Source: a virus. From it: 64,000 bases of DNA. The notes under the pieces were generated by a model, which saw nothing but the letters and a program-made list of their open reading frames with translations, searched no databases and was not told the origin of the DNA. The DNA lies in the IMG/VR virus record IMGVR_UViG_3300013093_000001, positions 32,001 through 96,000 of that record. One strand, written 5' to 3'. Shown here piece after piece: positions 1 through 64,000 of the stretch. Positions within the stretch are counted from its first letter, which is position 1, and the number at the start of each line of letters is the position of its first letter. The position numbers were made by a program, and so were the translations under genes.

Positions 1-20
1 TAGGGAAAGGAAAGCAAGAC

Positions 21-932
21 ATGAACGAAATTAGAGAATACAACGAACCGGTCCTGGACAGCCTGGGACCGCCAGATGATGTGTTTATTACACAGCCGAC
101 AACCGGCGCATTGCAGCGCATGGAGGCAGAAGCACGAGCAATGAAGACGGCGTACACCATCGCCAGCAGTTTAAGTAAGACTGAGATGGTACCGGAGGCA
201 TACCAGGCCGGTAAGCATGGTGAAAGCGCCGCCTACAACCTCTGTGCAGCAATCATGTATGGCGCAGAATTGGGTTTGTCTGCCGTCCAGTCCGCGCAGA
301 ACATCTTCATTGTGCGGGGCAAACCGGCTATTTACAGCGTCACAATGGCAGCAGTCATTCGGCGCGCCGGTTTTGTCATTGAGGAGGTAGAAGCGACAGA
401 TGAAAAGGTTGTGTGGAAAGGACTGCGCGACGGCGCGTGGGCCTTTTCAGAATGGACAATCGGTCGCGCTAAACTCGCCGGTTACACATCAAATAAACTG
501 TATGAGACAAACCCCAAAGCAATGCTAAGGGCTAAATGTATTGCGGAATTGGCGCGTATAAAATTCCAAGACTGCATTACCGGTCTAGCGCATAGCATTG
601 AGGAATTGCAGTTGGAAAACGTCACGGTACAGCGCGTAGTCAAACCGGCCAATGTCGTAAGAGGCGCGGCGGCGTTACGGCAAGCGGCTGCCGCATCCCA
701 AGCGCCGGAACAACCGGTTGAGGAGCCAGAGGTGACGCCTGAGCCGGTAGAGCAGTGGATGATTTCCAAAATGCAAGTCGACAAGATTAGGAAACTGTAT
801 CTACAAAAAGGCATAAAAGGTCAGGGTGTCATGGACGATGTTGCTGAGTTCCTACAGTTGGATTCTCCGCTCAAAGACCTCAATGACCTGTCCTTGGAGG
901 ACGGGGACGCGGTCCTGGCTTACCTGTCGTGA
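21..932 (+). CDS. RecT-like ssDNA-annealing protein
   Basis: AAIMYGAELGLS..QSAQNIFIVRGKP and WTIGRAKLAGY..NP.AMLRAK motifs typical of actinophage RecT-like proteins; SD GGAAAGG upstream. Confidence 0.7.
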   Translation: MNEIREYNEPVLDSLGPPDDVFITQPTTGALQRMEAEARAMKTAYTIASSLSKTEMVPEAYQAGKHGESAAYNLCAAIMYGAELGLSAVQSAQNIFIVRGKPAIYSVTMAAVIRRAGFVIEEVEATDEKVVWKGLRDGAWAFSEWTIGRAKLAGYTSNKLYETNPKAMLRAKCIAELARIKFQDCITGLAHSIEELQLENVTVQRVVKPANVVRGAAALRQAAAASQAPEQPVEEPEVTPEPVEQWMISKMQVDKIRKLYLQKGIKGQGVMDDVAEFLQLDSPLKDLNDLSLEDGDAVLAYLS

Positions 933-943
933 CCCAAGATGCA

Positions 944-979
944 GCAGACCCCCGCCAGAAAGGGGTGGCGGGGGTCTGT
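944..979 (+). terminator. GC-rich stem-loop after the RecT-like gene
   Basis: GCAGACCCCCGCCA / TGGCGGGGGTCTGT inverted repeat; weak U-tract. Confidence 0.5.
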
Positions 980-1150
980 GTGCACCGGGTGATGCGCGTC
1001 CAGATTAGCACGCCAATAATCCGATAGCAAAACTTCTCAAAAAAACCTCCGTGGCTACTACCGCTGAGGGGGTCGGAGCTAGTACGCTACGGCGGTACCT
1101 AAAGGTACAAACCGGGTGACCTGCCAGAAGGGGTAACATGATGACTTGGG

Positions 1151-1990
1151 TTGACACATATGTGGTTTAACGTAGATGACCACCTACACAGCACGCCAGA
1201 ACTTTTTGAGATACCACGCCGTTTTCGTGCCGCCGCCGTTGGCGTGTGGACCCTGTGCGGCAGCTGGCTGTCGCAGCACTGCGCTGACTATGTACCGGAT
1301 GAGGTTGTTCGCGACTTCGGAGGTACGGCGGAAATCAGAGGTTGGCTAGTCCGTGCAGGTCTGTGGACAGAGACAGACAGGGGCATTGCGTACACGTCGC
1401 GTGGCTGCCGCGTACCGAACGCGCAAGCCGTACAGCAATCTCGCGCAGCGACTACGGAGCGGGTACGTAAGCACCGTGCAAACAAGCAAAAGGGCCCCGA
1501 CCAGCAGGTTGAGGCCGACGTAACGCCGTTACACCCTCCGGGACAGGGTGCGTTACTAACGCTGCACGACGGTATAGGTATTGGTAATGGGGTTGGTTCT
1601 TTAACTAAACCTACTTCTTCTAAAGCTGTCGTTACGTTCAGGGGTACGTCACCAGGCGGTCCTCTAGCTGAGGCGAGAGTGTTGGTGCAGCAAGCCCTGG
1701 TAGGGCTGAGTTATTTTGGGCGCAAGCAGCGCAAGGCGCTTGAGGACAAAACACTGGAATTGCTGGGCGACGGCGCTAAGCCGGAGGACTTGGCAGAGGC
1801 TTTGCGGATTTGGGTTCAGACTGATGACGTATACCCAGGCCACTTGTCTCACATGTATACGGAGCTAATGAAAAGACGTAGTGGTGTGACACGCTCACGG
1901 TCGGCAAGTAATATTGACCATTCCTTTCAGCAATTGGCCGACTTGGACCGGCGTTACGCCGCAGAATCAGAAAGCGGGTCGTCAATATGA
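1151..1990 (+). CDS. Phage replication initiator (RepA-like)
   Basis: N-terminal WFNVDDHLHS..AVGVWTLCGSW..LVRAGLW and RVRKHR motifs of actinophage replication proteins. Confidence 0.65.
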   Translation: MTHMWFNVDDHLHSTPELFEIPRRFRAAAVGVWTLCGSWLSQHCADYVPDEVVRDFGGTAEIRGWLVRAGLWTETDRGIAYTSRGCRVPNAQAVQQSRAATTERVRKHRANKQKGPDQQVEADVTPLHPPGQGALLTLHDGIGIGNGVGSLTKPTSSKAVVTFRGTSPGGPLAEARVLVQQALVGLSYFGRKQRKALEDKTLELLGDGAKPEDLAEALRIWVQTDDVYPGHLSHMYTELMKRRSGVTRSRSASNIDHSFQQLADLDRRYAAESESGSSI

Positions 1991-2120
1991 GAAAGTTTTT
2001 AAGCAGTTTTAAGGTCAGCAGCATATTAGATATTTTATGGCCGGACTTTACTTTCTGGTCAACAAAGAAACCGACGCAACGCGAAGAGCCTGGTTTGTTG
2101 GATAAGAAAAGGCCGCAAAA

Positions 2121-2495
2121 GTGAATAACGTCCCGGCAAAGGCTAAGGAAGAATTAGGCTTTAAGCGAATGGCTGTCAGGGTTATTGCGAAAGCCAAAGC
2201 ATATGATGCCAGGGTTTCGGTGGGAGATGAGAACTCAGCTGATGCCAAGGTAGAGGCGTGGGCAGAACACTTCGCGTTAACGCGCTGTGATGATCTGAGT
2301 GACCTGTTGGCGGCAGTTGCACAGTTCTACCTCCAACCACGCGACCGCGTCGTCCAACCCGCCGACATCACCAGTATCGTCAAGGCCAACCGGCGCGACT
2401 GGCTTGACCGCCAATCCGTACCGCAGTCGGTACCGGCGAATGAGGACAGGCGACTGGCGCTGATGGGTGAAATCAGAAAACACTTTAGTATGTGA
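2121..2495 (+). CDS. Hypothetical protein, possibly helicase loader/inhibitor-like
   Basis: Follows the rep gene; YDAR..EAWAE..AV..FY..QPADI pattern. Confidence 0.45.
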   Translation: MNNVPAKAKEELGFKRMAVRVIAKAKAYDARVSVGDENSADAKVEAWAEHFALTRCDDLSDLLAAVAQFYLQPRDRVVQPADITSIVKANRRDWLDRQSVPQSVPANEDRRLALMGEIRKHFSM

Positions 2496-3526
2496 CTATG
2501 CGAGTAGGGCTGATAGCACGTTCAGATAACACCGGCCTGGGTAACCAAACTTATGAATTTTTTTCGCACGTCAAACCAGCTAAAACACTCGTCGTAACGC
2601 TGTACGCCAAAAAGTTGACAGAGCACGTTGAGCGCTACCCCGACAGCCCGACAACCCACACCCCCAACGCGGCTCAGATACACCGATTCCTCGACGGCCT
2701 CGACATCGTTTACACGGCAGAAACGCCCTATAACCATGAGTTATACAGTTTTGCGCGAGACAAGGGCATCCACACCATCGAACACTCAAACTATGAGTTC
2801 CTGGGCTACCCGCAGCGGTTCACGGAAGCTCCGAAACCGAGCATCTTTGCAGCGCCTAGCGCGTGGCACTTCAATGACTTTCCGGAACCCAAAGTATTCC
2901 TCCCTGTGCCCATAGCAACCCGCCGATTCAAACGCAAAAAGAAAGTGAAAGGTCCGGCCTCGCGATTCCTGCATGTCATTGGACACCCCGCAACCAACGA
3001 CCGCAACGGAACAAAAGACTTGCTGGCAGCACTCCCCTTCATTACGTCCGATGTCACGGTCACTTTGACATGCCAGTCCAGCAAATACATCCCCGAAATC
3101 GGGCCACTCCCCTCCAATGTCACAGTTCACAAGCGGTGTGGAGATGTGGAGAACTACTGGGAGTTGTACGACGGTCAAGACGTGCTGATTTTGCCGCGCA
3201 GATATGGTGGTCTATGCCTACCGGCGCAGGAATCTATCGGTGCAGGGATGCCGGTCATCATGCCGGACGTATCACCTAACCAATGGCTACCGCTGCAATG
3301 GAGGACACCGGCTAAGCAGTCAGGGGAACTGATGGTACGTCGGTCATTCACAACCTACAAGACGGACCCCGTTGATCTTGCGGCTAAAATCGACTCCTTC
3401 TGCGACTTAGACTTCTACCGCAATGCCATGCACGAAGTGGACAACTTGCGAGAGGAATACAGCTGGGACGCGCTGCTGCCCGTTTACCATCAAGTCTTTG
3501 CAGACACCCTGTCGCGGCAACCCTGA
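2492..3526 (+). CDS. Glycosyltransferase (GT-B, group 1-like)
   Basis: DNTGLGNQT N-terminus; DVLILPRRYGGLCLPAQESIGAGMPVI nucleotide-sugar motif. Confidence 0.85.
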   Translation: MTMRVGLIARSDNTGLGNQTYEFFSHVKPAKTLVVTLYAKKLTEHVERYPDSPTTHTPNAAQIHRFLDGLDIVYTAETPYNHELYSFARDKGIHTIEHSNYEFLGYPQRFTEAPKPSIFAAPSAWHFNDFPEPKVFLPVPIATRRFKRKKKVKGPASRFLHVIGHPATNDRNGTKDLLAALPFITSDVTVTLTCQSSKYIPEIGPLPSNVTVHKRCGDVENYWELYDGQDVLILPRRYGGLCLPAQESIGAGMPVIMPDVSPNQWLPLQWRTPAKQSGELMVRRSFTTYKTDPVDLAAKIDSFCDLDFYRNAMHEVDNLREEYSWDALLPVYHQVFADTLSRQP

Positions 3527-3565
3527 AAAAGTAGGCCCAAATGGCCTGTAACGAGATTAAATGCG

Positions 3566-3772
3566 TCAGGTGGCCGCAGACCCCAACAGTTGCGACAGGA
3601 TGTCTGGTGGGGAACCTAAGACCAACCGGTCCTCCCCGCCAACCAAAGAGATCGCTGAGCAATCAACCATCGGAGAACCCCAGTCATCCTCACCCACAAG
3701 TATTGATACAACGTGGTCGGTGTTGACCCACCAATCCCCACCCGCCACCAGCTTCAGCTGACACCAGGCCAT
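3566..3772 (-). CDS. Small hypothetical protein
   Basis: Coupled to the upstream ORF; WVNTDHVVSI pattern. Confidence 0.45.
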   Translation of the reverse strand: MAWCQLKLVAGGDWWVNTDHVVSILVGEDDWGSPMVDCSAISLVGGEDRLVLGSPPDILSQLLGSAAT

Positions 3773-4080
3773 CAGGGTTCCTGCGGGTTATTTCCGTAGT
3801 CGGCAAGCATCCACAGCGCTTCCTGTAACTTGCTTTCCTCGCGCTGGAAACTGAGTTCCCAAGCGAGTCTCATGACAGTGGCTAAACGGTAATCAGTCAC
3901 CCGGCGCAGCAACAGCATCAGGTCACCGTGAACCCCTACCGGTACCTGCTGTGGTGAACCGCTATGGATCACTGTTGCCAGGTGCGGTCCATCGTGACCG
4001 ACCGGCAAACCACAATTTCTCGCAGGATCGATATTGATTGAAGCGCCGCAGGAAGAGTCCGGAAATGAATCCTCGTTCAT
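3772..4080 (-). CDS. Hypothetical protein
   Basis: Contains the common actinophage CGLPVGHDGPH motif; start moved to ATG 4080 to avoid overlap with the NUMOD4 gene. Confidence 0.5.
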   Translation of the reverse strand: MNEDSFPDSSCGASINIDPARNCGLPVGHDGPHLATVIHSGSPQQVPVGVHGDLMLLLRRVTDYRLATVMRLAWELSFQREESKLQEALWMLADYGNNPQEP

Positions 4081-4120
4081 GCCAGTGGTCCAATCGGTCC
4101 GTTTGCCGTATTCTGGCTTC

Positions 4121-4444
4121 ATGCTACATGAATCCTGGTCAACAATACCTGGGTATGAGGGCCAGTACGAGATTTCCGACTGGGGCCGCTGCCGATCAAT
4201 CGACCGGGTCGTCAAAGGACGTGACGGCTCAACCCGGTGGATTCAAGGTAAGATCATCAAACCTCATGCGCGGCGTGACGGCGTCATCGTCGTAAACCTG
4301 TGGCGGGAGAGCAAATACCGACAGAAGCAACTGCGCCGACTGGTACTTGAGGTCTTTGACCAGCCGCAACCAGCCGGTCAGGATGCGCGTAACTTAGACG
4401 GAGATCCTCACAATAACCGCCGCGACAACCTCACATGGTCGTAG
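4121..4444 (+). CDS. NUMOD4-HNH protein (HNH possibly degenerate)
   Basis: ESWSTIPGYEGQYEISDWGRCRS NUMOD4 motif; RNLDGDPHNNRRDNLTW HNH-like motif lacking the usual first His. Confidence 0.8.
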   Translation: MLHESWSTIPGYEGQYEISDWGRCRSIDRVVKGRDGSTRWIQGKIIKPHARRDGVIVVNLWRESKYRQKQLRRLVLEVFDQPQPAGQDARNLDGDPHNNRRDNLTWS

Positions 4445-4934
4445 TCGGAGAATACTGCAACCGCCACTCGTACAGGTCTTTCTTGTGGGCATCTGCGCGT
4501 AAAATCTCGTCAATAAGTTTGATGACCTCGTCGGATGTTTTGCAGGTGAAAAACAACTCATCAGCTTCACTCCAACCTAGACCGAGAATTTCAGTCGCGT
4601 AGTCCTTGACATTACGCACTGATTTATTAGGCAGGACGCAATAGTCGGTTACGATACTGCCGTCCACGCGCAGATTTAAAAGCTCCTCCTTAAAAGCTAA
4701 TTGGGCACCAGAGTTGACGACGGTCCAGCCTGCTGCACATGCGGTTGTCGGACAGGATGCCGTCAACCACTTGACTGGCTCGCCGTAATAAGTTCCCGAC
4801 TCAATTTCATCGGCATTGTCCATGTCATCGCGGGACAATTTACCCCAACTGGCCTGGTCATGCGTACCTGCTTTCGCTGCGGCAACAATTGTTGCCCGCA
4901 ACTTCTTCAAGGCCGGAATGTTGTAGTCAGCCAT
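4431..4934 (-). CDS. Hypothetical protein
   Basis: HDQ..W, CPTTACAAGW and EADELF motifs common in actinophages; SD AAAGGAAG and own promoter. Confidence 0.65.
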   Translation of the reverse strand: MADYNIPALKKLRATIVAAAKAGTHDQASWGKLSRDDMDNADEIESGTYYGEPVKWLTASCPTTACAAGWTVVNSGAQLAFKEELLNLRVDGSIVTDYCVLPNKSVRNVKDYATEILGLGWSEADELFFTCKTSDEVIKLIDEILRADAHKKDLYEWRLQYSPTTTM

Positions 4935-4980
4935 TTGCTTCCTTTCTATTTACGCGGCTGCCGTTTGCCGCCGCATACCA

Positions 4981-5009
4981 ATTATGACCGTCCCTGCTGT
5001 TAATCGCAA
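4981..5009 (-). promoter_or_regulatory. SigA-like promoter TTGCGA-N17-CATAAT
   Basis: One of a family of similarly spaced promoters, each followed by a GGCAAA-containing hairpin. Confidence 0.6.
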
Positions 5010-5209
5010 TTGTTGAGAACGCGCTTTACGCGCTCTGGGTAAAAAGAGCGGTAACTATAGTGACCGGGCATACCACCCACGAATGTCAGCGACAGTCGTC
5101 CATCTTTCGACCACGTCGGATAGAGAAATGTGAATTTTCCGCGAACACCGGAAATTGTCATCACAGTTCCAGGACCGACAGCCTTGCCCTTAATTCTCAA
5201 TTCGGCCAT
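5000..5209 (-). CDS. Small hypothetical protein
   Basis: Plausible beta-rich ORF; YRSFYPERVK motif. Confidence 0.55.
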   Translation of the reverse strand: MAELRIKGKAVGPGTVMTISGVRGKFTFLYPTWSKDGRLSLTFVGGMPGHYSYRSFYPERVKRVLNNCD

Positions 5210-5400
5210 CGGATTCTCCGTTCACCAACCTGTATATGACCGTATCGCATCTAATAATTACTTCTTCAATAATTCCACGCTTGACCAAACCAGCGAGCAG
5301 TTGCCTGTCCCTGTATGTCTTCCTCCATTGCGGCAGGTAATAACCTCTGCCGTAGCGCAGCATTTTTTCAATCATCTTCTGCTGCGCTTGACCCAGGCCA

Positions 5401-5733
5401 CTACCCATGCGTGTCTGAAACAGGTTGCGACATGTCATGCTCTGGATCATCGAAAAACCAACCCTGGTCGGGGGCATATTCCGACGGGCCGGTATATTTT
5501 GATGGACGACTCGCCTGCTCCCAGCAACTTTTATGCCAGACACTAGGATCATCTGCGTCGATGCTGATTGGTCGACCGTTGAGGTTGCCGTAGCCGTCGT
5601 ACTCTCCCACCAGCAGGCTGCCATCTGGGGTTAACGCCACTGCATCAACCATCCAGCGGTTTATGTTGTTAGCCGCCATGTGACTGAGCAAAGGGTGGCG
5701 ACAGTCATTGCATAACCAGGAAAAGAATCCCAT
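5401..5733 (-). CDS. Hypothetical protein
   Basis: MGFFSW.C..C and GEYDGYG..PDQGWF phage motifs; SD GGAGGG. Confidence 0.65.
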   Translation of the reverse strand: MGFFSWLCNDCRHPLLSHMAANNINRWMVDAVALTPDGSLLVGEYDGYGNLNGRPISIDADDPSVWHKSCWEQASRPSKYTGPSEYAPDQGWFFDDPEHDMSQPVSDTHG

Positions 5734-6263
5734 TTTCCCTCCATATTCAAGGTGGTCCGGTGCACCCTACCTGGGACGGGAGTAGGTGTCCCAGGTAGGG
5801 GCCCGACCGGCCATGCGCTTCCCCGCGCACAACCGGGGTCATTGGACGTGCTTCGCTAACTGCTTCGCCGCCGCCGTCACCGGTCGGTTGACTTGTCGCT
5901 CTGCGTGGACAACCTTGGGTGCCTTGACCCGCAGGGTGGCCTTAAACGCCTGCTCCGCAGCAAGCCAATCAGCTAGCTTTTCGTGGTACTTGGCTTCCTC
6001 CTCTAACCACTGCTGACATTTGACAGAATGTGTACGCTCAGCGACCAGCCACTCGGCTATAGCCTTTTCATTGGCTTTTGCTTCCCTGGATTTAATCCAT
6101 TCCAGGGTCTTCGTGTGTAACTCATGTCCACCACACACGCTGTTCGCGCAACAAACATGAGAGTGGGTGTTGTCTTTGTAATATGTTTCCCCGCAGGGGT
6201 CGCAACCTGCTGGGCAGGTTGGCGTCTTGTCGCCGGTCCAACCCATGCACCGCAAGTATTGCC

Positions 6264-6773
6264 TCATTGCGCCATGTCCAATGGTCCGTATGCGTTGTAG
6301 GGCAGGTCTTGGACAGTCAAAACTTCCTCCCACCGGTACCGGACACCGTCCGGTGTGACAGCCTCATGCGGTCCGTCATGCTCATAAACCCTGTCACCGC
6401 AACCACATGTCAAAGACTCAAAAAACACGCTAATAAAGCAGCAGACACCATCAGGGTGTACCGCTCCGCAGTCGCGGGTAGCCAACGCCACCCCATCACC
6501 ACCGTGGGTAACCAGCGCCGCAGTTTCCTGCAACGCCACAATCACAGGGTCCACAACAACCGGTTCGACCGGCTGCTCCGGCTCATGCTTTTTTAACGTC
6601 GCCGGTCGCCGGGCCGGGTCTGTGTGAGGTACCCGTATAGTCCACGCATCTACGTGGACCGCCTGGTGCATAACAAACCCACGTCCAGCTAACTCGTCAC
6701 CTACAGCTTGGAAGCTGTTGGCTCTAATGCGCGTCCTGCCATAAACAGCCTCAAAGGCATGTTTGTCGTCCAT
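6264..6773 (-). CDS. Hypothetical protein
   Basis: SD GGAG upstream, promoter upstream, coherent ORF. Confidence 0.5.
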   Translation of the reverse strand: MDDKHAFEAVYGRTRIRANSFQAVGDELAGRGFVMHQAVHVDAWTIRVPHTDPARRPATLKKHEPEQPVEPVVVDPVIVALQETAALVTHGGDGVALATRDCGAVHPDGVCCFISVFFESLTCGCGDRVYEHDGPHEAVTPDGVRYRWEEVLTVQDLPYNAYGPLDMAQ

Positions 6774-6826
6774 TACCTACTCCCTGATCTACTCCCTGTC
6801 GGCTGCCGTTTTGCCGCCGTACCACC

Positions 6827-6856
6827 ATTATGGCCGACACCCCCAGCCACTCACAA
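6827..6856 (-). promoter_or_regulatory. SigA-like promoter TTGTGA-N18-CATAAT
   Basis: Same promoter family; followed by CGGCGGCAAAACGGCAGCCG. Confidence 0.55.
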
Positions 6857-6859
6857 CCC

Positions 6860-7801
6860 CTAATTCTGCGTTACCACATCCAGTATCGTCTGCCAACGGT
6901 GCAGGTAGGTGTGCTTTTCGCGGACCAGGTTGTGCCCAGCGATTCGTATAGACTCCCGTTCCTCGTCGGCGGCGACGTAATAATCAATTACGTCCCGCAG
7001 TTGATCGAAGTCACCGAAGTCGTAGTAGACCAGATGCCGCTTGTCAACAAATGACTTCTCCAAGCCCGAGATTTTAGGCATAATGAGGAAACCCCCGCGA
7101 CCCATGCATTCATAAACCCGGTCACTCCAATAATCGGGGTAGCTGAAGTGTTGGCAGAGGCTGTCGCCAACCGCCACCTTGGCATTGCCGTACACCCTGT
7201 TGAGTGCTGTTGACCGAACCGTCTTGATGCCGTCACCGCCGTAATGCCTGAATCTCTTGCCATAGGTTGTTGCCAACCAGTCAATCAGCTGCGGTCGGTA
7301 CGGCCACTCCTCGTGATAGCCGCGGCTGCCGACGAAGACAACATCAAAGGGATCGTCCCTGGTGATGTCGCGATAGCAGTCGCTGTGAAAAACACCGGCA
7401 GGTAGGTAGTGGCCCTTAACGGCGGTGTTGTTATTCAACCATTCTGCCATCAGACGGTCAGCGGTGAAGAAGTGATCCACCGTCCAGTAGGGCTCTGCTC
7501 CCATGTCCCGCTGCCGCTGTAAACCCATCCACAAGTCCAAGTGGTAGGTCACTACCGGGACACCGCAGTCGCGAATGCGATCCAGCGCCAACTCCATGCC
7601 AGGGGTGTCCCAGCCGTGGGTGTGAACCCACACCAACATATCTGCGCCTTGACAGGCTGTAACGACCTCGCGCCACGTCACCCTACGCTCCTGTAGCCGG
7701 GTAACGGTGTAACCTAACTCCTCCAAGCTGGCGGCGTGGTGATTTTCGCTGCTATACGAAACATCGAAATTGCCCAGGAAAGCAATCCTGCGGCTCACCA
7801 C
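6860..7801 (-). CDS. Glycosyltransferase (Glyco_trans_1_2/CgeB-like)
   Basis: DVVFVGS..Y, YWSDRVYECMGRGGFLI and HTYLHRWQTIL motifs. Confidence 0.85.
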   Translation of the reverse strand: MVSRRIAFLGNFDVSYSSENHHAASLEELGYTVTRLQERRVTWREVVTACQGADMLVWVHTHGWDTPGMELALDRIRDCGVPVVTYHLDLWMGLQRQRDMGAEPYWTVDHFFTADRLMAEWLNNNTAVKGHYLPAGVFHSDCYRDITRDDPFDVVFVGSRGYHEEWPYRPQLIDWLATTYGKRFRHYGGDGIKTVRSTALNRVYGNAKVAVGDSLCQHFSYPDYWSDRVYECMGRGGFLIMPKISGLEKSFVDKRHLVYYDFGDFDQLRDVIDYYVAADEERESIRIAGHNLVREKHTYLHRWQTILDVVTQN

Positions 7802-8178
7802 ACCTCACTCGGTTGTCCAATGTCCAAGACGGGTGCATCACTGCCGCGACGTATATTGCAGTCCAAATGAGAGGCTGCCCAGTTGGACACGTCCATCAAC
7901 AAATCTGGACGCTCCTTCGCGGTAAGGATGTGATCTACACTCCACGATAAAGGGTGCGGGTATGCCAACTTGTAGTCGATGGCATTGCCGCAAAGCCAGC
8001 ACGGCTTACCCACCACCCCCTCCGGGCTTCTGAAGCGTGCACACTCATCACGAAAATCTTTTTTCCTGGCTTTGTACTGCGGCGACTCACGCAGAGAACG
8101 GATTTTCGATGCGTTGACTGACGCCGCAGTTTTCGGTACTGGTGGCGCTGACTCGGGGGTGTCGTCTAGCTCATCCAT
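7795..8178 (-). CDS. HNH endonuclease
   Basis: CWLCG..SVDHI..N..ASHLDCNIRRG. Confidence 0.85.
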   Translation of the reverse strand: MDELDDTPESAPPVPKTAASVNASKIRSLRESPQYKARKKDFRDECARFRSPEGVVGKPCWLCGNAIDYKLAYPHPLSWSVDHILTAKERPDLLMDVSNWAASHLDCNIRRGSDAPVLDIGQPSEVW

Positions 8179-8180
8179 GC

Positions 8181-9419
8181 CTACCCCGCTTGCGGGATGC
8201 TTTGCCGCCAATTACCTGGCATCTGCTGCTTGGCTGACAGCGACATGACATTCGCCAAGCCGTCGCCAGGTGACCAAGTCACCGTGCTGGGTTGCTGGTA
8301 CGGCAGGACCGCCAGCGTCGGGTCGGTCAGATTGACCGCCGTGTTGTCGGTGGACGCATAGAAAGCGAATGGCGCGAGGTACTGGCTTTGACCGTTGAAC
8401 GTCACATCACTAAACGTCACATCGTAAATCAAATGCGTACCGGTCGGTAAACCCAGCACGGACGTTTCGGCTACCAGCTGAAATCCGGGCGTATTGGCGT
8501 AGTCGATGGTGGACAGGACACCGTTATATATACGCGCCGTCAGTGGCGGCAAGGAAATCGCCGTACTCGCTGTCACAGCGGGTCCACCTGTGTTGGTCAC
8601 CGCAACAGTAATCTCACAAAAACCGAGGCCTTGCGCGTTGGAGAGCAGGTCGGCGTTGCCGGTCACCGCTTGAATCGCAGTATTGACCAGAGAACCCCCG
8701 AAGGACAGCAGGTACGTCTGCGGCGCATTATTGGAACTGACCGTGACGTTTCCACTCCCTATGGACGTAAGCGCCTGCAATGCGGATTGGACGCTGGTGA
8801 CACCCGTCGTCGTATGGGAAATGGAGACAGTAGGCGTGGTACCGCCAGTCAAGCTCGACGTTGCCACCAGCAACGACTGGGGCGCATTAGCGAGAGCACT
8901 GACGAATGTGATCGTGTAGGGACCGCCAGCGGAGCCGGTGACGGTGACATTGCCGGTCCCATTAATGGATGACAACGCGCCCAGCGCAGCCTGTACGGAG
9001 TTGGTCCCGGTGGCTGGCGCGTTATAGGCAATCGCAGCTGTCGTATTTCCACCGAAGGTCAGCGTGTAAGTCCCGCCCGTAGGAGAACCTGTCAAGGTAA
9101 CGGTCTGTACGTCGTTGACAGAGGCATTGGCTGGCGCAGTGTAGGGCAAAGCCACCGTTGTGTAGCCGCCGTAAGACAGGGTGAAGGTGCCCCCGGTCGG
9201 GTTGTTGATGAGGTAGACAGTCTGAGTTCCACTCGACGCAGCAGAAATTAAATAACTGGCTACGGGGAACTGCTGACCTTGCGGTAGGCGTGGCGTGAAC
9301 GTAACAAGCCCATTGACAGGCTGCACGACGGGACTGTTCGTATTACCTGAGATGGACGGGTCTGCAACCGCATAGTAGTAGCCGGTGACCTGGAAAAAAG
9401 TCAGCGAATTCGTCATCAA
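8181..9419 (-). CDS. Minor tail/virion decoration-like protein with nested Ser/Thr-rich repeats
   Basis: GLVTFTPR..LIYDVTF domain of mycobacteriophage minor tail proteins plus two QTV..PTGGT(F/Y)TL..VQ.AL.AL repeats. Confidence 0.7.
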   Translation of the reverse strand: MMTNSLTFFQVTGYYYAVADPSISGNTNSPVVQPVNGLVTFTPRLPQGQQFPVASYLISAASSGTQTVYLINNPTGGTFTLSYGGYTTVALPYTAPANASVNDVQTVTLTGSPTGGTYTLTFGGNTTAAIAYNAPATGTNSVQAALGALSSINGTGNVTVTGSAGGPYTITFVSALANAPQSLLVATSSLTGGTTPTVSISHTTTGVTSVQSALQALTSIGSGNVTVSSNNAPQTYLLSFGGSLVNTAIQAVTGNADLLSNAQGLGFCEITVAVTNTGGPAVTASTAISLPPLTARIYNGVLSTIDYANTPGFQLVAETSVLGLPTGTHLIYDVTFSDVTFNGQSQYLAPFAFYASTDNTAVNLTDPTLAVLPYQQPSTVTWSPGDGLANVMSLSAKQQMPGNWRQSIPQAG

Positions 9420-9673
9420 GCTCTCCTGCGTTTGCGTTGGCCGTCATGAACAGTGGTAATGATCGCTTCTCCATCTCGCGGGTCGGACCCGAAAACCTCC
9501 GGCGGCATCTCCTGTATCTCTGGCTGGTCAACCATCTTGGGCTGAATCAACGCGGTCACCCGCAGCTTTTCTTCGTCGCTAATAATTTTCTGGTCGTACA
9601 CGACGCTGGAAAACACGAGCCGATCATTGACGCGGATATCCAACCTCGCAGGTTTCGACACAGGAACCTTCAC
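9416..9673 (-). CDS. Hypothetical protein
   Basis: Stop overlaps the start of the downstream gene. Confidence 0.45.
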   Translation of the reverse strand: MKVPVSKPARLDIRVNDRLVFSSVVYDQKIISDEEKLRVTALIQPKMVDQPEIQEMPPEVFGSDPRDGEAIITTVHDGQRKRRRA

Positions 9674-10020
9674 CTAAACCGCCGCCCCCACCTTAAGCTG
9701 GAACAACGAGAATTTAGGGTTAGAAACCAGCGGCAGGTGATCCGCACACGTCGCGTATGTGTTGGCAACAGTGATTGCAGGGATGCGTGAGCCGGTCCTG
9801 ACAAAACACACAGCACAAGCGATGTAGTTGTCTGCGACAGCACAGGTCATGTAATTTTCTGCGGCGGTTTTCTTCACCCCGACAGTATGACACCTTTTAA
9901 CGCGACAAGATGCGCCGCTGGCAGTGTGTCCAATACACACGCCAACCCGGTAGCGAAGCCGGTGGACCGGGGTTACCCTGTTGTTATACGGCAAACCGCC
10001 GTGGTCGGAAAGGGGTAACA

Positions 10021-10392
10021 ATGAACCAAAATACTGCGTCAGTAGGTGGTGGCCTGCGGCAAGCGAGAAAACAGCAGGCCGCTAAGAGGACACCAGCCAA
10101 GGTCACGCAACTGCGTACCGACACAGATCAGGCGACAAGCCGCAATGCAGCAAAGCCGCAAAGCAGCAAACGAGCAACCCTGAAGTGGACCTTGTCCGGT
10201 GACGCGAAGGGTCGCAAGCAGGTTCCGGCGACCGCTGTCGCGCCAAACGGTGACCTCTACAGCATTGCCGGGTCCGACAAGCAATGGCGAGCCGATGTCA
10301 TTGATGTCAACAAGAACAAGTCAACCCTGGTGGTGGATGTGGCGTTCGACAAGGCTTACAAAGCCTGCGTGGAACACAGCAAGTCGCCGTAA
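10021..10392 (+). CDS. Basic hypothetical protein (paralog of 37313-37693)
   Basis: ATG 10021 with SD GAAAGGGG; promoter-like TAGCGA-N17-TACCCT at 9951-9979. Confidence 0.6.
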   Translation: MNQNTASVGGGLRQARKQQAAKRTPAKVTQLRTDTDQATSRNAAKPQSSKRATLKWTLSGDAKGRKQVPATAVAPNGDLYSIAGSDKQWRADVIDVNKNKSTLVVDVAFDKAYKACVEHSKSP

Positions 10393-10393
10393 A

Positions 10394-10759
10394 TTGCGGA
10401 TGTGGATGTGCCCGACCCAATGGATGTGTCGGGCACATCTACTAGGAGAACACCGGGAGCTTCATGCCCTGGTAGGCATCATACGGCGCGGGACCAGCTT
10501 AGATGGTTATGCGGCCAATGGTTTGATTGAAACCGGGTCAATCCTCGCTCGACATGAGCAGTTAGTTGCTGAAATGACAAAAAGGGGCTACCAGCACCAC
10601 AGCCCATTGATATATCAGGACGATATATCTTTCGGCGTTGTTGACCGGGAGTCAGCTGCGACAGAATTAGCCAGACGATGCAGCCATTGCAGGAACATGA
10701 TGCCAGTCAAGAACTTACCGGCCACCCAAACCCAGGGCACCCAGTTCGTCATTGAATAG
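10394..10759 (+). CDS. Pyrimidine-dimer DNA glycosylase/endonuclease V-like
   Basis: MRMWM..MCRAHLLGEHRELH..RHEQLVAEMTKRGYQHHSPL signature. Confidence 0.8.
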   Translation: MRMWMCPTQWMCRAHLLGEHRELHALVGIIRRGTSLDGYAANGLIETGSILARHEQLVAEMTKRGYQHHSPLIYQDDISFGVVDRESAATELARRCSHCRNMMPVKNLPATQTQGTQFVIE

Positions 10760-10763
10760 TAGT

Positions 10764-11477
10764 TCAGGTAATTATTCGGGTGTAACCGTTCCAAGCATCT
10801 AAAATATCGCGACAGAAATCCTCTGACCTCCACGCTGGCGGCCCCTCCTCAATCTCTTGGACATAATGCCGTATAGCTGCTCGTCCATCAAAGCCAACGT
10901 CTACGCCCCACACCGTGAAGGCTGCCCACTTGCGGCCACAAGGGGGGCATTTGCCGCAAGCCCTGCCCCTGACCGGCTCATAACAGGAAAACGTGTCTTT
11001 GACCATGCGCTTACCATCAAACCCCCTGGTCAAACATTCTCCGACCAAAGCGGCCTTCGTCAATCTATACACCGGCAACTCAACCTTGACATTTCTCCCG
11101 TCAGGTAACCACCGCTGGACGGCGAATAAATACTCTGTCAGGTTGTTCAACCTGCTGACGAACTCCAAATCCTTGTCGTGGCCGGTACTGCTGTCAACGG
11201 ACCCCATCTGAATCCTGTCACCGTAGTTGGCGGCTACGAGCGCCAATATAGCGTTGCGACCGGGGATGACTTTGGAGTCCTGCAATTCATAATTCCCCAA
11301 TTGGCGCAGGTCAGCTACTTCTAACCGGCCAGTAAATCCAGGTGGCTTCTTAAGCCGACGATACTCCTGCTCCCCGTATCGCCCCCCCATGCGGCAGTAG
11401 AGCAACACGTCAGGCTTTGTCAACAGACTCATGCAATAACTGTCAACCCCACCACTGTAGAGCGCTACAACGGTCAC
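10764..11477 (-). CDS. QueC-like PP-loop ATPase (divergent paralog)
   Basis: SGGVDS, IPGRN and SCY..CGKCPPC zinc motif. Confidence 0.8.
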   Translation of the reverse strand: MTVVALYSGGVDSYCMSLLTKPDVLLYCRMGGRYGEQEYRRLKKPPGFTGRLEVADLRQLGNYELQDSKVIPGRNAILALVAANYGDRIQMGSVDSSTGHDKDLEFVSRLNNLTEYLFAVQRWLPDGRNVKVELPVYRLTKAALVGECLTRGFDGKRMVKDTFSCYEPVRGRACGKCPPCGRKWAAFTVWGVDVGFDGRAAIRHYVQEIEEGPPAWRSEDFCRDILDAWNGYTRIIT

Positions 11478-11614
11478 GGCGACATTCTCTGACTGCTGAC
11501 AGCTTTGAGGGAAGCGTTATCGTTTAAGGCTGCTTCTAACTTAGCCTCAGCCCGCAAACACCTTTGTCGCCACTCGTCTTTTTCTCGTTGCAATTCACAG
11601 TCCATGTCCATGTG

Positions 11615-12235
11615 TCAGCATTCTAGTCCAGCCTCTCGCCGGGACAGGCAAGCACCGCAGTTATTACACGGTCGTTGTTCGCCACGGTAACAGGACCACG
11701 TCAAACCCAGCGGAACATCAGACCAACGTCCCAGCTCAACGATTTGCCGCTTATTGAGATTGATGAGGGGAGCAGATACCTTAACCCCATACGCGGAACG
11801 TCCGGCAGCGTTGAGGAATGCTATAAATTCGGGACGACAATCAGGGTATCCGGCAGCATCGTCGCGGTTACACCCCAATACCACCTCATCGCAGTTACAC
11901 ACGCTGGCGCGAGCTAAAGCTATAGATATAAGTAGCAGGTTGCGTCCCGGTACGAATGTTGCGTCCACTGTCTCAGCGTGCTTGACAGGGATTATGCCCT
12001 GTCCTGTTAAGGCAGATGGTAGCGTCATCGGCAAGGTGACAACTTCATGGACCACGCCGTAGTAATCCGCAATAGCGGCTGCCGCTTCCAGCTCCTTGAC
12101 ATGATTCTGCCCGTAATTGACTGAAAGCGCTAGGTGGACGTTTTTCCTTGCCACTGTCAGATCAAGCGCAACTGTGGAATCGATGCCACCTGATAGCAGT
12201 ACAACCGCTGCGTCAGCCCCTGAAAAGTGGCTCAC
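11615..12235 (-). CDS. queC: 7-cyano-7-deazaguanine synthase QueC
   Basis: LLSGGIDS, YGQNH..E, FVPGRN, YPDCRPEF and TWSCY..CNNCGAC..R. Confidence 0.9.
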   Translation of the reverse strand: MSHFSGADAAVVLLSGGIDSTVALDLTVARKNVHLALSVNYGQNHVKELEAAAAIADYYGVVHEVVTLPMTLPSALTGQGIIPVKHAETVDATFVPGRNLLLISIALARASVCNCDEVVLGCNRDDAAGYPDCRPEFIAFLNAAGRSAYGVKVSAPLINLNKRQIVELGRWSDVPLGLTWSCYRGEQRPCNNCGACLSRREAGLEC

Positions 12236-12845
12236 AGTTCACACTCTCCTCTAGCCATTCAATCAACTTTGGCAAGTTTTTATCAGGACCGAAAATTAAA
12301 AACGTTCCATCTGCACTATCACAACCCAGGTGGTCGGCGTATCGGTAACGGCGGGCTGAGTTGACACGTCCGAAGTGCACCCACATTCCAATGGACTTGG
12401 CGTGAGAAATTACCCGCCGCGCCTGCTGACCCAACTTCCAGGCCGTGGTACCCCCAACAAATAACACATCAAAGGTCGACCAGGGGATTGTGTCCGGCTC
12501 CGCACCATCCTGTGCAACGAAGGCGGCAGGAAAACCTAATTCCCTGATCTTCGGTAACCATTGCTCGGACCGCTCGATGGTTGCGACATGATTACCGACA
12601 ACATCTGGAGCGGTTGCAAACAAACAAGTGTTGAGATGTTTTACCTGCGCCGTCAACCATCGCCACCACCGTGCCTCATCGAAATCTTTTTTGCCAAAGC
12701 AACCGTTATCAGCACACCACTGTGCACCATCAACGCGCTGACATGGGCGCGAAGAATCAGGAGTAGCGATAAAACCTAGCTTCGGCTGGTCTTGCATCGC
12801 ATCCCGTATCGGTTGCGTGGAAGGATTTGCGAAATACAGCATCAC
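12213..12845 (-). CDS. TGT/DpdA-like TIM-barrel (putative base-exchange enzyme)
   Basis: DNGCF, PDVVG, FVGG, HFGRVN and DSADGT motifs; adjacent to queC. Confidence 0.6.
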   Translation of the reverse strand: MMLYFANPSTQPIRDAMQDQPKLGFIATPDSSRPCQRVDGAQWCADNGCFGKKDFDEARWWRWLTAQVKHLNTCLFATAPDVVGNHVATIERSEQWLPKIRELGFPAAFVAQDGAEPDTIPWSTFDVLFVGGTTAWKLGQQARRVISHAKSIGMWVHFGRVNSARRYRYADHLGCDSADGTFLIFGPDKNLPKLIEWLEESVNCEPLFRG

Positions 12846-13156
12846 GTCAACTTTTCAAAAGCCACGGTAAAGCCAGTGAGGGGACGATTAGGGTTACCGT
12901 CACTGCGTATCGGGTTGCGCTGATCGACCCTTTTGTAAACCTCGTAAGCAGATTCCGTAGTGAACACCGTGGCGTCAGAAAGACGCTTAGTTGTCACCAT
13001 GTGGCATTGCATCGGTCGGCCAGTAATAGGCTCCAGTCCCGGTCTATCTGGGTCATACTCTACCAGATACTGGCCGTCGAAGGCTGTTGGCGTACCATTG
13101 ACAAGACCAATCACGCGTATGACAACCCTGTCATCTCGTTCTACAAACCCCGTCAC
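12842..13156 (-). CDS. Hypothetical protein
   Basis: In operon with overlapping start/stop; IRSDGNPNRPLTGFTV motif. Confidence 0.55.
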   Translation of the reverse strand: MTGFVERDDRVVIRVIGLVNGTPTAFDGQYLVEYDPDRPGLEPITGRPMQCHMVTTKRLSDATVFTTESAYEVYKRVDQRNPIRSDGNPNRPLTGFTVAFEKLT

Positions 13157-13365
13157 GCTGGCCTCAAAACAAGTGCTTGACCGTGTCCGAATCCCAGTTC
13201 ACACTGAAATTGGTTGAAGTGAAAACGGCAGACATAAGCCCACGTCCCAGGACGGTCACCGACAGCCAACTTCGCATCCGCGTAGGCCGCGACCTTAATG
13301 CCGCGCTGCGCCTCACAGATATCACAGGACGGTCTGACCTTGACTATTGTGTATTTGCTACCCAC
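13153..13365 (-). CDS. Small Cys-containing hypothetical protein
   Basis: CDIC..YADAK..WAYVC..LGFGHGQ phage motif. Confidence 0.6.
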   Translation of the reverse strand: MGSKYTIVKVRPSCDICEAQRGIKVAAYADAKLAVGDRPGTWAYVCRFHFNQFQCELGFGHGQALVLRPA

Positions 13366-13680
13366 CTACTCCCTCTCTGCTAATCTTTTTTCGCGCCGGT
13401 AGTCCCTCATCCATTTGCGGCATAAATCACACCGGCAGCGTAGGCTTGAGTACCCGGTTGAGGTCCCATGCATCTCAGGACTCAATACTTGGCGTTCGCG
13501 CCAGTCCTCAATCTGACCGTACTGCCTGGTACGACGACATCTGTCTGAGCAAGTGACGGGTTTGCGGCCCAACTGACCGGCTGGAACTACAAATGACGTG
13601 GCGCAAACGGTGCACGACCGCTCTGCGTCGAAGCTTCTTGGTTTGCGCTGACGGGGTCGCGGTTCAGACGGTTGTGTCAT
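13366..13680 (-). CDS. Zn-finger hypothetical protein
   Basis: CTVC..CSDRC and HGT..GY...CRCDLC. Confidence 0.6.
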   Translation of the reverse strand: MTQPSEPRPRQRKPRSFDAERSCTVCATSFVVPAGQLGRKPVTCSDRCRRTRQYGQIEDWRERQVLSPEMHGTSTGYSSLRCRCDLCRKWMRDYRREKRLAERE

Positions 13681-13808
13681 TTAATGACTCCTTTCTTGTT
13701 TGTCCAAGTCACGCTACCGTATCTAGTCAGATTTGTCATTGTCGGCAGAAGCCGTTGAGAAGCCGCCGGGGAGGAGGTTGTACCCGGCGGCTGCCCAACG
13801 GCTCCTGG

Positions 13809-14036
13809 TCAGCCGCAGTCGCCTCGTATGATCGGCCAGTTGGTGGAACGCCAAGCTCTCCACTCGTTAAATCGGCCATCGTTGCGCTGCAACCCCTGAC
13901 GTATCTCGTCCTGTGATAGACCCAGGTTGTACGCGCCGCAAACCTCTGCAGTGGTTTGGTCGTCACTATCAGCTCGCGCTGGTATTGACAAAACCAATGA
14001 CAATGCAGCGGCGACTCCCACCGCAATAACTCTCAT
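13809..14036 (-). CDS. Small secreted protein
   Basis: Signal peptide ending ARA-D; Cys pair; SD AGGAG. Confidence 0.6.
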   Translation of the reverse strand: MRVIAVGVAAALSLVLSIPARADSDDQTTAEVCGAYNLGLSQDEIRQGLQRNDGRFNEWRAWRSTNWPIIRGDCG

Positions 14037-14084
14037 AACTAACTCCTACCTGTCGTCAGCGACCCTTTGCCGCCGTACACCACT

Positions 14085-14113
14085 ATTTTAGCTTGCCGGG
14101 TGTTGGTTCACCA
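14085..14113 (-). promoter_or_regulatory. Promoter TGGTGA-N17-TAAAAT
   Basis: Same hexamers and spacing as upstream of ku; followed by hairpin CGGCGGC-AAAGG-GTCGCTG. Confidence 0.55.
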
Positions 14114-14209
14114 TAGCCAAATCCCACTTGTTAACCGAGAGTCCAACGCGGCGTCCGTTGAACGTCAGTCCCATCAGCTATGCTGAGTCTGACTGGGAGG
14201 AAAGAACAC

Positions 14210-14965
14210 ATGGCTTACAAACTCGGGCTGCAGCCGCCAAAACCAGGCGCTGTCCGCTTGCGACTCGCCACCTACCTGGACTTCCGCATGCTCCCCACAC
14301 CTCCACAGGAGTTCGGCCACTACAGCAAAATCAATGAGTGGGGCATGCTCGCTAATGACCAGTACGGCGACTGCGCCCTAGCCGGGGCATGCCACCAGAC
14401 CATGCTGTATACGGCAGAGGGCGGTACACCAGCGCCATTCAACGACAAAGCCGCGCTGGCTAACTACTCTGCCGTCACCGGCTTCAACGCCGACGACCCC
14501 AGTAGCGACCAGGGCACCCAGGTGGGCGCTCTGGCAGATTACTGGCTGCGGCAAGGGATCGTCGACGCTGCCGGGAAGCGCCACCAGGTTGTCGCCATCG
14601 CTGACATGAACCCCGGCGACCTGAGAGAACTGTGGATCGCAACCTACCTTTTCCAAGCTGTCGGCCTCGGTTTTGCTCTGCCGGAAAGCGCGATGGATCA
14701 GACGCGGGACGGCAAAGTGTGGGACGTGGTTCCCGGTGCAGACATTGTCGGCGGCCATTACGTTCCCTGCTTCGGCAGGTCCAACGGTAACGGCATTGGC
14801 GTGACATGGGGCGCTTTGCAACCCTTCACACCCGACTTTTACCGGACCTACAACAACCAGGGACTCTGCGTGCTGAGCGAAGAAATGATGGTCAACGCCA
14901 AAAGCATCGACGGTATTGACGATCAACTCCTCCGCGCCGACATTGCCGCCATGCAGGCAGGGTGA
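14210..14965 (+). CDS. Papain-like cysteine peptidase in the lysis region
   Basis: NDQYGDCA (Cys), GGHYV (His) and VTWG; SD GGGAGG before ATG 14210. Confidence 0.65.
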   Translation: MAYKLGLQPPKPGAVRLRLATYLDFRMLPTPPQEFGHYSKINEWGMLANDQYGDCALAGACHQTMLYTAEGGTPAPFNDKAALANYSAVTGFNADDPSSDQGTQVGALADYWLRQGIVDAAGKRHQVVAIADMNPGDLRELWIATYLFQAVGLGFALPESAMDQTRDGKVWDVVPGADIVGGHYVPCFGRSNGNGIGVTWGALQPFTPDFYRTYNNQGLCVLSEEMMVNAKSIDGIDDQLLRADIAAMQAG

Positions 14966-14966
14966 C

Positions 14967-15419
14967 ATGCCCAACTGGTTGAGCCGCCTACAGGTTAAAA
15001 AACCCGACACACCAGCACATGACGGAAGAATCACTCATTCTTACGTCATCCATTACCCGGCACACCCGCCGAGGGACGGCGACCCCCACTACAAGGACTT
15101 TGAGGCGTTTAGGAAACGAACGAAGGACACGGCGCAATGCGCTATCGGCAGCCACCGCGAAGACTTCTCAGAATGCCAGGGCAGTTTAGAACTACACCAC
15201 TGTCATGTAGAATTCAGTTTGCAGAATGGCATCGACCTGAAGTGGCTGGAAACCGACTACCCTGGCATCAGCGACCCCGACACTGTCGGGGCTTGGGTTG
15301 AGTCAGCGAACAACCTGCTGTACCTATGTGAATACCACCATAGAGGCCACGGCGGTGTCCACGTTGCCAGCGCCAGCGACTATGAGGCTGAGAAGTACGT
15401 CAGAGGATTGATTTCGTGA
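14967..15419 (+). CDS. HNH-like protein
   Basis: LELHH..NLLYLCEYHHRG..GVH. Confidence 0.6.
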   Translation: MPNWLSRLQVKKPDTPAHDGRITHSYVIHYPAHPPRDGDPHYKDFEAFRKRTKDTAQCAIGSHREDFSECQGSLELHHCHVEFSLQNGIDLKWLETDYPGISDPDTVGAWVESANNLLYLCEYHHRGHGGVHVASASDYEAEKYVRGLIS

Positions 15420-15432
15420 GAGGAGAGGAATA

Positions 15433-16782
15433 ATGCCGCTACTGAGAAGCAACGTGGAGTTCGCTAAGCGCGTTTTCCTCGACCGCCTGACCACCGATCA
15501 GCAGGGTCTTTACCAGGCAGACGATAACGATGCAGGACCGGGCGATGTTTATGACTATGCTGGCTGCTACGACCCCGATAACCTCGGTGTGGGCGCAGAC
15601 TGCTCTGGCTCGGCTGGCATCTTCATCGGCGCAGCATTCAACGGACCTGACGGGTTGCAGTGGATCAGGCAATTTTGCACAGAAACATTCCCCGGTTCGT
15701 TCCTCGGCTTCCGTCAAACCACGCAGGAAGATTTAGTCAACAACTACTATCCGATTAAAGTCTGCATTGAGCATGGCGGCGGTGGACCCAACAGCCACAT
15801 GAACTGCTCCATCGACGGCATCGTCATGGAATCAAACGGTGACTACGGTACCTGCACCCTGGACCACGGCGCAATCCCGCAGGACAGCGACTTTTGGAAT
15901 GACTGGTGGGTGTTTGATGGACCCATACAGGAGGACACCACCTACCGCTGCCCCATGGAGTACCCGCAGGGTGTTGACTACGCCGGGGGCACCATCGGTG
16001 CGTTGGATTTGCGAGAAGCTGGAATCAGTTTCGTATGCCGTTACTTGACGGACGGCGGCGCATCCTTACCGGGTAAACAATTGCAGCGACAGGAGTTCCT
16101 TGACCTGTGCGCTAACGGAATCAGCATTGTTTTCAACTGGGAAACCACAGCCGACTTCATGCTCAACGGCTACGACCAGGGCGTGAGTGACGCGCAGCAG
16201 GCACTCGACTACATTCGCTCCCTTCCTGGTGCACCGTCACAACCCGTCGTCTACTTTTCTGCCGACTTTGATGAAACGCCTGACCAGGACTCCGTGGTGT
16301 GGGAGTACATGGCTGGCGCTAACAGCGTCTTGGGCACCAATGCACAAGGAAAAATGTGCGCCGGTATATACGGCGACTACTGGGTTTGCTCGCGAGCTTT
16401 GGATGCCAATGTGGCTGACTATGTGTGGCAGACAGAGGCGTGGAGTGGCGGCAATGTCACCGGGTCGGTCAACATCTTCCAAAGGAATTCTCTAGGCTAC
16501 CGCGACTTTAACGGCATCCAATGCGACATTGATGAAGCACACACTGACGACTTTGGTCAATTCACACCAGGAGGAATCATGCCAGAAAAACCGACCGATC
16601 TCATCCTCGACCAACTGGAGGGACCGCTGGGACCGGATGGCAGCCGTCAAGGCTGGCCGCAACTCGGCAACCGCAGTGTCGTAGATTACCTGGCCCAAGT
16701 CGTTGGACCAGCACTGCAACAAATCCAGGCCAGCCTCACGTCCGTGCACGTCCGCTCACCTTTCTCTAAGGACAAAAAATGA
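15433..16782 (+). CDS. lysA: Lysin A (NlpC/P60-like peptidase plus DUF1906/GH25-like glycosidase)
   Basis: ADCSG..SHM; GVDYA..FVCRYL..VYFSADFD..WQTEAWS; C-terminal GWPQLGNRSVVD motif of mycobacteriophage lysins. Confidence 0.85.
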   Translation: MPLLRSNVEFAKRVFLDRLTTDQQGLYQADDNDAGPGDVYDYAGCYDPDNLGVGADCSGSAGIFIGAAFNGPDGLQWIRQFCTETFPGSFLGFRQTTQEDLVNNYYPIKVCIEHGGGGPNSHMNCSIDGIVMESNGDYGTCTLDHGAIPQDSDFWNDWWVFDGPIQEDTTYRCPMEYPQGVDYAGGTIGALDLREAGISFVCRYLTDGGASLPGKQLQRQEFLDLCANGISIVFNWETTADFMLNGYDQGVSDAQQALDYIRSLPGAPSQPVVYFSADFDETPDQDSVVWEYMAGANSVLGTNAQGKMCAGIYGDYWVCSRALDANVADYVWQTEAWSGGNVTGSVNIFQRNSLGYRDFNGIQCDIDEAHTDDFGQFTPGGIMPEKPTDLILDQLEGPLGPDGSRQGWPQLGNRSVVDYLAQVVGPALQQIQASLTSVHVRSPFSKDKK

Positions 16783-17129
16783 CCTCTCCCAACGCCGACG
16801 CCACCCCGCAGAGCGTGTCGGACAAGCTGGACGGCATCAACGCCAACGGCAACCAGGAACCCTACGACGTTGTCGCCATGCTCTATGACGCCAATCTCCT
16901 GGGACTCGCCAAGGACTACGCCTTCCCCGAGGGCAGCAACACGTCCAGTTCCGCACTCGACCACGTCAACACGCTGGCAAAAATCCTCACAAGGACACAC
17001 AAGCACGCTGACGGGAACAGCTACGACGCATGGGACGCTCTGCAAACCTGCCTGAAGTGGGTATTGACCCAAAACCTACACATCAACGATGACGAAAAGG
17101 ACTCTGTCAACTACAAGGGTGTCAAGTAG
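16779..17129 (+). CDS. Hypothetical protein in the lysis cassette
   Basis: Coupled between lysA and lysB. Confidence 0.6.
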   Translation: MTSPNADATPQSVSDKLDGINANGNQEPYDVVAMLYDANLLGLAKDYAFPEGSNTSSSALDHVNTLAKILTRTHKHADGNSYDAWDALQTCLKWVLTQNLHINDDEKDSVNYKGVK

Positions 17130-17971
17130 TGGTACAGCCCCTGCTGTTGACCGTTAACGGTACCGGTGTTCCCGATCCTTACGGACCGGGCTTTTCCTCT
17201 GACTTGGGGCGCATGCTGCAAGTCAATCCATGGCAAGTCATTGCCGACAAGCTCGATGGACTCGTTTCACCCGCAGCGCCAGTACAGTGGCAGCCCATCG
17301 GCTACCCCGCCGCTGTCGTCCCGATGGGTCCGAGCGTGGAAGCCGGTAGAGCCGAAGTGGTACGGCAGATTAAGCTAAGGCCAGCCGGTACGCCTTTATT
17401 CCTCTCTGGCTACAGCCAAGGCGCTATCGTCACCGGCCAAGTATGGGCACTCGACATTCTTGCACCCAGCGGCTCCCTACACAGCCGCCTACCGGACGTA
17501 CTTGGTGTCATTCAATTCGGTGACCCCCTGCGCTGTCCCGGTAAGGCGAACGGCAATTTGGTTGCCGGAATCCCCATGCCCAAGGACTTAGATGGTCAGG
17601 TCACTGGCGGCATCGCCGGTCCCGCTGACCTAACTCCTAGTCAAACGCCTGACTTCCTGCTGTCCTGCGCGTTGGACGGCGACCTATACGCGTCAGCACC
17701 TGTTGGAAATTCTCCCTGGAATGCGGAGTCCAAGGTGGGAAACGTCGAGACGTCAATCTATAACATTATTGAACAACCGACGTTTACCGATATCATCGCC
17801 GTGGCGCGTGACCTCCTAATGCCAATTGCCACCGTAGAGGGAGCAATGAACGCACTGATGTTCTTCGCTGCCGGTACAAACGCCCCGCATTGGCAATATC
17901 AACCATTCCTACCAGCTATCATCGACTGGATCACTAGTCGCATTAAAGAAAGAGGAACAAGTAATGTCTGA
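17129..17971 (+). CDS. lysB: Lysin B (cutinase-like esterase)
   Basis: TVNGTG, WQPIGYPA, GYSQGA, FGDP, GDLYA and PH motifs. Confidence 0.9.
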   Translation: MVQPLLLTVNGTGVPDPYGPGFSSDLGRMLQVNPWQVIADKLDGLVSPAAPVQWQPIGYPAAVVPMGPSVEAGRAEVVRQIKLRPAGTPLFLSGYSQGAIVTGQVWALDILAPSGSLHSRLPDVLGVIQFGDPLRCPGKANGNLVAGIPMPKDLDGQVTGGIAGPADLTPSQTPDFLLSCALDGDLYASAPVGNSPWNAESKVGNVETSIYNIIEQPTFTDIIAVARDLLMPIATVEGAMNALMFFAAGTNAPHWQYQPFLPAIIDWITSRIKERGTSNV

Positions 17972-18164
17972 CAATTTTTCCCTCGGCGCAGTAGACCCGG
18001 CTACGATTGCCAAGCAGCTGGATGAGGCAATCGTTGGACTCAACGCCGTGATCGGCGTACTGGAAACACTGCCGATCATCCCCGAATCGTTGCAGAAAAA
18101 CTTGGTGGAAGCCCAGCATGTCCTGGCTGTCATCAAGCAAATTCTGGACAAAGTTGCATCGTGA
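17964..18164 (+). CDS. Small helical protein
   Basis: SD AGAGG; coupled to neighbouring genes. Confidence 0.55.
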   Translation: MSDNFSLGAVDPATIAKQLDEAIVGLNAVIGVLETLPIIPESLQKNLVEAQHVLAVIKQILDKVAS

Positions 18165-18484
18165 CCACACCGGTCATCCCACATAGCCTCTCGTCACTGG
18201 CCTTCTGGCTAGACACGACAGAACGGGCACTCCGTAGCTTCGCGCAGGGTACCCTAGCGGCTCTCGGCGTGGGCAGTACCAGCCATGTTGCGCCGGGGGT
18301 GTCAGTACCCTGGGATGCCGCGCTGGCATTCGGTGGCATCTTAGCCATCATGTCCGTCCTGACTTCTATTGCCAGCATTGCTGTACCCGGTAGCGACCCG
18401 CAAAATGGTTCTTTCTTCCCGCCTTACCCGGTACCGGAGGTTAAGATGGCAATGTGGTGGCGGCGACTTATCAGGAGGAAGTGA
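18161..18484 (+). CDS. Holin (r1t-like)
   Basis: FWLDTTERALRSFAQ..SVLTSIAS with two TM segments. Confidence 0.8.
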   Translation: MTTPVIPHSLSSLAFWLDTTERALRSFAQGTLAALGVGSTSHVAPGVSVPWDAALAFGGILAIMSVLTSIASIAVPGSDPQNGSFFPPYPVPEVKMAMWWRRLIRRK

Positions 18485-18869
18485 TTTGCTCTGGCATCAA
18501 AAGCTGTTAGCCAGATTCACTGCTTGGTTCGGTTCTGGTGGCGGCGTCATCCAAACCTTCATAGCAACCGTCGTCGTTGTGGCCTTGGAATTTCTATTCC
18601 CACAGCTTGACAAGCATGGCATCTGGTTGCTGTACTGGCTTACAATCTATTCTGCCGTGACGCAGCCAGCCTTGGCGCACGCTGGCGCGGAGAGTAACAA
18701 ACTCCTACACAAAGTACTTCTCAACCAAGGCGAAATGCTCGCCAATCAGAGCAAGATTTTAGACCGCATAGAACACATGCTGCATGAGGACACGGTGCTG
18801 GACCGCCGAACTCACGACCTCGTCCAAGCCATACACGCTTCCGTCGACACCAGTAAGAAAAGACGTTAG
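18481..18869 (+). CDS. Membrane protein (DUF1003-like)
   Basis: Two TM helices and YSAVTQP; SD AGGAGG before GTG 18481. Confidence 0.55.
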
Positions 18870-18925
18870 TAGCTTCCACTAGCGTACTTGCCAGTACACG
18901 GCTAAAGGCGTGAGAACATAGAGTT

Positions 18926-19549
18926 GTGTACGCCGCAGATTTGCCGACACCCGTAGTCACAGGCGATCTTGCAGTATTGATTGCCGTGCTAGGCCATAGT
19001 TGGCTGACATGGATTCTATTCGTCGTCGTCCTGTGGCTCCTGATCACACGGCTGGCAGAGACTTATGAAGGCGCTGCTAAACTCCTCGGACCATTCGGTA
19101 AGCGCGTCATGCGCGGCTACCAGCAACGCCACAGCGAAAGATACATGCACGATGTTGCGGAGCAAGCAAAGGTTATTGCGGCAAAGCTGGAGGCAGACGG
19201 CATACCGGCAGACTATGAACTGGTCAAGACCCAGTTGGACAACGTCATCACCAGGGTCACCGACTTAGAAGTAGAGAATGCAGCACTTCGATCCTTCGTC
19301 GTCTACGACGAGCAATGGCACTTCGCCGTTCTCCTTCAAGCGGCGCAGAACGGGTCGGCCCCGAATTTCCCCATCAGGCTGACTTGGTTAGAGTTCCGAG
19401 AGAAATGGCGGCAGGGTTGGCGGCCTCCAGCTGGTCCACCGACTGAGCTAAAGACCTACGTCGCAGACGTAGGGAAGGCGGCTCGCCGCGCTGCCCGTCA
19501 AGCGCAGGTTCACGAGGAAGATTTACCAGGTGAATACGCTAGCGACTAA
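18926..19549 (+). CDS. Membrane protein with coiled coil (lysis-associated)
   Basis: N-terminal TM, KLLGPFG motif and coiled coil. Confidence 0.6.
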   Translation: MYAADLPTPVVTGDLAVLIAVLGHSWLTWILFVVVLWLLITRLAETYEGAAKLLGPFGKRVMRGYQQRHSERYMHDVAEQAKVIAAKLEADGIPADYELVKTQLDNVITRVTDLEVENAALRSFVVYDEQWHFAVLLQAAQNGSAPNFPIRLTWLEFREKWRQGWRPPAGPPTELKTYVADVGKAARRAARQAQVHEEDLPGEYASD

Positions 19550-19841
19550 AAATCACCGCGACGAGGTTCTGCTCAACACCTTTGCTGTCGTTTTGATAGA
19601 AGCGTCAACGGGTCGCATCATTTACGCCAATGATCAGATGTCCAATATGACCGGGCTGAAATTAGATGACCTGATGGGCTGCTACATAGCAGACATACTC
19701 GCAAAAGACAGCGTCTTTGAAAACGGACAAGTTCACATCAAACACAGGGACGGTACTACCCTCCCTGCGTGGGTCGCGCTAGACCGCAATATGAAATATG
19801 CACCTAAATACATCGCCGCCGCGCTGCTGCCCGCAATTTGA
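19530..19841 (+). CDS. Stand-alone PAS-domain protein
   Basis: GRIIYANDQMSNMTG...DLMG..I.DIL..KHRDGT. Confidence 0.75.
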   Translation: MNTLATKNHRDEVLLNTFAVVLIEASTGRIIYANDQMSNMTGLKLDDLMGCYIADILAKDSVFENGQVHIKHRDGTTLPAWVALDRNMKYAPKYIAAALLPAI

Positions 19842-19847
19842 AAATCT

Positions 19848-20858
19848 ATGTTCGAACCACCGGAAATAATTTCTGAGCAACTCTACGCTGGACCGGGTGC
19901 TGCTCCGATGTTGACGGCGGCGGCAGGCTGGCAGGGCACTGCGAACAACCTAGCTGGTACAGGTCAAGACTTCGCTCGTATTATCTCCCAAATCCCCTGG
20001 TCGGGACCAAGTTCAGAATCGATGCGCGCAACGGCAGCGTCTTACGCGACGTGGCTATTCGCGACAGCGGAACAAGCCGCGCAGACCGCTGCCTTGGCGC
20101 ACGCCGCCGCAACGGCCTATGAATTAGCACGCGCGACCGCCATACCACCGGAAGCTGTGACATGTAACAGAATGCAACTGGCAATACTGACGGCAACCAA
20201 CATCCTCGGCATGAACTCCGTTGCTATCGCAGCCACAGAATCCCAGTACGCAGAGATGTGGACACAAGATATAGCCGCTATGACAGCCTACAGCGCAACA
20301 TCTGCTGAGCTAACGAGCGCATTACCGAATTGGACTACGCCCCCCGCCGCAACGGCTCCACCATCAGCACCTGCTATTTGGACTTATTTACTCGGAGGTC
20401 AAACAATCCCACAGCTGTTTTGGACTACTTTCCAAGCCAATCTGAGCAGCGGACCATTTTCTTTACCGCTGCAACTCCTCAGCCTGTTTACAGTGCTATG
20501 GGCCACCGGCAGTCCCGACAGCCCTATCAATCAAATACTGGGGCTGGCCCAGAATCCGGTCATTGCGCCGCCAACATACCTAGCAGAGCCGTTGGCGACA
20601 GCGCCAACACCTCAAATACGCGCCAACATGGGCAGCGGCAATACTCTGGGACCGCTGCGGGTGCCTCCGACATGGGCACAACCGCCTAAGCAACTAGTTC
20701 CCCGACCCATTACCGTCAACACAGTGGGATCGGAACTAGAACCCTACCCGTTGGGACTGCCGATACTGACAGGTAGCGGCGGTACGACCACGCGGAAACC
20801 GTTACCCGAATACGGCAAGAGCTCGACCGTGATGGTCAAACACCCATATGGCGGCTAG
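19848..20858 (+). CDS. PPE family protein (SVP-type C-terminus)
   Basis: PPEIIS..YAGPG..M..AA.GW, WSGPSS, NR..L..L.ATN.LG.N..AIAATE.QYAEMWTQD and GPLRVPPTW. Confidence 0.9.
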   Translation: MFEPPEIISEQLYAGPGAAPMLTAAAGWQGTANNLAGTGQDFARIISQIPWSGPSSESMRATAASYATWLFATAEQAAQTAALAHAAATAYELARATAIPPEAVTCNRMQLAILTATNILGMNSVAIAATESQYAEMWTQDIAAMTAYSATSAELTSALPNWTTPPAATAPPSAPAIWTYLLGGQTIPQLFWTTFQANLSSGPFSLPLQLLSLFTVLWATGSPDSPINQILGLAQNPVIAPPTYLAEPLATAPTPQIRANMGSGNTLGPLRVPPTWAQPPKQLVPRPITVNTVGSELEPYPLGLPILTGSGGTTTRKPLPEYGKSSTVMVKHPYGG

Positions 20859-21301
20859 GACTGTCGAATTGTTGGAGTAGAACTCAAATCACGCCGACAG
20901 TCGAGGAAGTTTCGCAAAGCTATGTGCATAACTTCTGACAGCTGCCACCCCTCGCTGGACTCACAGAAAGCCTGAACTATATTTTCTTCGCTGTTCGCCC
21001 AACCATCCTCATGGTCATTGTAAATGCCAACACACCAGCCCATCGGTTTACCAAACCATTCCAAACCTAACCGCGACCGCAGTGAGTGGCAATCTGGGTC
21101 CGTGGCAACTATCCAATGGCCGCTCTCTAAGCGGCCCTCTAAGGCATAGCAACCACCACCTGTATGCACTTCATGCAATAAAATACCCAGGTCAAGCCTT
21201 ACTTTCCACAGGATGATCGCGGCATGGGCACCTGACGATTTTCCAATCTCATGCTCATAGTCTGAGAACGGCGGGTCGGTTGGTTTCATAAAAATACCCA
21301 T
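20855..21301 (-). CDS. Hypothetical protein
   Basis: HTGGGC motif; last gene of the leftward array. Confidence 0.55.
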   Translation of the reverse strand: MGIFMKPTDPPFSDYEHEIGKSSGAHAAIILWKVRLDLGILLHEVHTGGGCYALEGRLESGHWIVATDPDCHSLRSRLGLEWFGKPMGWCVGIYNDHEDGWANSEENIVQAFCESSEGWQLSEVMHIALRNFLDCRRDLSSTPTIRQS

Positions 21302-21822
21302 TACACGTCCCGTCTGAAGCTGTAGGCATCATAGGGCTTTCGGCCACACCACACGTCCGTCAGAGCTTGTGTGACGTTAAGGCCAGTTGCTTCGTCAATG
21401 GCCTGCCACTCAACGATGCAACGCGGTTCTCCATCAAGACCCAGCAGAACAGACTCCACCGGTTCCATAAGTGTCATGCGGAGTCGGTTATACCACCACG
21501 ACTTTTGCATCGTCAGGCGCATGAACCGCAAACCGTCATCAACACTGGCAAAAACGATGTTCCCGTTCGGCGTCATGTCAGGACTACCAGGGTAGTGTGC
21601 ACCACCTTGACAGGAGAACTGCGTTGCAATGCCAGACCGCCACACGGCGTCCAGCAGATCAACCATGCCTTCGTCAACATGGCCGTTGCTCGTCAATACT
21701 TGCTTATGAATACTCACTATCCTCCTTATCTGGGTCGGCCTCTGCCGACCGCGCACCCAGGCCAGGTAATGAACCTGACCTGGGCCTTCTTTCAGTTGTG
21801 GTAGTCGACGTGCACCAGCCAC
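21301..21822 (-). CDS. Hypothetical protein (start uncertain)
   Basis: VDEGM..L...W..GI.TQFSCQG phage motif. Confidence 0.5.
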   Translation of the reverse strand: MAGARRLPQLKEGPGQVHYLAWVRGRQRPTQIRRIVSIHKQVLTSNGHVDEGMVDLLDAVWRSGIATQFSCQGGAHYPGSPDMTPNGNIVFASVDDGLRFMRLTMQKSWWYNRLRMTLMEPVESVLLGLDGEPRCIVEWQAIDEATGLNVTQALTDVWCGRKPYDAYSFRRDV

Positions 21823-22268
21823 GTTGACGGGTCGAGCGAAGCCAGGAATTTCAAAAACTGCTCTTCAAATTCCGGTCCGCGTTCCCAGTCACCAATCACG
21901 GTTGACCCGCTACCCTCTGGGCCAAGCCACTTCGTGTGCCACACGCAATCAAGGTCCAGGTAACTGTAGACGTAGTCTATCGACTCTGCTACAAGGTCAC
22001 CGACGCGTGCACAGTCGGTAGCGCCAGCTTCCGCGACTTCATCGGGGAAACCGAAACTGCTGGGCTCAGACGGCAGACCGCTAACACAGTCGGGTTTCAA
22101 CCGCCACTCACCACCCCACCTGCCGCCAACAACCCACCAGTCCCATTCAGGATCACCTTCTGGGTCACATGAATCGTAGCCATACCGGGACATGCGTAGT
22201 TCCAACTCGGACCGCAAGTTATCCGGCTCAACATCTCCCGGTATGGCGACAACATGGCTATAGTGCAT
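21792..22268 (-). CDS. Hypothetical protein
   Basis: WDWWVVGGRW..LVHVDYH conserved phage motifs. Confidence 0.65.
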   Translation of the reverse strand: MHYSHVVAIPGDVEPDNLRSELELRMSRYGYDSCDPEGDPEWDWWVVGGRWGGEWRLKPDCVSGLPSEPSSFGFPDEVAEAGATDCARVGDLVAESIDYVYSYLDLDCVWHTKWLGPEGSGSTVIGDWERGPEFEEQFLKFLASLDPSTWLVHVDYHN

Positions 22269-22668
22269 TAGCCGCCACCTCATCTGTCACCGTGGACGCT
22301 GGGTATTTCGGCGCGAGTTGGTCCCGCAGGAACACCCAAATCCGGTCAGGCAGGCTGGTGGTTTCTCCCTGATCGTCGTGCGACGTCAGGGCAACAGGAC
22401 CGCAAATCACGTCCTGGTTACGCATCTCAGGGCATAAACCCCACCACAACGCTGTCGCTGGCTCATTAACCGGCAAGCCTTGCAGTTTGCCTTCTTCGTT
22501 ACACCACATGTCCAGTTCGTCTGTCACCCGAACCAGTTCAATGTAGCCACCGACAACACCCTGTAGGAATCCCAAACTGGTGGCTTCGTCACCTGACGAC
22601 ACCCGCCGAAATTCGTACAGACCACCAGAGTCCTGGTCGATAATGGCCGCTTTGTAACCTGTATTCAT
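22258..22668 (-). CDS. DUF3846 protein
   Basis: LQGVVGGYIE..NEEGKL.GLPVN..AT..DVICGPV. Confidence 0.8.
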   Translation of the reverse strand: MNTGYKAAIIDQDSGGLYEFRRVSSGDEATSLGFLQGVVGGYIELVRVTDELDMWCNEEGKLQGLPVNEPATALWWGLCPEMRNQDVICGPVALTSHDDQGETTSLPDRIWVFLRDQLAPKYPASTVTDEVAANAL

Positions 22669-23870
22669 CTTTCCTCCTGTCGGGTCTGACCTCGTGTCAG
22701 ACCTCGTGTCGCGGCAAGGTAGTGAGCCTTGCCGGGACGAACTTTACGCTGGCGTGTCTGGGCCAAACATAGAGCGCAAGTAATTGAGCTCTTCTTTTTT
22801 GAGCTCACTGACATAGCGCAACTCGCCGCAGTGTTCGCAACTATGCGGGTGGTCATTGCCACCGTCGCATGAGCCACACACCCAATCGTCATACGTCAAT
22901 CTACTGCTACCTGCCTCTCTTGGTCACATTGAACTTGCCAGCCTTCAAGCGGTCTACTAATTCTCCCAATGCCGCCTCAAAACCGTCCGCGAAGGCGCTC
23001 GCTTCGTTTTGGTCCAGGTTTTTTCGTCTTTGCACAGCCACATGGGAGAGTGTTCCAGTTGGTCACGGACCCCGGCGACTGCTTCTTGACACCACTCCTC
23101 AACCGCGTGCTCGTCAAACTCCATTGTTGCCTTCCTATAAATTGGTCCTGGCCTGTGCCAATACTCGCGTCCCGGTAAGGTAATAAGCCTTACCGGGACT
23201 GTACTAATAATTAGTACGCTTCACCACACCGGCAACCACAGTTACGACGTTATCGGTTCTCCGCGTTGTTCGCCGCGTGCATTGTCCCAGGTATACATCA
23301 TGACATCGAGTGCATTAATGAACCTGACGTACATCTCCGATCCTGTCGGAAGGTAGCGCGGTATAGTTGCGCGTTGATCCCGACCGGTTACGGTTTCCGT
23401 CAAATGCACGTCCACTTGTATGCCGTCGTAGTCAATGCTGACCCTGATCGTCACGACCTAGACTCCCGCTGCATTATACGAATTTCGTCACGGATAACTG
23501 GGTGCCAAAAACTGTTAATTTCCGTTCCTGGTGTCCAATTTTGACGTGCCCACGACCGAAATTCTGCTTCTTCCTCCGGGGTCAAGTCACGGAAAATGCT
23601 CTCAAACTGACCCGACTTGCTGTTGCGGATCATTAAATTCCCCTCCGCATAGTCAAAACATGCGCTGCATGAGCTAAATTAATCCAAGCGTCAGCAAGTT
23701 GTATCTGACAATTGACTGTCAGTCTCTGACCTAGCGGACCATTCTCCACCGCAGTGAGTATTTTTTCTGCTTTCCGCAGGTACTCAACGGTTTCCATTCC
23801 TCCTCCAATCACCTTGGCCGGTTGCCAAGGACAGCGCCTGGGCGGGGCACTGAACCCCACCCAGGCTTCC

Positions 23871-24149
23871 TCAATCTTTGTAAATCTTGGACCCCAATGC
23901 TTCTTCGGTCGCAATGACCAAATTCTGCATTGTAGTCAACTCCTGCTCCGTGGTTTCCGCCGCCATTGGCATCATCTCAACCCGGTACTCGACAATTTCG
24001 TCAAAACCAGCTTCTAGGTGGTCGTCAACGATTTTGGCAGCAGTAGCCGCTGTCATGCCGGGGTTATTCTCTCGCAGTTGCTGGATAAGTTCGCTGCGAC
24101 TGCCTCGGTAAACTCGGCTCTGGCCTTCCGGCCTCTTGCCGTCAGTCAT
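23871..24149 (-). CDS. Hypothetical protein
   Basis: Coupled to the upstream ORF; ends at a repeat element. Confidence 0.5.
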   Translation of the reverse strand: MTDGKRPEGQSRVYRGSRSELIQQLRENNPGMTAATAAKIVDDHLEAGFDEIVEYRVEMMPMAAETTEQELTTMQNLVIATEEALGSKIYKD

Positions 24150-24612
24150 TTTGGCCGTCAACGTCGATATACAGCGTCCTGCTTGCACCCGGTCCTGTTT
24201 CAACGGTAATAGAAGCGTGGTCACCGTCAAAAACGATTTCAGCACTCCTGACTGCTTCCAACGACCGCTGCTTCACCGCCGCATACTTTGCGTCATGCGC
24301 CGCAAGACTCGCCGCCAAAGGACTTCTGTCTGTCAGGAATCCTGGGACTCGTTCTGACTGCAACCACTTGACCAAACCACTGACAAATTCTCGTGGTAAG
24401 GAAACCGTTGCTTCTGGCGCCTGCTCTACCATTGTGCCAAGCAGCGCATGGGGCCGGTTATTGACGACGGCAAGCATGACATCCAATGCCGGGTTAAGCT
24501 GCTCCAGCGGTAACTCCACGTCCCAGTCCAGACGGTCGAATGCCTGATCGGCTAGTTCGACAGCCCTATTTCGCACGGACTGCAACACGTCAGCAGTATT
24601 AGTATCTGCCAT
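24142..24612 (-). CDS. Hypothetical protein
   Basis: ATG after the element SD. Confidence 0.6.
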   Translation of the reverse strand: MADTNTADVLQSVRNRAVELADQAFDRLDWDVELPLEQLNPALDVMLAVVNNRPHALLGTMVEQAPEATVSLPREFVSGLVKWLQSERVPGFLTDRSPLAASLAAHDAKYAAVKQRSLEAVRSAEIVFDGDHASITVETGPGASRTLYIDVDGQND

Positions 24613-24698
24613 GTTTAACTTCTCCTCTAATCTAGTGCAGGTCGGCTCTTTGCCGACCTCGTACCGGGTGCCGGTACGACCCGACACCCGGCCTCTTT

Positions 24699-25256
24699 TT
24701 ACGCTACAGCCTCAACGCGGTGGGTGTAAAAACACCCATTCTTCCCGCAGTCCACTTCCTGCTGCACAAGCGACCACATTGCGTCCCACACGCCGAATAG
24801 CAAATCATAATCGGACGGACGACGACCCAAACCGAAATCGTCTTCCGGCTTCATAAACATTGCTATGATCTCGCGTAGCGCCGCTGTCACAATGTCCTTC
24901 GCTGCGTCACACCAAACGAAATTCACGTCTGCCGGGTCGAAGCCCCGGTACCACGACCTCGGTCCCGGCGCTGGCTCTAAACCAGCGTTGGACCGCTCAA
25001 TTTGAGCGGCCCTGTACGCCTTCGTGTCGTGGCAGTCGCAGTAATTCCTGTCAGACGCGACAATCTCATCACTGGCAAGTAACTGCCAAATACTGAGATG
25101 GACACCGGCAAGCAACTCGCTGTCACTGGTCCTGCTGTGCAGGTCCGTGGCATACAAGTCCACGACCTCACGCAAAGCATCCTTCAGGATATCCGTGGCA
25201 TCTTCACACCACAGATAGTCGTCTGACTTTTTGTCGTCTTGGTACTCCCAAGCCAT
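24699..25256 (-). CDS. Hypothetical protein with internal duplication
   Basis: WCEDATDILKDALRE..SDSELLAGV and WCDAAKDIVTAALRE..SDYDLLFGV. Confidence 0.6.
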   Translation of the reverse strand: MAWEYQDDKKSDDYLWCEDATDILKDALREVVDLYATDLHSRTSDSELLAGVHLSIWQLLASDEIVASDRNYCDCHDTKAYRAAQIERSNAGLEPAPGPRSWYRGFDPADVNFVWCDAAKDIVTAALREIIAMFMKPEDDFGLGRRPSDYDLLFGVWDAMWSLVQQEVDCGKNGCFYTHRVEAVA

Positions 25257-25338
25257 ACTTTTCTCCTCCACTATGGGAACCGGCCTTTGCCAGTCCCTCG
25301 TACCCCGGCCGGATTTGACACCGACCGGGGCTGACCTA

Positions 25339-25803
25339 CTACCTACCCTGCGGGAACTCTTCCTGAATCAAAGCGGTGATAAACGCTTTGTGGTCAGCCA
25401 GGGCTTTATTCAGCGCAACGATCACGCCATACACCGCTTGTCGCTCTCGCCAGTCCTGCATCTGCTCCTCGTAGTATTGTCCAGCGGTGACCGTGGAAGC
25501 AGGCAAACGGAACTGTTTGTCCTCACTAAGCGAGTTTAGTATCGCGTTAGGGTCGTCCGGCTTCTGGGGTTGCGGTTCGTTGCCAACAACAGGAGAAAAA
25601 CCCCAGTATTGTGCTTCCAGATGATCGATCAGACCTGTCAGAAATTGCTGCGTTATCGGGAAGCCGTCTTCTCCTGCTGGCTGATCATCCGTCAACACAA
25701 CGTCGGCAGCCTGCTTCAGCGCTAGCTTCAACGTGCTGCCAGGTACTTCCAAGACGTAATGATCACACGCCTCGTCAATCCGACGCTGCAATTCTGTTGT
25801 CAT
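25339..25803 (-). CDS. Hypothetical protein
   Basis: Exactly fills the space between two elements. Confidence 0.6.
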   Translation of the reverse strand: MTTELQRRIDEACDHYVLEVPGSTLKLALKQAADVVLTDDQPAGEDGFPITQQFLTGLIDHLEAQYWGFSPVVGNEPQPQKPDDPNAILNSLSEDKQFRLPASTVTAGQYYEEQMQDWRERQAVYGVIVALNKALADHKAFITALIQEEFPQGR

Positions 25804-25878
25804 CTTTCCTCCAATCTGACCCGACCCTTTGCCGGGTTCGTACCCCGGTCAGGCTCGACCCTGACCGGGGCTGGGCAG

Positions 25879-26736
25879 CTAGCTGACCTTCCTGGTCGGC
25901 GCTGCTCGCTTAGCTGGCGCTTTCTTAGGCGCAGCCTTCTTAGCTGGTGTCTTACCAGCCGGATGCCGCTTGACGGACGCTTCCAGCTGCGCCATCAAGT
26001 CGGACACGTCGTCGTCGCGCTGGTCCAGATCAACGACGCTGGTCAACACGCCACCCTTAGCTTTCGTGTCAATCAACGCCGCGACCTGCGCGGTGTAGGT
26101 GTCAACGAAGTTGGCGGGACTAAAGTCCTCAATCATGCTGTCAACGACTGCGTGCGCCATTTCCAGCATTTTGGGTGACTCAATGGTCCCGTTTAAATGC
26201 TGCAAACCATTAGCGTCACGGATTTCGTCCAGCCAAATCAGGGTGTGCATGACCAACACGTTGCCAAGGACGCGGATGACAGCCATTTGCTGTCGTGTTC
26301 GCAACACAAACTTTGCGACCGCAACAACATCTGACTCCACCATGACCCGACGCAACAGCGCGTAACCTTGAGAGCTGTTGTCTGTGGGTTCCAAAAAGTA
26401 ACTGGACTCCCACATAATCGGGTCAATCTCGTCACTGTGACAAAACTGGACCACCTCAATGGCCGACAACTTATTGGCTTCCTGCAACTGCGCCAGGTCG
26501 TCATCGGTAATAACGACAATCTTGTCGTCATCAACCAGCTTGCCTTTAATGACTTCGTCAGACCGTGGGTTGACGCCACACTTCTTACACACGCGGGGCT
26601 GACCAATCGCACCCTCGCAACCTGCATGGAACAGGTTAAACGAGATGTCATGGCTGTCCGTTGCCTTGTAGAGTTTGACACCCACATTCACTAAACCGAA
26701 GTTCAGTGACGTGTTTTTCACTGATCTCATACCCAT
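25879..26736 (-). CDS. ku: Ku-like DNA end-binding protein
   Basis: LNFGLVNVGVKLYKAT, YFLEP..YALLR and DLMAQLEASV, plus a Lys/Ala-rich tail. Confidence 0.92.
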   Translation of the reverse strand: MGMRSVKNTSLNFGLVNVGVKLYKATDSHDISFNLFHAGCEGAIGQPRVCKKCGVNPRSDEVIKGKLVDDDKIVVITDDDLAQLQEANKLSAIEVVQFCHSDEIDPIMWESSYFLEPTDNSSQGYALLRRVMVESDVVAVAKFVLRTRQQMAVIRVLGNVLVMHTLIWLDEIRDANGLQHLNGTIESPKMLEMAHAVVDSMIEDFSPANFVDTYTAQVAALIDTKAKGGVLTSVVDLDQRDDDVSDLMAQLEASVKRHPAGKTPAKKAAPKKAPAKRAAPTRKVS

Positions 26737-26776
26737 GTTTTCCTCCTCCACGGCGACCCTTTGCCACCGCTTATTT

Positions 26777-26805
26777 ATTTTAGCCAGACAACTGGCTACT
26801 CACCA
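26777..26805 (-). promoter_or_regulatory. Promoter TGGTGA-N17-TAAAAT upstream of ku
   Basis: Followed by hairpin GCGGTGGC-AAAGG-GTCGCCGT and SD GGAGGAGG. Confidence 0.6.
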
Positions 26806-27135
26806 CCCGGTGGTGGCGAAATCTATGACCCCTCCAGGTAAAATCTCCTCAATACAGGGGAGGTGTAACGACCCGTCAGGTTCGCTACACCCCCTCCCTA
26901 CTCAGGGTGGTAAATGCCGTGCATTTCGTCTAGGCATTTGTCGCAGTGCTTGACGTAAGACGGCTTTCCGTCAACTAGCCAAAACTCTGTACCATAAATC
27001 TGGTTTGGCAATATCTGCCTCACGCATGTACTACAGGCATGGCTCTTCCTTGCTCGGCGGTACCGGGTCTCACCTAGCTGTAATTCATCAATCCAGTCAA
27101 CTTCTTCTGGATCATCCCTGTAGCCAGCGTAGATG

Positions 27136-27525
27136 CTAGCCACAATGCCACCGCAGCATTTGAGAATAGTTGACGCAACCCTCTGCGTAACCCTCGGTAT
27201 ACATTTCCGCTCTCTGCTGGTCGTATTGCCGCTCCGACTCCTTGTACTGCGCGAGCAGTTCAGGCGACAGACGTGACTCGTCAACAGTCAACAAAACTCG
27301 CTGACCATTGCACACAGAGCAAAGCGCATCATAGACACCCGACTTGTAATCCTGCCAAAAGTCGGGGTCTTGATCGTACATTTCATCCTGGGTCATACCG
27401 CCCTCCCAGCAATCATGCACACCGCGACCTTCACAACGCCAGCAGACCTCGTACTTGTCGGGCAAGTTGACGCTCGTCGGTCCGTCTTCGCTGTTTGCGT
27501 CGGTACCAAGCATCTGGTACTTCAT
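27136..27525 (-). CDS. Hypothetical Zn-finger protein
   Basis: CWRCEGRG..Y.SG.YD..CSVCNG. Confidence 0.65.
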   Translation of the reverse strand: MKYQMLGTDANSEDGPTSVNLPDKYEVCWRCEGRGVHDCWEGGMTQDEMYDQDPDFWQDYKSGVYDALCSVCNGQRVLLTVDESRLSPELLAQYKESERQYDQQRAEMYTEGYAEGCVNYSQMLRWHCG

Positions 27526-27796
27526 GCTTCTCTCCTCCTAACCGGGCTGGCTTGTGCCAGCCTCGCACCCTGGCCGGGTTCGACCCCGGCCAGGGCTCGT
27601 CAGGCCAATCCCCTGACGTACAGGTAACCCTTCACCCGTTCGGCCAGCTCGTAAGCGGAATCGATGATATCCAATTCGTTGGACGAATTGTCATACCGCT
27701 CGTAAAACTGGTTCAGCGCAGCCACGACCGCCTTTGCGTCGTATTCTTGCCGCTCCTGCATAATCGGCAATGACTGCGGCGACCACCAGTGGCCGC

Positions 27797-28003
27797 TCAC
27801 ATACCCGGCTTGAAGTCGAAGTACACACGCGGGTTGTGCGTGAACTCCATGACACCTTCGACACGGTCCGACTTCCGTCGGACCATGACGTATGGAGCAG
27901 AGAAGCCAATGACTTCAAATTCTGCCTGTAACTGCTCGGTGTCCCACGTCTGTCCCTCTGGCTTGCGACCAGAGTCGTAGTTGTGGATTTCAATACCTGA
28001 CAT
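27797..28003 (-). CDS. Small hypothetical protein
   Basis: WDTEQL..EFEVIGFSAPY..VRRKSD..FTHNPRVYF conserved phage motif. Confidence 0.65.
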   Translation of the reverse strand: MSGIEIHNYDSGRKPEGQTWDTEQLQAEFEVIGFSAPYVMVRRKSDRVEGVMEFTHNPRVYFDFKPGM

Positions 28004-28084
28004 TTTTCCTCCTCCACTTGGGTCGGCCTGGTGCCGACCTCGCGCCGTGGTTGAGTTCGACCCCAACCACGGCAATTCTTAGTC

Positions 28085-28435
28085 TCAAACCCGCAGCGTA
28101 ACAGCCTGCGGGTTCCTCAACCCAACCGCGAAGGTGTGGTCACCACCGACATCCGTATTACAATGACGGCAGTAGGTTGTAGCACCTACCACTGACAGCG
28201 CTGATCGCACCCAGGCGAAATGATCGCCAACACACGGCAGGCAAACAGCGCCTCCAGGTTGACCGCACTCCTGCATTGCAATATGCGTTGCTTCCCGTTT
28301 GCCACACAGGCCACACCGAATTACCCCGCCAGCTACCTCAGCTAACGAATAAATCTCCCTGAGAGTTTCGATATATGCTTCACCCGTTTTCTCGCTGAGA
28401 GACTCAAGTAATTCTGCTATTAATTCTTCTCCCAT
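28085..28435 (-). CDS. Cys-rich hypothetical protein
   Basis: Three CxxC motifs; lies between elements. Confidence 0.55.
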   Translation of the reverse strand: MGEELIAELLESLSEKTGEAYIETLREIYSLAEVAGGVIRCGLCGKREATHIAMQECGQPGGAVCLPCVGDHFAWVRSALSVVGATTYCRHCNTDVGGDHTFAVGLRNPQAVTLRV

Positions 28436-29091
28436 GTTTCCTCCTCCTTGTGGCTGGTTGTCAGCCCCGTGCGCTGGCCGGGTAATGAACCCGGCCAGGG
28501 CTGTGTCATAGCCGCGACAGGACACCGTTAATTAGTTCTGCCACCGCATCCAACGTCACGCCACCAGACAATTTTAGCTTCTCAGCAACATAATCAGCGC
28601 TGACCGGACTGTCGAAGGTGTATGCCCCGCAGGACTTGACTGCAACGAATACCTGCCTGTGGTTGACATAACTGATCGTATTGCTGCCACCGACGTCGCA
28701 AGGCGATGCAAACAAAATCCGCAGCGCAGTAGCCTGTCTATCCGTCCAAAGCAGAGCGACCGACCCGTAGTAATTCATATCGAACACCACGGCGTCGAAT
28801 GTACCGTCGCTGTTGACAACCTGATTGTATTCGTCAAGCGTGTACTGCCGCTCACCCATCACTCTGGTCCGTTCGCCCAAAAATCCAGCAACTCAAGAAT
28901 TCCGGTGAGGGCTTCGGCAATAGCTATCTGCGCGTGGTCCTGGCTAGTTGGACGCAAATCCGCACGCCCGTTTTTAGCCCAACCGATCCGCTCTCGCGCA
29001 TTTTTCAGGTGTTGATTCACTTTTCCTCCAATCTGGTCCGGCATTTGCCGGACTCGTACCCCGGCCAGGTTCGACCCTGGCCGGGGCGTGT

Positions 29092-29553
29092 CTAGCTCGC
29101 TATGACGCCGCTACCCTCGCAACGCAGGCAGGTCTGGTATCCCAGCGACTCGTGGTCGTAGTCAAACCATTGCGACCCTGGTTCAAGTTGCAGAAGCTTG
29201 CTGCGGTGCAATTCCTCGCTGTAGTTAAAGCCTTCGCCGCTGCAACCCGCGCAAGTGCGCTTGCCTGTCAACTGCAATTCCAGTTCGTAGACAATCGCCG
29301 CAACCTCACAGTTGCAAATATTGACGCTGTGATCGCAACCCAAATCGTCTGAGAGGTATTCAATCAACGACGCCACCAGCGCCTTGGGTACAGGTTGACT
29401 GTCACCCCGCTCTGGGTGTTTTTCCATCTCAGCGCGGTAGTCAGCGATCTCAGTTCTGCGCATCAATGTCCAAGACGGACGTTCGATGGGGTCACTGACC
29501 CGCAACGCCTCACTCAGCAGGACATTCTCAATTTCGACCCACTCAGTAGACAT
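29092..29553 (-). CDS. Hypothetical protein with CxxCxG repeats
   Basis: Between elements; strong SD. Confidence 0.6.
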   Translation of the reverse strand: MSTEWVEIENVLLSEALRVSDPIERPSWTLMRRTEIADYRAEMEKHPERGDSQPVPKALVASLIEYLSDDLGCDHSVNICNCEVAAIVYELELQLTGKRTCAGCSGEGFNYSEELHRSKLLQLEPGSQWFDYDHESLGYQTCLRCEGSGVIAS

Positions 29554-29625
29554 CTCTCCTCCTAACTGGGCTGGCCTCTTGCCAGCCTCGTACCCCGGCC
29601 AGGTTCGACCCTGACCGGGGCTATT

Positions 29626-30024
29626 TCAACGAACCGTGAACGACACGGTCATTCCGTCACTCCTACGGTCTATCCTGTCACGCAAACGCGACAGCGAAGC
29701 AAACAGGTGTGCGTGTGGGACTGCTGCAACACCGAACCGTTTGAAACCACCTGGATCGTCAAACTCATCTGCTAAAAACGACTCCGTGTAGTAGTCCTCT
29801 GCGTCTTCGTCAACGTAGCGCACAACTAATCTCCTCACAGGCAACGGACTCAACTCAGCCAGCAACGGCTCCCACAAGCATTGATCGGCAGTGAACGTCA
29901 CTTCGTTCTTCGGCCAGCCAAACGTGTCCCTCGGTCCTTCTGACACCCAAGACCAACCTAGCCCTACGGCCATAGTCCGTATGTTTGCTCGGTTTTTCTC
30001 TGCAATCTCGTACTCGTACTGCAC
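29626..30024 (-). CDS. Hypothetical protein
   Basis: Between elements; strong SD. Confidence 0.55.
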   Translation of the reverse strand: MQYEYEIAEKNRANIRTMAVGLGWSWVSEGPRDTFGWPKNEVTFTADQCLWEPLLAELSPLPVRRLVVRYVDEDAEDYYTESFLADEFDDPGGFKRFGVAAVPHAHLFASLSRLRDRIDRRSDGMTVSFTVR

Positions 30025-30105
30025 AGTTTTTTCCTCCTCCTAACTGGTCTGGCTCATGCCAGACTCGTACCCGGTACAGGTTCGACCCTGTACCGGGCGC
30101 TACCG

Positions 30106-30345
30106 CTAAACCTTCTGCTTACGCGGCTCAAACTCGGTCACAATCGGTTGCGTAGCAGACCCATGATGTGTCCAGTGGTAGTACCCCATCTGGTCAACAC
30201 CAGTGAACTCTAAGGGTGGCGGGAACTCTACTAAAACATAGCCGTAACCCAACCGGGCACCTTGCTGCCGGAAGTTATGTTTGGCTTCCGACACGCTGCT
30301 GCCTCGACCCCAGCGGTTTTGACCCATCACAAGGAATGTGGACAT
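30106..30345 (-). CDS. Small hypothetical protein
   Basis: Between elements; SD. Confidence 0.55.
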   Translation of the reverse strand: MSTFLVMGQNRWGRGSSVSEAKHNFRQQGARLGYGYVLVEFPPPLEFTGVDQMGYYHWTHHGSATQPIVTEFEPRKQKV

Positions 30346-30421
30346 TCTTTCCTCCAATCTGACCCGACCTCTTGCCGGGTTCGCGTCCTAGCCAGGTTCG
30401 ACCCTGACTAGGACTCCTTTA

Positions 30422-30667
30422 TTAGTCTTGGGTACCGTAGCTACCCAACCTGCCACGCAATTCTTTCAGCGTGTCAATCTCCCGCGTCAACTGGTTGGCG
30501 TGTGCTTTGGCGACTTCCAGCGCCGCGTTCCCAACCGCTCGGGTGATGTGCCTGAGCGTGGCATTGATGTGGCTGATGTCAGTGGACTGCCGCAACCACA
30601 TCGCGTCCCGCAAGCAGCCATCCAACTCCAAAACCAAGTCGTTGATGGCGTCTTGTAAGTGCTCCAT
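30422..30667 (-). CDS. Small helical hypothetical protein
   Basis: Between elements; SD. Confidence 0.55.
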   Translation of the reverse strand: MEHLQDAINDLVLELDGCLRDAMWLRQSTDISHINATLRHITRAVGNAALEVAKAHANQLTREIDTLKELRGRLGSYGTQD

Positions 30668-30740
30668 TTTCCTCCTTCTAACTGGCTGACTCTTTGTCAG
30701 CCTCGTACCCCGGCCAGTTCTGACACTGGCCGGGGCCACC

Positions 30741-31271
30741 TCACGCCGCAAATGCGTCGTACCACACCTTCCGCTTGTCACCACAGCAAGGGCCATAAAA
30801 CCACCCACGCCTATTAACTCTAAGCCGGTGCGCTGTCACGTTACCGTGACAGTAGAAGCAATGCGGGACCAGCTTACCGTCAGCTATCGTAAACTCTAGC
30901 TGCTGCCTCGGCTTATTGTTCCAGCCAACAAAGAACCTAAAAATTCTCAGGTGACTGGTATGACGCATCAAATGCAATGACCTTGCTAGCCTCGCTAACC
31001 GCAGCAGGGCTAAACCACCACCTGCCACGGGCAGTAACGCTGCCACAATGACACAAGCATCAAACACGTTCCAAAAAGACCGGAAGAAAAGCCTGGTAAA
31101 CGCGACACGAAGAGCCAGTTCACACGCAAAGAACAGCAAAACAGCGTTGTCCAGCCGCTCAAGTAATTCAGCGTTCGTGTCATCTACAAGGCTCCACGCC
31201 ACCAGACCAAGGTTGGTTAGAATTGCGACCATCACTACCCGGTCTAGCGGGGAAGACCTGTTGTGCGACAT
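30741..31271 (-). CDS. Ion_trans-like voltage-sensor (S1-S4) protein without a pore domain
   Basis: FFACELALR (S2), WNVFD (S3) and LRLARLARSLHLMR (S4). Confidence 0.8.
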   Translation of the reverse strand: MSHNRSSPLDRVVMVAILTNLGLVAWSLVDDTNAELLERLDNAVLLFFACELALRVAFTRLFFRSFWNVFDACVIVAALLPVAGGGLALLRLARLARSLHLMRHTSHLRIFRFFVGWNNKPRQQLEFTIADGKLVPHCFYCHGNVTAHRLRVNRRGWFYGPCCGDKRKVWYDAFAA

Positions 31272-31327
31272 TTCTCATAAACCTCCTCCTAACATCCCCG
31301 ACCCTGTGTCGGGGAAATCTGTGTGGG

Positions 31328-31444
31328 GAGGCGGCGGCGCAGGTACTGCGCCCGAGCCATGTAACCGGGCAAGGCAATCCTTGCTTCCATTGCCACCAAA
31401 AATGAATGAAAACGGTGGGATGGTGAGTTTAACGCCGCCGCCTC
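31328..31444 (-). ncRNA. Putative structured three-way-junction RNA, copy A
   Basis: Closing stem, TTAAACTCA, stem, AAGCAAGGA, stem, TACCTG; covaries with copies B and C; strand inferred. Confidence 0.6.
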
Positions 31445-31477
31445 AAGCCTCAAAAAGTTTGTGTGGAAAGGTGGTGG

Positions 31478-31598
31478 GGGGGCGGCGGCGCAGGTACTAC
31501 ACGCCCCGTAGTAAAAGGGCGCTTATTGGTAGTCCTTACTTTCCAATTTCCCACCAGCAAGGAACGAGAAATTGGTTGAGCTTAACGCCGCCGCCTCC
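31478..31598 (-). ncRNA. Putative structured three-way-junction RNA, copy B
   Basis: TTAAGCTCA..AAAGTAAGGA..TACCTG core with different stems. Confidence 0.6.
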
Positions 31599-31601
31599 AG
31601 C

Positions 31602-31844
31602 CTATGCTGACCGCCGTGAAGCGGCCATCGTTCGTACCTTGCTGACCACCCAGCGGGTGAATTTTACAAGATAACGAACTGCTGTGACCAAGAACCACGC
31701 GAGGCAAGCGAAAATCAGCAGTTCAGACAACTTGCGATTCTTTCGCATAACGCTCAGTATCACTTCTCCAGCGATTAGCTGGACCGCGTTACTGCTCAGG
31801 TGCTTCGTCAGTTCTTCAAACTGGTTTGGTCGTTCAAGCAACAC
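31602..31844 (-). CDS. Small membrane protein
   Basis: One TM; SD from the element. Confidence 0.5.
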   Translation of the reverse strand: MLLERPNQFEELTKHLSSNAVQLIAGEVILSVMRKNRKLSELLIFACLAWFLVTAVRYLVKFTRWVVSKVRTMAASRRSA

Positions 31845-31917
31845 CTTTCCTCCTCTCCTAAGCTGGCCTTATGCCAGCTTCGTGTCCAGCACGACTTCGA
31901 CATCGTGCTGGACTTCC

Positions 31918-32283
31918 TTACTTGCGGTGACCGTGACCGGCGATGTTGTAATGACCGATATCACCACTTGATGTACCGGGTTGGTCGCTGCGGAACACGG
32001 AGGGACATAAATTCGCCACCGCAATCAACACCGCCTCATCAGCGCGAACCCGCGTCAAATCACTGTTCAGCCACAGGTCATGTGCAATCTTATCGGCAGA
32101 CGCGCCAGCGCCGATCTTACTGCAAATCATGTAACCCAATTGAAGCTGGCCGACAGAACCGCCATCGTTAATAAATCCAGCTTGGGACATGGCGCTTAAA
32201 TAACTACCATCATCCGCGTTCGCGATACCCTGCTGGCTTAACGTGAGCGCCAGAACAGCAGACACCGCTGCCTTTAAGACCAT
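31918..32283 (-). CDS. DUF732 secreted protein
   Basis: ANADD.SYLSAM..AG...G..IC....G..AVANLCP. Confidence 0.8.
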   Translation of the reverse strand: MVLKAAVSAVLALTLSQQGIANADDGSYLSAMSQAGFINDGGSVGQLQLGYMICSKIGAGASADKIAHDLWLNSDLTRVRADEAVLIAVANLCPSVFRSDQPGTSSGDIGHYNIAGHGHRK

Positions 32284-32566
32284 CTTTCCTCCTCCTTGTT
32301 CGGGCTATCTGACTGACAGCCGCCGCACTGGGTGGGATTTTGACATCCCACCCAGTCACCTTACTACGAAAACTTCTTACCTGCCTGCAACCACATCATT
32401 GCTATTACGTCGCATAATTCTGTACGACGCTCTGGCGTGACAGGCGGGTGCTTGGGATTCTCCCACCTCGCCATAATCTGCGCCGCGACCAGCAGCGTTA
32501 AGGGTGTGCGAACCGTTTCCCTGTCTGCTGCCGCCTGGTTCGCGAGCTCAGCCGCGTCTGTTTCGC

Positions 32567-32884
32567 TCACGCCTCAACCCGCTTAATAACGGGGGCACCT
32601 GTTGCCGGATCACGGTGACCTGTCGTCCACCCACTAGGGACCGCCGCCTGGGCATCATCAATAATTCTCTCAATGACACCCCAGCGGATCGTGTCCGCGT
32701 CGATTTCTTCCGGGTCCACCGGCTCGCTAAAATAAAGCTCCCACGACGCTTCAAGCTCTCCGTCTGAGATTGCTAGTATCTCCTGCATCTCTGCGGCATA
32801 CGCGCCACCATCGTTGGCGACCTCATCAACAGCCTGACAGAACAGCATCAAACCCCTGACGTAGTCTTCGTCCATGTCGCTCAT
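32567..32884 (-). CDS. Acidic hypothetical protein
   Basis: ATG after the element SD. Confidence 0.55.
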   Translation of the reverse strand: MSDMDEDYVRGLMLFCQAVDEVANDGGAYAAEMQEILAISDGELEASWELYFSEPVDPEEIDADTIRWGVIERIIDDAQAAVPSGWTTGHRDPATGAPVIKRVEA

Positions 32885-32959
32885 TTCCTCCTCCAATCTG
32901 GTCCGACCCTTGTCGGACTCGTACCCCAGTCAGCTTCGACACTGACTGGGGCCTGCGTG

Positions 32960-33457
32960 TCAGTAAACGCGAAAACCGCCATGCTTCGCAGCGGCCTCTA
33001 AAAACGGGACAAAATCGACTAGCTGTTCTTCAATAGACTGATCTGTGTTGTCGGCGTAAAAATTGCTCGCCAACTCCATTTCAAACAGCTTCAGCGCCGA
33101 CTGGCATTCAACCTTGGTCACCCACCAACCATCATTACCGATGAGCTTGTGGATCGGTATGCCTGGACGCTCATCCCGACTGTCCCGGTAGTAACGATCA
33201 ACAGCTGCAACGAAGTCACGCGCTTCCTGCGTGACAGGCTCCCGCGACCAGCCGTCCTCCGACGTAACCCAGTGGTTGTCGTCTGGACGCTCCGGTACCT
33301 GCCGCCAGTTGTCTTCACCAACCGCCTCAAAGGCCATGTTGCAGCGAAGCAGTGCTAACCGCAGGTTACCTTGGTTCCACATGTTTCTGCGGCAGTAGAA
33401 TTCGTCGCCGTGCAGCGTTTTACCGTCCTCATCACAAACATACATGTCGTATCCCAT
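32960..33457 (-). CDS. Hypothetical protein
   Basis: MGYDMY..GIPIHKL..NDGWWVT..GGFRVY phage motifs. Confidence 0.65.
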   Translation of the reverse strand: MGYDMYVCDEDGKTLHGDEFYCRRNMWNQGNLRLALLRCNMAFEAVGEDNWRQVPERPDDNHWVTSEDGWSREPVTQEARDFVAAVDRYYRDSRDERPGIPIHKLIGNDGWWVTKVECQSALKLFEMELASNFYADNTDQSIEEQLVDFVPFLEAAAKHGGFRVY

Positions 33458-33541
33458 GTTTGCTGCTTCCTCCTCACTATGGTCCGACACCCTGCCGGAC
33501 TCGTACCCCGGCTAGCTATGACACTAGCCGGGGCCACCTAA

Positions 33542-34177
33542 CTACCTTCTTTGCGCTGGGTCAACGTAGCGATCTAACAGTCGCCACCCGAAACCCTCAC
33601 ACGCGAAGGGACGGTCACCGATAATTACTAAATCGCCGACCGACAAACTGCGGTTCCCGTCGTCCCTGTATTTCCTACCCCACGCAAACGCAGGGTTGTC
33701 GCGGTTCAGTTCACCAAAAACTTTCCCCAGTAATCGAAACTCTGGTTCAAATTTCCACTGCAACCGCTCCGGTCCGCGCAACGTGGGAATGAAATCAGGC
33801 TCATCCCAACTGACCGCTAAGACGAGCTGGTCGCCTGGGCGGTGACCGTACATAAAACACTCGGTGTTTTGGTTCAAATAGACCCTCACTTGCCGGTGTC
33901 TCTGTACGCAGTCGGGACAAAGATCGTTACCTACAAGATTTTCGGCTTGTAGCCAACCATCAGTTTGCAACCCTTCCTGTATGACCGCGTCCCGGATTTT
34001 CTCATCTTCAGCGTAGCTATCTACACCCCACACGGCGTGACACTCATCGCATTCGATGAATGTCTCCCGTATTTTGTCTGTCAAGTCCAAGGGAAAATTC
34101 TCCCTCACACAGTCGGGTGGTAGATATGCTGTGCTCACGTCGGGCGGGTAACCCCAAAGCGCATCGCCTCGGGTCAT
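33542..34177 (-). CDS. Hypothetical protein
   Basis: C-terminal RSLSVGDLV..FACEGFGW (YodL-like) motif; start uncertain. Confidence 0.6.
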   Translation of the reverse strand: MTRGDALWGYPPDVSTAYLPPDCVRENFPLDLTDKIRETFIECDECHAVWGVDSYAEDEKIRDAVIQEGLQTDGWLQAENLVGNDLCPDCVQRHRQVRVYLNQNTECFMYGHRPGDQLVLAVSWDEPDFIPTLRGPERLQWKFEPEFRLLGKVFGELNRDNPAFAWGRKYRDDGNRSLSVGDLVIIGDRPFACEGFGWRLLDRYVDPAQRR

Positions 34178-34283
34178 TGCCGCCAACCCTCGTCAGCAGT
34201 CATCTTCTATCCTCCTTTACCAAAGTCCGGCTCCTTGCCGGACTCGCACCCGGTACGGTTCTGACACCGTACCGGGCCTGTGT

Positions 34284-34694
34284 CTAGCCTTCTTTTAGCG
34301 CAGCAACGCGCTCCGCTATGTCACACACCCACTCAACGCCAGGGATGTCGGTACCCAGCTCGTCTTCATCGACGTATGCCATGGAGTTGTCCGGGCTCCC
34401 GGTGTACGCCACCACGGGCCGGTCCACGGACTTACGCCCGAAACCCGTCAGGCCAGCGCACCAAATCGGCTGGTACATTTTCTGCTGACCTATGCGCTCC
34501 TTGCCTGCTTCCAGGCAGGGCGTGCATATGTTGACGACAATGTCCTCGTGGTCAAACGAGTCCCAGAACGTCGCGCCGTAATGACCGTCGGTCCTGAAGA
34601 CATTGGCTTCGTAAGGCTGGTTATCAGCCTCTATGAAGGCGTTTTGTAGTTTCTTACCGCACACGAAGCACGGTAAAAATGCCTCAACAGACAC
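34284..34694 (-). CDS. Hypothetical protein
   Basis: CFVC..GHYGATFWD..NICTPC. Confidence 0.6.
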   Translation of the reverse strand: MSVEAFLPCFVCGKKLQNAFIEADNQPYEANVFRTDGHYGATFWDSFDHEDIVVNICTPCLEAGKERIGQQKMYQPIWCAGLTGFGRKSVDRPVVAYTGSPDNSMAYVDEDELGTDIPGVEWVCDIAERVAALKEG

Positions 34695-35087
34695 GCTTCC
34701 TCCTCTAACGGGTCGGCTGTCTGCCGACCTCGTACCCGGTATGGTGTTGAAACCATACCGGGCCTTTTTACCGCGACGTACAGGCAAGGGCACGACAATC
34801 AGCGCAGTAGGTTTTGCCGTAGGCGCTGATGTACGCAGTCAGCAACGTCAACGGATTGTCGCAATAAAAGCAGTGGATTAGCACTGGTGCTCCTCCTTAT
34901 AACCAAAGTGCGACTCAGGCAGCGTCACGGTCAACTCACCGGCAAGAAAAGCTACGGCCTGTTCGCGACTGAGTCGCATCTTTTGGTACTCCCAAATGTC
35001 GCGCTCGTCGTACTCCATTTCCTCCTCCAATCTGGTCAGCTTCTGCCAACCTCGTACCCCGGCCAGGTTCGACCCTGGCCGGGGCTT

Positions 35088-35447
35088 TCACGCCATCTGT
35101 TTACACGTCCCATCTGCGCTGTGCTTATCCGGCGGCGTCCAGAAGTGTGTCAAACACCCATGTACCGACCTGAGATACCGTTCTACGTCGGGGTGATCTA
35201 ATTCATCTGCCGGGTTGTCGACACGAGAACAAATCTCATTCCACATGACGTCTTCCAACACCGACCCGGTGAATGCGTCTTGGCTCCTACGCCGCTGGTA
35301 ATCATGTACCAGCAACTCGTCGGACAACTCAATGACCTGATCATTGATGTCTTCTCTGACGCAGTCGCTCACCATACCCTGTAGCGGATTAGCACTGGAC
35401 GGTAAACCAAAACCCTCATAGGGTAAAGGCTGCCAATCTCCCTGCAT
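35088..35447 (-). CDS. Hypothetical protein
   Basis: Between elements; SD. Confidence 0.5.
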   Translation of the reverse strand: MQGDWQPLPYEGFGLPSSANPLQGMVSDCVREDINDQVIELSDELLVHDYQRRRSQDAFTGSVLEDVMWNEICSRVDNPADELDHPDVERYLRSVHGCLTHFWTPPDKHSADGTCKQMA

Positions 35448-35523
35448 GTTTCCTCCTCCTAAACGGGCTGGCTTCTGCCAGCCTCGTGTCCGGTGTGGAT
35501 TCGACCCCACACCGGACCGTATG

Positions 35524-35772
35524 TCAATCTATGCCGCGCCACCACCGCATCGTAATGTCCAAGTTCCAGTCTCCAATCTCCCATTGCCACTGATCGCGTG
35601 GCAATTCGGCCACGTTTATTTTCTCATCTTCAAACCTGTCGTCACACCACAGCTGGGCAGCGGCAATCGCCTTCTCCTCAGTTGAGTGAAGAGTGACGGA
35701 GATGTACGGACCCTCTGCATAACACTCGGTGTCAACCAAGCAAATGGTTAGCACCCAGATATCCTGTTCCAT
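35524..35772 (-). CDS. Small hypothetical protein
   Basis: Between elements; SD. Confidence 0.55.
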   Translation of the reverse strand: MEQDIWVLTICLVDTECYAEGPYISVTLHSTEEKAIAAAQLWCDDRFEDEKINVAELPRDQWQWEIGDWNLDITMRWWRGID

Positions 35773-35857
35773 TTTCCTCCTCCAATCTGGTCGGCTTTTT
35801 GCCAACCTCGTACCCACGTCAGGTTCGACCCTGACGTGGGCGCTCAGCGCTAGCTGA

Positions 35858-36298
35858 TCATTGGCGTGCAGCGTAGAACAATTCCACGCATGTGACTTCA
35901 CGGACCGGCTCTACCGTCAGGTAGGCCCAATCGACGAGGTACGCCAATGCGAAGCGCTCTGCGTCCCGCTGCGCCAATTCGCGCGTAGCGGCCTTGCCAT
36001 ACGCAATCAGTTCTCCGTCATCAACGGTCCAAGCCTTTAGCCCTAAGTCCGGTTTGCCGGACAGATGACGAACGTACCAGGACCAGGGCCGGGGCCGCGG
36101 TCCAGGCGACAGCTGCTCAAAAAGCAGATCGGTTGCTGCCGCATCAGCGCTAGGCTGGTCATCGTCGCCTGGTGGGAACACTTGCGCGAGCAATTCAAAA
36201 GCAGTCATGTACTGATCGCCAACTTGACCCCCCGTAACCTCAGCGGTTTCGGGCGTCATGGTTGACCATTCCCACGGTACTTCTATCGTTATTTCCAT
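35858..36298 (-). CDS. Hypothetical protein
   Basis: Between elements. Confidence 0.55.
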   Translation of the reverse strand: MEITIEVPWEWSTMTPETAEVTGGQVGDQYMTAFELLAQVFPPGDDDQPSADAAATDLLFEQLSPGPRPRPWSWYVRHLSGKPDLGLKAWTVDDGELIAYGKAATRELAQRDAERFALAYLVDWAYLTVEPVREVTCVELFYAARQ

Positions 36299-36381
36299 GG
36301 TTGGTACTTTCTCCCTCTAACTGGCTCGGCTTTTTGCCAAGCTCGCGTCCTGGTGTGGTTCGACCCACACCAGGACTCCTT

Positions 36382-36630
36382 TCAGTCCAGGTAACTCGCC
36401 ACCACGTCTTCGAATTCAGCTTCGCAGCAGTCACTCACGTCTTCGTAGTACGTTTCGAAGTCAATGATCGGACTCCAGCTAATTCCTGGGCGTGGACGTT
36501 CATGCTCTAGCGCAATCACGTCACATTCGGTGTTGCACTCTCTGCAAACCTGCGTCAGCGGTGGATTTAAGCGCCTTCGCAGCGCTTCCGCTTCCTGCAT
36601 ACGCATCAAAAAGTCTTTCATGCGTGACAT
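36382..36630 (-). CDS. Small hypothetical protein
   Basis: MSRMKD..CREC..SDCC; between elements. Confidence 0.55.
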   Translation of the reverse strand: MSRMKDFLMRMQEAEALRRRLNPPLTQVCRECNTECDVIALEHERPRPGISWSPIIDFETYYEDVSDCCEAEFEDVVASYLD

Positions 36631-36704
36631 TTTTCCTCCTCCAAGGTGGGCATGGCTATTTGCCACGCCTCGTGCCCCGGCCAGGTTCGACCCTGGCCGG
36701 GGCT

Positions 36705-36900
36705 AGGTGCGACGCAGGTACAGTACGCCAGAGGATAGCTGGCGGTCACTCGGGCCGCATCGCAACATGGCTATGCGCGACCTGAGTGGACTGTCCTTGC
36801 ATTCCCGCTCCAAAGGGAGCAATCTTACCGCCGAGAAATTGGGCACTCGGCCTCTGCGGCAAGCAAAAACCTTCGGGGGGTGAGTTTAACGTCGCTTCCT
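36705..36900 (-). ncRNA. Putative structured three-way-junction RNA, copy C (extended arms)
   Basis: GCGACG-TTAAACTCA..AATGCAAGGA-CAGT..ACTG-TACCTG-CGTCGC; fills a slot between two double-hairpin elements. Confidence 0.65.
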
Positions 36901-36964
36901 CTTTTGTGGTCGGCGTTCTTGCCGACCTCGTGTCCCAGGCAGGTTCGACCCTACCTGGGACTGC

Positions 36965-37213
36965 TCAGGCGCTGATCTTGTCAAACGGGTGCTTAACCCA
37001 ACACCGCTCAGCGTTCATCAACGACCGTTTGCCGTCATCATGGACGACATAGAACCACAATGTTCGCTTTCCCGGGTACATCGCTGACGGCTCCCAATGA
37101 TGGGGTCGGCAACCGGACAGGTCGATGTAGCCTGCACGCAAATCGTAGTCCCAGACCCGCAACCCGTGCGTGATTGGGACTCCATCAAGGGTGCGCTCTG
37201 TCGTCGTTTCCAT
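36965..37213 (-). CDS. Small hypothetical protein
   Basis: DGVPI..GLRVWDYD..WF.V motif; between elements. Confidence 0.6.
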   Translation of the reverse strand: METTTERTLDGVPITHGLRVWDYDLRAGYIDLSGCRPHHWEPSAMYPGKRTLWFYVVHDDGKRSLMNAERCWVKHPFDKISA

Positions 37214-37312
37214 CTCTTCCTCCTTCTAGCTGGCTATTTGCCAACTCGTACCCCGGCCAGGTTCGACCCTGGCCGGGGCTATATTCAGTTGTTATTCAGT
37301 TGTGGGTTAGTG

Positions 37313-37693
37313 CTAGGCGACCTTGGTCTCCTTCGGCGCAGCCTTGACCTCGGGCATCCGGTCGTAGTGGTAGAAGTCGACGATCACGTCGTAGGCTCGC
37401 TGACGCTTCACGTCAACAGCCAACTCGACCGTCTTGCCACCCTTTCGGACAGTCGACTTCCAGCCATTCTTCGACGGGACAATGCGGAAGACAACCTGCT
37501 CGTCTCCCTCACCGATCTTGGCCGTCGCAGAAGTGGCCTTGGTCGCTTTCGTGACGCCGTCCAGCTGGAACCAGCGGAGCTGGACCCGACCGGATTTCGT
37601 CGGCTTCTTGCGACCTGCGCCACCGTTGCTGTTCCCAACCGTCTCCACCTCGGGGACGGTGTCGATCACAACGGTTTCCTTAGTTGCGGTCAT
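37313..37693 (-). CDS. Basic hypothetical protein (paralog of 10021-10392)
   Basis: Strong GC3 codon bias; similarity to 10021-10392. Confidence 0.65.
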   Translation of the reverse strand: MTATKETVVIDTVPEVETVGNSNGGAGRKKPTKSGRVQLRWFQLDGVTKATKATSATAKIGEGDEQVVFRIVPSKNGWKSTVRKGGKTVELAVDVKRQRAYDVIVDFYHYDRMPEVKAAPKETKVA

Positions 37694-37795
37694 CTCTCTT
37701 ATTTCCTCCATTGTTGTGTGGCATTCGCCACGCATCCGGCCTTGTGCCGGATGTCTGTACCCGGTGCGGTTATGACGCCACACCGGGCCTTGTTG

Positions 37796-38251
37796 CTAAG
37801 CTTCAACCGACTGCGACTTCAACGCAGCAATCTGCTGCTGCAACCGCTCGATCTCAGCCACCGGGTCACCCATCATCTGGGTAAACGCCTGCTCAACCGC
37901 AGTCACAATCCGGTCGGCAGGGTTCAAGCGATAAATCAGGCCTTTTTCATAACCCGACTCACCCTTAATTCCGGCGTAAAGGTTGGTTCCTGCGCGGTTC
38001 CGCTTGACCACGGCCACTCGCCCGTCGTCCATGCGGTACTCACCCGGCTCTGTCACGCGCTCTGCGGCGGGTTTACCACCGGCAAAGGGCGCTTCTAGGG
38101 CCTTCGCAATCAAGGCGCTGGCCTGTTCAGCTGTCATTCCAACAGCTAAAAACTGGTCAATCGCCGACCGCAAGCCGTCTGGTACTTCTCGCTTGACCAG
38201 CAGGTCACCGAGAAAGCTCAGCTGCTTTTCAGTCGCCATTCTTATCGCCAT
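37796..38251 (-). CDS. Hypothetical protein
   Basis: ATEKQLSFL.DL..AS.LI..L N-terminal motif; true start after the element SD. Confidence 0.65.
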   Translation of the reverse strand: MAIRMATEKQLSFLGDLLVKREVPDGLRSAIDQFLAVGMTAEQASALIAKALEAPFAGGKPAAERVTEPGEYRMDDGRVAVVKRNRAGTNLYAGIKGESGYEKGLIYRLNPADRIVTAVEQAFTQMMGDPVAEIERLQQQIAALKSQSVEA

Positions 38252-38330
38252 GTTTCCTCCTCCATGGGTCCGACCCTGTGCCAGACCTCGTGTCCGGTGC
38301 GGTTTTGACACCGCACCGGACTCCCTAGCA

Positions 38331-38650
38331 ACCCAACATCGCTGTTGGGGGTGGGGCGGTAGGGGTTCCCTACCCACCCCAGTTTGGAGGTTAGAGGAAA
38401 TCACTATTCATTAGACCTGTCGGTGCCACATGCGACCAGCTTCGCGCTGGCCGGGTTTGCACCCTAGCGCCTTGTGTTCACTAGCGGTGCCTCTACGTGC
38501 GCGACCGCTGCTTCACTTTTGCCACCATCGTCCAAGTGCGCGACGGCGGCCACAAAGCACGCAGGCGCAAGGCTGCTCAGCCAGGTTGCGTGGACACCAC
38601 AGATATAGGTGTCCCGTAAAACCCGACCGGCAACTTTGCGCCTAAAACAA
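38331..38650 (-). ncRNA. Putative large structured ncRNA (~320 nt), copy 1
   Basis: Diverged duplicate at 43350-43694 with indels and compensatory changes; no conserved ORF. Confidence 0.7.
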
Positions 38651-39623
38651 GTATACCCAGGGGCCTGAGTGTTGCCTACCCCTAAGCACGACTAATTCTT
38701 TCTAACCCAAACCTGCTGGCGGCTGCCGGAAGGCTTTACCTTCCCCAGCCAGCCTCGTACCCGGTGTGGCTTCGACACCATACCGGGCCTCCTTACTTGT
38801 GCGTCCAGTCCCGGTAAAGCACCGCGAACAGGGTGCAAGCCATAACAATCATGGCCTCAACAGCGGGTGACATCATTTCTCCCGCTGGCTTTTCAGTCCC
38901 AAGCGTTGACGCACCCAGGCCAGACCTGGCGTTTCAGCCGGGGGCACATAATCCTGTGCGGGTTTAATCCCCTGCCAGACGCTCAACCCCATGTTGGGGT
39001 TCATGTATAGCATTTCTATCCTCCTTCTAGGTCGGCCTCGTGCCAACCTCGTGTCCCGCGTGGGTTCGACCCCACGCGGGACCACCACCTACTAGGAATT
39101 CTCCCAATTCCGGTAGCTCTTGTCTCGGCGTAACGCTTTCGCGTTTCGCTTCTTGCGCTGGTCTTGGTGGATACCAGCAGCGCCGGATCGTCGCAATTCA
39201 AGACGGGCTCGCAGTTGCTCCTCGCAGGCGCTCAGGTACTTGTCATCCACCAGTTGCAGATGACGCTTCATTATCATTATTTCCTCCTGTACCGGCTGGC
39301 TCTTTGCCAGCCTCGTACCCCGGCAGGTTCTGACACCCACCGGGGCCTGGGCCTTTATGGTCCTGCTAGAGCAGCACCAAATCTTCAGGCCACGCCTCAT
39401 CTTCACCGCCTGTGTCGAACTGGCCTGGATCCCATTCCAGGACAATGCCAATTCCGTTGGGGCCGTCCACCACCTCAACAACAGTTCCAATCATGGTAGG
39501 TGCACCGCAAGAGCGGACACGATCTCCCGGTTTGAACTTTTTACTCATTCCTCCTCCACTCTGGTCGGCCTCGTACCGACCTCGTACCCGGTATGGCTTC
39601 GACACCATACCGGGCCTCGTCAC

Positions 39624-39893
39624 TCAAGCAAAGTCTCGGTAGCGTTTTTCTGCTTCCACGACCGCTCGCGCGATCTTCGACGGTTCCAACCACTCCTGGT
39701 GACCGGACTTAGCTTCCGGCTGCTTCCAGTACCACGCCACGACCTCACTGTGCGTGTCTTCTGCTTTCCACCAGAACAAGCACGTTTCGTAGGTCAAGTC
39801 AGGTAACTCGACCGTACTCACCAAGACCGAACCAACGCTCTCCAGCGTGACGACTTCTCGTTCGTGGTAACGGGCGTCTTCTTCGTAGTCCAT
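39624..39893 (-). CDS. Small hypothetical protein
   Basis: VSTVEL...YETCLF motif; between elements. Confidence 0.6.
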   Translation of the reverse strand: MDYEEDARYHEREVVTLESVGSVLVSTVELPDLTYETCLFWWKAEDTHSEVVAWYWKQPEAKSGHQEWLEPSKIARAVVEAEKRYRDFA

Positions 39894-39969
39894 TTTCTCC
39901 TCCTAATCAGCTGACCGTTTGCCAGCTTTGCGCCCTGTGTGGTTTCGACACCACACAGGGCCATCTCAC

Positions 39970-40281
39970 TCAGTTGCGCCACCACGTTTCCCAGTCGTAC
40001 ATCTCACTGTCGCTCAGGAACCCGTCGCCATCCGGGTCGGTACCAAACCGGGCGAACTCAATGCGCTTCGCCGCTAGGGCGAACTGCAAGTTCTTCGACT
40101 CTCCAGCCGGGACCAAAAACGTCACATCCCACACGGAGAAATCTGTACCGGAACCGGTGTCGTAGCCGTGGTGATCGGCAATGATCTGCTTCAGGAACAC
40201 CCATTGGGGGTTTTCCCGTCCAGCGTCATCGCGCTCCGGGTAGGGCAGGTAAGCCTTGTACCGGTGCATTACTGTTGCCAT
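39970..40281 (-). CDS. Small hypothetical protein
   Basis: Between elements; SD. Confidence 0.55.
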   Translation of the reverse strand: MATVMHRYKAYLPYPERDDAGRENPQWVFLKQIIADHHGYDTGSGTDFSVWDVTFLVPAGESKNLQFALAAKRIEFARFGTDPDGDGFLSDSEMYDWETWWRN

Positions 40282-40359
40282 GTTTTCCTCCTCCAACGTG
40301 GTCCGGCCTTGTGCCGGACCTGCGTGCCCTGGCGGGTTCTGACACCCACCAGGGCTTTT

Positions 40360-40665
40360 CTAGCTGGTTGCCGCCTCAAACTCAGCGTTTAACTCAGCAA
40401 CCTTCTGCTTGACCGTCCCATCCAGCCACGCTTGCGCCAGTTCATCAATTTTCGGTACCCGGTAGGGCCAAATCTCCCTGAACTCGCTCGCCAGCTTGAA
40501 TTGCGCTGTCAAACACTCAGCCGTCATCTCCAACTTGCCGTCAAGTTCTTCTACTATAAACTTGACGAGCTGGGTTTCATTCTGACGGACGGCATCCAAT
40601 TTCCGCCAAGTGTTGAAGACGCGCTCTCGCGCTTTTTCTAATTTGGTCGGTGGACCACCAATCAT
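40360..40665 (-). CDS. Small hypothetical protein
   Basis: Between elements; SD. Confidence 0.55.
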   Translation of the reverse strand: MIGGPPTKLEKARERVFNTWRKLDAVRQNETQLVKFIVEELDGKLEMTAECLTAQFKLASEFREIWPYRVPKIDELAQAWLDGTVKQKVAELNAEFEAATS

Positions 40666-40736
40666 TTTTCCTCCTCCTTATCTAGCCACTAGTGGCTTCG
40701 TACCGGTGCAGGGTTCGACCCCCACACCGGTTCCTT

Positions 40737-41006
40737 TTACTGCGAGAACTGCGCGTGGAGCTCTCGGGCGTACTCGGGTATAGCTGCTTTCCACCATGTC
40801 TCATACCCAAGGTGTTGGGCAATTTGCTGCGCCAAGTGCAGCGCATCTTCCGGCGACAAGAACATGACCGCGTTGCTTCGGTCTGTTTTCGTTCCGGCCA
40901 GGTCAATGACGACCTTCGTCCCGTCTTCCGTGCGGTGTACGTCTCGCCGTAGCGCGACGTAGTGCATGTAGACGGTGAAGGCGCTGCTTTCGTGGTCTTG
41001 TTCCAT
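40737..41006 (-). CDS. Small hypothetical protein
   Basis: Between elements; SD. Confidence 0.55.
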   Translation of the reverse strand: MEQDHESSAFTVYMHYVALRRDVHRTEDGTKVVIDLAGTKTDRSNAVMFLSPEDALHLAQQIAQHLGYETWWKAAIPEYARELHAQFSQ

Positions 41007-41083
41007 TTTTCCTCCTCCAACATGGGTTCGGCTTCTTGCCGGACCTCGCGTCCCGGTCAGGTTCGACGCTGACCGGGACTCCC

Positions 41084-41329
41084 TCACACGACCGTGAAAT
41101 TCCCGGTCTTGGCTTTCACCTTCACGTTCGCGTACCAGCGCCGATCCCGGTAGGGGTCGGGGCCAACCACCACGTCGCTCGGTGTCAGCTCTGCAGCTTT
41201 CACAGTCCCACGGTTGCTGAACGCTGAGGTGTCGGTGAATGCCACCGGCTGCTCAGCCTCAACAGCGTCCTTCAACGCTTTCTTGGACGGGAAGTTACGT
41301 CCTCCTAGCGTGGCGTGGAAGTTGCTCAT
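41084..41329 (-). CDS. Small hypothetical protein
   Basis: FPSKKALKDAV..VVGPDPY.DRRWYANV conserved phage motif. Confidence 0.65.
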   Translation of the reverse strand: MSNFHATLGGRNFPSKKALKDAVEAEQPVAFTDTSAFSNRGTVKAAELTPSDVVVGPDPYRDRRWYANVKVKAKTGNFTVV

Positions 41330-41414
41330 TATTTTTCCTCCTCCAACATGGGTCCGGCCTTGTGCCGGACCCTGCGTGCCCCCGCCAGGTTCGACCCTGA
41401 CGGGGGCTTCTGTC

Positions 41415-41759
41415 CTACTGGACGTATCCGTTGTCAACACACTCCTGGCAGGTAAAAAACCCTGTCTTTAGGTTGTAGAACCCATCCCAGCCGGTGTCCT
41501 TCGCATTACAGGACCAGCAATCCGGGGCTGGCATGATTTCGGGCGCTTCGTCCTTGAATGCGTCCCACTCTTTGGGCGTCACCCCGCTGATGAGAAATTC
41601 TCTCTCATCAACACTCAGGTGTGGGAACGCGTCTTGCACGCACTCTCCCACGCCGCGCTCTCGCGCTTCCAGCCACGCTTCCATCGCGTGGGGTGCAACA
41701 TCAATGTCCATCTGGTTCACGTAACCAGTGATGATCGATGTCTTCTGGACTGTGACCAT
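41415..41759 (-). CDS. Hypothetical protein
   Basis: QDAFPHLS.DEREFLISGVTP.EW conserved phage motif. Confidence 0.65.
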   Translation of the reverse strand: MVTVQKTSIITGYVNQMDIDVAPHAMEAWLEARERGVGECVQDAFPHLSVDEREFLISGVTPKEWDAFKDEAPEIMPAPDCWSCNAKDTGWDGFYNLKTGFFTCQECVDNGYVQ

Positions 41760-41839
41760 TCTTTCCTCCTCCAACTTGGCTCGACCTCATGTCAAGCCTC
41801 GTACCCGGTGGTGGTTCGACCCACCACCGGGCCTTGTGG

Positions 41840-42058
41840 CTAGTGCACCAATTCGTTCGGCATCCAGCCTGGTTGACGGTCTGAGTAGTGTGACTCATCG
41901 TCAACCGCAGTAATCGTCGCTAACTGCATTCCGTCACCTTCGCTTAGCTTGCATATCGAAGCATTCGCGATTCCCTGCTCTTGCATCGCCAGCAAGGTCT
42001 TCAGGTTCCGTGTGGTCAGTTCAACGCGAAGTTCGTTTCCAACTGCGAACACCTTCAT
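41840..42058 (-). CDS. Small hypothetical protein
   Basis: ELTTRNL.TLL..D..HYSDR.PG motif. Confidence 0.6.
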   Translation of the reverse strand: MKVFAVGNELRVELTTRNLKTLLAMQEQGIANASICKLSEGDGMQLATITAVDDESHYSDRQPGWMPNELVH

Positions 42059-42140
42059 TTTTTCCTCCTCCAACTTGGCTTGGCCTCGTGCCAGCCTCGT
42101 ACCCCTGCCAGGTTCGACCCTGACAGGGGCTCCTTCCGCG

Positions 42141-42587
42141 TCAGCGGTAAAAACCATCACAATCGGTGTCATCTAACCCTAATACGTGGACGAATAGCTT
42201 CTCCCCACACATCAGGCATATCTGCTGGCTGTACTCTTCCAACAACTGATTTTCGACTGCCGAAGCCAGCTCTTCCCCAGACAGACCTTGTTCAGTAAAA
42301 CTGCTGAACAACTCGACACAGCGGGGTGCTACCCTCACTGCGTCAATGTGGAAGTCTGCTATCCAGTCCCAGTTCAGTTGTTTATCGTCACCGTGTGCTT
42401 TACTACTCGTTGACCCGGTGTGATACACATAATCCGACCAGCGGATGTATGTACCGGCCATCGGTGTACCAGAGAGTCTGTAGTGACGATCAACGTATGC
42501 CGGTTCGTGTGGCGGTTCTAATACCGTCTCAACGGTAATCAAAACCGACTCAACCGACAGGGCAGTTTGCAGCAACCGTGCGTCCAC
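42141..42587 (-). CDS. Hypothetical protein
   Basis: Between elements; GTG after SD. Confidence 0.5.
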   Translation of the reverse strand: MDARLLQTALSVESVLITVETVLEPPHEPAYVDRHYRLSGTPMAGTYIRWSDYVYHTGSTSSKAHGDDKQLNWDWIADFHIDAVRVAPRCVELFSSFTEQGLSGEELASAVENQLLEEYSQQICLMCGEKLFVHVLGLDDTDCDGFYR

Positions 42588-42912
42588 TGCTGTTTCCTCC
42601 TCCAACTTGGCTCGACCTCATGTCAAGCCTCGTACCCGGTACAGTTTCGAGGCTGTACCGGGCCTGTGCGCTACGCCAACCCGGCGCGGCGCAGTGCGTC
42701 CCGCATCGCGGGGTTGCGGTAGTGCGTACCCCGCACCGGGGCGGGACCGCTCGCCTTCGCAGGCATGGCGGCCGGAGTGGCCTCTGCGGCCACAACCGCG
42801 ACCAGCTTCCGGTTCACGTTGTATGCGTTCACTTTTTTCCTCCTCCAACATGGGCCTGACCTTTTGCCAAGCCTCGTACCCCGGCAGGTTCTGACACCCA
42901 CCGGGGCCTTCG

Positions 42913-43185
42913 TCACACGGCGACGATCTTCAATTCGCCTCGCGTGACCAATCGGTACATCGGGCGACACCCATCATCGGTCCGACACAGGGTATCAATG
43001 GCGCAACGAATGTCATCGACAAGCGTCTCAACTGGGTCATCACCCCTGCGCCAGTTCGGGTAGCGGAACACGTTCTTCATGTCCGCTTCGAACGCAGCAA
43101 TGTAACCAGTGCGTCCAAGAATCTCGTCGGCGTTCCGGGCAAGTGCAACCCAGGCCGCTTCGTCGTAAATCTCCGACATCCTCAT
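42913..43185 (-). CDS. Small hypothetical protein
   Basis: First protein-coding unit of the leftward array. Confidence 0.5.
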   Translation of the reverse strand: MRMSEIYDEAAWVALARNADEILGRTGYIAAFEADMKNVFRYPNWRRGDDPVETLVDDIRCAIDTLCRTDDGCRPMYRLVTRGELKIVAV

Positions 43186-43349
43186 GTGACAGCTCCAATC
43201 TGTCTCTAACTCGGTGGCCTCAACTGAGGTCACCGCCTCCGCTTCGTCAGCGGCAGGATGGTTGGTTGTGCAGCGCGGGGTAAATCTCCCAGCCGCGCTG
43301 CACAACCTCGTGGCCGGTGCGGTTTTGACACCGCACCGGCCTCCAGTAC

Positions 43350-43694
43350 ACCCAACATCGCTGTTGGGGCGGGGGTGGGCGGGGGCTCCCCACCCACCCC
43401 CTGTTTGGAGGTTAGAGGAAATCACTATGTATCAAACCTGTCGGTGCTACATGCGACCGGCTCTTGCCAGTCGGGTTTGCGCCCTAGCTCGTCGTGTCCA
43501 CTAGCAAGGCCTCTAACCGCGCACCTGCTGCTTCACTTTTGCCGACATCGCCCAAGTGCGCGACGGCGGCCACAACGAACAACGCAAAGAAGCCGGTCAA
43601 GGTAGCACCTACAGGGATGTACCCCTGTAGGTTGCGGACCCCTTAGATAAGGGTGTCCCTAAAACCCCGACCGGCAACTTTGCGCCTAAAACAA
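43350..43694 (-). ncRNA. Putative large structured ncRNA (~345 nt), copy 2
   Basis: Paralog of 38331-38650, located at the head of the leftward array. Confidence 0.7.
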
Positions 43695-44200
43695 ACGTAC
43701 CAACGGGCAGGAGCGACCACAACCCCCAATCTTTTCTGGTCACTCATTCTTTGGCGCGGGGTCGGCGCTGGCAGCGGCTGGTTGAGCGGCAATTCTTTCC
43801 GCTACCCAGGATGCTGGTTTCTTTCTCCACCAAGATTGAGTGACCGGAGCCGGTACCGGCTTCGGAGTGGCTGAGCGGAGCGACACTCGGAGCAAAAATC
43901 GGAGTGACATTCGGAGTAACTCTGATTGCGTGAGTTGATAGCGGCTCTGCACTAGGACTGCGCCCTAGCTTACTCGGCCCTGGCAGCCTCCGCGCTGTCC
44001 TCCGCGCTGTCCTCCAGCAGCCGCTCCCCAGCCACTCTGGGCAGTTGTGGCAGAAAAGATTGGGTGGCGTGAAGAGTAAACCCGTTGCACAGAACTATTG
44101 CCTGGTGTCAAGCTAGGTATTACGCTTGCCTTATGGCAAGCGTTACACGACACACCACCACGGTGGACAACGCAGCGCCAGGGACGGAGGTGACAACAAA

Positions 44201-44602
44201 ATGAGCAAACGCCAAAACGGCAAGGCACTGCCAATGAGCAGTGTCGCAGGCAAGGGTCACAAGCGAGCACCCCGCCTGTCGGCGAGGGTACCGGAGCACC
44301 TGCTAGCACCTAGCGAGAGGTCCACCGGCTCGCTGCGGTTGGACGACCCGGCACCACGCGAGATTAAGATCGTCGCGCCGCCGCAACCCGCCGTGGTTCC
44401 AAGCAAGGACCACAGCGCCGACGAGCGGCTGGCAGAGGGACGGGTCGGCAAGGACCGCCCCCTGCTTGAGTCGCTGGGTGTGGTAGACGGAGCGTTGTGG
44501 GTAGACGCCCAGTTTACCGCATTGCCCCGGTTCAGCTGGTCGTACCGCAAGGATGGTACAGCTGAGTACAAGCGCCGCGACCCGGAGCTTGGGTGGTACT
44601 GA
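44201..44602 (+). CDS. Hypothetical protein
   Basis: SD GGAGGTG; promoter-like TTGCCT-N17-TACGCT upstream; hairpin downstream. Confidence 0.55.
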   Translation: MSKRQNGKALPMSSVAGKGHKRAPRLSARVPEHLLAPSERSTGSLRLDDPAPREIKIVAPPQPAVVPSKDHSADERLAEGRVGKDRPLLESLGVVDGALWVDAQFTALPRFSWSYRKDGTAEYKRRDPELGWY

Positions 44603-44603
44603 C

Positions 44604-44636
44604 GGTGGGGCGCAGGCCAACAACCTGCGCCCCACC
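44604..44636 (+). terminator. Stem-loop after stop codon
   Basis: GGTGGGGCGCAGG / CCTGCGCCCCACC perfect 13-bp stem; no U-tract. Confidence 0.45.
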
Positions 44637-44674
44637 CCCAACAAGCACACACACAGCACACAAAGGAGAGCAAC

Positions 44675-44833
44675 ATGGCAACAGATGTTGACATAGACGA
44701 ATTGGAATACCGGCTACGCAAGATAGCAGAAGCTGGCCTGAGTTGGAGCAGGTTTGTTCAGGTAGCGCAGGGAAACGGCGACCTCACATACAAGCAAGCA
44801 CAGGAACTGCGCCAACGGATGCAGCACCGCTAA
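44675..44833 (+). CDS. 52-aa hypothetical protein
   Basis: SD AAAGGAGA, ORF MATDVDIDELEYRL... Confidence 0.5.
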   Translation: MATDVDIDELEYRLRKIAEAGLSWSRFVQVAQGNGDLTYKQAQELRQRMQHR

Positions 44834-45240
44834 AAGCGGAAACACGCGGCGAACCAACCACGGAATGCCGGGCAGTCGGGTGGCTGCTCTGCACCAGTAC
44901 AAATCTCCACACCAGATTCCCAACGTGCCGCCCAACAGGATTCTGGCCTCGGCCCACCTCGGCACGGACACCACCCTTAATCTCCCTCCGCGTGAAAGGA
45001 CCGCAGTTGCACCAGGCATCTGAGGCGCGGCCCTCTGCCCCCGCCCTGCCCCTGCCCGACCTCCACCTCCGCACCTGCCCGCCTCTGAACTGGGAACAAC
45101 TCAACCTCGGCCCACCTCGGCCCACCTCGGCCCCAGCCGCCCGAAACTCAGCTCGGCTCAGGGCCAATCTCCTTCGCTTCGCAGCAAATCTCCCTCGCTT
45201 CAAAATCAGCTCAACGCCGGCTCCCGTGCCGCCGGCGCAA

Positions 45241-45395
45241 GTTACTGGTCGGTAACTTACTGGCCGGTAACATGGTCATGTCGGTAAACCTGGTCAAGTT
45301 ACCCAACATTACCGACATGACCAACATGACCAACATGGGTAAGTTACCCAACATGACCAGCTTACACCCGTGTAACTTAGCGTAGCCTTACCTAA
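45241..45395. repeat. Cluster of short direct and inverted repeats (TTAC/GTAA, ACATGACC)
   Basis: e.g. ACATGACCA three times, AAGTTACCCAACAT twice, TTACTGGYCGGTAA twice. Confidence 0.7.
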
Positions 45396-45488
45396 CAACC
45401 CATAACGTCGTCCCTTACACCATTGCCTGGCCGACTGTCAATAGCTGGACAGTGTGACGTACAACACAAAATTGGTCGGCCTAAACCC

Positions 45489-45517
45489 TTGCGACGTGTG
45501 TCCAACTAAGGTAATTT
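45489..45517 (+). promoter_or_regulatory. Promoter TTGCGA-N17-TAATTT
   Basis: Same family as the other promoters; upstream of the 45560 ORF. Confidence 0.55.
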
Positions 45518-45559
45518 GGTACTTGTCAGGCAATACCAACCAAGTAGTAAGGACACAAA

Positions 45560-45922
45560 ATGGACACCAACACCAACACCGCCGCCGCCGCCGCCGCCGC
45601 CATTGGCAGCGTCGTCGCAACCCACGGTAACGTCGTCGTCGCCGCGCCGCGCCGGACCGCATGGGTCGTCGTCGGCAAGGGGTATGACGGTCCGACCGGA
45701 CCGTCCACCGGACCTGCCGACGGGTGGCAGACCGTCGGCGACACACACGTCCTGACCTACACCATGCGTCAGGTCAAGGCCGGTACGTGGGTCGCTACCA
45801 ACAAGGTCACGGGTCGCAGCGCAAAGGGTCTGACCCGCAGCGCCGCGTACGCTTGGTGTGTCCGCGACAACAAGGCGCGTCACGCGGCGGCGGTCGCCGC
45901 CGCTAACGCCGCAACGGCGTAG
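45560..45922 (+). CDS. Hypothetical protein
   Basis: SD TAAGGA, GC3 bias, followed by a 16-bp hairpin at ~45931-45965. Confidence 0.6.
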   Translation: MDTNTNTAAAAAAAIGSVVATHGNVVVAAPRRTAWVVVGKGYDGPTGPSTGPADGWQTVGDTHVLTYTMRQVKAGTWVATNKVTGRSAKGLTRSAAYAWCVRDNKARHAAAVAAANAATA

Positions 45923-46411
45923 CGGCCACACCGTACCCCACCCGCGACACGCGGGTGGGGTACGGTTGCGCGTGGGCGGCTGGTCCCCCCGACAAGGTTA
46001 CCCGCCAGTAACTTACGCCGGCGTAAGTTACATCCGCCCCCCTCCGCCCAAAGTCTGGGGGGCCGAGGGGGGGCGGGACGGAGGTGGTTCTAACTACCCC
46101 CGCAATCTTTGAAGACCGTTTGGGCGGCACGTATCAGTTCTTTCCCATGTAATCAATTTTCAGATGTACCCTTGTTCTGTGTCCCAGAAGGGTGCTGATG
46201 CGACATGAGGTTGTTCCTGCGGGTTTGCGGTTTCACCGTCGTGGAGTTAGCTTTGGAGTCGTCTGAGTCGGTCCGTGACGAAGGGCCGCAGTTCGCTGGT
46301 GGCGGTCAGTCGGGTTGTTTGGAGCGAGATTTGTCGCCGTTGAGTCCTGATGATCGGTATGACTGGGAAGTTGAAGATCGACAGTCTTTCGGGTTTCACT
46401 AGGAGATTATT

Positions 46412-46675
46412 GTGGATGCGTTACATGCGGCTGCGAATGTGGTGGGCTTCGCTGGCATGGTGTGTGTGATTCTTGCTTACGCGTACATCACTGCTGTTGA
46501 CCGTCCTAATCCTTTTATCCAGCATGGGACTAATCTGCTTGGTGCAGTGTTGTTGGGCTTTTCGCTGCTCGTTAATACCAATCCTGCGAGCTTGGTTTTG
46601 GAGATGTTTTGGTTGGCGATCTCATCGTGGGGTCTTGTCAAGGCCGTTGTGGATAGGAAAAAGCGTGATGCCTAA
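46412..46675 (+). CDS. CBU_0592-like small membrane protein
   Basis: G..G...V..AY...N..GA.LL..SL....N......FW..IS..G; three TM segments. Confidence 0.65.
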   Translation: MDALHAAANVVGFAGMVCVILAYAYITAVDRPNPFIQHGTNLLGAVLLGFSLLVNTNPASLVLEMFWLAISSWGLVKAVVDRKKRDA

Positions 46676-47144
46676 CCCTTTGACTGATGAGTTGTCGGAT
46701 GCCGTGAAGGCTGATTTGGCGGCTGAGTTTGAGCGGTTGCGGCGGGTGATTGATTCCCGTCAGGGTGCGTTGCCGTGGCGTGAGCAGGCGCGGTTGTATA
46801 ACGAGTTCACGTTGCGTCGTTTCACGTGAAACGATTGTTCGGTTAAAGGGCAGATTTCGTCGCGTGTGGAACAGCCGCTTTTTCCGAACATGTTCCGACA
46901 CGTCTGGCAGATGGCGGGTTGTCACCGGGAACGGCTATGCTAGACCGGTGAAGGAATGGCCGATTGGTGAAAACCCCAGCGGTGTCACCCAAGGTCCGAT
47001 CACAGCTGGTGACAGCTATGATGATGGCGGGAAGACGTTGCAACCTAATAATGATTTACCGTTAATGAATGACACCCCTTACGCTAAGGTTTGGCATCCT
47101 GTTGCTGGTACGCCAACTCTGGGTACTGACACCGGGTTTACACT

Positions 47145-47426
47145 GTGATGGCGTGTCGTTGTAAAACACCGATCTGGGCTCAGCAAATCCTTGCTGGTCT
47201 GAAGAAAATAGAGAAAGGAATCGAGGACATTATGGCTCTTGTTCAGGTTGACCAGGCGGCGTTGGACACGCTTGCCGCATCACTGGAGGCTGTCAAGTCG
47301 TCTTTGGCTACGGAGATTGCTGCGTTGGGTCAGGCGCTCCCCGCCGCTGACCTCACTGGGATCAACAAGGCGCTGACGGACTTGGAGGCCTTGGAGGCCC
47401 CCGCGCCGCCTGCCCCCGCCCCGTAA
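47145..47426 (+). CDS. Coiled-coil hypothetical protein (internal start at 47232 possible)
   Basis: Helical ORF with a second SD GAGG before MALVQV. Confidence 0.5.
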   Translation: MMACRCKTPIWAQQILAGLKKIEKGIEDIMALVQVDQAALDTLAASLEAVKSSLATEIAALGQALPAADLTGINKALTDLEALEAPAPPAPAP

Positions 47427-47596
47427 GGTGCAGAGGTTGCTGGTCAAGGCACTCATCATCCTTGGTGTTGAGTTGATTGCGCTTGCCGTGGTGGTGACGG
47501 GGTGTAACGGTGGCTTAGCCGCCCTCCGTCACCACCAGCAAATGCACCTAGATTGCTGTAACCTGGGCGAAGGCTCCGAAATTACGGGCCTAGACA

Positions 47597-48472
47597 ATGG
47601 GCCAGCAAACCATTGAGGTCGGTCAGCTAGCGCCTGGTGACCAATGGGATCAAACCCTGCTAGCTGACCTCCTCAGTAACAAGTTGTATCCTACCGGCCT
47701 GTCATTCCGTCGTTGCATGGGTTATCCGAACGCAGATGGCTGTGTCCTATTGATCCCTGGCCGGTATTGGTGGGATCACACGGAAGAGATTTCAGACGCT
47801 TTAAGTCGTTACCGTTGGGTGCTGTGCTTGCTGACTGGTGACGAAGAAGCGCTGTTTGATATCAGTCGTGTGGTGCATCCAAACATTAAGTGGTGGGTCC
47901 AGTCGCCGCGCCCAGACCGTGACTACCGAGATGCCAGGTTGGTGGGGTTGGGGTACACGCCTCACTGCCGGACGCAGGCGGTGGGTTACCCGTCCAAGGA
48001 ATTAGATATATTCCTCGCTGCACAGAATACGCATGAGCGGCGTGCACTCGCGTTTGCGGCGTTACGCGGTTCACCGTTCTTCAACATGCTGCTGCTGCCT
48101 ACGGAGGGTTTTACCTGTGGGATGAAGCCAGACGCTTATGCTACGGCGATGCGGAACACACGGGTTGCGCCTGCGCCTGCCGGTCCCGCCACCCCCGACA
48201 CCTTCAGGGTGTATGAGGCTTTGCAGGCACACGCCATACCGATTGCTGATGATGTGACACCGGGGTACCCTAGTCGCGGTTTTTGGCGCAACCTTTACCC
48301 TGATGCGCCATTCCCGATTTTGACTGACTACACCCATCTGTCCGGTCAGGTCCACCAACTTTTGGAGTCGTACCCGTCGTCGGCTAATGAAGTTGCGGCG
48401 TGGTGGATGCGGCAGAAGCGAGAATATGCGCGGTGGCTGCGTAGCGACTTGACGGCGTTGGGTGCCCTATGA
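47597..48472 (+). CDS. Glycosyltransferase (exostosin/GT47-like)
   Basis: APAPAG..TPDTFRVYEALQAHAIPI. Confidence 0.75.
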   Translation: MGQQTIEVGQLAPGDQWDQTLLADLLSNKLYPTGLSFRRCMGYPNADGCVLLIPGRYWWDHTEEISDALSRYRWVLCLLTGDEEALFDISRVVHPNIKWWVQSPRPDRDYRDARLVGLGYTPHCRTQAVGYPSKELDIFLAAQNTHERRALAFAALRGSPFFNMLLLPTEGFTCGMKPDAYATAMRNTRVAPAPAGPATPDTFRVYEALQAHAIPIADDVTPGYPSRGFWRNLYPDAPFPILTDYTHLSGQVHQLLESYPSSANEVAAWWMRQKREYARWLRSDLTALGAL

Positions 48473-49206
48473 GGCAGCAGATTACGGTGGTCACGCCTGT
48501 GTCACCCATCCCCAGCCACCCCGGTATGGAGATTATAGAGGAGACAGTTGCGTCGGTCAGACACCATTTACCGGACGCGGAAATCGTTTTGACCTTTGAC
48601 GGTGTCCGAAAGGATGATGAGGACAGGCGGCCAGACTACGAGGAGTTTGTGCGGCGTACCTTGTGGCGAGCCGACCACCAATGGGGTCGCGTTGTTCCCT
48701 GGCTATTCCCCCACCACACCCACCAAGCTGGCATGATGCGGCATGTGCTTGACAGCCTCGACACGCCGCTTCTTATGTATGTGGAGCAGGACACACCGCT
48801 GTGTGTGGACAAGGACATCAGTGTCTTTGAGACAACTAACTTCATCCTATCCGGCGCATCCGACGTGGTCAGACTGCACCACGAAAAACGGGTACCAGAT
48901 GAACACCGCAGAATGATTCATGGTTTTGACGGCGCTGACTACCTTCGGACCTCCCAGTGGTCGCAGCGCCCACACATTGCGTCCGTTGACTACTACCGGC
49001 GCATCATGCAAGACCACTTCTCAGCCAACGCCTGCTGCTTTATTGAGGACGTTATGCACAGCGTCGTCCAGGAGGCCAGGAAAAGTGAGGCGGTGTGGGA
49101 AAACCACCGGGTGCACATCTACCACCCAGATGGTGACATCCAGCGCAGCTACCACACAGACGGACGCGCAGGCGCTGAGAAGTATGAAGACAAGCAAACC
49201 TTTTAG
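48469..49206 (+). CDS. Glycosyltransferase (GT-A/GT2-like)
   Basis: ITVVTPVSPIPSHP, TFDG, YVEQD and SYHTDGR. Confidence 0.75.
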   Translation: MRQQITVVTPVSPIPSHPGMEIIEETVASVRHHLPDAEIVLTFDGVRKDDEDRRPDYEEFVRRTLWRADHQWGRVVPWLFPHHTHQAGMMRHVLDSLDTPLLMYVEQDTPLCVDKDISVFETTNFILSGASDVVRLHHEKRVPDEHRRMIHGFDGADYLRTSQWSQRPHIASVDYYRRIMQDHFSANACCFIEDVMHSVVQEARKSEAVWENHRVHIYHPDGDIQRSYHTDGRAGAEKYEDKQTF

Positions 49207-49208
49207 CC

Positions 49209-50240
49209 ATGAAAATTGGTTCGGTTTTCTCTGGTGGCGGTGGCCTCGACCTGGCGGTAGAGCAGGTATTCAACGGTCGGGTGGTGTGGCAGTCGGAAAT
49301 CGACCGATCTGCGTCTAGGGTTTTGGCAAAGAGGTTTGGTGCACCAAACCTCGGAGATATCACAACCGTCAACTGGGATTTGGTAGAACCAGTGGACGTG
49401 CTGTGCGGTGGGTTTCCCTGCCAGGACGTCAGCGCCGCAGGCAAGCGCGCCGGAATCAAGGACGGCACCCGCTCCGGTCTGTGGGCTGTGTTTGCTGACG
49501 CCATCGACACCCTGCGCCCGCCCATTGTCATCATCGAAAACGTCAGAGGACTGCTCAGTGCCCGAGCCCATCGCAATATGGAACGCGCAGACACAACTCT
49601 GGGAAACGAGTCAGAGCGATTTATTCTCCGAGCAGCAGGAGCCGTACTCGGCGACCTGGCCGACCTCGGGTATGACGCGCAATGGACAACTATTGCCGCT
49701 GGCGATGTCGGGGCACCGCACAGGCGAGAACGAGTCTTTGTTGTTGCCTACGCCGGATACGGGAATGACTCCAAACGGTCACGGTCGGCGTGGCGGCACG
49801 AAGGGCAACGGTCACCAGTCAAGCAATTCGCTGGATTCAGAAGTTATGGACATGTAGAGCTGCTGCCGACGCCCAACGCCAGCGATGCATCCGGTGGCGG
49901 TGCCCACCCCGACAAACGAGAAGGACATTCCCGCCAACTCATCGACTACGCGCTGCTCAACAACACCACGGCCTGGGGCAAGTACGCTCCCGCCATCCGA
50001 CGCTGGGAATCCCTGACCCGTCCTGCCCCGGTGCCCACAGAGTTGACCAAGAACGGAAATCCCCGACTCAACGCGGCGTTTTCCGAATGGCTGATGGGCT
50101 GGCCTGCCGGGTGGGTCACCGACCCGGCCATCGGTATCAGCCGCAACGACCAGTTACGCATTCTCGGTAATGGAGTCGTTGTTCAGCAGGCAATTGCTGC
50201 GCTCAACTACCTGCTGCTCACACAAAACATAACGCTGTGA
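49209..50240 (+). CDS. DNA cytosine-5 methyltransferase
   Basis: FSGGGG, GFPCQDVS, ENV, RRERVF and LGNGVV motifs. Confidence 0.92.
   Translation: MKIGSVFSGGGGLDLAVEQVFNGRVVWQSEIDRSASRVLAKRFGAPNLGDITTVNWDLVEPVDVLCGGFPCQDVSAAGKRAGIKDGTRSGLWAVFADAIDTLRPPIVIIENVRGLLSARAHRNMERADTTLGNESERFILRAAGAVLGDLADLGYDAQWTTIAAGDVGAPHRRERVFVVAYAGYGNDSKRSRSAWRHEGQRSPVKQFAGFRSYGHVELLPTPNASDASGGGAHPDKREGHSRQLIDYALLNNTTAWGKYAPAIRRWESLTRPAPVPTELTKNGNPRLNAAFSEWLMGWPAGWVTDPAIGISRNDQLRILGNGVVVQQAIAALNYLLLTQNITL
49558..49857 (+). CDS. Out-of-frame overlapping ORF inside the methylase (beta-subunit-like)
   Basis: SD AGAGGA before GTG 49558; YSATWPTSGMTRNG..SLLLPTP motif. Confidence 0.5.
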   Translation: MPEPIAIWNAQTQLWETSQSDLFSEQQEPYSATWPTSGMTRNGQLLPLAMSGHRTGENESLLLPTPDTGMTPNGHGRRGGTKGNGHQSSNSLDSEVMDM

Positions 50241-50518
50241 CGGCAGCGGCCACGAAGAAGTACGACACCGGCTTCAGTTGGCAGCTACGCGCGAATAAAG
50301 AGGCCGCAACAAAAACGATCACAAGTGTGGTCATGGTGTCACTGTACGCCTGACTCATATTTTCCACACGAGCAGCCTACAGGCAGGGTGGCCGTTAATT
50401 TTAATCCGGGTAAAACACTCAAGGTTATTCCAGTCTGGACCTGCTGGTACCTTCGCAGTGTTATTAACGTCGCTCGTTATTAGCGTCCCGACGATAATGA
50501 CCAGGCTGAGCAGGCGGT

Positions 50519-51334
50519 TCATCTTACCGCTCGTAGTTCCGTTCCCGACTTTGCGCGTTTCCCCCGGCAGTAACTCCCACAGCCGTCACACCTGTACTGG
50601 TTGTAGCCGAAGGTACCGGTGAAGTAGAGGCCAGCGGGTTTAAGCAGCCCTTCCTTACCGCAAGCTATACATACCAGTAACTCATCATCATCTGCGTGTT
50701 TGCGGTGGATAGCGACGTTGATTGGCGTCCACGGCAAGTACGCCACCAACAGCCGTTCCGTTAAAACAACGTCATGGCAGTTGTATTCCTTCATCTTGCG
50801 CTGCGACTCTCTGCGCTCCGCAGCGGTACCGTAGCGGATCTGAAACCAAAGATCGGAACCCTGATGAGCTACCTTCTTATCCCCAAGCCATTGACGCGCA
50901 GACCAGTCGAGGCTTTTGTAGGCTGCACCTTTGCCGAATTTGCGGGTCACTTTGTAAAGGTCCACGCTCTTAGACGGCGCTGGCCGACCTAAACCCAGGA
51001 CACCGCATTCATGTTCAATCCAGCCCAGGTCGAAGCGGTCGCCGTTATAGGTGACAAGGATATGGGCATCATTCATAAGTTGCCACAGGCTTTGCAGCAT
51101 CTTCTTATAGCTGTCAGCGTCGTCATCAAGCCACGAGGCCTTGAAGACGACCTTGTCCTCCCCGAACCATTTGGCTGCGAAACACAAAATGCGGGGCGGT
51201 TTGATGCACCGCGCAGCAGGTAGCCACTTGACATCTGCGCCAAAGGACTCCCAAATACCCCTCTGGGTTTCGATATCAAGGGTCAAGATTTTGGCGTCTG
51301 AGTGCAACGCGGAAACACGCTGGGCAAGGCTCAA
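50519..51334 (-). CDS. RNase H-like/DnaQ-like 3'-5' exonuclease with C-terminal Zn ribbon
   Basis: LDIET, YNGDRFD, SLD, YNCHDV and CIAC..CDGC. Confidence 0.85.
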   Translation of the reverse strand: MSLAQRVSALHSDAKILTLDIETQRGIWESFGADVKWLPAARCIKPPRILCFAAKWFGEDKVVFKASWLDDDADSYKKMLQSLWQLMNDAHILVTYNGDRFDLGWIEHECGVLGLGRPAPSKSVDLYKVTRKFGKGAAYKSLDWSARQWLGDKKVAHQGSDLWFQIRYGTAAERRESQRKMKEYNCHDVVLTERLLVAYLPWTPINVAIHRKHADDDELLVCIACGKEGLLKPAGLYFTGTFGYNQYRCDGCGSYCRGKRAKSGTELRAVR

Positions 51335-51573
51335 GTGGCGGCTCCGGCCGGGTGGTGGTTATAAACATGGTCCCTAAACGGGGTACAGGAAATATCCAGC
51401 CCCTCCTCACAACACATGCGCCACAACCCGCGCACGGAGTTGCCGTCAAATATCCACTGGTCGAATGCTTGTTTGTCTGCTTTCGATAGTTCTGCATACC
51501 AGTTACACGTCGTGCAACCGCGACGACCCTTCAGGCTTTCGCCGTGTTTCTCAATGCGTGTAGCGAGTCCCAT
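51331..51573 (-). CDS. Small Zn-binding hypothetical protein
   Basis: GCTTC.W..FRDH; coupled to the exonuclease. Confidence 0.6.
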   Translation of the reverse strand: MGLATRIEKHGESLKGRRGCTTCNWYAELSKADKQAFDQWIFDGNSVRGLWRMCCEEGLDISCTPFRDHVYNHHPAGAAT

Positions 51574-51805
51574 GCTGCCCTTCCATCAACCCGCGTCAGC
51601 GGGATCGGATCAGTGTTTTCTCTGCTTCCCACATAGTCCCATCTGTTTGCCACTTTACGAGGTAGATATTGCCTTCTGGCTTCATCAAGCTCTCTACGAC
51701 GATACCGACTTGCTTGGTATTTCTGCGCTTGACCACGTCGCCAGCTCTCAGTGTGGGTTTCATCGTGGTTCTTCTGCCATGTACCGTCACAGTGACGTAA
51801 TGCGC

Positions 51806-52066
51806 CTATAGGTCAGCGGTCTTTACAGCGCGGGACAGCATGTTAATGGCGGTTCGATGGATAGGATTATGCCTGGAAATGAGATCGAACCGTGGGTCAA
51901 GCACCCCAGCTAGGTGACCGGCGACAGCGGCGATGGCAAATCTGACCAGTACGGGGTGCTTGTTGCGGTACCTTTCCACCGCATAAGTCATCAAGTCGTC
52001 GGCAATCACCTCATAGACCAGGACACCGGCTATGAGCATGCCCCACGCAACGTCGCCGCTCCGCAC
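51806..52066 (-). CDS. Small membrane protein
   Basis: AW..L.AGV.VYE..GHL mycobacteriophage motif. Confidence 0.6.
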   Translation of the reverse strand: MRSGDVAWGMLIAGVLVYEVIADDLMTYAVERYRNKHPVLVRFAIAAVAGHLAGVLDPRFDLISRHNPIHRTAINMLSRAVKTADL

Positions 52067-52111
52067 ACTCTCAGTATTAACCCACGAAACTGGTTATATG
52101 ACGGTGACGCG

Positions 52112-52378
52112 CTAGGCCCAACCCAAGTCTTTAATCAGCTGATCGGCAATGTCCATGTTCGCTAACAGGCGTTCACTGACGTTTTTTTCTCGTTCAGCTC
52201 TTCGCTCTTTGTTACGTTGAACGTTGAGTTTAGCTACCTGTCTAGCGCACTTAACTTTATTGCGGTACGCCTGCCTCTTAGCTTTGAGTTTTTCCTGCTC
52301 CCGCTTCTTGGCTTGCAAGGCGCGGTACTCACTCACCAGCATGGGTCGCCCGTACCGCATCGGCCACGGTTCACTCAT
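52112..52378 (-). CDS. Basic hypothetical protein
   Basis: Coherent ORF in a leftward operon. Confidence 0.45.
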   Translation of the reverse strand: MSEPWPMRYGRPMLVSEYRALQAKKREQEKLKAKRQAYRNKVKCARQVAKLNVQRNKERRAEREKNVSERLLANMDIADQLIKDLGWA

Positions 52379-53608
52379 AGCTACAAAAATAACGTCAAGA
52401 GTGGTATGCCGTCAAGAAAGCAAGTACGCAGACGGCGGCAACCAGACACGGCAACTCCAAGCTGTCACCTATGAACATTTGGATAGTGGCGTACACGGTG
52501 GCGGTGACGGCAATGAGGAGCAGAAAATAACTCAGTAGGCGCGTTGTCATGCGCTGGCCGCCGGAACCATTTTGGCGAAAATATCGTCTACGATGTCCGT
52601 TGCCAGGTTCAGGGACATCTCGTAAGACATATTGGTGCTGCAATTGCTTAGGTGGCTGTAGACCAGTTTGATGAGGTCATGTCGCGCCTCTAGGTACAGT
52701 ATGACCAACTCTGCATCTTCTTGTCCCATGTCATTCCCTTTCTTTGGTTAACAACACCCTATTATATGCCAGCGGACGGGTATATAATGCGTGTGTGACA
52801 GATCAGAATATGACAAGAACAAGCCAGAACTTCATGAGCGTTGTGGAGGTGGTGGAGCAATTTGATGCCATGCGGCATGAGTTGGAGCAGCTACACCGCC
52901 GCAACATTGAGTTAGAGAACATGGTCACGTTGGGAGATTTCCTGTGTGACTCCTGTAGTCGTCAAGTGGTTCCCGCGCCGTCTAGCGACGGCTGTTACAT
53001 GTTTATTTGTGAGCGGTGTATGGAACTTAAACGGTTCAGCAGTAAGGATGCGCGGGACGGTTGGGAGAGGACACACCGCGCCGCAGGTTGCTAACCGACC
53101 GGGACAGGGGTAAGGATGGAAATGTGAAAGCACAAGACCAGGACCGGCATTATCAACTGAACGCGGGTCAGCGCGACCAAATGATATGGCAGCTACGAAA
53201 ACGTGGTATGCCTATGCACAAGATCGCCAAACGTGTCGGCATGTCAGCGTCAGGAGTCTGCCGTGCACTTGAAAGAATGAAAGCTGGCAGGTCAGGCGTT
53301 GACAGGCGCGATACTTAATGCCCGCCTACCTCTGTCCGGTGTGCTTGCTGCGCGTTGCGCCGACACAACGACATAAAATCGTCAGCCACCTGGACAAATT
53401 GAACAAAATCTGTCCAGGTTCAAGCCAGCCCTGGGCTATAGCCGTCCGAAAAAACATTTTGAAGCCAAGAACCGCGCAGAAAAAGCCGGTCAAATGACTT
53501 GCATCTTCGGTCATAAATGGCGCAAGAAATTCGCCACAATTGACCCCACGATCCTCCACAGCGACCTTATGATACGAGTATGCGTGCGTTGCAAAAAGGA
53601 ACGAAGCA

Positions 53609-54349
53609 ATGACCATCGGTGACCCCTGCGTCGTCGGAGTGGTTGCACACCCGCAGCGGGAATCCCGTCACCGCCTACTATGCGACTTTGCTCAACCGGA
53701 AGTCTTTTGCCTTGACGACGGCTCCCTAGGCTGCGCCAACAACCATATTGAAGTGTTGACCGAACTGCTTCAATATCCGAGGACAGCCCGGTGGGCCGTG
53801 GTGTTGGAGGACGACGCCGTACCGTGCTTTGAGTTCCGCAAACAACTGCGGTCGGCATTGGAGACAAGTCCAGCACCAATTATCAGCCTGTACCTTGGGA
53901 CGGGTAACCCCAGCGGCCACATCCAGCGTCAATTCAAAGCCGCCGTGGACACTGCTACCGCCAAAGGGCACAGCTGGATTATGGGCGACTGCCTGGTACC
54001 GGGCGTCGGGTACGCCATTGAACGAACACTTCTGCGCGACCTCATAAAAACGCTGCCCACACGGTCAGAAGAATTAACCATGCGGATAACGCGCTGGGCA
54101 CAGTCTCGGGGCTACCCCGTCGCCTACACCAGACCCAGCCTGGTAGACCATGAGGATAGCGACCCTATAGGCAGACCCTGGCGTGGCAGCAACTACCTCC
54201 CGCGCAAGGCTTGGTCTTTTAGTACCGGAACAGACATTTACGCCTGGGATACTCCCTTCACGGAGTTAGGCCATTGCGGCAACTGGAGCATCCCAGAGGC
54301 TGAAGAAGAAGTGACCGACTTTTTGCCGCCGTCGAAGATTTATGGCTAG
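53609..54349 (+). CDS. Glycosyltransferase (GT25-like)
   Basis: VVAH..R, GCANNH, VVLEDDA, SLYLG and PSLVDH. Confidence 0.8.
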   Translation: MTIGDPCVVGVVAHPQRESRHRLLCDFAQPEVFCLDDGSLGCANNHIEVLTELLQYPRTARWAVVLEDDAVPCFEFRKQLRSALETSPAPIISLYLGTGNPSGHIQRQFKAAVDTATAKGHSWIMGDCLVPGVGYAIERTLLRDLIKTLPTRSEELTMRITRWAQSRGYPVAYTRPSLVDHEDSDPIGRPWRGSNYLPRKAWSFSTGTDIYAWDTPFTELGHCGNWSIPEAEEEVTDFLPPSKIYG

Positions 54350-54641
54350 GTTGCGCCATCAGTACGTCGACACTTCCTAATGGACGTTGCCTCCGTTGCG
54401 GCCATGACAAAGACAGTCACGACAAAGACGGAAAATGTCAAATCAAAATACAAACAGATTGGGACGAGCAGAAGCGCGCCTTCTTAGGGGAACGCCAGTG
54501 TTCTTGTCTGGTCTACACGACCGTTCAAGACCCTCAACCGACGGCAGATCAGGAAGCCCCCAAGAAACACTGTTGCCCACATGAATATATGAAGTCCAGC
54601 CTAATCTGTGTTCACTGCGGCCAACGGCGCAAACCCCGCTT

Positions 54642-55280
54642 ATGAGCGTGGCCGTATGTATACCGTGGCGACCGTCCAAGCGAAGGGAGCCGCCGTATCG
54701 GCGCGTAAGAGAGTTTTGGGAAGCAACTGGGTGGCCGATATACACCGCAGACAGCGACAGCCGCATATTCAGCGCAAGTCAAGCGAGAAATAATGCGGTA
54801 CGGCAAGCTGATGCAGAGGTAGTTGTCGTCGCGGATGCCGACAGCATACCGCCGATGAAGAATGTCAGAGCCGCCGTACAAAACCCGCAGGGCTTTATCT
54901 GGCCCTTCACCCGAACTCTCATTATCGACGGTTGTTGGACCGGACCCCTAAGCAAAGCCCGTGTCCAGAAGGAATACGACGGTATAGGCGGGGTTACCAT
55001 TTGCCGCAGGTCAGAGTATTTACGGGTCGGCGGTCAGCCTGAAGAATTCTACGGGTGGGGTTATGAGGTCATGGCCTTTCATGTCATCGCGCAAACGCTG
55101 TCCACGACACAGCGCATTCCGGGTGTTCTTTATTCCCTCAACCATAATGATGAAGAAGGACGTTCCGACTCCCCATGCTGGGACAGAGACAGGACTGACA
55201 ATGAAGTCCTGCTTAAACCCTACCTCAACGCCATGCAGCGACCGTGGCTGATGCGTGAACTGCTCTCGGAACGGATTTAG
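54642..55280 (+). CDS. Glycosyltransferase (galactosyltransferase-like GT2/GT7)
   Basis: IPWR, ARNNA, ADAD and GG.PEEFYGWGYE. Confidence 0.8.
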   Translation: MSVAVCIPWRPSKRREPPYRRVREFWEATGWPIYTADSDSRIFSASQARNNAVRQADAEVVVVADADSIPPMKNVRAAVQNPQGFIWPFTRTLIIDGCWTGPLSKARVQKEYDGIGGVTICRRSEYLRVGGQPEEFYGWGYEVMAFHVIAQTLSTTQRIPGVLYSLNHNDEEGRSDSPCWDRDRTDNEVLLKPYLNAMQRPWLMRELLSERI

Positions 55281-55439
55281 AGCGGTTCGTCAATGCCGCC
55301 ACCGACTCGCGGTGTCGGGCCATCGTCCAGCTTCTCAACCGTCCATACGATCACCATTATCAAGCCAATACACCCGACCAGGGTCAGCAGCATCGTCAAC
55401 ATGAGCAGACCCGCCACCACGAATATGTCCATGCAGTCC

Positions 55440-56147
55440 TCATTGGTCGTCCGGCAATTCAATTATTTTGGTCACCGCGACCTTTTCCGGCAACACCACA
55501 ACCTCTTGCTCAGACCTGCCGTCAAAGTAGGCGATGATGTCTTTTTTGGCGACCGTACCTACTACAAGATTACGCGCCTCATCTTTGCCTGCCAAGCGCC
55601 GCGCAAAGAATTTAGCGACTACCGGATTAGTTGACCAGGAGAAGCCGTGTTGTATGCCGCGACCGGGGAAACCCCGATACACAGTGACCTCACCCGGCAG
55701 GTCGTGCTTAATGACGTTGCGTTCCTCCTGTTGCATCATTGCGTACCGGCAGGGTCGGTGACTACTCAACAGGTGTCGCCACTCCGACATGTTCTGCCGT
55801 ATGTTCTCGCTGTCTGTCCATATGTCACCTAGCAGGGACCAATACTTCTTGTCAGGCAAAATGTCCTCCACGGACATAAAAGCATCCAGCCGGTACGGGC
55901 GCTCATGGAGGAATATGAAACGGTCCCAACGCCTGGTATTCCGCGCCTTGTTGACAGCCAACTTCTTCTCTCGTAACTGTCGATTGACCAGCGCATTCAT
56001 GGCGTCAAAGTGGGGCACACTAAAAACAAGGGGGTGACGCAGCATAGGCCACCCCAAATCCTCGTTTTCCTCCAGGTAATACTCCAGTTCCGCGCTCAGC
56101 GGCTCCTGCTTAGACATCAAGTCCTGTAGTTCTGTCAGCAAATTCAC
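55440..56147 (-). CDS. Hypothetical protein with ADP-ribosyltransferase-like C-terminus
   Basis: VYRG, SWST and EQEVV (R-S-ExE pattern). Confidence 0.55.
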   Translation of the reverse strand: MNLLTELQDLMSKQEPLSAELEYYLEENEDLGWPMLRHPLVFSVPHFDAMNALVNRQLREKKLAVNKARNTRRWDRFIFLHERPYRLDAFMSVEDILPDKKYWSLLGDIWTDSENIRQNMSEWRHLLSSHRPCRYAMMQQEERNVIKHDLPGEVTVYRGFPGRGIQHGFSWSTNPVVAKFFARRLAGKDEARNLVVGTVAKKDIIAYFDGRSEQEVVVLPEKVAVTKIIELPDDQ

Positions 56148-56733
56148 CCAACTACCTCCGTCACAGGCGGCAGCGGTACTTCCGGCTTAAAAAAGTTGTG
56201 CATAGCCTCCGCTTCGCCGCAGTCGCTACAGATGTTGGTTTTGTTGTCGCAACGAGATGTTGCGGGGTAACTTTTAATCTCAGCGCCGCAACGTGGACAA
56301 ACAAGACCGGACCACCAGTCAGCCGTCATTAATCGGTCCCTTCTCAAGTCTGGCGACCGTTTGCCGCCATTACACAACTTTAGGCCACCACAGCTACCTT
56401 CACCAGTCGGTAGAGGTAACGAGGGATTCCAGTTTGCTGATGAATTCACGCAGGTCTTTGACATCAAACCATGTGAAGTCGCCGTTGTATCCCTGCCAAG
56501 GACCAATGACGACCTCATTGAGTCCGGTGTCAATCCGCATGTCTGGTACTGTACTGTCGCTCATTTGTCACACGGCGCAATGATCAGACCTGGGCAGGCA
56601 TCACCCTGTGGCGGGTCGGTCAACATCTTTATGTAAGCCGGTAGGAATGGCTCACCGGTCGGCTGTGGTGGCGCGGCAGCTTCCGTAGTTCCACACGCAG
56701 AAGTAACTAACACAACTGCAACCAGCAGTCGCC

Positions 56734-57210
56734 TCATGCCATTCCTCTTCCTGTTGTGATTCCTTCTTCCCAGTCACGCTGACGCGCCTTACTAGGTCCG
56801 TTCACTGCGACGTTTTCCTCTTGTGTTGTCACTAGGCCGTCTTGTATTAAGTACGGGAAGTCGTCTTGTAGCGCTTCCGGCAGTATCCACAAATGGTACT
56901 CGTTTGCTTGATCTGTCAGCTTAGACTCCGGTGGAAAAACCTCAATGCCAATTCGTTCGGGACCAGCTACCTCATTCTTAATTGCCTGCATGTGTCGCCA
57001 GTCGCGGATGGCTCTACGGTCATGCCGGTGGAAACTGACATGCAACGCGCCGAACCCTATGTCACGAACGAACACACTGTATAGATCGTTCCTGTAAGTA
57101 GCCTTCGGGACGGACATTCCAGCATTTATATAAAACTGCGCTGTCGTCTCGCATAGCTGAAGTGGTTGCCATCGGTGCCTCTGCTGCGGATTCCTCCTGC
57201 TTTTATTCAC
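56734..57210 (-). CDS. Conserved phage hypothetical protein
   Basis: DWRHMQAIKNEVAG.E...EVFPPES.L.DQANEYHLW; promoter TTGCGA-N17-AATAAT at 57258-57286. Confidence 0.7.
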   Translation of the reverse strand: MNKSRRNPQQRHRWQPLQLCETTAQFYINAGMSVPKATYRNDLYSVFVRDIGFGALHVSFHRHDRRAIRDWRHMQAIKNEVAGPERIGIEVFPPESKLTDQANEYHLWILPEALQDDFPYLIQDGLVTTQEENVAVNGPSKARQRDWEEGITTGRGMA

Positions 57211-57287
57211 TACCTCTCCTGCTCTTTGCTTGATTTGGCCTTTTGCCGCCAGCTACAATTATTTGTAAATTGTTTATTGCTCGCAAC

Positions 57288-57704
57288 CTACGACACCGCC
57301 TGTCGCATCAGGTCCGAGAACTCCATAAGGTGGCCGTACTTACGTTTCAGGTCACCGATTTCCCGCTGGAGCTCTTTCAACAGGATTTTCGTTAGGAACT
57401 CATCCTGTACTAGTTCCTCTGTCGGAATGTACCCAGTCCGTCTGTCGCCAGCTTCATGGAATGACTGGAAAGCCCTCACGTACCGACGCTCTCCAGACGG
57501 CGCATCGGGTATTTGAATGCGTACAGACCTCACCAACTCAGCAGCCTGTACCTTCCGGTAAGCCTCTCCCGCAACGGTGTCGTCCCATTCAAACCGATGG
57601 TGGAGGGGCGCGTCCAACGGACGCGCCTCCTCGACAACCAGTTCTGGCGTTAACTCACCGTGGTTACGGTAAATTGCCGTCAAAACATCACGCAGGTTTG
57701 ACAT
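57288..57704 (-). CDS. Conserved phage protein, partner of the RAMP-like gene
   Basis: LTPELVVEEAR...PLHHRFEWDD..A...YR..QA; start overlaps the stop of the RAMP-like gene. Confidence 0.75.
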   Translation of the reverse strand: MSNLRDVLTAIYRNHGELTPELVVEEARPLDAPLHHRFEWDDTVAGEAYRKVQAAELVRSVRIQIPDAPSGERRYVRAFQSFHEAGDRRTGYIPTEELVQDEFLTKILLKELQREIGDLKRKYGHLMEFSDLMRQAVS

Positions 57705-58366
57705 CAGCCTTCAATGCCAATCTCAACACTGCGGTCCACCTCGTACGTCCCGTACTCACCACGCTTTTCTGGCCGCCACTCACCGACCCCAATACCCATG
57801 CCGCCAGCGTCAATGAGAGACAGCACGCTGTTGCGGTCAATGGATGACTTGACGTAGGTCACCGTCAGTACCGTCGTCCATTCGGGGAACATTGGACGGT
57901 ATCGCAGGTCAGCCGACCGGGATGGACCGCCTAACCTGACCACGTCCTCACGCATCTCCGGTACACCCTTGATTTCGACCAACATTTGCGGGTCGGCCTT
58001 AGTCAAAACGCCGCGAAAAAACAGGAACTGCCGCAACGCCGTCATCGTGATGGACTTGTCGTAGAACCTGGCCGCGCTTGTCGTCGCCGCCTTAAACGCG
58101 GTGACAGGGAAGCCGTAAGCCTCTACCGGCTGGTCCGGTGTTCCCACGTTCGGCATGTCACTACGCAGGATGCGGTAAAAAGATGCCTCATACTCTGCTT
58201 TGGGGTCGCGGATTTCCTTGACCTTTTTCTTACCTTGCTGCGCCTCCAGCATCTGCCGCTTAGACTTCTCGCTAAAGTTGTGGACAATCAGCGGAGATGT
58301 ACCGATGATCGGTACATACAGCGTTTCTACGTCAATTCTGTCTAGCTTTACGTTATCTGTCGTCAC
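57704..58366 (-). CDS. Cas7/RAMP-like RNA-binding protein (putative Vipr-type effector)
   Basis: IIGTSPLIVH first strand, GFPVTAFKAA helix motif and C-terminal Gly-rich loop GIGVGEWRPEKRGEYGTYEV. Confidence 0.7.
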   Translation of the reverse strand: MTTDNVKLDRIDVETLYVPIIGTSPLIVHNFSEKSKRQMLEAQQGKKKVKEIRDPKAEYEASFYRILRSDMPNVGTPDQPVEAYGFPVTAFKAATTSAARFYDKSITMTALRQFLFFRGVLTKADPQMLVEIKGVPEMREDVVRLGGPSRSADLRYRPMFPEWTTVLTVTYVKSSIDRNSVLSLIDAGGMGIGVGEWRPEKRGEYGTYEVDRSVEIGIEG

Positions 58367-58375
58367 TACACTTAC

Positions 58376-58439
58376 CTCTCCTTATGGGTCAGCCCGTTGC
58401 CGACCTCGTACCCTGTCCAAGTTTGACCCTGACCAGGGC
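58376..58439 (-). repeat. Isolated copy of the double-hairpin element upstream of the RAMP-like gene
   Basis: GCCCTGGTCAGG-GTCAAA-CTTGGACAGGGT-ACGA-GGTCGGC-AACGG-GCTGACC followed by SD AAGGAGAGG. Confidence 0.75.
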
Positions 58440-58544
58440 TCGCGTGCCACGACGGGGTTCCTTATGCCACGCCTGCTGACCCGCATATATATATATACGG
58501 TAAATAAAACCGGCTTACTTCACCAGGCCAACTTGTCATGCCCA

Positions 58545-59152
58545 GCACTGCCTGCCGTGCTAAGCCCAGCCCAGCCGCACCAAACCCGACCTCGCCGTAC
58601 CGTACCTCGCCTGCCTCGCCGTGCCAGACCCGACCTCGCCATGCCAGACCTCACCGCGCCAAACCGTACCGCGCCCCGCCTGCCATGCCATGCCTTGCGA
58701 TGCCATGCCGTACCACGCCTCACCTTGCCTGCCTCGCTAGCCTCACCTTGCCTGCCTCGCCATACCATTCCTCGCCTCGCCTTGCCGCGCCTGCCTTGCC
58801 ACACCCTGCCTCGACACGCCAAGCAAAGCCCAGCCTCGCCTGCCATGACTTGCCTCAACGTGACATACCCGGCCTTGACCCGCCTGCCCTGCCTTGACTT
58901 GCCTCGACTTGCCTCAACCAGCCTCGACTGCCGCGCCACACCGCGCCAGACCGCGCCATCCACACCCAGCCGCTCCGTGCCTCGACTGCGTCGCCGCGCC
59001 ATGCCTGACCGGGACTGCCTCGCCATACCAGGCCGTGCCGTGCCATGCCAAACCGCGCCCTGCCCGGTCCCGCCATGCCTTGCCACGCCTTGACTGCCGT
59101 GACTTGACAAACCCCGCCGTGCCCAACCAAACCTGACCATGCCTGCCAGCCA
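58545..59152 (-). ncRNA. Segmented GGY-NN pentamer array (putative guide-RNA array)
   Basis: Over 100 pentamers with a near-constant GG(C/T) and a variable NN; 13 GGCAG(G/T)C-type delimiters give 12 segments of 23-79 nt. Confidence 0.75.
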
Positions 59153-59181
59153 GCTAGGTTGCCTTGTCGAACAATGCTCTG

Positions 59182-59223
59182 TATGGCAGTCCCGGCGACG
59201 GAGGTAGACACCGGGACCGCCAT
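59182..59223. terminator. Stem-loop between the DUF932 gene and the pentamer array
   Basis: TATGGCAGTCCCGG / CCGGGACCGCCATA inverted repeat. Confidence 0.45.
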
Positions 59224-59258
59224 ACCTTATTTTAGTTGTAGGTTGTACTGTTCACCAG

Positions 59259-60326
59259 CTACCCCAACACAGACTCCAACGCCGCCACGAACTTGCGGTC
59301 CGACTCAGCCTGCTCTCCCTTAATTGCTCGCCAGGTGTTGCGCTCGCTACGAGATCCCTGAATTTGACTCAACCAGTGGTCCCAGGTGTTGTTCGTTTGG
59401 ACTGCACCAAAGGCGGTACCTTGCCACGGTGCACATCGGTCGTCGGACGTGTATAAATCCCACCACCTGTCGCGTTTATTCAACGCCACCGTCCTAGCGC
59501 GACCCTCATCCTCTGGTATGGGGATGACAATGTCCAAAACCTTGCCGACCTGCTGCGTTGTGACCTCTCGGTCCAGCAAAGCGTGTAATTCGGACACAAA
59601 CTCCTCGTTGGTGGCTTCCAAAATACCCAGCGCGTCCCGCTCGTCTTGGAAATCAGCAAAGTTGCGGGTGTGTTTGCGCCTAAACAGGACACCAGCCTTG
59701 TTGGCTTCCAGCAGGTTCCACGACAACGTGTTATCGCAGACCGTTGCGTTGATTGTCCTGCCGCTCGTTTGGGAAATCGAACCGTCCATGCTGTCAGCTT
59801 TGAGCAGGTTGGGTCGGTAATCGAAACCCGACTTAGCGTCGTGTAGCGTTTCCGGCAACGAGAACTCAACCCAGGCGCGGCCACCTTTAGCTAGCAGACC
59901 GGCAGACGAGATGCCTAACACTGAACCCGTTAACCGCTCTGCCTGCTGGATTAGGGTTATGCCGTAGGACTGGTGGATCGCGGTCTTGAAAATCCCCAGG
60001 TCGTAGCCGGTGTCGTCCCGCAACACTCCACGACGCGCCGCCTGCGACTCAATAACCTTAACCGCGACACCCTGCGCTGTTATGAAATCAGCTTCGTCAA
60101 CCTCACACGGTTTCAGGTACGCCACCTCAAGTGACTGCGGTAGCCAGTTAAATAGTCGGCGCTGCACGTCGGCGACTGGAATAAAACCCTCGTAATGGTT
60201 ACATTCCATATAGGTACCGTCTTCGTTTTTGCGGAGGTCGTCGCGGCGGTGCCACGCATTCCCCCTTTGCGCGGTCATGCCGATCAATGTGTTGACCTGC
60301 AAGTCCCGCATCGTTTCTTGCGTCAT
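59259..60326 (-). CDS. DUF932 (TIGR03299-like) protein
   Basis: NAWH, SAGLL.KG, S.DGS, VCDNTL, RKHT and GTAFG motifs. Confidence 0.8.
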   Translation of the reverse strand: MTQETMRDLQVNTLIGMTAQRGNAWHRRDDLRKNEDGTYMECNHYEGFIPVADVQRRLFNWLPQSLEVAYLKPCEVDEADFITAQGVAVKVIESQAARRGVLRDDTGYDLGIFKTAIHQSYGITLIQQAERLTGSVLGISSAGLLAKGGRAWVEFSLPETLHDAKSGFDYRPNLLKADSMDGSISQTSGRTINATVCDNTLSWNLLEANKAGVLFRRKHTRNFADFQDERDALGILEATNEEFVSELHALLDREVTTQQVGKVLDIVIPIPEDEGRARTVALNKRDRWWDLYTSDDRCAPWQGTAFGAVQTNNTWDHWLSQIQGSRSERNTWRAIKGEQAESDRKFVAALESVLG

Positions 60327-60657
60327 GCGTTCCCTCTCTTTGTTGTTTTAGTCCCTTGTGGACTAAATTCTGTTAGTAGTCGGGTAAGGGTTCACCGCCG
60401 CAGGCGCAGCCGCTGCTATGCCATGCAGCCCAGGCATGGGCTTTGCCGGGTTTGCCGGGGTTGTTTTCGTCCTCGTACCACTCCATCAGGTGTCCAGCCC
60501 ACGACTGGTATTGGACGGTGGTGTCGGTGGTACCTTGGCGGTCGAATTCGATCTGCCGCTGGTCGTAGCAGTCGATTTCGCTTTGTTCGTATGCGCTGGG
60601 GTCGTAAGACATGTTTACCTCCTGTCCTGTCCGGCCATTTGCCAAACAGCTAAGGTA

Positions 60658-60686
60658 ATAGTATGGGTTTAGCTAGTTGCTCACAA
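60658..60686 (-). promoter_or_regulatory. Promoter TTGTGA-N17-TACTAT
   Basis: Same promoter family; nearest clear promoter upstream of the DUF932, array and RAMP block. Confidence 0.55.
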
Positions 60687-61410
60687 CCTGCTGCGGTTTG
60701 ATGATGAATGGTGCACCAGACAAGCCATGACGTATCCGCGCTGGAGAGCTCGTCTTACTGAGGAAGTCGTGGACTGCGCGGCAACAGCCGTCCCAGGCCC
60801 AGTAGTCGTCAATGAGGACAACGCCGCCTGGGACAACACTATCCCAAAACGCGTCGAGGCAGATCATGGTGGAGTCGTACCAGTCTGCGTCTAGGCGCAA
60901 CACCGCAATCTTTTCTGGTTTCAAACAGGTGGGCAGTGTGTCTTCAAAAAAACCGGGTGTGATGTGTACGCTTTGAGGTTGCGGCGCTCTCGACAGGGTA
61001 TCAACGAAGGTTTTTGCTGACGCGGAGCAGTTATTGCGGTAGTACGGCCCCTCAACGTCACGCTGCCATTCCAGTGCAGATTGTCCGTCAATTTCCTGTG
61101 CTGGCGGCATACCTTGGAAAGAGTCGAAGAAGAAATAGTCGCGCTTAGGACCACATACTTCAATTAGAGCCGCCGACATGCCGCCCTTCCATGTCCCGCA
61201 CTCTATGACCGCGCCGCCTTTGCCTGCCAGATGACTGGCGACGATAGCGATGTTGTCAACGAATTGCAGCAGTGGGATCATGCTGCGGTCGCGGTACTTG
61301 TTATATAGGTGTAGGCCGCGCAACCAGGAACTACTGTAACGCATGGCTCGCTGCGCGGAAAGTTGTTCGGGACGGATTAGTCTCAAATCTAGCTTCGGCA
61401 ACATGGGCAA
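60673..61410 (-). CDS. TylF/MycF-family O-methyltransferase
   Basis: IECGTWKGG, FDSFQGMP, GFFEDTLP, LRLDADWYDST and IDDY. Confidence 0.9.
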   Translation of the reverse strand: MPMLPKLDLRLIRPEQLSAQRAMRYSSSWLRGLHLYNKYRDRSMIPLLQFVDNIAIVASHLAGKGGAVIECGTWKGGMSAALIEVCGPKRDYFFFDSFQGMPPAQEIDGQSALEWQRDVEGPYYRNNCSASAKTFVDTLSRAPQPQSVHITPGFFEDTLPTCLKPEKIAVLRLDADWYDSTMICLDAFWDSVVPGGVVLIDDYWAWDGCCRAVHDFLSKTSSPARIRHGLSGAPFIIKPQQVVSN

Positions 61411-61471
61411 AGTCTACATCCTGCGTCTGATGAACGTGCACCGAAAGCCAGTGCTGTGTGACAATGAGTAA

Positions 61472-61954
61472 ATGGCACGCACACGCAAACCTGGACCGCA
61501 ACCAGATATGAGCGCGGAAGACCGTCACCGCCGCAACACGCGCATCATGGCGTTGTTTGTTGCCGGGAACACGGAGAGCGAAATTGGTCGTGTCGTCAAC
61601 CTGACTGGTGCTCGCGTCCACCAAATCCTCAAAGCGGAACTTAAGAACGCTGCACGTCACCGGCAGTTATTGACTGACCAGGCTCTAGCCATCTACGTCA
61701 CGCGGTTGGAAACCCTGATCCGCGCCGCGTGGCCTGGTGTTGTTCAGCAAGACCCGAAATTCATTGAAATAGCTCGCAGGTTATTGGAGCAGCAGGCCAG
61801 GTTGTACGATCTGGAAGAGGACAGGATGCCAGGACTGCCGCCTATGGCTGAGAATGAATTGTCGGACGACGACGGCCTGGACCCGAGGGATGAGTTAGCG
61901 CAGTACCGTCGCCGCCACCGGACCAGACCGGGTGAAGCTACAGGGACCGAGTAG
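61472..61954 (+). CDS. HTH protein, probable terminase small subunit
   Basis: N-terminal HTH, RLE.L...W motif and DELAQYRRR tail; upstream of terL. Confidence 0.6.
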   Translation: MARTRKPGPQPDMSAEDRHRRNTRIMALFVAGNTESEIGRVVNLTGARVHQILKAELKNAARHRQLLTDQALAIYVTRLETLIRAAWPGVVQQDPKFIEIARRLLEQQARLYDLEEDRMPGLPPMAENELSDDDGLDPRDELAQYRRRHRTRPGEATGTE

Positions 61955-61969
61955 TTGTAGGAGGTCATC

Positions 61970-62212
61970 GTGTTGTTCAAACTGATACCAGTCGGTGTTG
62001 TGAACGCTTTGGAGAATTTCGTCAACAGTGTCATAACGGTAATTGTTGACTCTGTTGAGGACCGGATGCGGATGGTGATGCTGGAGTTCACCGTCGATGA
62101 CCCTAATGCTGGTGGACCCGTTATATGTAGTAAATGCGCCACTAATACCGAGTCGGGTATATGCCCTGACTGTCAGCCTATGGCGCACTCTCGACTCCCT
62201 AACCAGGCATGA
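61970..62212 (+). CDS. Small hypothetical protein with CxxC motifs
   Basis: SD AGGAGG; stop overlaps the terL start. Confidence 0.55.
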   Translation: MLFKLIPVGVVNALENFVNSVITVIVDSVEDRMRMVMLEFTVDDPNAGGPVICSKCATNTESGICPDCQPMAHSRLPNQA

Positions 62213-63828
62213 CTGCCGCGTTTGTTGACGAGGTCATCCCCGCGCAGGGGAGTACCACGCCACGCATTTACACCAAGCCCCTGGATGTCAACTGCACTGG
62301 TCAGGTTGATGACGAGGAGTGCATTTGCGGGTGTGGACTCAACCCTGACACGTCGTGGGGTTTCGACTGCATCGACTTCCTCCTCAATGTGTGTCATTGG
62401 CAGCTTATGCCCTGGCAGGAGTGGTTGTATGTGCACGCTTTGGAGAAGCAGACAGACGGTACGGGTTTCCGCTTCCAAATCCTTGTCATCCTGGTGGCGC
62501 GTCAGAATGGTAAGTCGCGGTGGCTTAAGGGGCTGGGTTTGTGGCGGCTTTTCCTGTCCCGCTACGGGCGGGTTGACGCTCATTGTCCTGGCGCTCGACT
62601 CGCTGTCATCGCTGCTCAGAACCTTGACTATGCGGAGAATATGCTCAAGGAGGTTGTTGACGAAATCCGTGACAACCCGCTGCTGTGCCGTGAGCTGATT
62701 AACCACCGGGTCACCAATGGTAAACACAGGGCTATCCTCACTAACCGCCGTTACTGGCGTGCCGCCACCGCGTCCCGTAAAGGCGCTCGTTCGTTGTCGG
62801 TAGACATAGCCATGTTGGATGAGTTGCGTGAGCATACGACGTGGGATGCGTGGAATGCTATTGTCCCGACGACGACGGTACGCCGATACAGCCAGGTGGT
62901 GTGTACCAGCAACGCGGGAGACAGCCGCAGTGAGGTGTTGAGAGCGGCCAGGGATGGCGCTATGCGCCGCGTGTTGACGGGCGAAACGGAGAACACCAGG
63001 ATCGGGTTGTTTGAGTGGAGTGTTCCTATGGAGGAAGACCCTAAAGACCCGGCGTTTTGGCACATGGCTAACCCGTCTATGGGTTTACTGAATGATTTTT
63101 CGCTGGATGATTTGCGTGGCTATTTGGAGGCAATGGAGTATAGGAACTTGGCTGGCTTTCAAACTGAACACCTGTGTCAGTGGGTTGACTCCCTGCAACC
63201 TGGCATTTTGCCAGCTGAGCATTGGGCTGAAACTATTGACCCCACCAGTCGCAGAGATGAGTCGGCACCTGTTTTCGCGGCATTGGACGTTAACTATGAT
63301 AGGACGAGAAGCTATGTCTGCATCGCAGGCCGTCGCGCTGACGGTAACTTGCACATTGAAATTGCCGTCGCTGCCAGCGGAACTGACTGGGTTGTTGAGT
63401 ACCTTGCGGAACGAAAGAAAAAGTTCAAAGCCGTCGCTGTCCAAAAGACCGGAGCGCCGGTCAGCGGTATGATTGACGACATTAAACGCGCTGGTGTCAA
63501 GGTTGTTGAGTGGGGTCCGAGCAACGAAATTGCTGGGGCCTGCGCCATGCTGTATGACCAGATCACTGAACACCGGATTTTCCACCGGCCAGCCGGAGCC
63601 CTGGACCGAGCAGCTGCTAGCGGCGTGGCGAGGAATGTCAGTGAGGGTTGGGTGTTTGACCGCCGTAACTCCCCCGTCGACGTGTCGCCTTTAATTGCGT
63701 GCGCCGCTGCGGCATGGTTGGAGCATAAAAGGCCGGGAACGCCTACAGTTCATGAGTGGCCTGATGAAGATGTCATTAGGCAGTGGGAAGAAGAAGGCCG
63801 AGGCATGGAGGCGCAATGGAAAACGTGA
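62209..63828 (+). CDS. terL: Terminase large subunit
   Basis: LMPWQ, VARQNGKS (Walker A), MLDELRE (Walker B), TSNAG and ANPS. Confidence 0.93.
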   Translation: MTAAFVDEVIPAQGSTTPRIYTKPLDVNCTGQVDDEECICGCGLNPDTSWGFDCIDFLLNVCHWQLMPWQEWLYVHALEKQTDGTGFRFQILVILVARQNGKSRWLKGLGLWRLFLSRYGRVDAHCPGARLAVIAAQNLDYAENMLKEVVDEIRDNPLLCRELINHRVTNGKHRAILTNRRYWRAATASRKGARSLSVDIAMLDELREHTTWDAWNAIVPTTTVRRYSQVVCTSNAGDSRSEVLRAARDGAMRRVLTGETENTRIGLFEWSVPMEEDPKDPAFWHMANPSMGLLNDFSLDDLRGYLEAMEYRNLAGFQTEHLCQWVDSLQPGILPAEHWAETIDPTSRRDESAPVFAALDVNYDRTRSYVCIAGRRADGNLHIEIAVAASGTDWVVEYLAERKKKFKAVAVQKTGAPVSGMIDDIKRAGVKVVEWGPSNEIAGACAMLYDQITEHRIFHRPAGALDRAAASGVARNVSEGWVFDRRNSPVDVSPLIACAAAAWLEHKRPGTPTVHEWPDEDVIRQWEEEGRGMEAQWKT

Positions 63829-63880
63829 CACCAGAAGAAGAAGGCCGAGGCATGGAGGCGCAATGGAAAACGTGACACCA
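63787..63880 (+). repeat. Perfect 47-bp tandem duplication
   Basis: 63787-63833 is identical to 63834-63880. Confidence 0.9.
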
Positions 63881-64000
63881 ATCGGCAGCGGTGGCCGTAT
63901 TTATGCGGATTCTCGGCCAAAAACCGGAAAAAAGCCGCCTGTTGACGACAGGGAGGCGCAGACCCGTCAAGCGGAGAGCAAATTGTTTGAACGGATTGTC

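Follow-up and report, generated by a model that had tools for sequence, protein, structure and literature searches.

The early genes of phage T7 are separated by RNase III processing hairpins (R0.3, R0.5, R1, R1.1 and R1.3). After the cut, the upstream RNA keeps a 3'-terminal hairpin. Bacillus phage SP82 has similar sites. Mitochondrial transcripts are punctuated by tRNAs. In T4-type phages, the promoter-early stem-loop (PeSL) consists of a sigma-70 promoter and a terminator stem-loop of conserved sequence (PMC2839356). The SAS and ESAS repeats of Cluster K mycobacteriophages are of unknown function (PMC3203893), and tandem hammerhead ribozymes are found on either side of single genes of prophage transcripts (PMC3088659).

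The phage described here is uncultured and comes from a lake. Its genome is complete at 113.9 kb, and the window analysed is a stretch of 64,000 nt to which all coordinates refer. The genome carries a PPE gene and its capsid is related to those of Mycobacterium phages, both of which suggest that the host is of the mycobacterial type and probably mycobacterial. About 45 small minus-strand genes, ORFans of unknown function in a single orientation, are divided by elements made of two hairpins.

The locus resembles those of T7 and SP82 in having hairpins repeated between the cistrons of a long early transcript. A T7 site, however, is a single long hairpin that is irregular and contains an internal loop, whereas the element has two short perfect hairpins and an unpaired RCGA; there are ~45 copies here versus ~5-10 sites in T7, and the likely cut would be in single-stranded RNA by an RNase E-type enzyme rather than in a duplex. 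Like PeSLs, the elements are dense repeated modules between the ORFans of a plastic region, and units are lost through recombination between adjacent copies. Unlike PeSLs, they have neither promoter box nor U-tract, their stems vary freely and their G-U pairs are strand-specific. With SAS and ESAS they share mycobacteriophage-type genomes, a repeated SD motif behind an inverted repeat that has a spacer of 4-13 nt, and a single orientation ahead of many non-structural genes. The arms of ESAS are imperfect 17-bp repeats of conserved sequence, whereas the element's arms are perfect, variable and covarying and form two hairpins; no sequence similarity between the element and SAS/ESAS is found.

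Extent of the array

A covariance model (R1), built from 28 hand-picked copies and searched against the whole genome, identifies 43 full-length copies, every one of them on the minus (mRNA-sense) strand, in agreement with an earlier note on this DNA, which had counted about 43 double-hairpin elements separating genes. All but one are matched at E ≤ 4e-5 with 33-80 bits; the exception is a weaker copy at 28446-28503 (24 bits). Forty-two matches lie within 21727-43343, and these, together with two variants added by a hairpin scan (23812-23866 and 32327-32356), stand between the small minus-strand genes of a 21.6-kb array with a mean copy spacing of ~515 bp. The previously given range of 22669-43341 holds 41 of the 43 copies, but the array really runs from 43343 down to 21727, and its final copy (21727-21787) lies beyond the former lower limit. 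The lone full copy outside the array (58381-58441, minus strand) is 15 kb away and precedes a 220-aa gene of phrog_4652, a widespread family without known function. The model finds no copies elsewhere in the 113.9-kb genome, including the remaining 50 kb.

Structure of the element

The order of parts is stop codon, ~7 nt, hairpin 1, R-C-G-A linker, hairpin 2, strong SD and start codon, and this anatomy, as given in the earlier note, holds across copies. Hairpin 1 (~ -24 kcal/mol) follows the stop codon after 2-11 nt (median 7 nt) and is exactly 12 bp long; its loops (n = 42) are GUCGAA (24), GUCAGA (5), GUCAAA (4), GUCAUA (2) and others (7). The linker opens with purine-C (R-C) in 42/42 array copies and reads ACGA in 30 and GCGA in 7. 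Hairpin 2 (6-9 bp, ~ -13 kcal/mol) is formed by YGGC, an A-rich loop and GYC, and its GGCA is invariant in the 28-copy seed alignment and retained in most of the 42 copies. The start codon lies 8-21 nt beyond the match in 37 of 39 copies, the distance from element to SD is fixed, and the SD is unpaired in local folds of element regions. The only likeness to a tRNA acceptor/T-arm is in the length of 12 bp and in the loop UCRA.

The first, most upstream copy (43286-43343) follows leader unit A (see below), has an atypical hairpin 2 and carries a hairpin 1 identical to that of 38262-38323. Hairpin 1 is likewise identical in 42848-42909 and 39288-39348, and hairpin 2 in 42604-42665 and 41773-41834. 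The top-scoring copy is 29563-29623 (80 bits), that at 22678-22740 scores 33 bits, and hairpin 1 equals the consensus in 37222-37281 and 29030-29089. Less usual linkers are found at 41346-41409 (ACGCAGG), 40295-40357 (ACGCA), 39903-39963 (GCAA) and 37728-37790 (ACAGAC, with an extra hairpin ahead of the SD), and less usual loops at 34705-34765 (UUCAAC) and 23139-23201 (CUUAUUA). Hairpin 2 is short and atypical at 40678-40733. At 38727-38790 a longer hairpin takes its place, followed by no gene but by the non-coding leader unit B, which is closed by 38262-38323. The copy at 36902-36963 is without a nearby start codon, and behind the model match at 34219-34279 comes a mini-ORF of 9 codons, the stop of which overlaps the ATG of a 214-aa gene. 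Other model matches in the array are at 41020-41081, 39557-39617, 39024-39084, 36643-36705, 36318-36378, 35783-35843, 35460-35519, 33476-33536, 32895-32954, 31855-31915, 30678-30738, 30356-30416, 30041-30100, 28015-28075, 27538-27598, 25271-25333 and 24634-24694. The variant at 32327-32356 (minus strand) consists of hairpin 1 alone, with 12 bp and the loop GUCAAA; it stands behind a stop codon and has neither RCGA linker nor hairpin 2. The divergent variant at 23812-23866 (minus strand) has a 13-bp hairpin with loop UUCAGUG and linker GCUGU, then hairpin 2 and SD.

Sequence is conserved in the loop GUCGAA, the stem base GYCC/GGRY and the GGCA of hairpin 2, and the pair C5-G37 is invariant. This conservation exceeds the need of end protection and points to a possible specific protein partner.

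Covariation and strand of the fold

Of 795 stem cells, 96.2% are paired compared with 74% in shuffles, and 0 of 500 shuffles reach the observed value; pairing falls to 28-44% with slid partners, and 16 of the 19 base pairs have changed on both sides. The stems thus vary while pairing is kept, as had been claimed from the sequence, and the comparison with shuffles bears the claim out. G-U/U-G pairs number 78 on the minus strand versus 7 A-C/C-A, and paired cells amount to 96.2% on the minus and 87.3% on the plus strand. Because G-U pairs so outnumber A-C pairs, the fold is assigned to the sense strand. The G-U bias noticed earlier is therefore real, and the example given for it, hairpin 2 at 35034-35051 within the copy 35028-35087, is exact. 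Covariation together with this bias makes selection on a single-stranded, mRNA-sense fold well supported.

Such a fold could belong to a so far undescribed class of self-cleaving ribozymes and serve as the tandem hammerheads around single prophage genes do; the genomic niche equals that of clustered hammerheads (PMC3088659), and loop and linker contain conserved unpaired nucleotides. This is extremely improbable, however, as no ribozyme family is matched even at E ≤ 1, the two perfect hairpins offer no internal loops, junction or plausible pseudoknot, and the complementarity of loop and linker is just 3 nt (UCG/CGA) and does not covary. The element is like hammerheads and mitochondrial tRNA punctuation in being structured RNA between cistrons, with gene-by-gene cutting presumed here, but it has neither a ribozyme core nor a tRNA match.

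Promoters, terminators and leader sequences

Hairpin 2 occurs without hairpin 1 at six places. At each of them it lies 6-9 nt past a TANNNT box, for which the background chance is 4.2%, and is followed by an SD and a start codon. These include, on the minus strand, 26750-26770 (6 nt past TAAAAT, ahead of the SD for the Ku gene, which lies within the array), 60627-60649 (8 nt past TACTAT, then SD and ATG), 56351-56369 (7 nt past TAAAGT) and 14057-14075 (9 nt past TAAAAT), and, on the plus strand, 9987-10003 (7 nt past TACCCT). Because it is found alone at this distance after -10 boxes, hairpin 2 is interpreted as a 5'-terminal leader hairpin, which marks it as the predicted first structure of transcripts from ordinary promoters. 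No -10 box is present at any of the 42 array copies.

Leader unit A (43350-43700, minus strand) is ~340 nt long, contains no convincing gene and runs into the first element. It has a promoter-like TG-n-TACGTT box and a hairpin-2-like 5' end. Leader unit B (38331-38678, minus strand) is a diverged, non-coding second copy of unit A (83% mean column identity in a two-sequence alignment) with the promoter-like site TAGGCA-17-TATACT. Neither sigma-70-type promoters (9 found versus 6.8 expected) nor intrinsic terminators (21 versus 19) are enriched in the array, and the copies themselves contain no promoters or terminators.

These data bear on the possibility that the element is a transcriptional signal, in which hairpin 1 would cause pausing or termination with restart or anti-termination at each unit, or in which the hairpin would serve as promoter to a phage polymerase that has escaped recognition. 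Each gene is indeed directly followed by a GC-rich hairpin of great stability, the two 340-nt leader units with their promoter-like sites could load an anti-termination factor, and PeSLs are themselves a stem-loop plus promoter (PMC2839356). Yet hairpin 1 is followed by ACGAG, not by a U-tract, the -10 box is lacking in all array copies, and no sigma factor is matched in the complete genome. There is also no match to a single-subunit RNA polymerase, for which the control search was uninformative. Hairpin promoters were an alternative in the earlier note; those of the N4 kind form on the template strand, and the position of the G-U pairs on the non-template strand speaks against them. A transcriptional role is quite improbable.

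Another explanation is an operator for a trans-acting phage or host RNA-binding protein, which would bind the conserved nucleotides of loop and stem base beside every SD and thereby switch translation or stability of all the units jointly with no cut. T4 RegA, which acts on many early mRNAs, is a model for such a protein. Conservation beyond the need of pairing (GUCGAA in 24/42 copies, C5-G37, GGCA), the constant distance to the SD and the occurrence of hairpin 2 in promoter-proximal leaders elsewhere in the genome argue for an operator. However, no RNA-binding family is found among ~130 phage proteins scanned, most of them ORFans, and an operator leaves unexplained why hairpin 1 hugs the stop codon and why hairpin 2 alone suffices after promoters. 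We consider it possible though unlikely.

Natural variants and distribution

Exactly one unit is missing in two cases among variant strains from other lake metagenomes. A well-supported 298-bp deletion joins 41795 to 42094, ending inside the adjacent copies 41773-41834 and 42072-42132, and the 11 nt shared at the joint are as would be expected from homologous recombination. The second loss joins 39270 to 39542, just behind two copies, on a contig of depth 2.1. A gene replacement has its break 2 nt ahead of the ATG (25805), behind the copy 25813-25873. Gene loss and replacement break at the elements in part: the two unit losses end in or beside neighbouring copies, but further variants break inside genes (27149 to 27519; 36085 to 36162). 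The copies act as homology patches for the loss of single gene units, as a by-product.

Single-unit losses and replacement would also suit a DNA-level cassette junction, at which units are gained, lost or shuffled either through homologous recombination, as with PeSLs, or by an enzyme that is site-specific and acts on the folded single strand (attC- or REP-like), as would the nearly independent evolution of hairpins 1 and 2 (Mantel r 0.13), the identical hairpins in unrelated contexts and the ORFan genes in one orientation. Like integron attC sites, the element conserves structure over sequence, is strand-specific and stands after each promoterless ORFan cassette in one orientation. Unlike them, it forms one unit with the SD leader of the following gene, its stems are perfect without extrahelical bases, and it has no R/L boxes or GTTRRRY core. 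The complete genome contains no integrase or other tyrosine recombinase and no HUH (Y1) transposase, and the attC-like alternative raised earlier is not upheld. The breaks inside genes also count against a junction, and what homology exchange requires is identical sequence; it has no need of compensatory pairing or of G-U pairs confined to one strand. Such a role is decidedly improbable.

No copy of the element is present in Rfam, in 50,697 phage records or in 18 related genomes. Close relatives lack it, including one with 81% capsid identity. Two short metagenome contigs, L271 and L215, carry it between unrelated genes, and these copies also show sense-strand G-U pairs.

A possible role in mRNA processing

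The reading that we favour, at somewhat less than an even chance, is that the element punctuates mRNA in cis, as a putative signal for cutting and end protection. Indirect support comes from the promoter-borne hairpin 2, the promoterless array copies, the purine-C linker and the absence of promoter or terminator enrichment. Mycobacterial RNase E cuts single-stranded RNA directly on the 5' side of a C and weakly prefers a purine at -1 (PMC10641625), a preference that the purine-C start of the linker appears to fit. The full motif RN|CNU is met by the linker only at -1 and +1, and this partial fit, the relatives without the element and the sequence conservation beyond the need of end protection weigh against this reading. 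RNase III and Cas6 are not found in the complete genome. The earlier note's overall interpretation, that processing signals cut a polycistron into monocistronic RNAs, is partly supported.

Under the favoured reading, transcription of the array probably yields a few long polycistronic RNAs, which would start at ordinary promoters at the two leader units (~43.7 and ~38.65 kb) and at the Ku promoter. The unpaired linker, R|CGA, is the putative cut site, most likely for a host RNase E-type endonuclease. Hairpin 1 would protect the upstream cistron at its 3' end, and hairpin 2 would become the 5'-terminal hairpin of the downstream cistron, with the SD unpaired a few bases on. The leader left by the cut would be the one carried by the primary transcripts of the phage, and one long message would be turned into single-gene pieces with protected ends.

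Copies and anatomy of the element

A search of the whole 113,905-bp phage genome with the covariance model R1, which was built from 28 copies, gave 43 full-length minus-strand matches, 42 of them within 21727-43343 and one at 58381-58441; none lies in the rest of the genome beyond the window. Plus-strand matches score much lower and are reverse readings of the palindromic hairpin 1 only. A plain hairpin scan adds a divergent copy (23812-23866) and a copy consisting of hairpin 1 only (32327-32356). The count of about 43 elements in the earlier note is thus borne out, and the stretch that it gave, 22669-43341, is confirmed as an array, except that one more copy lies further down at its lower end, to 21727.

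The anatomy described in the earlier note is also correct. On the minus strand the gaps read stop codon, hairpin 1 (12 bp, GC-rich, 6-nt loop), the linker ACGA(G), hairpin 2, a few bases, the SD sequence GGAGG(AGG) and the start codon. The hairpin 1 stem is always exactly 12 bp, and its loop is GUCGAA in 24 copies, GUCAGA in 5, GUCAAA in 4, GUCAUA in 2 and a singleton in 7. The linker starts with purine-C in 42 of 42 copies (ACGA in 30, GCGA in 7). Hairpin 2 consists of GGC, an A-rich loop and GYC, with a stem of 6-9 bp. Hairpin 1 folds with a mean energy of -24 kcal/mol and hairpin 2 with one of -13 kcal/mol, and the SD is unpaired in local folds. The gap between the stop codon and the first paired base has a median length of 7 nt and measures 2-11 nt in 34 of 40 cases, and the start codon lies 8-21 nt past the R1 match in 37 of 39 cases. 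Two further readings were rejected: a pseudoknot between loop (UCG) and linker (CGA), which would be 3 nt only, sterically remote and without covariation, and a sigma-54 reading of TGGCA in hairpin 2, where the loop length, and hence the GG-to-GC spacing, varies.

A selected fold on the mRNA strand

In the R1 alignment of 42 copies, 96.2% of 795 cells are standard pairs, and hairpin 1 is 98.6% paired. Column shuffles gave 74% (0 of 500 reached the observed value), a control that overstates significance because the copies are paralogues of one genome, while the control in which partners were slid (28-44%) and the count of pair types are independent of kinship. Double-sided changes occur in 16 of 19 pairs, and a single position can show as many as five pair types. 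G-U or U-G pairs number 78 and A-C or C-A pairs 7, and reading the structure on the plus strand would lower pairing to 87%; it is therefore the mRNA (minus) strand whose fold is selected. This bears out the claim of a selected single-stranded fold with G-U pairs on the mRNA strand, and the example cited for it, at 35034-35051, is correct.

The conserved letters in the loop and at the stem base exceed the needs of simple end protection, which suggests a specific partner protein. Among the roughly 130 predicted phage proteins scanned, no RNA-binding or RNA-directed nuclease families were found. That the element is the operator of an RNA-binding regulator is unlikely in our estimate.

Comparison with known systems

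The searches of Rfam and of phage genomes proposed in the earlier note matched no described motif: Rfam gave no match at gathering score anywhere in the window and none at E ≤ 1 within 21000-46000, and BLAST of one element against 50,697 phage records gave no match. The literature searched holds no description of the element, the nearest being PeSL, SAS/ESAS and tandem hammerheads. Models of hammerhead, twister, pistol, hatchet and HDV-like ribozymes had no match at E ≤ 1, and we consider a new class of ribozyme extremely improbable.

A T7-type RNase III site is one hairpin of at least about 20 bp, its cut site usually placed in an internal loop, whereas the element has two perfect, shorter stems and no internal loop. 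The complete phage genome encodes no recognisable RNase III, Cas6, sigma factor, tyrosine recombinase or Y1 transposase. Integron attC sites have an adjacent IntI tyrosine recombinase, an imperfect stem with extrahelical bases and R''/R' cores RYYYAAC / GTTRRRY; the element has perfect stems with the letters GUCGAA, RCGA and GGCA, and PF00589 is absent from the complete genome (the control was positive in 14 of 14 genomes). These differences speak clearly against the attC-like alternative raised in the earlier note. REP/RAYT systems have a Y1 HUH transposase as partner, and PF01797 is absent from the phage genome. The hairpin-promoter alternative is disfavoured as well: an N4-type promoter is a 5-7 bp hairpin with a 3-nt loop on the template strand, used by a virion RNA polymerase, whereas hairpin 1 has 12 bp, a 6-nt loop and G-U pairs on the non-template strand. 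A search for a phage RNA polymerase gave no match, with a control that was equally silent. The SAS/ESAS of Cluster K combine a 13-bp conserved SAS at the start with 17-bp inverted repeats of conserved sequence (PMC3203893), while the arms of the element vary freely.

Hairpin 1 might also be a tRNA mimic, at which tRNA-end enzymes of the host would cut the transcript gene by gene, either RNase Z behind the purine or RNase P at the base on the 5' side. Its fixed 12-bp helix has the length of acceptor plus T stem, and its loop has a UCRA core and a G-C closing pair and is followed by a purine 'discriminator' and CGA. A tRNA-like minihelix has a 7-nt T-loop and an RCCA tail where hairpin 1 has a 6-nt loop and the tail RCGA, and neither ARAGORN nor the Rfam tRNA model gave a match. 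We rate this reading as highly doubtful; if true, a bacterial virus would here do what tRNA punctuation does in mitochondria, and hairpin 2 would cap the message that follows.

Hairpin 2 as a leader

Stems of the hairpin 2 type (YGGC-AAASG-GYC) with SD and start codon, and without hairpin 1, are present at six genome sites. All six lie 6-9 nt downstream of a TANNNT box (TAGTGT, TACCCT, TACTAT, TAAAGT and, twice, TAAAAT), for which the background chance at such a distance is 4.2%. Since transcription usually begins 6-8 nt past the -10 box, RNAs from these sites would start at or just ahead of hairpin 2. The related record G015 also has a leader of this type after a TATAGT box.

A TANNNT box in promoter position is absent from all 42 array copies, and sigma-70-type promoters are not enriched in the array (9 found, 6.8 expected). 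The same holds for intrinsic terminators (21 found, 19 expected), of which none is at an element on the minus strand; an intrinsic terminator is a GC-rich hairpin with a U-tract, whereas in at least 30 copies ACGAG directly follows hairpin 1. A role as a transcriptional signal is distinctly unlikely. Because the array copies are without promoter boxes, a 5' end just upstream of hairpin 2 could arise there only via a predicted cut in the linker, and such a cut would recreate the leader of the primary transcripts.

Several other features were seen in and near the array. Two units of about 340 nt without a convincing gene, 43350-43700 (-) and 38331-38678 (-), are diverged copies of one another (83% mean column identity when aligned). 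Both carry a promoter-like site and a 14-bp G/C hairpin, open with a hairpin-2-like 5' end and finish in an element; hairpin 1 is identical between these two elements. Neither unit matches Rfam. They may be leaders that drive the two halves of the array, possibly as anti-termination or regulatory RNAs. A non-coding leader of about 300 nt, 31296-31601 (-), precedes an ion-channel-like gene (30741-31271) and has a hairpin-2-type stem (31295-31315) at its end. After the element at 34219-34279, a 9-codon mini-ORF, 34180-34206 (-), has a stop that overlaps the ATG (ATGA) of a 214-aa gene (33542-34186), an arrangement that looks like translational coupling via a leader peptide. Long perfect palindromes on both strands at 44600-46050 (stems of 17 bp, 13-15 bp and 10 bp) lie in the gap between the minus-strand array and plus-strand genes, at a turn in GC skew, and may house an origin or a bidirectional terminator, or serve in regulation.

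Recombination at the copies

Contigs from three other lake-water runs were compared with the array. A 298-bp deletion (joint 41795-42094) has both ends within neighbouring copies, with 11 bases in common. A 271-bp deletion (joint 39270-39542) connects equivalent points just behind two copies, with weak support (contig depth 2.1, 46-nt flank), and in a gene replacement the break is 2 nt ahead of an ATG (25805). The earlier note proposed a check for breaks of gene gain and loss at the elements, and these three changes break in or close to them. Two other changes break inside genes: the in-frame loss of nearly a whole gene at 27149-27519, and 76 nt replaced by 43 at 36085-36162. Among the copies, similarity in hairpin 1 goes almost independently of similarity in hairpin 2 (Mantel r 0.13), and identical hairpins are found in unrelated contexts.

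Because variant deletions join neighbouring copies, the two hairpins vary nearly independently and identical hairpins recur in unrelated contexts, the copies act as recombination patches, as do the PeSL elements of T4-type phages (PMC2839356). Units are lost or gained in both by recombination between neighbouring copies, here at joints 41795-42094 and 39270-39542, whereas each PeSL contains a sigma-70-type promoter and 0 of 42 copies here have TANNNT in place. A recombination junction as the primary role is improbable, however, and we rank recombination as a consequence rather than the purpose of the element, since it leaves the compensatory pairing and the strand-specific G-U pairs unexplained.

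Distribution

The array is absent from 15 IMG/VR relatives reached via the capsid, among them one of 113.8 kb with 81% capsid identity, where a hairpin scan confirmed its absence, and from the cultured relatives Omega, Bipper and prophiT37-1. The sole match in Bipper (20 bits) is coding sequence, and a 24-bit match in G015 is a loose relative only. Loose DNA patterns run over viral contigs gave chance matches only, none passing R1, and a pattern scan of genome contigs gave two matches, both chance. A scan of metagenome contigs gave 116 stretches, and among the 80 inspected the real carriers were two short contigs from the same sample: three copies lie on L271 and one and a half on L215. The genes that the element separates on these two contigs bear no relation to the window's genes, and its G-U pairs again fall on the sense strand. 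The element is therefore rare, and it is not private to one genome. Assemblies break at copies, which may hide other carriers.

Phage, host and gene content

The virus record, of which the window is a part, is complete (113,905 bp, with terminal repeats) and encodes a tape-measure protein with a transglycosylase domain, a prohead protease, an HK97-type capsid, a large terminase and a portal protein. Capsid identity to Mycobacterium phages is 47-55%; the relatives compared are named phages of clusters J and Y, and M. abscessus prophages. A PPE-family gene at 19848-20858 (+) matches PF00823 (E 3e-47) and has the PPE-SVP C-terminal region. PPE proteins are, to our knowledge, confined to mycobacteria, and a mycobacterial-type host is likely because the phage carries this gene. 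Such a gene is unusual cargo for a phage, and the source is lake water. All five runs with this phage DNA are lake-water metagenome DNA, with no RNA run among those listed.

The array genes are ORFans except for Ku, a DUF3846 protein and the ion-channel-like protein. Ku (25879-26751, -) has a promoter and a leader hairpin of its own, and elsewhere the phage encodes an ATP-dependent DNA ligase; together they form an end-joining pair of the kind known from mycobacteriophages Omega and Corndog. The 220-aa protein encoded after the lone copy was rejected as a specific nuclease partner: it has no Pfam match, belongs to PHROG 4652 (function unknown) and has more than 3,700 homologues in element-free genomes; Microbacterium genomes are among those with close homologues. 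Directly upstream of this gene and the lone copy, GGY-NN pentamers form a long run at 58520-59150 (-). The phage also carries a 7-deazaguanine (queuosine-type) pathway, with two QueC-like genes, GTP cyclohydrolase I, PTPS/QueD and a radical-SAM QueE-like gene, part of which was placed at 10764-12235 (-). Several glycosyltransferases and a C5 cytosine methylase (49209-50240) are encoded as well, and the phage probably modifies its own DNA.

Proposed role of the element

The best-supported mechanism, which we favour tentatively, is an mRNA punctuation module: hairpin 1 would protect the 3' end of the upstream cistron, the linker would be cut, and hairpin 2 would become the 5' leader hairpin of the next cistron. 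The linker is the sole constantly unpaired stretch between two stable hairpins, and all copies have R|C there. At more than 85% of mapped sites, mycobacterial RNase E cleaves single-stranded RNA directly 5' of cytidine; its motif is RN|CNU, with a weak purine preference at -1 (PMC10641625). Judged by the linker sequence, RNase E is the leading candidate nuclease, with a motif fit limited to -1 and +1 and a host that we ourselves infer.

If cut as proposed, the element would be a compact natural insulator that turns one long transcript into about 45 single-gene messages, every one of them with a protected 3' end and an identical 5' leader. The array would then give the C-specific mycobacterial RNase E a defined natural substrate in many repeats, and such cutting would explain how a phage can swap unknown genes without disturbing their expression.

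Follow-up and report, generated by a model that had tools for sequence, protein, structure and literature searches.

Small stem-loops near the 5' end of a message act as stabilisers in the leaders of E. coli ompA, of gene 10 of phage T7 and of B. subtilis aprE and ermC. Between the early genes of T7, RNase III processing sites cut the long transcript into capped, stable units, and the nut/boxB sites of lambdoid phages as well as the put RNAs of HK022 form a small RNA hairpin, or a pair of them, just downstream of early promoters. At the level of the genome, T4-type phages carry the PeSL, a sequence-conserved DNA motif in which a terminator-like stem-loop adjoins a promoter and which mediates recombination (PMC2839356, PMC4122927). 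In mycobacteriophages, repeats just before start codons, some of them with an upstream inverted repeat, have been described as SAS/ESAS for Cluster K (PMC3203893) and as CR1-4 for Cluster M, where stem-loops precede CR3 and CR4 (PMC7953290).

In the phage genome analysed here, small stem-loops stand behind promoter-like sites and, as the second hairpin of a double-hairpin element, before the cistrons of a long gene array. By analogy, their closest functional counterparts would be the 5' stabiliser hairpins and the RNase III punctuation of T7, and the closest genomic ones the PeSL cassettes, SAS/ESAS and CR1-4. As in the ompA, T7 gene 10, aprE and ermC leaders, a small stem-loop lies a few nucleotides from the (here predicted) 5' end with a free ribosome site downstream, and pairing is kept more strictly than sequence; in contrast to these stabilisers, the phage hairpins have a conserved stem top and first loop base, and the same kind of hairpin also precedes about 44 internal cistrons. 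The elements resemble the RNase III sites of T7 as structured intercistronic signals in a long phage transcript, with the cleavage being predicted here, but here a single-stranded linker, in which one C is invariant, separates two hairpins, an arrangement that points to an RNase E-type cut rather than to a cut within a duplex. As with the PeSL, a combination of promoter and stem-loop recurs next to early genes that are small and variable; however, the stem lies 3' of the promoter, its sequence varies with compensatory changes and most copies have no promoter. The position just before start codons is common to SAS/ESAS and CR1-4, which in contrast are conserved in sequence, and in the accessible parts of their descriptions a link to promoters is not reported. 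The position just past a promoter recalls nut/boxB and put, whereas no boxA and no GNRA-like pentaloop were found here, the loop length is variable and 44 copies lie inside one transcription unit.

The phage genome and its probable host

The source record is a 113,905-bp virus from IMG/VR with direct terminal repeats and about 55% G+C. The window, i.e. the whole stretch of 64,000 nucleotides under analysis, comprises its bases 32001-96000, and coordinates refer to the window unless they are marked as genome positions. The genome contains a siphovirus-type gene set (terminase, head protease, major head, tail, lysis). Since the terminase shows 56% identity to those of the Mycobacterium phages Nadezda, Typha and Bipper, and since the phage Ku (gene 25879-26736, minus strand; PF02735, E 9e-40) shows 41-46% identity to chromosomal Ku of Mycobacterium and Mycolicibacter and 36% to Ku of Cluster J phages, the host is likely a member of the Mycobacteriaceae. 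No close relative was matched by megablast and blastn against 50,697 phage records, and a Ku-based locus search in IMG/VR yielded no related locus. The element patterns gave only single matches in IMG/VR, JGI metagenomes and GTDB genomes, one of them in a Streptomyces chromosome, and those inspected were without hairpin. ENA and Logan contigs with a near-identical Ku exist. Neither a tRNA nor a tmRNA was found in the phage.

Several other genes were observed. Ku and an ATP-dependent DNA ligase (phrog_114, genome 110666-111577, minus strand) are both phage-encoded and may be a complete end-joining pair brought by the phage. RecE-like and RecT-like genes are present (genome 31124-31999 and window 141-932). 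Two adjacent QueC-like genes (10764-12235, minus strand; PF06508, E 8e-55 and 3e-16) belong to the operon behind the promoter listed below as s3 and suggest, together with several glycosyl- and methyltransferases elsewhere in the genome, a DNA (7-deazaguanine) or surface modification module.

Stem-loops behind promoter-like sites

The first-pass annotation had claimed six promoter-like sites with the boxes T(T/G)G(C/T)GA and -10 separated by a 17-18 nt spacer, each followed by a hairpin. All six were found at the claimed positions on the minus strand (s1 to s6), and a GGCAAA-containing stem-loop is present downstream of every one (6/6). Through a promoter-blind stem scan and an inventory of all GGCAAA occurrences the set grew to ten, the four new sites including three on the plus strand; two of the new ones, labelled s8 and s9, lie outside the window.

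4981-5009, minus strand: promoter-like site s1, TTGCGA, 17 nt, CATAAT
4954-4974, minus strand: leader hairpin s1, one G/A mismatch in the stem, upstream of a 167-aa gene (4431-4934)
6827-6856, minus strand: promoter-like site s2, TTGTGA, 18 nt, CATAAT
6800-6819, minus strand: leader hairpin s2, upstream of a 169-aa gene (6264-6773)
14085-14113, minus strand: promoter-like site s3, TGGTGA, 17 nt, TAAAAT
14057-14075, minus strand: leader hairpin s3, 7 bp with 2 G.U, at the head of the leftward operon with the two QueC-like genes
26777-26805, minus strand: promoter-like site s4, before ku, TGGTGA, 17 nt, TAAAAT
26750-26770, minus strand: leader hairpin s4, 8 bp with 3 G.U, loop AAAGG, SD directly after
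57258-57286, minus strand: promoter-like site s5, TTGCGA, 17 nt, AATAAT
57236-57251, minus strand: leader hairpin s5, the weakest with 4 bp, upstream of a DUF7694 gene (56734-57210)
60658-60686, minus strand: promoter-like site s6, TTGTGA, 17 nt, TACTAT
60627-60649, minus strand: leader hairpin s6, 9 bp with 2 U.G, upstream of a gene at 60373-60612
56377-56405, minus strand: additional promoter-like site s7, TGGTGA, 17 nt, TAAAGT
56351-56369, minus strand: leader hairpin s7, 7 bp, upstream of a gene at 56144-56329
9951-9979, plus strand: additional promoter-like site s10, TAGCGA, 17 nt, TACCCT
9987-10003, plus strand: leader hairpin s10, 6 bp, upstream of a gene at 10021-10392
Genome 23274-23294, plus strand: additional hairpin outside the window, behind an extended -10 (TGgTAGTGT), before an HTH protein
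Genome 31084-31098, plus strand: additional hairpin outside the window, behind an extended -10 (TGgTAGGTT), before the RecE/RecT pair

Among the six sites claimed at first, the -35 box occurs as TTGCGA, TTGTGA and TGGTGA and the -10 box as CATAAT, TAAAAT, AATAAT and TACTAT. TGGTGA deviates considerably from the usual -35 box; a generic sigma-70 scan showed no enrichment and flagged only s5 among the sites of this family, which departs from TTGACA. The composite pattern of -35, spacer, -10, 5-20 nt and GGCAAA was observed eight times, whereas 200 second-order Markov genomes yielded 0.04 on average and at most 1. The -35/-10 spacers and the flanks of the sites are unrelated in sequence; therefore, the sites are not recent duplicates, and the parts that have been kept are the functional boxes and the top of the hairpin.

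The layout consists of -35, spacer, -10, 6-9 nt, a GGC-AAA(N)N-G(Y)C stem-loop, an SD and the start codon. The stem begins 6-9 nt past the -10 box in nine of the ten sites and 13 nt past it in s9, and the start codon follows 13-26 nt past the stem in all ten. For ku, the start codon is the ATG at 26736, which corrects the first-pass annotation. On both strands the hairpins always lie in the sense of the downstream gene, and the minimum free energy structure of every leader (RNAfold) is the stem-loop itself. In M. smegmatis, 79% of the promoters contain ANNNT at -13 to -6 and transcription starts mostly at G or A (PMC6448022). Placing the start 7 nt past the T of the -10 box, according to the M. 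smegmatis rule, results in a predicted +1 that precedes the stem by 0-3 nt in nine sites and by 7 nt in the remaining one; thus, the predicted leaders comprise approximately the hairpin and the SD and little else. This agrees with the proposal that the predicted transcript start of each promoter coincides with the hairpin site, in the order promoter, short gap, stem and SD.

In the ten leader stems, 55 pairs are of the Watson-Crick type and 12 are G.U, whereas A.C does not occur; this census is partly biased since the stems were delimited by programs accepting G.U. The comparison of sense and antisense folds is free of this bias, and all ten hairpins were more stable in the sense of the mRNA (mean ddG -4.2 kcal/mol), from which it follows that they are RNA structures. 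Since the three plus-strand sites show the same preference, strand composition is not its cause. The lower stems vary from site to site while pairing is maintained, with the 5' arm (GGCGGC) being better conserved and the 3' arm drifting via G.U. As structures of the transcript, the leader stem-loops are unlike the invariant 17-bp repeat of Cluster O phages (PMC4351075), which is a palindromic site for a protein.

Two exceptions were noted. A promoter at genome 28977-29006 (TGGTGA, 18 nt, TATAAT) precedes an HNH endonuclease gene and has no hairpin, and a family promoter at 59229-59257 (minus strand) has another type of hairpin behind it, of 18 bp (59181-59225), at the head of a GGY-NN tract. 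The HNH gene with its own near-consensus promoter (genome 28348-29006, minus strand, outside the window) looks like a recently acquired homing cassette. Separately, a GC-rich 14-bp stem-loop without a clear U-tract lies about 55 nt upstream of the ku promoter (26859-26894, minus strand) and may be the end of the upstream part of the array transcript.

The intercistronic array and its linker

Double-hairpin elements, about 44 altogether, were found in the following places:

21713-43343, minus strand: array of about 43 intercistronic elements, each with a 12-bp hairpin 1, the linker (U/C)(A/G)CGAG, a 7-bp hairpin 2 and an SD
58368-58441, minus strand: the sole array-type double hairpin outside the array, directly upstream of vipr

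Hairpin 1 shows compensatory changes in 10 of its 12 pairs and 48 G.U compared to 2 A.C. In the linker, the C is invariant and preceded by a purine in all 41 aligned elements (A in 32, G in 9), while GA follows in 35 of them. This C is single-stranded between two stable stems, and its distance to hairpin 2 amounts to 0-4 nt (3 nt in 27/41). No T-run was found after hairpin 1, which continues with UACGAG, or after the leader hairpins, which continue with the SD, so hairpin 1 is not an intrinsic terminator. A consistently placed -10-like ANNNT motif was not found in the hairpin-1 loop either. Mycobacterial RNase E cuts single-stranded RNA 5' of a C (RN↓CNU), preferably where a purine precedes the cut, and such sites are overrepresented in intergenic regions and 5' UTRs (PMC10641625, PMC6448022). 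As the invariant linker C follows a purine and is single-stranded, in line with this preference, cleavage is favoured over initiation as the probable origin of the 5' ends in the array. The linker corresponds to the motif in its R↓C core only, with A instead of U at +3, and since the host itself is inferred, the RNase E argument is an indirect one.

Based on the first-pass annotation, the hairpin behind the promoters would be the same as hairpin 2, with the promoter standing where hairpin 1 would be. The second part was borne out, as both classes comprise a promoter or hairpin 1, 5-9 nt, a stem-loop and an SD. The identity of the hairpins stood only in part: the top of the stem and the geometry are common to both classes, whereas the lower stem and the loop differ. 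The common features are a GGC clamp, a purine-rich loop of 4-5 nt that begins with A, and G(Y)C, and the GGC together with the A-first loop is present in 33/33 array copies and 10/10 leader copies. The lower stem reads YY-GGC in the array compared to mostly GGCGGC behind promoters. AAA at the start of the loop was determined for all promoter-linked copies, including the 7/7 leader hairpins from a scan blind to loop positions 2-3, but only for 12/33 array copies, in which the loops of 4-6 nt vary in sequence past the first A. A covariance model built from the 33 array copies of hairpin 2 alone was used to search the whole genome (E≤10). It found further array copies outside the training set but recovered only three of the ten leader hairpins (s8 with 23.8 bits, s6 with 23.2 and s4 with 12.9), the other seven being below the threshold; only s6 and s8 fall into the score range of the array. 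Judged by these comparisons, the leader hairpin and hairpin 2 are best called variants of one design and not strictly one family.

All intergenic hairpin-2-like stems except one follow a hairpin-1-type stem with linker or a promoter; the exception (31295-31315) has no recognisable promoter and no canonical hairpin 1. Before non-coding stretches (near 38750 and 43310), a different stem-loop follows directly after the linker. As further observations, two diverged copies of a stretch of about 350 nt (38331-38690 and 43350-43730, minus strand; blocks with 77-83% identity) without a conserved ORF lie inside the gene array, each preceded by hairpin 1, the linker and a long stem-loop (repeat families D14, D16, D17), with no Rfam match. 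Array slots without an obvious ORF contain the short repeated non-coding motifs GTACCTGCGCCGCCGCC and GCGGCGTTAA(A/G)CTCACC (31316-31600 and near 36880-36900, both minus strand).

The double hairpin outside the array belongs to a separate neighbourhood with the following features:

57288-59257, minus strand: VIPR locus with vipr, probable vap, (NNGGY)n tract and family promoter
57704-58366, minus strand: vipr, 220 aa, profile match to SUSP1 Vipr (PDB 36pp, E 7.5e-13), a large family
57288-57704, minus strand: probable vap, 138 aa, phrog_15946, downstream of vipr
58550-59147, minus strand: (NNGGY)n tract of about 600 nt, matching the described vrRNA repeats
59229-59257, minus strand: promoter heading the VIPR repeat tract, TGGTGA, 17 nt, TAAAAT, of the same family as the leader-hairpin promoters

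To judge by the profile and repeat matches, vipr, the (NNGGY)n tract and the 138-aa gene together are a VIPR locus. The VIPR system has been described in two preprints (10.64898/2026.04.26.720920 and.720927), the main text of which does not mention mycobacteria or actinobacteria.

A proposed protective 5' end and its alternatives

With moderate confidence, the leader stem-loop is taken to be a protective hairpin at the 5' terminus of the mRNA. While the co-location of promoter and stem-loop, the pairing in the sense of the RNA, the geometry and the invariant R-C linker are directly observed, we infer the transcription starts, the linker cleavage and the stabilising effect. Host RNA polymerase would start at the SigA-type promoters and produce mRNAs with a short hairpin at their very 5' end, so that the leader hairpins would be the promoter-linked counterpart of hairpin 2 in the double-hairpin elements. 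With its 5' end paired and a free ribosome site directly following, the message would be shielded from decay by RNase E or RNase J that depends on the 5' end. Within the array, an endonucleolytic cut at the invariant linker C would create an equivalent 5' end with at most 4 free nucleotides, so that the upstream message would end in hairpin 1 as its 3' cap and the downstream one would begin with hairpin 2 as its 5' cap. In M. smegmatis, mRNAs with a 5' UTR that is structured outside the ribosome site tend to have a longer half-life (PMC11532794). Points against the protective cap are the stem of only 4 bp in s5, the distance of 13 nt between -10 box and stem in s9 and the HNH promoter without hairpin.

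The main rival, although unlikely, is that the stem-loop serves as a docking site for a sequence-specific RNA-binding protein of phage or host, acting in translation control or in the marking of messages, i.e. by recognition and not by protection. Its rank rests on the clamp and the AAA loop, whose conservation exceeds what stability alone calls for; since a purely thermodynamic cap does not need the AAA loop, this loop hints at a sequence-specific partner. The constancy of GGC and the A-first loop in both classes, the AAA start in every promoter-linked loop compared to the array, and the better conservation of the 5' arm over the G.U-drifting 3' arm point in the same direction. Coat-protein operators and boxB-type sites are known hairpins of this recognition type. 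However, the array loops vary in length and in sequence past the first A, no conserved linear box such as boxA accompanies the stem, and no RNA-binding protein or RNase was recognised in about 70 scanned ORFs, which include the ORFs behind 8/10 sites. Antitermination in particular does not suit one copy per cistron; it is the worst-fitting role and unlikely, because the array repeats the hairpin before every cistron. A nut site of the lambda type was rejected on the grounds of A-first loops of 4-6 nt, no GNRA-like boxB loop and no conserved linear box except the SD. The boldest variant, which we consider a long shot, is a single GGC-clamped A-loop tag on every phage RNA 5' end, arising by initiation or by cleavage at the linker C of the 44 elements and read by a dedicated factor that selectively stabilises or translates phage messages during host shut-off; this would in effect be a viral 5' mark for bacterial mRNAs.

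Another explanation, which appears quite improbable, would be a role at the level of the DNA, either as a repressor operator overlapping +1 or as a PeSL-like recombination joint for promoter/gene cassettes. Operators classically occupy the segment between +1 and +20; like the PeSLs (PMC2839356, PMC4122927), the repeats border small genes of unknown function within a long array; and the HNH gene, likely a recent arrival, brings a promoter without hairpin. Against this, the stem sequences differ among copies while the pairing is kept, and the departures to G.U occur only in the sense of the RNA, whichever genome strand is concerned (12 compared to 0 in the leaders, 48 compared to 2 in hairpin 1). 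A dimeric binder would need identical half-sites in each copy, as in the 17-bp palindrome of Cluster O (PMC4351075).

It is very unlikely that the resemblance to hairpin 2 is incidental and that the leader hairpins are a promoter-leader family of their own, of common descent and without link to the array: a GGC clamp with an A-rich loop is a common build for a small stable hairpin in a GC-rich leader, the array-trained model misses 7/10 sites, and lower stems and loops form a distinct subclass, but neither spacers nor flanks show any relationship among the ten sites, so that conservation is selective, both classes keep the same place with respect to the SD and the preceding signal, the scores of s6 and s8 fall within the array range, and the hairpin-2-like intergenic stems other than 31295-31315 stand behind a hairpin-1-type stem with linker or a promoter. 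The G.U asymmetry and the shared placement are explained less well by either the DNA-level or the incidental reading than by a protective 5' hairpin.

Further candidates were tried and rejected. Among the approximately 70 scanned ORFs, beside which the genome holds many small ones, no phage RNA polymerase, RNase or RNA-binding regulator was recognised; the 813-aa ORF had no matches and the 782-aa ORF is a head protease fusion. A phage RNA polymerase with a hairpin-type promoter at hairpin 1 was rejected given no polymerase match in this set and a loop without consistently placed ANNNT. A dedicated Cas6-like RNase was also rejected: the RAMP-like 220-aa protein is the Vipr guide-RNA protein, and no link to the hairpins was found. 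An SD-like loop, with AAAGG pairing to the 16S 3' end, would fit only about 3/10 loops. Primase sites (GGGTC or GTGTC in the hairpin-1 loop) were considered but dropped, as the position of the elements follows the stop/SD/start boundaries exactly. A comparison with Rfam remained without match, both for the whole genome at the gathering score and for 21000-46500 at E≤0.5. No match was found for the Cluster K SAS with up to 2 mismatches or for the Cluster O palindrome, and none that was exact for the Cluster A stoperator.

Returning to the protective 5' hairpin, the repeats before start codons in mycobacteriophages (SAS/ESAS, CR1-4) have been without an assigned function for more than 10 years. 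The present genome offers a clean and testable case, in which a small hairpin stands behind promoters as well as behind a putative RNase E site, with explicit sequence rules (invariant R-C linker, 0-4 free nucleotides, GGC clamp). If not confirmed, the hairpin would be an ordinary leader structure. If the proposed function is true, the genome would show how a phage can divide a 21-kb polycistronic message into stable units in a host dominated by RNase E, and it would provide compact leader and insulator parts for mycobacterial expression.

Follow-up and report, generated by a model that had tools for sequence, protein, structure and literature searches.

A structured RNA domain with a three-way-junction core and freely varying arms, present in three copies in an uncultivated phage genome

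The DNA analysed here (the window) is a stretch of 64,000 nucleotides, positions 32,001 to 96,000 of IMG/VR record IMGVR_UViG_3300013093_000001, from a phage genome of 113,905 bp (~114 kb) with direct terminal repeats. The phage TerL has 56% identity to Mycobacterium phage TerLs and, together with PPE, Ku and DUF732 genes, indicates a mycobacterial host; no relatives of this TerL were found in a genome-contig search. The first-pass annotation had placed three copies of a repeated RNA motif in this region; all three were recovered on the minus strand, and for copies A, B and C this is the mRNA-sense strand (Table 1). The flanking genes all lie on the same strand as the copies, and from sequence A, B and C are predicted to be transcribed within a long leftward operon. 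About 44 simple double-hairpin elements are distributed along the same operon.

Copies B and A are tandem, with B upstream of A in the RNA sense, and the pair occupies the position held by the large first hairpin at other gene junctions. The closing helix (P1) of copy B begins 3 nt past the stop codon of the 80-aa gene. The protein encoded downstream of the pair matches PF00520 (Ion_trans) at E 4.9e-13 over profile positions 3–118 of 241, i.e., the S1–S4 part only, and ends in a short Cys-rich tail; its closest homologue, in an Actinomycetota MAG, directly follows Ku and is without the motif, and no viral relatives of the voltage-sensor protein or of Ku were found. Copy C alone fills a whole gene slot between two double-hairpin elements, an arrangement which, like the tandem pair, had been noticed earlier and was seen again here; the spacing between B and A is 34 nt. 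The double-hairpin element 5' of C carries just AAAAGAGGAAG, as against GGAGGAGG in other slots, and AAAAGAGGAAG runs into P1 of copy C.

Table 1. Positions within the window of copies A, B and C, their parts, and neighbouring genes and hairpins. P, helix; J, junction strand.
Feature	Position	Strand	Length or sequence	Basis or remark
Voltage-sensor gene downstream of B-A	30741..31271	-	176 aa	Pfam PF00520
Shine-Dalgarno	31282-31289	-	GGAGGAGG	followed by start codon of voltage-sensor gene
RBS-proximal single hairpin 3' of A	31296..31314	-		sequence reading
Copy A	31328..31444	-	117 nt	MFE fold; seed of model R1
Copy A, P1 3' strand	31328-31340	-		
Copy A, P3	31341-31381	-		base AGGA+UUGC paired with GCAG+U-[A]-CCU
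Copy A, J2/3	31382-31386	-	AAGCA	
Copy A, P2 hairpin	31387-31423	-		
Copy A, J1/2	31424-31431	-	UAAACUCA	
Copy A, P1 5' strand	31432-31444	-		last nt is the U of the U.G pair
B-A spacer	31445..31478	-	34 nt	C/A-rich, without hairpin; sequence reading
Copy B	31479..31597	-	119 nt	fold z-score; R1 match
Gene upstream of B	31602..31844	-	80 aa	one hydrophobic segment; without family match
Gene after C slot	36382-36633	-		preceded by Shine-Dalgarno; 3' of the 36649-36702 element
Double-hairpin element 3' of C	36649..36702	-		sequence reading
Copy C	36704..36901	-	198 nt	MFE fold; R1 and R2 matches
Copy C, core segment	36713-36721	-	GUACCUGCG	
Copy C, J1/2	36881-36888	-	UAAACUCA	
Double-hairpin element 5' of C	36908..36959	-		sequence reading

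MFE folds of the minus strand gave an identical three-way junction in A, B and C (−57.2 kcal/mol for copy A), and the fold z-scores compared with shuffled sequences were −5.2 for A, −6.4 for B and −3.0 for C. P1 is a closing helix of 12–13 bp, nearly all G-C, with an invariant U.G pair at its end; its stability was −29.7 kcal/mol in A, −28.8 in B, and −30.3 in copy D from a related phage (described below). The J1/2 strand has 8 nt, UAARCUCA, in A, B and C, and reads U-AA--UCA, counting the U of the U.G pair, when D is added. P2 opens with CC/GG, J2/3 is A-rich (5–6 nt), and P3 begins with a box, WGGA/U(N)CCW, carrying a bulged base. The first-pass annotation had correctly drawn a three-way junction and had taken AAGGA and UACCU as junction strands; these pair with each other, with one A bulged, and the resulting helix is the conserved base of P3; the junction had therefore been drawn too large. 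With this pairing P3 is stacked directly on P1, J3/1 has 0 nt, and J2/3 is only AAGYA.

Copy B has the P1 sequence of copy A, J1/2 of UAAGCUCA, J2/3 of AAAGUA, and a P3 base of AGGA+CUAC/GUAG+U-[A]-CCU; P2 and distal P3 have no sequence relation between the two copies. Copy C shares the core of A and B, with a weaker P1 (6+3 bp), a long P2, and a P3 divided into two hairpins. The arms vary freely in sequence, in length and even in how they branch: reading of the folds turned up neither a conserved element nor a fixed length in them, and no consistent loop-flank or loop-junction pairing was seen in the folds of the copies. The conserved core amounts to ~16–23 nt (~20 positions) in an element whose size is ~110–200 nt across members.

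The pair of strings GTTAARCTCA and GTACCTGCG, with a gap of 40–200 nt, occurred 3 times in the whole genome, always on the minus strand, and 0 times in the backwards-read control; either short string singly was no more frequent than chance, and specificity lies in their combination. A covariance model seeded on copy A alone (R1) found B (E 1.4e-9) and C (E 1e-3) in the 114-kb genome, where its remaining matches were all plain hairpins, none of them junction-shaped; model R2 scored copy A at 120 bits and copy C at 60 bits. The MAFFT alignment had a mean column identity of 59%, with copy C misplaced and the interiors unalignable by sequence. When A, B and C were aligned under guidance of the model, 94% of cells paired, compared with 37–52% when the partners were slid, and both-side changes were present in 15 of 39 pairs, a level reached by 0 of 500 shuffles; with D included, 92% of cells paired (38–48% in slid controls) and both-side changes rose to 22 of the 39. 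The earlier description of an invariant junction core with free, covarying arms is supported by the shared fold, the R1 matches and this level of pairing, and the covarying blocks it named (UUGC/GCAG, CUAC/GUAG and CAGU/ACUG) are real. The model pairs contained 10 G.U versus 2 A.C, an asymmetry favouring the mRNA-sense strand and supporting an assignment formerly made from context. The covariation evidence is strong; the family is tiny, and comes from two uncultivated phages so far. Copies A, B and C are paralogous, and the structured RNA domain that they represent had not been described before.

The search of Rfam and of phages with covariance models, which the first-pass annotation had proposed, was run and yielded no Rfam 15 match and one further copy, D, in a related 97-kb phage contig. 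D is probably a fourth member of the family; its P1 differs in sequence and is fully paired, and the core is partly retained. It was found by a filters-off model search of relative G001, which with G159 makes up the two largest relatives, the ones searched in this way; G159 gave plain hairpins only (≤25 bits). D also begins 3 nt past a stop codon, and A and D both lie just upstream of a ribosome-binding site. An HNH gene lies downstream of D, and its G000 homologue is without the motif upstream; the genes on either side of B-A, of C and of D showed no homology between loci. A structural descriptor scan of 826 kb from 16 related phage contigs returned only A–D, with 0 matches in reversed-sequence controls. 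The model search had no match in 14 viral records of relatives or in 4 genomes of Mycobacterium phages or prophages; because the relatives' model search also missed D, it is to be taken as a lossy first pass. Within IMG/VR, the strict three-block pattern gave 0 matches and the loose pattern >107, of which 0 of 80 loci among the matches listed passed R2; the A+B+D consensus gave 32 matches, with a long P1 in D alone. Of 3 matches from a metagenome pattern scan, 0 passed R2. There was no match by blastn against GenBank phages, and the element was not found, under stricter filters, in 151 genomes of a Nocardia isolate's family plus 3 others; a literature search on the junction strings returned unrelated oligonucleotides only. 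Rfam 15 gave 0 matches to the whole window at the gathering threshold, only chance-level matches of unrelated families to 31200–37000 with E relaxed to 10 (CcsR1 at E 1.5, and PtaRNA1, which falls on a double hairpin), and no match to the region around D. The element matches no known RNA family in Rfam 15; the misfit to hammerhead, twister, pistol, hatchet and HDV noted in the first-pass annotation is borne out. Four members in two uncultivated phages make for a thin consensus.

The reading that we tentatively prefer is that the element is an autonomous RNA module recognised, via its core, by a putative protein. The rigid junction and the irregular helix, with its U.G pair and bulge, would together form a specific recognition surface, and the binder would most likely be a host or phage protein; no RNA-binding gene was linked to any copy. 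Copy C, and probably B-A, may be released from the polycistronic RNA, or persist in it, as stable non-coding RNAs that could titrate, recruit or guide the bound factor, whether by acting as a decoy or sponge or by marking the RNA for processing or decay. An invariant U.G by a conserved short bulged helix at a junction is a typical feature of protein recognition, as in the 16S rRNA site bound by S15 and the Ro-binding site of Y RNAs, and stable non-coding RNAs typically have a long closing stem. Since the element has a GC closing helix, an invariant U.G by a bulged helix, and arms without a conserved element, a protein-recognised module would fit this anatomy at least as well as the earlier description "ribozyme-like". 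Autonomy is supported by the placement of C in its own slot between double-hairpin elements; the unrelated flanking genes across loci, and the voltage-sensor and HNH homologues without the motif, are also counted in its favour. Metabolite sensing via P1 opening is not part of the role proposed, since P1, at about −29 kcal/mol, is too stable for switching. A purely cis-acting intercistronic role would also fit, with B and D 3 nt past a stop codon and A and D before a ribosome-binding site. As to targets in trans, the genome outside the copies showed no complementarity to the arms of at least 13 nt beyond chance; the GGC-repeat matches (genome positions 99311 and 102662) fall in coding stretches rich in Gly/Ala.

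A conserved junction with free arms is equally typical of small ribozymes. We regard it as doubtful, though worth considering, that the core is the active site or pocket of a new RNA class, either a self-cleaving ribozyme or an aptamer or "RNA sponge" for a small molecule or ion, which mycobacteriophage-like viruses would carry as stand-alone cassettes within their early operon. The catalytic form of this idea, in which a new small self-cleaving or otherwise catalytic ribozyme would use the junction as active site and the arms as scaffold and would cut the polycistronic RNA, is in our judgement unlikely. A three-way junction with ~16–23 conserved core nucleotides and free arms follows the design logic of the hammerhead, several diverged copies (two of them tandem) are present in one phage genome, and small ribozymes are frequent in phage-like DNA. 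Against this, no Rfam ribozyme model matched even at E 10, the CUGANGA/GAAA core is lacking, and so is the conserved loop-loop or pseudoknot contact which most natural small ribozymes need; a GC-rich P1 of 12–13 bp would keep the cleavage products joined, and the operon is already punctuated by the simple double-hairpin elements.

Quite unlikely as well is a block to exoribonucleases or stabiliser of mRNA, a bacterial counterpart of xrRNA, that would halt RNase J in the 5'→3' direction or PNPase in the 3'→5' direction, thereby shielding the neighbouring cistron or leaving a stable decay product. Tandem three-way junctions in an untranslated gap recall flavivirus xrRNAs, which also stop bacterial RNase J1 (PMC8374639), and B-A stands directly after a stop codon in place of the large first hairpin. 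However, for the pseudoknots that define xrRNAs (5' flank with junction, loop with 3' flank) no complementarity kept in all copies was seen on reading the folds; simple hairpins serve the other junctions, making a sequence-specific core unneeded; and C has no gene of its own to protect.

A ligand-sensing tandem aptamer (riboswitch) controlling the gene that follows A and encodes the voltage-sensor-like membrane protein is improbable. It would draw on the tandem pair in a 330-nt leader before an Ion_trans-family gene, on a conserved junction that could form a pocket, and on C-rich sequence past P1 that could in principle pair with the Shine-Dalgarno GGAGGAGG; yet the strength of P1 makes P1 switching implausible, C is without its own gene and is separated from the next one by a full double-hairpin element, an unrelated HNH gene follows D, a voltage-sensor homologue elsewhere lacks the motif, and no known aptamer family matched. 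A DNA-level element is very improbable, whether as an ssDNA or cruciform signal that serves replication, recombination or packaging, or as a small mobile element bounded by terminal inverted repeats: the closing stem does resemble inverted repeats, the copies are dispersed, and GTTAAAC/GTTAAGC happens to fit the integron GTTRRRY core, but the interiors are unrelated in sequence and keep their pairing by compensatory changes where copies of mobile elements are near-identical, the G.U excess favours one strand (mRNA sense), the other end has no RYYYAAC partner box and no target-site duplication was seen, and the regions for replication and packaging do not contain the motif.

That three copies of the junction are kept while the rest drifts, and that one has a gene slot of its own, argues for a selected RNA-level function independent of the neighbours. 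We know of very few structured non-coding RNAs described from actinobacteriophages, and of none with this architecture. If the core binds a host factor, the element would be an RNA-based means by which a phage manipulates RNA metabolism or defence in mycobacteria; a catalytic or ligand-binding core would make it a new class of ribozyme or aptamer. At ~110 nt with ~20 conserved positions, the element is small enough for direct biochemistry.

Among known systems, the hammerhead is a similar-sized three-way junction in which only junction nucleotides are conserved and the arms vary; its core strands (CUGANGA, GAAA, UH) are absent from the element, which has UAARCUCA and AAGYA and no J3/1, and no Rfam hammerhead model matched the element, whether at the gathering threshold or with E relaxed to 10. 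Twister, twister-sister, pistol, hatchet, HDV-like, hairpin, VS and glmS models gave no match by cmscan (window at the gathering threshold, 31200–37000 at E up to 10). Slippery-site and CCA-tail ideas were rejected from sequence reading, and ARAGORN found 0 tRNA or tmRNA genes and no cloverleaf in the window. Integron attC sites fit on the 5' side only, the 3' side reading GTACCTGCG, and a MITE-like element was rejected on the unalignable, paired interiors and the absence of visible end duplications. Flavivirus xrRNA shares with the element the three-way junction, a conserved core and frequent tandem placement in a viral untranslated region, and differs by two pseudoknots ringing the 5' end; manual inspection of flanks and loops found no such pseudoknot kept in all of A–D, and the element lies in a DNA phage operon and has no sequence similarity to xrRNA. 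The purine-type and tandem glycine riboswitches likewise have a P1-P2-P3 junction core or tandem placement in a leader; the element shows no loop-loop docking, its P1 is much too stable to switch, one copy is geneless, and no riboswitch class or aptamer model matched. A generic riboswitch was rejected on the stability of P1, which in A, B and D is −29 to −30 kcal/mol, the unrelated downstream genes and the complete double hairpin after C. The phi29 pRNA is also a phage RNA (~117–174 nt) built on a three-way junction whose sequence diverges while the fold stays, but it is not known outside podoviruses of the phi29 type, depends on conserved loop-loop contacts and maps close to a genome end, whereas the element has three copies in an early-type operon and no Rfam match. 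YrlA, bound by Ro60/Rsr, is a non-coding RNA with a long closing stem and a conserved irregular protein-binding helix, as is proposed for the element. Y RNAs (YrlA) are known from mycobacteriophages (PMC4201824); this identity was rejected, as TROVE/Ro (PF05731) is absent from the whole phage genome (control genomes match), there is no tRNA-like domain, and Rfam gave no match. The S15-binding site in 16S rRNA, like its mimics in mRNA, resembles the element in design alone: S15 reads a three-way junction together with a G.U/G-C motif in the adjoining helix, and the element has no link to rpsO.

The three copies (A, B and C) of the three-way-junction motif were located by reading the sequence, at the positions that the first-pass annotation had given them and all on the minus strand; the same three-way junction was returned by the fold, by a covariance model and by alignment, confirming and sharpening the earlier description. 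Each of the two 10-nt core strings taken alone was no more frequent than expected by chance. The whole genome has 3 occurrences of the two strings with a gap of 40-200 nt between them, each on the minus strand; the pattern run backwards gave 0. The minus-strand RNA folded much more stably than its shuffles (z -5.2 for A, -6.4 for B and -3.0 for C), and the minimum-free-energy folds of the three copies showed an identical junction. R1, a covariance model with A as its only sequence, detected B (E 1.4e-9) and C (E 1e-3), its remaining matches in the window being plain GC-rich hairpins; pattern and model searches of the whole genome gave no further copy. When A, B and C were aligned with the model as guide, standard pairs made up 94% of cells, compared with 37-52% after the partners were slid; fitting to the structure biases such an alignment towards pairing, but the gap is still large. 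Both sides had changed in 15 of the 39 pairs, a level reached by 0 of 500 shuffles. The RNA strand, assigned earlier from context, is favoured as minus by 10 G.U against 2 A.C among the model pairs and by the better z-scores, and the neighbouring genes are all read in this same sense.

Positions of the motif copies, of the candidate fourth copy, and of genes and minor sites mentioned in the text
Feature	Position	Strand	Basis or remarks
Copy A	window 31328-31444	-	sequence reading
Copy B	window 31479-31597	-	sequence reading
Copy C	window 36704-36901	-	sequence reading
Candidate D	L128:19855-19975, in IMGVR_UViG_3300046533_000211 (97 kb)		R2 (covariance model from A, B, C), Infernal filters off: 31 bits, E 9e-5
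176-aa protein	window 30741-31271	-	S1-S4 (voltage-sensor) half of Ion_trans profile only; Cys-rich tail, no pore domain
PPE-family protein	window 19848-20858	+	PF00823, E 3e-47; PPE-SVP C-terminal region
Ku70/80 beta-barrel protein	window 25879-26751	-	PF02735, E 1e-39; phage has short direct terminal repeats
C-5 cytosine DNA methyltransferase	window 49209-50240	+	PF00145, E 6e-40
Small hairpin after A	window 31296-31314	-
Small hairpin before C	window 36908-36927	-
Promoter-like site	window 31661-31690	-	TGGTCA-N18-TAAAAT

The anatomy of the RNA differs in one respect from that first proposed: AAGGA and UACCU, taken then as junction strands, are paired to each other in both the minimum-free-energy folds and the model. 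They form the conserved base of P3 (A-U, G-C, G-C, a bulged A, A-U), which is followed by four covarying pairs; the 4-bp covarying blocks remarked upon earlier are these variable pairs and are real. P1 in A and B (GGCGGCGGCG) has 12-13 bp and ends in an invariant U.G pair. In all three copies J1/2 is UAARCUCA, P2 begins with CC/GG but is free beyond that, and P3 is made up of the AGGA box, the 4 variable pairs and a free distal part (two hairpins in C); J2/3 occurs as AAGCA, AAAGUA and AAUGCA. Since the 3' strand of P1 adjoins P3 with no linker, P3 would be expected to stack on P1 in this model.

Related viral contigs were found via TerL (11, then 43), and 15 of the relatives (~712 kb) were retrieved in full. 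Candidate D lies in a contig whose TerL has 61% identity; its bit score alone is modest, as 25 bits is reached in another relative by a plain hairpin whose stem resembles P1. P1 of D is perfect over 13-14 bp and unlike that of A-C in sequence (GCCGCAGGGGCG/CGCCCCUGCGGC), with the U.G closure retained. J1/2, counted with the U of that pair, reads UGAACGUCA and retains U-AA--UCA, P2 opens with CCG/CGG, and J2/3 is AUCGA. At the base of P3, UGGA-U-GGAC is paired with GUCC-U-CC-CCA; compared with A-C the first pair is changed from A-U to U-A, GG/CC is the same, and the bulge is CC in place of A. The 712 kb of relatives contain 548 long-range helices that have 12 bp or more and end in U.G, and U-AA--UCA came next only in D, in which the WGGA/U(N)CCW box and the P2 opening are present too. 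With these features all combined, a descriptor matched exactly A, B, C and D, with 0 matches in reversed-sequence controls, a result that is partly circular because the descriptor was loosened once D was known. In the A-D alignment 92% of cells pair (38-48% in slid controls), with both-side changes in 22 of 39 pairs. We consider D a probable member of the family.

The covariance-model search of Rfam that had been proposed was run against Rfam 15 and matched no known family, whether for the whole window at the gathering threshold, the A-C region at E up to 10, or the surroundings of D; ARAGORN found nothing. Pattern scans of IMG/VR and metagenomes returned chance matches only, save D, and blastn against GenBank phages returned no match. 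Nor was there a match in 4 Mycobacterium phage or prophage genomes, 3 cellular genomes and 151 genomes of a Nocardia isolate's family, searched with filters that also missed D. The family so far consists of four elements in two uncultivated phages; it is a new, well-supported and very small RNA family, which can be classed with small three-way-junction RNA domains in general and fits none of the known families.

The virus record that carries the window (bases 32001-96000) is 113,905 bp long, has direct terminal repeats (exact, 123 bp) and is rated complete. Its large terminase has 56% identity to those of the Mycobacterium phages Nadezda, Typha and Bipper; this likeness, together with genes for a PPE-family protein, Ku, a DUF732 protein and a C5 methylase, makes it very probable that the host is a Mycobacterium-type actinobacterium. 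The PPE family is not known from outside mycobacteria, so the PPE gene is a strong host clue. From ~22 to 43 kb in the window every gene is on the minus strand, each with a GGAGGAGG ribosome-binding site and most with a two-hairpin (double-hairpin) element between them.

Within this operon, B begins 3 nt past the stop codon of an 80-aa gene (one hydrophobic segment) and A lies 34 nt after B, in tandem as previously described; 3' of A there follow one small hairpin, a ribosome-binding site and the 176-aa voltage-sensor gene. The closest homologues of that protein are short (116-133 aa), and the gene for one of them, in an Actinomycetota MAG, immediately follows a Ku gene; in the present phage, too, Ku is ~5 kb from the voltage-sensor gene. 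C is isolated and has, as had been noted, a double-hairpin element on either side, both complete; the ribosome-binding site of the upstream element is degraded and continues into P1 of C. D begins 3-4 nt past a stop codon and ends 13 nt ahead of the ribosome-binding site of a gene for an HNH endonuclease (146 aa), with no double-hairpin elements around it. The proteins flanking the three loci are unrelated, no motif stands upstream of the HNH homologue in the present phage (genome 28348-28944, outside the window), and among cellular homologues of the voltage-sensor gene the closest one, directly after Ku, has no motif; there is thus no fixed link between the element and any one gene, or between it and the double-hairpin system.

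Some further features were seen around the copies. The HNH gene downstream of D is free-standing (G001:40000-40440, in D's contig). B and D have a like short spacer after the stop codon (UAG-GCU, window 31602-31604 with 31598; UGA-GCC, G001:39848-39857), and a terminating ribosome would need to melt the 5' strand of P1 at both. The small hairpin proximal to the ribosome-binding site in double-hairpin elements is solitary after A and stands before C with a degraded Shine-Dalgarno (AAAAGAGGAAG); its presence is thus not coupled to translation initiation. A promoter-like site, of a type no commoner than chance in the region, lies ~60 nt 5' of B in an AT-rich patch within the 3' end of the 80-aa gene; it could provide B-A and the voltage-sensor gene with a transcript of their own.

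The motif is a conserved, strand-specific RNA fold in which the selected part is the junction core. An autonomous RNA module recognised by a protein is ranked first, tentatively and at somewhat under an even chance, because of the distinctive core, the slot of its own and the several diverged copies; the core combines a very stable closing helix, the invariant U.G, a stacked, conserved 4-bp box with a bulged base, and A-rich junction strands. The earlier 'ribozyme-like' reading is possible, in that a conserved junction with free arms is compatible with it, but a ribozyme is unlikely: a known core is absent, the arms lack any conserved tertiary contact, and a P1 of such length would keep the products together. 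Slightly less likely again is a block to exonucleases like that of xrRNA, which has the three-way junction and tandem arrangement in common with the motif (PMC8374639), whereas the two conserved pseudoknots that define the xrRNA fold were not found. We think an aptamer more doubtful than either. A riboswitch that acts by switching P1 is unlikely: P1 has a stability of ~-29 kcal/mol in A, B and D, one of the copies lacks any gene that it could regulate, and different genes lie downstream of the others. That the motif works as a DNA-level element is very improbable. Roles as a Y RNA or a guide RNA found no support, since the phage has no Ro/TROVE gene and complementarity of the arms to the rest of the genome was at chance level.

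A protein-recognised module with its own slot and several diverged copies would act as an RNA product, not as a switch; it may be a stable decoy or sponge, or it could be a signal that a processing or decay factor recognises. Surfaces of such a type are read by proteins, e.g., at the S15 site of 16S rRNA and the Ro site of Y RNAs, and by analogy the motif core may present the same kind of protein-read surface as these two sites.

What the first reader, a model, noticed from the sequence alone, without database searches (positions are those of the whole stretch)
38331..43694. Two diverged copies of a ~320-345 nt structured RNA occupy gene slots (38331-38650 and 43350-43694)
Seen: the copies share blocks (TTGTTTTAGGCGCAAAGTTGCCGGTCGGG, GTGGCCGCCGTCGCGCACTTGG, GGCAAAAGTGAAGCAG, ATAGTGATTTCCTCTAACCTCCAAAC) but differ by indels and compensatory changes. 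One example is CGGCCAGC/GCUGGUCG versus CGACUGGC/GCCGGUCG. Long-range complements GUCGG/CCGAC and UAGAGG/CCUCUA exist in both, and no ORF is conserved. Both copies are followed by a double-hairpin element with the same hairpin-1 core. I do not recognise it as tmRNA, RNase P, 6S/Ms1 or an intron. Inference: a large phage ncRNA, possibly catalytic or a protein decoy.
Basis: partly seen in the sequence, partly recalled or inferred. Interest (0 to 1): 0.82.

Follow-up and report, generated by a model that had tools for sequence, protein, structure and literature searches.

The report
Paired structured RNA genes in mycobacteriophage
A 114-kb mycobacteriophage-like genome carries two diverged copies of a roughly 320-nt, strongly folded, non-coding RNA gene with no known relatives; it looks real, but its function is only guessed because no other phage carrying it could be found.

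Summary
Two paralogous non-coding elements lie on the minus strand: A at 38331-38655 and B at 43350-43699. They are 76% identical, and B carries a 26-28 nt extra hairpin.

**Evidence that it is a structured RNA**
- No reading frame is conserved in any of the six frames.
- Both copies fold far better than shuffles on the minus strand (z about -8 and -9), and better than on the plus strand.
- A shared structure of 93 pairs is kept in both copies. It has 9 two-sided compensatory changes, against 0-1 in slid controls.
- The structure conservation index is 0.81, against 0.63±0.04 for column shuffles and 0.61 for the plus strand.
- Differences are clustered: three invariant runs of 24 nt or more (P=0.0005).

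**Anatomy and position**
- Each copy has a -10-like hexamer 7 nt before the conserved block and ends in two GC hairpins.
- B sits at the head of a ~23-kb leftward array of tiny genes. A lies 5 kb inside that array.

**Relatives**
- There is no hit in Rfam, 50,697 phage records, plasmids, IMG/VR, JGI metagenomes or GTDB genomes.
- The nearest relatives by large terminase subunit (TerL) lack it, so covariation across species could not be tested.

**Function (inferred)**
- It is probably a stable early RNA, a positional analogue of the L5/D29 Pleft RNA.
- Its invariant C/U-rich 3' tail is antisense to the array's consensus ribosome-binding site, which suggests P1 c4-like masking of those sites. 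This is inference only.

I rate it a candidate new RNA family of moderate interest.

The parts
38650..38678 (-). Copy A promoter-like site, TAGGCA-17-TATACT. The -10 ends 1 nt before the conserved block begins.
   Evidence: 9 of 12 match; one of only 2 sites in 6.4 kb; alignment.
38382..38648 (-). Copy A RNA body. It holds a 5' long hairpin domain (P1/P2) and a core of P3 enclosing P4 and P5, then P6 with a GCAA loop, P7 and the 3' tail.
38382..38407 (-). Copy A invariant 26-nt tail AUAGUGAUUUCCUCUAACCUCCAAAC. It is antisense to the array's consensus ribosome-binding region.
38331..38381 (-). Copy A 3' hairpins: a 13-bp GC-rich hairpin, then CCAACA-GCGA-UGUUGG with a GNRA-type loop. No U tract follows.
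38292..38321 (-). Hairpin-1 of the double-hairpin element after copy A. It is identical in B and is still part of the duplicated unit.
43694..43722 (-). Copy B promoter-like site, TTGTGG-17-TACGTT. It is in register with the site of copy A.
   Evidence: Read. It falls below the threshold of the scan.
43403..43692 (-). Copy B RNA body, with the same domains as copy A.
43604..43635 (-). B-specific extra hairpin inside the 5' domain. Its 3' half is complementary to the conserved block GUAGCACCGACAGG.
   Evidence: (I5: 14 nt, 93% complementary).
43403..43428 (-). Copy B invariant 26-nt tail, identical to that of A.
43350..43402 (-). Copy B 3' hairpins. The first shows compensatory changes relative to A; the second is identical.
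   Evidence: helix 12: 2 two-sided and 2 one-sided changes.
43307..43346 (-). Hairpin-1 after copy B, with the same core as in A.
43723..44200 (.). Divergent non-coding control region upstream of copy B, holding ACTCCGA/GCTCCG repeats and a tandem GGACAGCGCGGAGG. The first rightward gene starts at 44201, so B is the first element of the leftward array.
   Evidence: frame check.

Best explanation
These are two paralogous genes for a highly structured non-coding RNA read from the minus strand. The body is about 270 nt, or 320-345 nt with its two 3' hairpins. Each copy carries its own SigA-type -10-like hexamer just upstream. Copy B is the first thing transcribed in a ~23-kb leftward array of about 45 tiny genes, and copy A sits 5 kb inside the array. 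The RNA is probably an abundant, stable early transcript, either terminated or processed after its GC hairpins. That would make it a positional analogue of the non-coding RNA made from Pleft in mycobacteriophages L5 and D29. The most likely mode of action is base pairing. The invariant C/U-rich 3' tail (AUUUCCUC-UAA-CCUCCAAAC) is two tandem antisense copies of the array's own near-identical ribosome-binding region (GUUGGAGG / GAGGAAAU). The RNA could therefore mask the Shine-Dalgarno (SD) and start regions of the array's mRNAs and tune or shut off their translation, as the leader-derived c4 RNA of P1/P7 does for icd-ant. Shown: the duplication, the lack of coding, the strand-specific conserved fold, the clustered invariance and the tail-to-ribosome-binding-site complementarity. 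Inferred: transcription start and end, stability, and the whole trans-acting mechanism. My odds are about 0.8 that it is a functional structured RNA on the minus strand and about 0.3 that masking of ribosome-binding sites is its job.
For: - **Folding:** minus-strand MFE is -160 and -184 kcal/mol, z -7.9 and -9.0. The plus strand gives -130 and -158, z -2.3 and -6.2. Neighbouring genes give z -1.2 to -3.8.
- **Shared structure:** consensus fold -138 kcal/mol against -79±6 for column shuffles. The structure conservation index (SCI) is 0.81 against 0.63±0.04, and 0.61 on the plus strand.
- **Compensatory changes:** 93 pairs are kept in both copies, with 9 two-sided and 10 one-sided changes and none broken. 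Slid controls give 0-1 two-sided changes.
- **Clustered invariance:** three invariant runs of 24 nt or more, P=0.0005.
- **Not coding:** no conserved ORF.
- **Promoter-like sites:** -10-like TATACT and TACGTT in register in both copies. Sequence conservation jumps to 100% directly downstream of them.
- **Unit of duplication:** the downstream genes of A and B are unrelated, so the duplicated unit is the RNA module itself.
- **Tail:** the tail windows are the best pairing partners of the 44 array translation-initiation regions (TIRs) along the whole RNA, in both copies. Mean duplex energy is -15.2 against -10.25±1.65 for shuffled tails, and 3 of 400 shuffles are as good.
- **Precedent:** L5, D29 and StarStuff make a ~500-nt abundant, stable, ORF-free RNA directly downstream of the early promoter Pleft (PMC5712189).
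Against: - There are only two sequences, from one genome. The consensus structure was derived from these same two sequences, and my alignment of the 5' domain was adjusted by hand, so the covariation counts are biased upward.
- No orthologue was found, and the nearest TerL relatives lack the RNA.
- There are no expression data.
- Neither copy is followed by a U tract, so a discrete 3' end is not predicted.
- The B promoter-like site matches only 7 of 12 positions.
- The tail is only 0.5-0.6 unpaired in the ensemble. It is also complementary to the invariant P5 loop UAGAGG, so its composition may serve an internal contact rather than mRNA pairing.
- The tail-to-TIR link was noticed after looking. 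It could also be a relic of an inverted cassette junction: on the plus strand the locus reads two hairpins followed by an SD-like motif.
Confidence: 0.35

Rival explanations
1. It is a cis-acting leader. The structured RNA stays attached to the long early transcript, or acts on the polymerase that made it. It would serve as a 5' stabiliser against RNase J/E, as a processing platform, or as a put-like processive antiterminator that lets RNA polymerase pass the ~45 GC-rich intergenic hairpins.
For: B lies directly behind the divergent control region at the head of the array. Both copies follow promoter-like sites. No U-tract terminator follows either copy, so read-through into the next gene is expected. 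The array is punctuated by 26 or more strong hairpins.
Against: The intergenic hairpins lack U tracts and so are not obvious terminators needing antitermination. At ~300 nt the RNA is far larger than known put or nut elements (own knowledge). The invariant single-stranded blocks and the anti-ribosome-binding-site tail have no role in this model.
Confidence: 0.2
2. It is a protein-binding RNA: a decoy, sponge or scaffold for a host or phage factor such as RNA polymerase, the ribosome, an RNase or a defence protein. This is in the manner of 6S/Ms1 or of the host-toxic L5 Pleft RNA.
For: The RNA has a large multi-branched fold. Its invariant, mostly unpaired blocks include three AGUGA/AGUGG motifs and an A-rich junction. 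It also has GNRA-type loops. The L5 right-end RNA region is toxic to M. smegmatis by an unknown mechanism (PMC5712189).
Against: There is no similarity to any Rfam family, 6S included. The fold is branched, not the rod with a central bubble of 6S. No partner gene is evident: the neighbours are ORFans and no reverse transcriptase or nuclease appeared among the ORFs scanned.
Confidence: 0.2
3. There is no RNA function. It would be a duplicated DNA-level element, for example an inverted and decayed cassette junction or pseudogene, a recombination or mobile-element relic, or a regulatory DNA region. The structure would be a by-product of GC-rich palindromes.
For: On the plus strand the 3' part reads two hairpins followed by an SD-like GGAGGUUAGAGGAAA. 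That is the same layout as the array's junctions in the opposite orientation. The direct repeats are 5 kb apart. The element is absent from relatives.
Against: Palindromes fold equally on both strands, but here the minus strand is 26-30 kcal/mol more stable. The plus-strand SCI equals the shuffle null. G-U to G-C and U-A to U-G changes are tolerated only in the minus-strand reading. Clustered invariance argues for selection. No terminal inverted repeat is conserved in both copies.
Confidence: 0.1
4. It encodes a small protein on either strand.
For: Antisense ORFs of 71 aa (A) and 76-115 aa (B) exist.
Against: These ORFs are in different frames with different starts and ends, and share only a 29-aa stretch, as expected from 76-84% DNA identity. 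Eight 1-nt indels separate the copies. No SD precedes them. The RNA-sense frames carry 3-6 stops.
Confidence: 0.02

Closest known systems
Pleft-proximal non-coding RNA of cluster A mycobacteriophages (L5, D29, StarStuff; PMC5712189)
   Same: Both are actinophage RNAs and free of ORFs. Both span several hundred nucleotides and sit directly downstream of the early leftward promoter, ahead of a run of small early genes. The function of both is unknown.
   Different: No sequence or structure similarity was found: the covariance model R1 scores 3.7 bits or less on the L5 right end, and blastn finds nothing. Here there are two diverged copies, one of them internal to the operon. Expression, stability and toxicity are shown for L5 and untested here.
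c4 antisense RNA of phages P1/P7 and CI RNA of P4 (own knowledge; Rfam C4 family)
   Same: In both cases an RNA encoded in the leader of an operon carries sequences complementary to ribosome-binding regions further down the same operon.
   Different: c4 is ~77 nt and has one target; this RNA is ~300 nt with potentially ~45 near-identical targets. There is no Rfam hit. Processing and repression are not shown here.
Large structured RNAs associated with phages (GOLLD, ROOL) and other ornate RNAs (OLE, HEARO, raiA)
   Same: Large size, a complex multi-helix fold, phage context and unknown function.
   Different: None of these families matches, even at E up to 10. This RNA is smaller and is known from a single genome.
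6S RNA / mycobacterial Ms1
   Same: A similar length to Ms1 (~300 nt), high structure and an actinobacterial setting.
   Different: There is no match to the Rfam 6S families. The predicted fold is branched, not a rod with a central bubble. Similarity to Ms1 itself could not be tested, because no host genome handle was obtainable.
T4 RegA/RegB early-gene shut-off (own knowledge)
   Same: If the tail model is right, both are phage devices that target the SD regions of the phage's own early mRNAs.
   Different: RegA and RegB are proteins. The RNA-based version proposed here is hypothetical.

Membership tests
Any Rfam 15 family (tmRNA, RNase P, 6S, group I/II introns, C4, GOLLD, ROOL, HEARO, OLE, raiA, riboswitches) | Covariance-model match at or near the family's gathering score | tested here: not met
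   There are 0 matches at gathering score in the whole window. At E up to 10 over 38000-44200 only chance hits of 13-23 bits appear, none covering the RNA body. ARAGORN finds no tRNA or tmRNA.
L5/D29-type Pleft non-coding RNA | ORF-free region immediately downstream of the early leftward promoter | tested here: inconclusive
   Copy B is the first element after the divergent control region and has no conserved ORF. The promoter itself is only a consensus-like match.
L5/D29-type Pleft non-coding RNA | Sequence or structure homology to the L5 right-end RNA | tested here: not met
   R1 with filters off on L5 50300-52297 gives a best score of 3.7 bits at E 0.46. blastn against 50,697 phage records finds nothing.
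L5/D29-type Pleft non-coding RNA | Abundant, stable early transcript | not testable with these tools
   No expression data exist for this metagenomic phage.
P1/P7 c4-type leader-derived antisense RNA | Complementarity to ribosome-binding region(s) downstream in the same operon | tested here: met
   The tail is the best window for pairing with array translation-initiation regions (TIRs) in both copies. Mean duplex energy is -15.2 against -10.25±1.65 kcal/mol, and 3 of 400 shuffles are as good.
P1/P7 c4-type leader-derived antisense RNA | Homology to C4 RNA, size ~77 nt, RNase P processing | tested here: not met
   There is no Rfam C4 hit and the size is ~300 nt. Processing is not testable.
Mycobacteriophage mobile elements (MPME/MITE) | Terminal inverted repeats at the unit's ends, present in each copy | tested here: not met
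   All inverted repeats found are internal stems. The only flanking pair is in B alone (11 of 14 nt) and has no counterpart in A.
Diversity-generating retroelement TR/VR pair | Differences confined to adenines of one copy; reverse transcriptase nearby | tested here: not met
   Of the 55 substitutions, only 16 fall at A-copy adenines and 13 at B-copy adenines, and there are 10 indels. No reverse transcriptase appeared among the ORFs scanned.
Gene-specific cis-regulatory leader (riboswitch-like) | Association with the same downstream gene family | tested here: not met
   The downstream proteins (151 aa and 90 aa) share no similarity.
Mycobacterial Ms1 | Sequence or structure similarity to host Ms1 | not tested
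   No Mycobacterium genome handle could be obtained; both genome-contig scans returned nothing.

The most novel reading that the evidence does not exclude
This would be a phage-encoded ~300-nt riboregulator whose tandem antisense modules pair with the near-identical ribosome-binding sites of ~45 early genes. It would give one RNA global control of a whole early gene array, an RNA counterpart of T4 RegA/RegB. An internal SD-like loop (UAGAGG) may gate the tail.
Probability: 0.25. Interest if true: 0.8.

Novelty: new variant of a known kind. Interest (0 to 1): 0.55.

Why it matters
Mycobacteriophages are used in therapy and as genetic tools. The one well-documented early non-coding RNA in them, the L5/D29 Pleft RNA, is abundant and toxic to the host, and it remains unexplained. 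A second, unrelated and much more clearly structured RNA in the same genomic position would suggest that 'an RNA first, then the early genes' is a general design in these phages. This one also comes with a concrete, testable handle: a tail antisense to the phage's own ribosome-binding sites. If that mechanism holds, it would be a new way for a phage to time a whole gene array with a single RNA. If it fails, the locus is still a candidate new family of large structured RNA.

Tried and rejected
**Homologue hunts, all negative**
- Rfam at gathering score and at E up to 10.
- blastn against phage records with both copies, E up to 10, and against plasmids.
- Exact and gapped block patterns in IMG/VR. 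The 29+2 k-mer hits were chance matches: model R1 found nothing in them.
- A 20-mer in JGI metagenomes gave 6 chance hits, none matching R1.
- A 19-mer of the tail in GTDB genomes found nothing.
- R1 on the large terminase subunit (TerL) relatives G001-G004 and on 11 TerL loci.
- The double-hairpin pattern in IMG/VR gave 1 chance hit.
- Neighbouring proteins as anchors found nothing useful.

The five Logan/ENA contigs that carry the identical flanking protein could therefore not be read.

**Readings considered and rejected**
- Protein-coding.
- MITE/MPME.
- DGR TR/VR pair.
- Gene-specific riboswitch.
- tRNA or tmRNA.
- An RNA anti-CRISPR mimic. The plus strand shares a 13-nt stretch (CCCUAAAACCCCGA) with my recollection of the M. 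tuberculosis CRISPR repeat. However, copy A does not keep it and the repeat's stem is absent. I dropped it as a coincidence; it rests on memory only.


Full report
**Setting.** The window is bases 32001-96000 of a 113,905-bp IMG/VR virus record rated 100% complete. The phage looks like a mycobacteriophage:
- It encodes a PPE-family protein (PF00823, E 3e-47) and an Rv2525c-like lysin.
- Its large terminase subunit (TerL) is closest, at 54-57% identity, to Mycobacterium phages Nadezda, Typha and Bipper and to M. abscessus prophages.

From about 44200 down to about 21300 the minus strand carries some 45 tiny genes. Nearly all are preceded by the same ribosome-binding region (…UUGGAGGAGGAAA-N-AUG). 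They are separated by a two-hairpin element present in 26 or more copies. The first rightward gene starts at 44201. The interval 43723-44200 is a repeat-rich divergent control region.

**The observation.** The two copies are real.
- Copy A (38331-38655) and copy B (43350-43699) are the only two matches in the genome, at 76% identity and E 3e-67.
- The four quoted blocks are identical in both copies.
- The copies differ by 55 substitutions (36 of them transitions) and 10 indel events. Eight of these are single-base, and one is a 26-28 nt extra hairpin in B.
- Similarity starts about 50-60 nt upstream of the conserved block. It ends after hairpin-1 of the following double hairpin, which is identical in both copies. 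Hairpin-2 and the downstream genes are unrelated.
- The duplicated unit is therefore an RNA-sized module, not a gene with its leader.

**Not a protein gene, mobile element or known RNA.**
- RNA-sense frames carry 3-6 stops.
- The antisense ORFs (71 aa in A, up to 115 aa in B) differ in frame, start and end, and share only a 29-residue stretch.
- No terminal inverted repeat is common to both copies.
- The differences show no adenine bias.
- Rfam gives nothing at gathering score, and only chance hits of 13-23 bits at E up to 10.
- ARAGORN finds nothing.

**Evidence for a minus-strand structured RNA.**
- The tool's own folds give -160.2 kcal/mol (z -6.3) for A and -184.4 (z -10.1) for B.
- In my strand comparison the minus strand gives z -7.9 and -9.0. 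The plus strand gives z -2.3 and -6.2 and is 26-30 kcal/mol weaker. Five neighbouring genes give z -1.2 to -3.8.
- On a partly hand-adjusted alignment the consensus fold is -138.2 kcal/mol, against -79.4±5.9 for 150 column shuffles (best -94.4).
- The structure conservation index (SCI) is 0.81, against 0.63±0.04 for shuffles (maximum 0.72). The reverse complement gives -87.7 kcal/mol and 0.61, which is the null value.
- On the untouched MAFFT alignment, all 93 consensus pairs are standard pairs in both copies, and 9 pairs changed on both sides. They lie in helices P2, P3, P5 and P7, the terminator-like hairpin and one short three-pair helix.
- A further 10 pairs changed on one side through G-U. 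Sliding the 3' partners by 1-3 columns gives 0-1 two-sided changes and 29-48% pairing.
- Differences are clustered. The invariant runs are 27, 26 and 24 nt long, and three runs of 24 nt or more arise in 0.05% of random placements.

There are caveats:
- The structure was derived from these same two sequences.
- Two paralogues are far too few for a proper covariation test.
- The long-range 5'/3' helices never vary.
- The invariant 5' block has at least three possible partners. These are the variable 3' strand of P1, AAACCCGRCYRGC in the core, and CCGAC.

**Anatomy, in RNA sense.**
1. A -10-like hexamer (TATACT in A, TACGTT in B) lies in register in both copies, one base before the conserved block. 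A also has TAGGCA 17 nt upstream, and the promoter scan picked this site up.
2. The invariant 5' block GUUUUAGGCGCAAAGUUGCCGGUCGGG follows.
3. A long 5' hairpin domain comes next. B has an extra arm here, which makes a three-way junction.
4. The core has P3 enclosing P4 and P5, joined by the invariant A-rich GGCAAAAGUGAAGCAG. After that come P6 with a GCAA loop, P7, and the invariant GCACCGACAGGU.
5. The invariant 26-nt tail AUAGUGAUUUCCUCUAACCUCCAAAC follows the core.
6. The RNA ends in a 13-bp GC-rich hairpin and a second hairpin with a GCGA loop. Neither is followed by a U tract.

**Homologues.** Every route I had came back empty. The routes are listed under 'tried and rejected'.
- The nearest TerL relative long enough to cover the region is G001, at 77% TerL identity. 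It keeps a homologue of the 148-aa array gene but has neither the RNA nor the double hairpins. An ordinary divergent promoter region sits in the equivalent place.
- G002 (97 kb, 65% GC, TerL 61% identical) also lacks both.
- The flanking 151-aa protein occurs, 100% identical, on five Logan/ENA contigs.

As far as these data reach, the RNA is confined to this phage lineage.

**Mechanism.**
- *Position.* Copy B occupies the position of the abundant, stable, ORF-free RNA that L5, D29 and StarStuff make from Pleft ahead of their early genes. The function of that RNA is unknown, and its region is toxic to M. smegmatis (PMC5712189). There is no detectable homology between the two.
- *Tail and ribosome-binding sites.* The most specific clue is the tail. 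Its reverse complement, GUUUGGAGG-UUA-GAGGAAAU, reads like two of the array's own ribosome-binding regions in tandem. UUGGAGG occurs in 15 of the 44 array translation-initiation regions (TIRs), and GAGGAAA in 27.
- *Strength of that pairing.* Along the whole RNA, the tail windows pair best with these regions in both copies. The tail's mean duplex energy of -15.2 kcal/mol is matched by only 3 of 400 composition-matched shuffles, whose mean is -10.25±1.65.
- *Known parallels.* This is the logic of the P1/P7 c4 RNA. It also recalls T4 RegA/RegB, which act on the SD regions of T4's own early mRNAs (both from my own knowledge).
- *Points against the tail model.* The tail is only about half accessible in the predicted ensemble. 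It can pair with the invariant P5 loop UAGAGG. I saw the link only after looking. On the plus strand the same sequence, preceded by two hairpins, looks like an inverted cassette junction.

I put about 0.8 on 'functional minus-strand structured RNA' and about 0.3 on masking of ribosome-binding sites. The rivals are:
- a cis-acting leader role (stabiliser, processing platform or antiterminator);
- a protein-binding decoy or scaffold role;
- a functionless DNA duplicate, which is much less likely;
- a small protein, which is less likely still.

**Verdict.** Its core reading, a large phage non-coding RNA unknown to Rfam, is supported as far as sequence analysis allows. The 'catalytic or decoy' suggestion is untested. 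This is a candidate new RNA family in a known genomic niche. Interest is moderate. The structure signal is strong for a pair of sequences, but there are only two sequences from one uncultured phage, no expression data and no orthologues.

Noticed in passing
window 21300-44200, minus strand: The intergenic two-hairpin element occurs in 26 or more copies. Its stems covary and hairpin-1 has a conserved loop (plus-strand TTCGAC/TCTGAC). It is always followed by the same long SD (UUGGAGGAGGAAA). It is absent from the TerL relatives G001 and G002, and a pattern scan of IMG/VR gave only one chance hit.
   Followed up: partly
window 38793-38876, minus strand: A 27-codon ORF lies directly upstream of copy A. 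It encodes a hydrophobic peptide with a charged end (MMSPAVEAMIVMACTLFAVLYRDWTHK), resembling a small membrane peptide or type I toxin. Its start overlaps the end of a 46-codon ORF.
   Followed up: no
window 43723-44200: This divergent control region holds six ACTCCGA/GCTCCG-type repeats (about 43860-43945) and a tandem GGACAGCGCGGAGG (43985-44015). They are candidate operator sites between the leftward array and the rightward genes at 44201-44602 and 44675-44833.
   Followed up: no
window 45250-46100: This stretch is rich in repeats. It holds 9-bp periodic CATGTTGGT/GTAACTTAC repeats, GCCGAGGTGG triplets, a GTAACTTACGCCGGCGTAAGTTAC palindrome and C-run/G-run inverted repeats near 46040-46090, where GC skew changes sign. 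It is a candidate origin or packaging region.
   Followed up: no
window 43604-43635 versus 43437-43450: The B-specific inserted hairpin is 93% complementary over 14 nt to the conserved block GUAGCACCGACAGG of the same RNA. The insertion may have arisen by templated copying. It offers B an alternative long-range pairing that A lacks.
   Followed up: partly
window 38619-38631 with 38446-38458; 43664-43676 with 43467-43479: The invariant 5' block GCCGGUCGGGUUU can also pair with AAACCCGRCYRGC, which is the 5' strand of P7 plus P6. The three differences between the copies in that partner all keep or improve this pairing. P7 and this helix are mutually exclusive, so this may be a conformational switch.
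   Followed up: partly
window 36631-36964, 31272-31601, 34091-34283, 21718-22257: Other gene-free gaps in the array also fold much better than shuffles (z -5.8 to -7.1). Two of them hold the three-way-junction motif noted by other first-stage readers. The array seems to carry several RNA-only slots.
   Followed up: partly
window 19848-20858, plus strand: The phage carries a PPE-family protein gene (PF00823, E 3e-47, with a PPE-SVP C-terminal region). This family is otherwise typical of mycobacterial chromosomes.
   Followed up: no
G000 ends: IMG/VR labels the record as having direct terminal repeats. However, the first and last 50-2000 bases of the sequence as held are not identical, so the repeat may have been trimmed.
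   Followed up: no
L050 14655-14837 (G001): The relative G001 has, at the equivalent divergent junction, two copies of CCAGC(C/G)CGCTGGCATATA(A/C). These look like operator-plus-promoter repeats. It has no leader RNA there.
   Followed up: no
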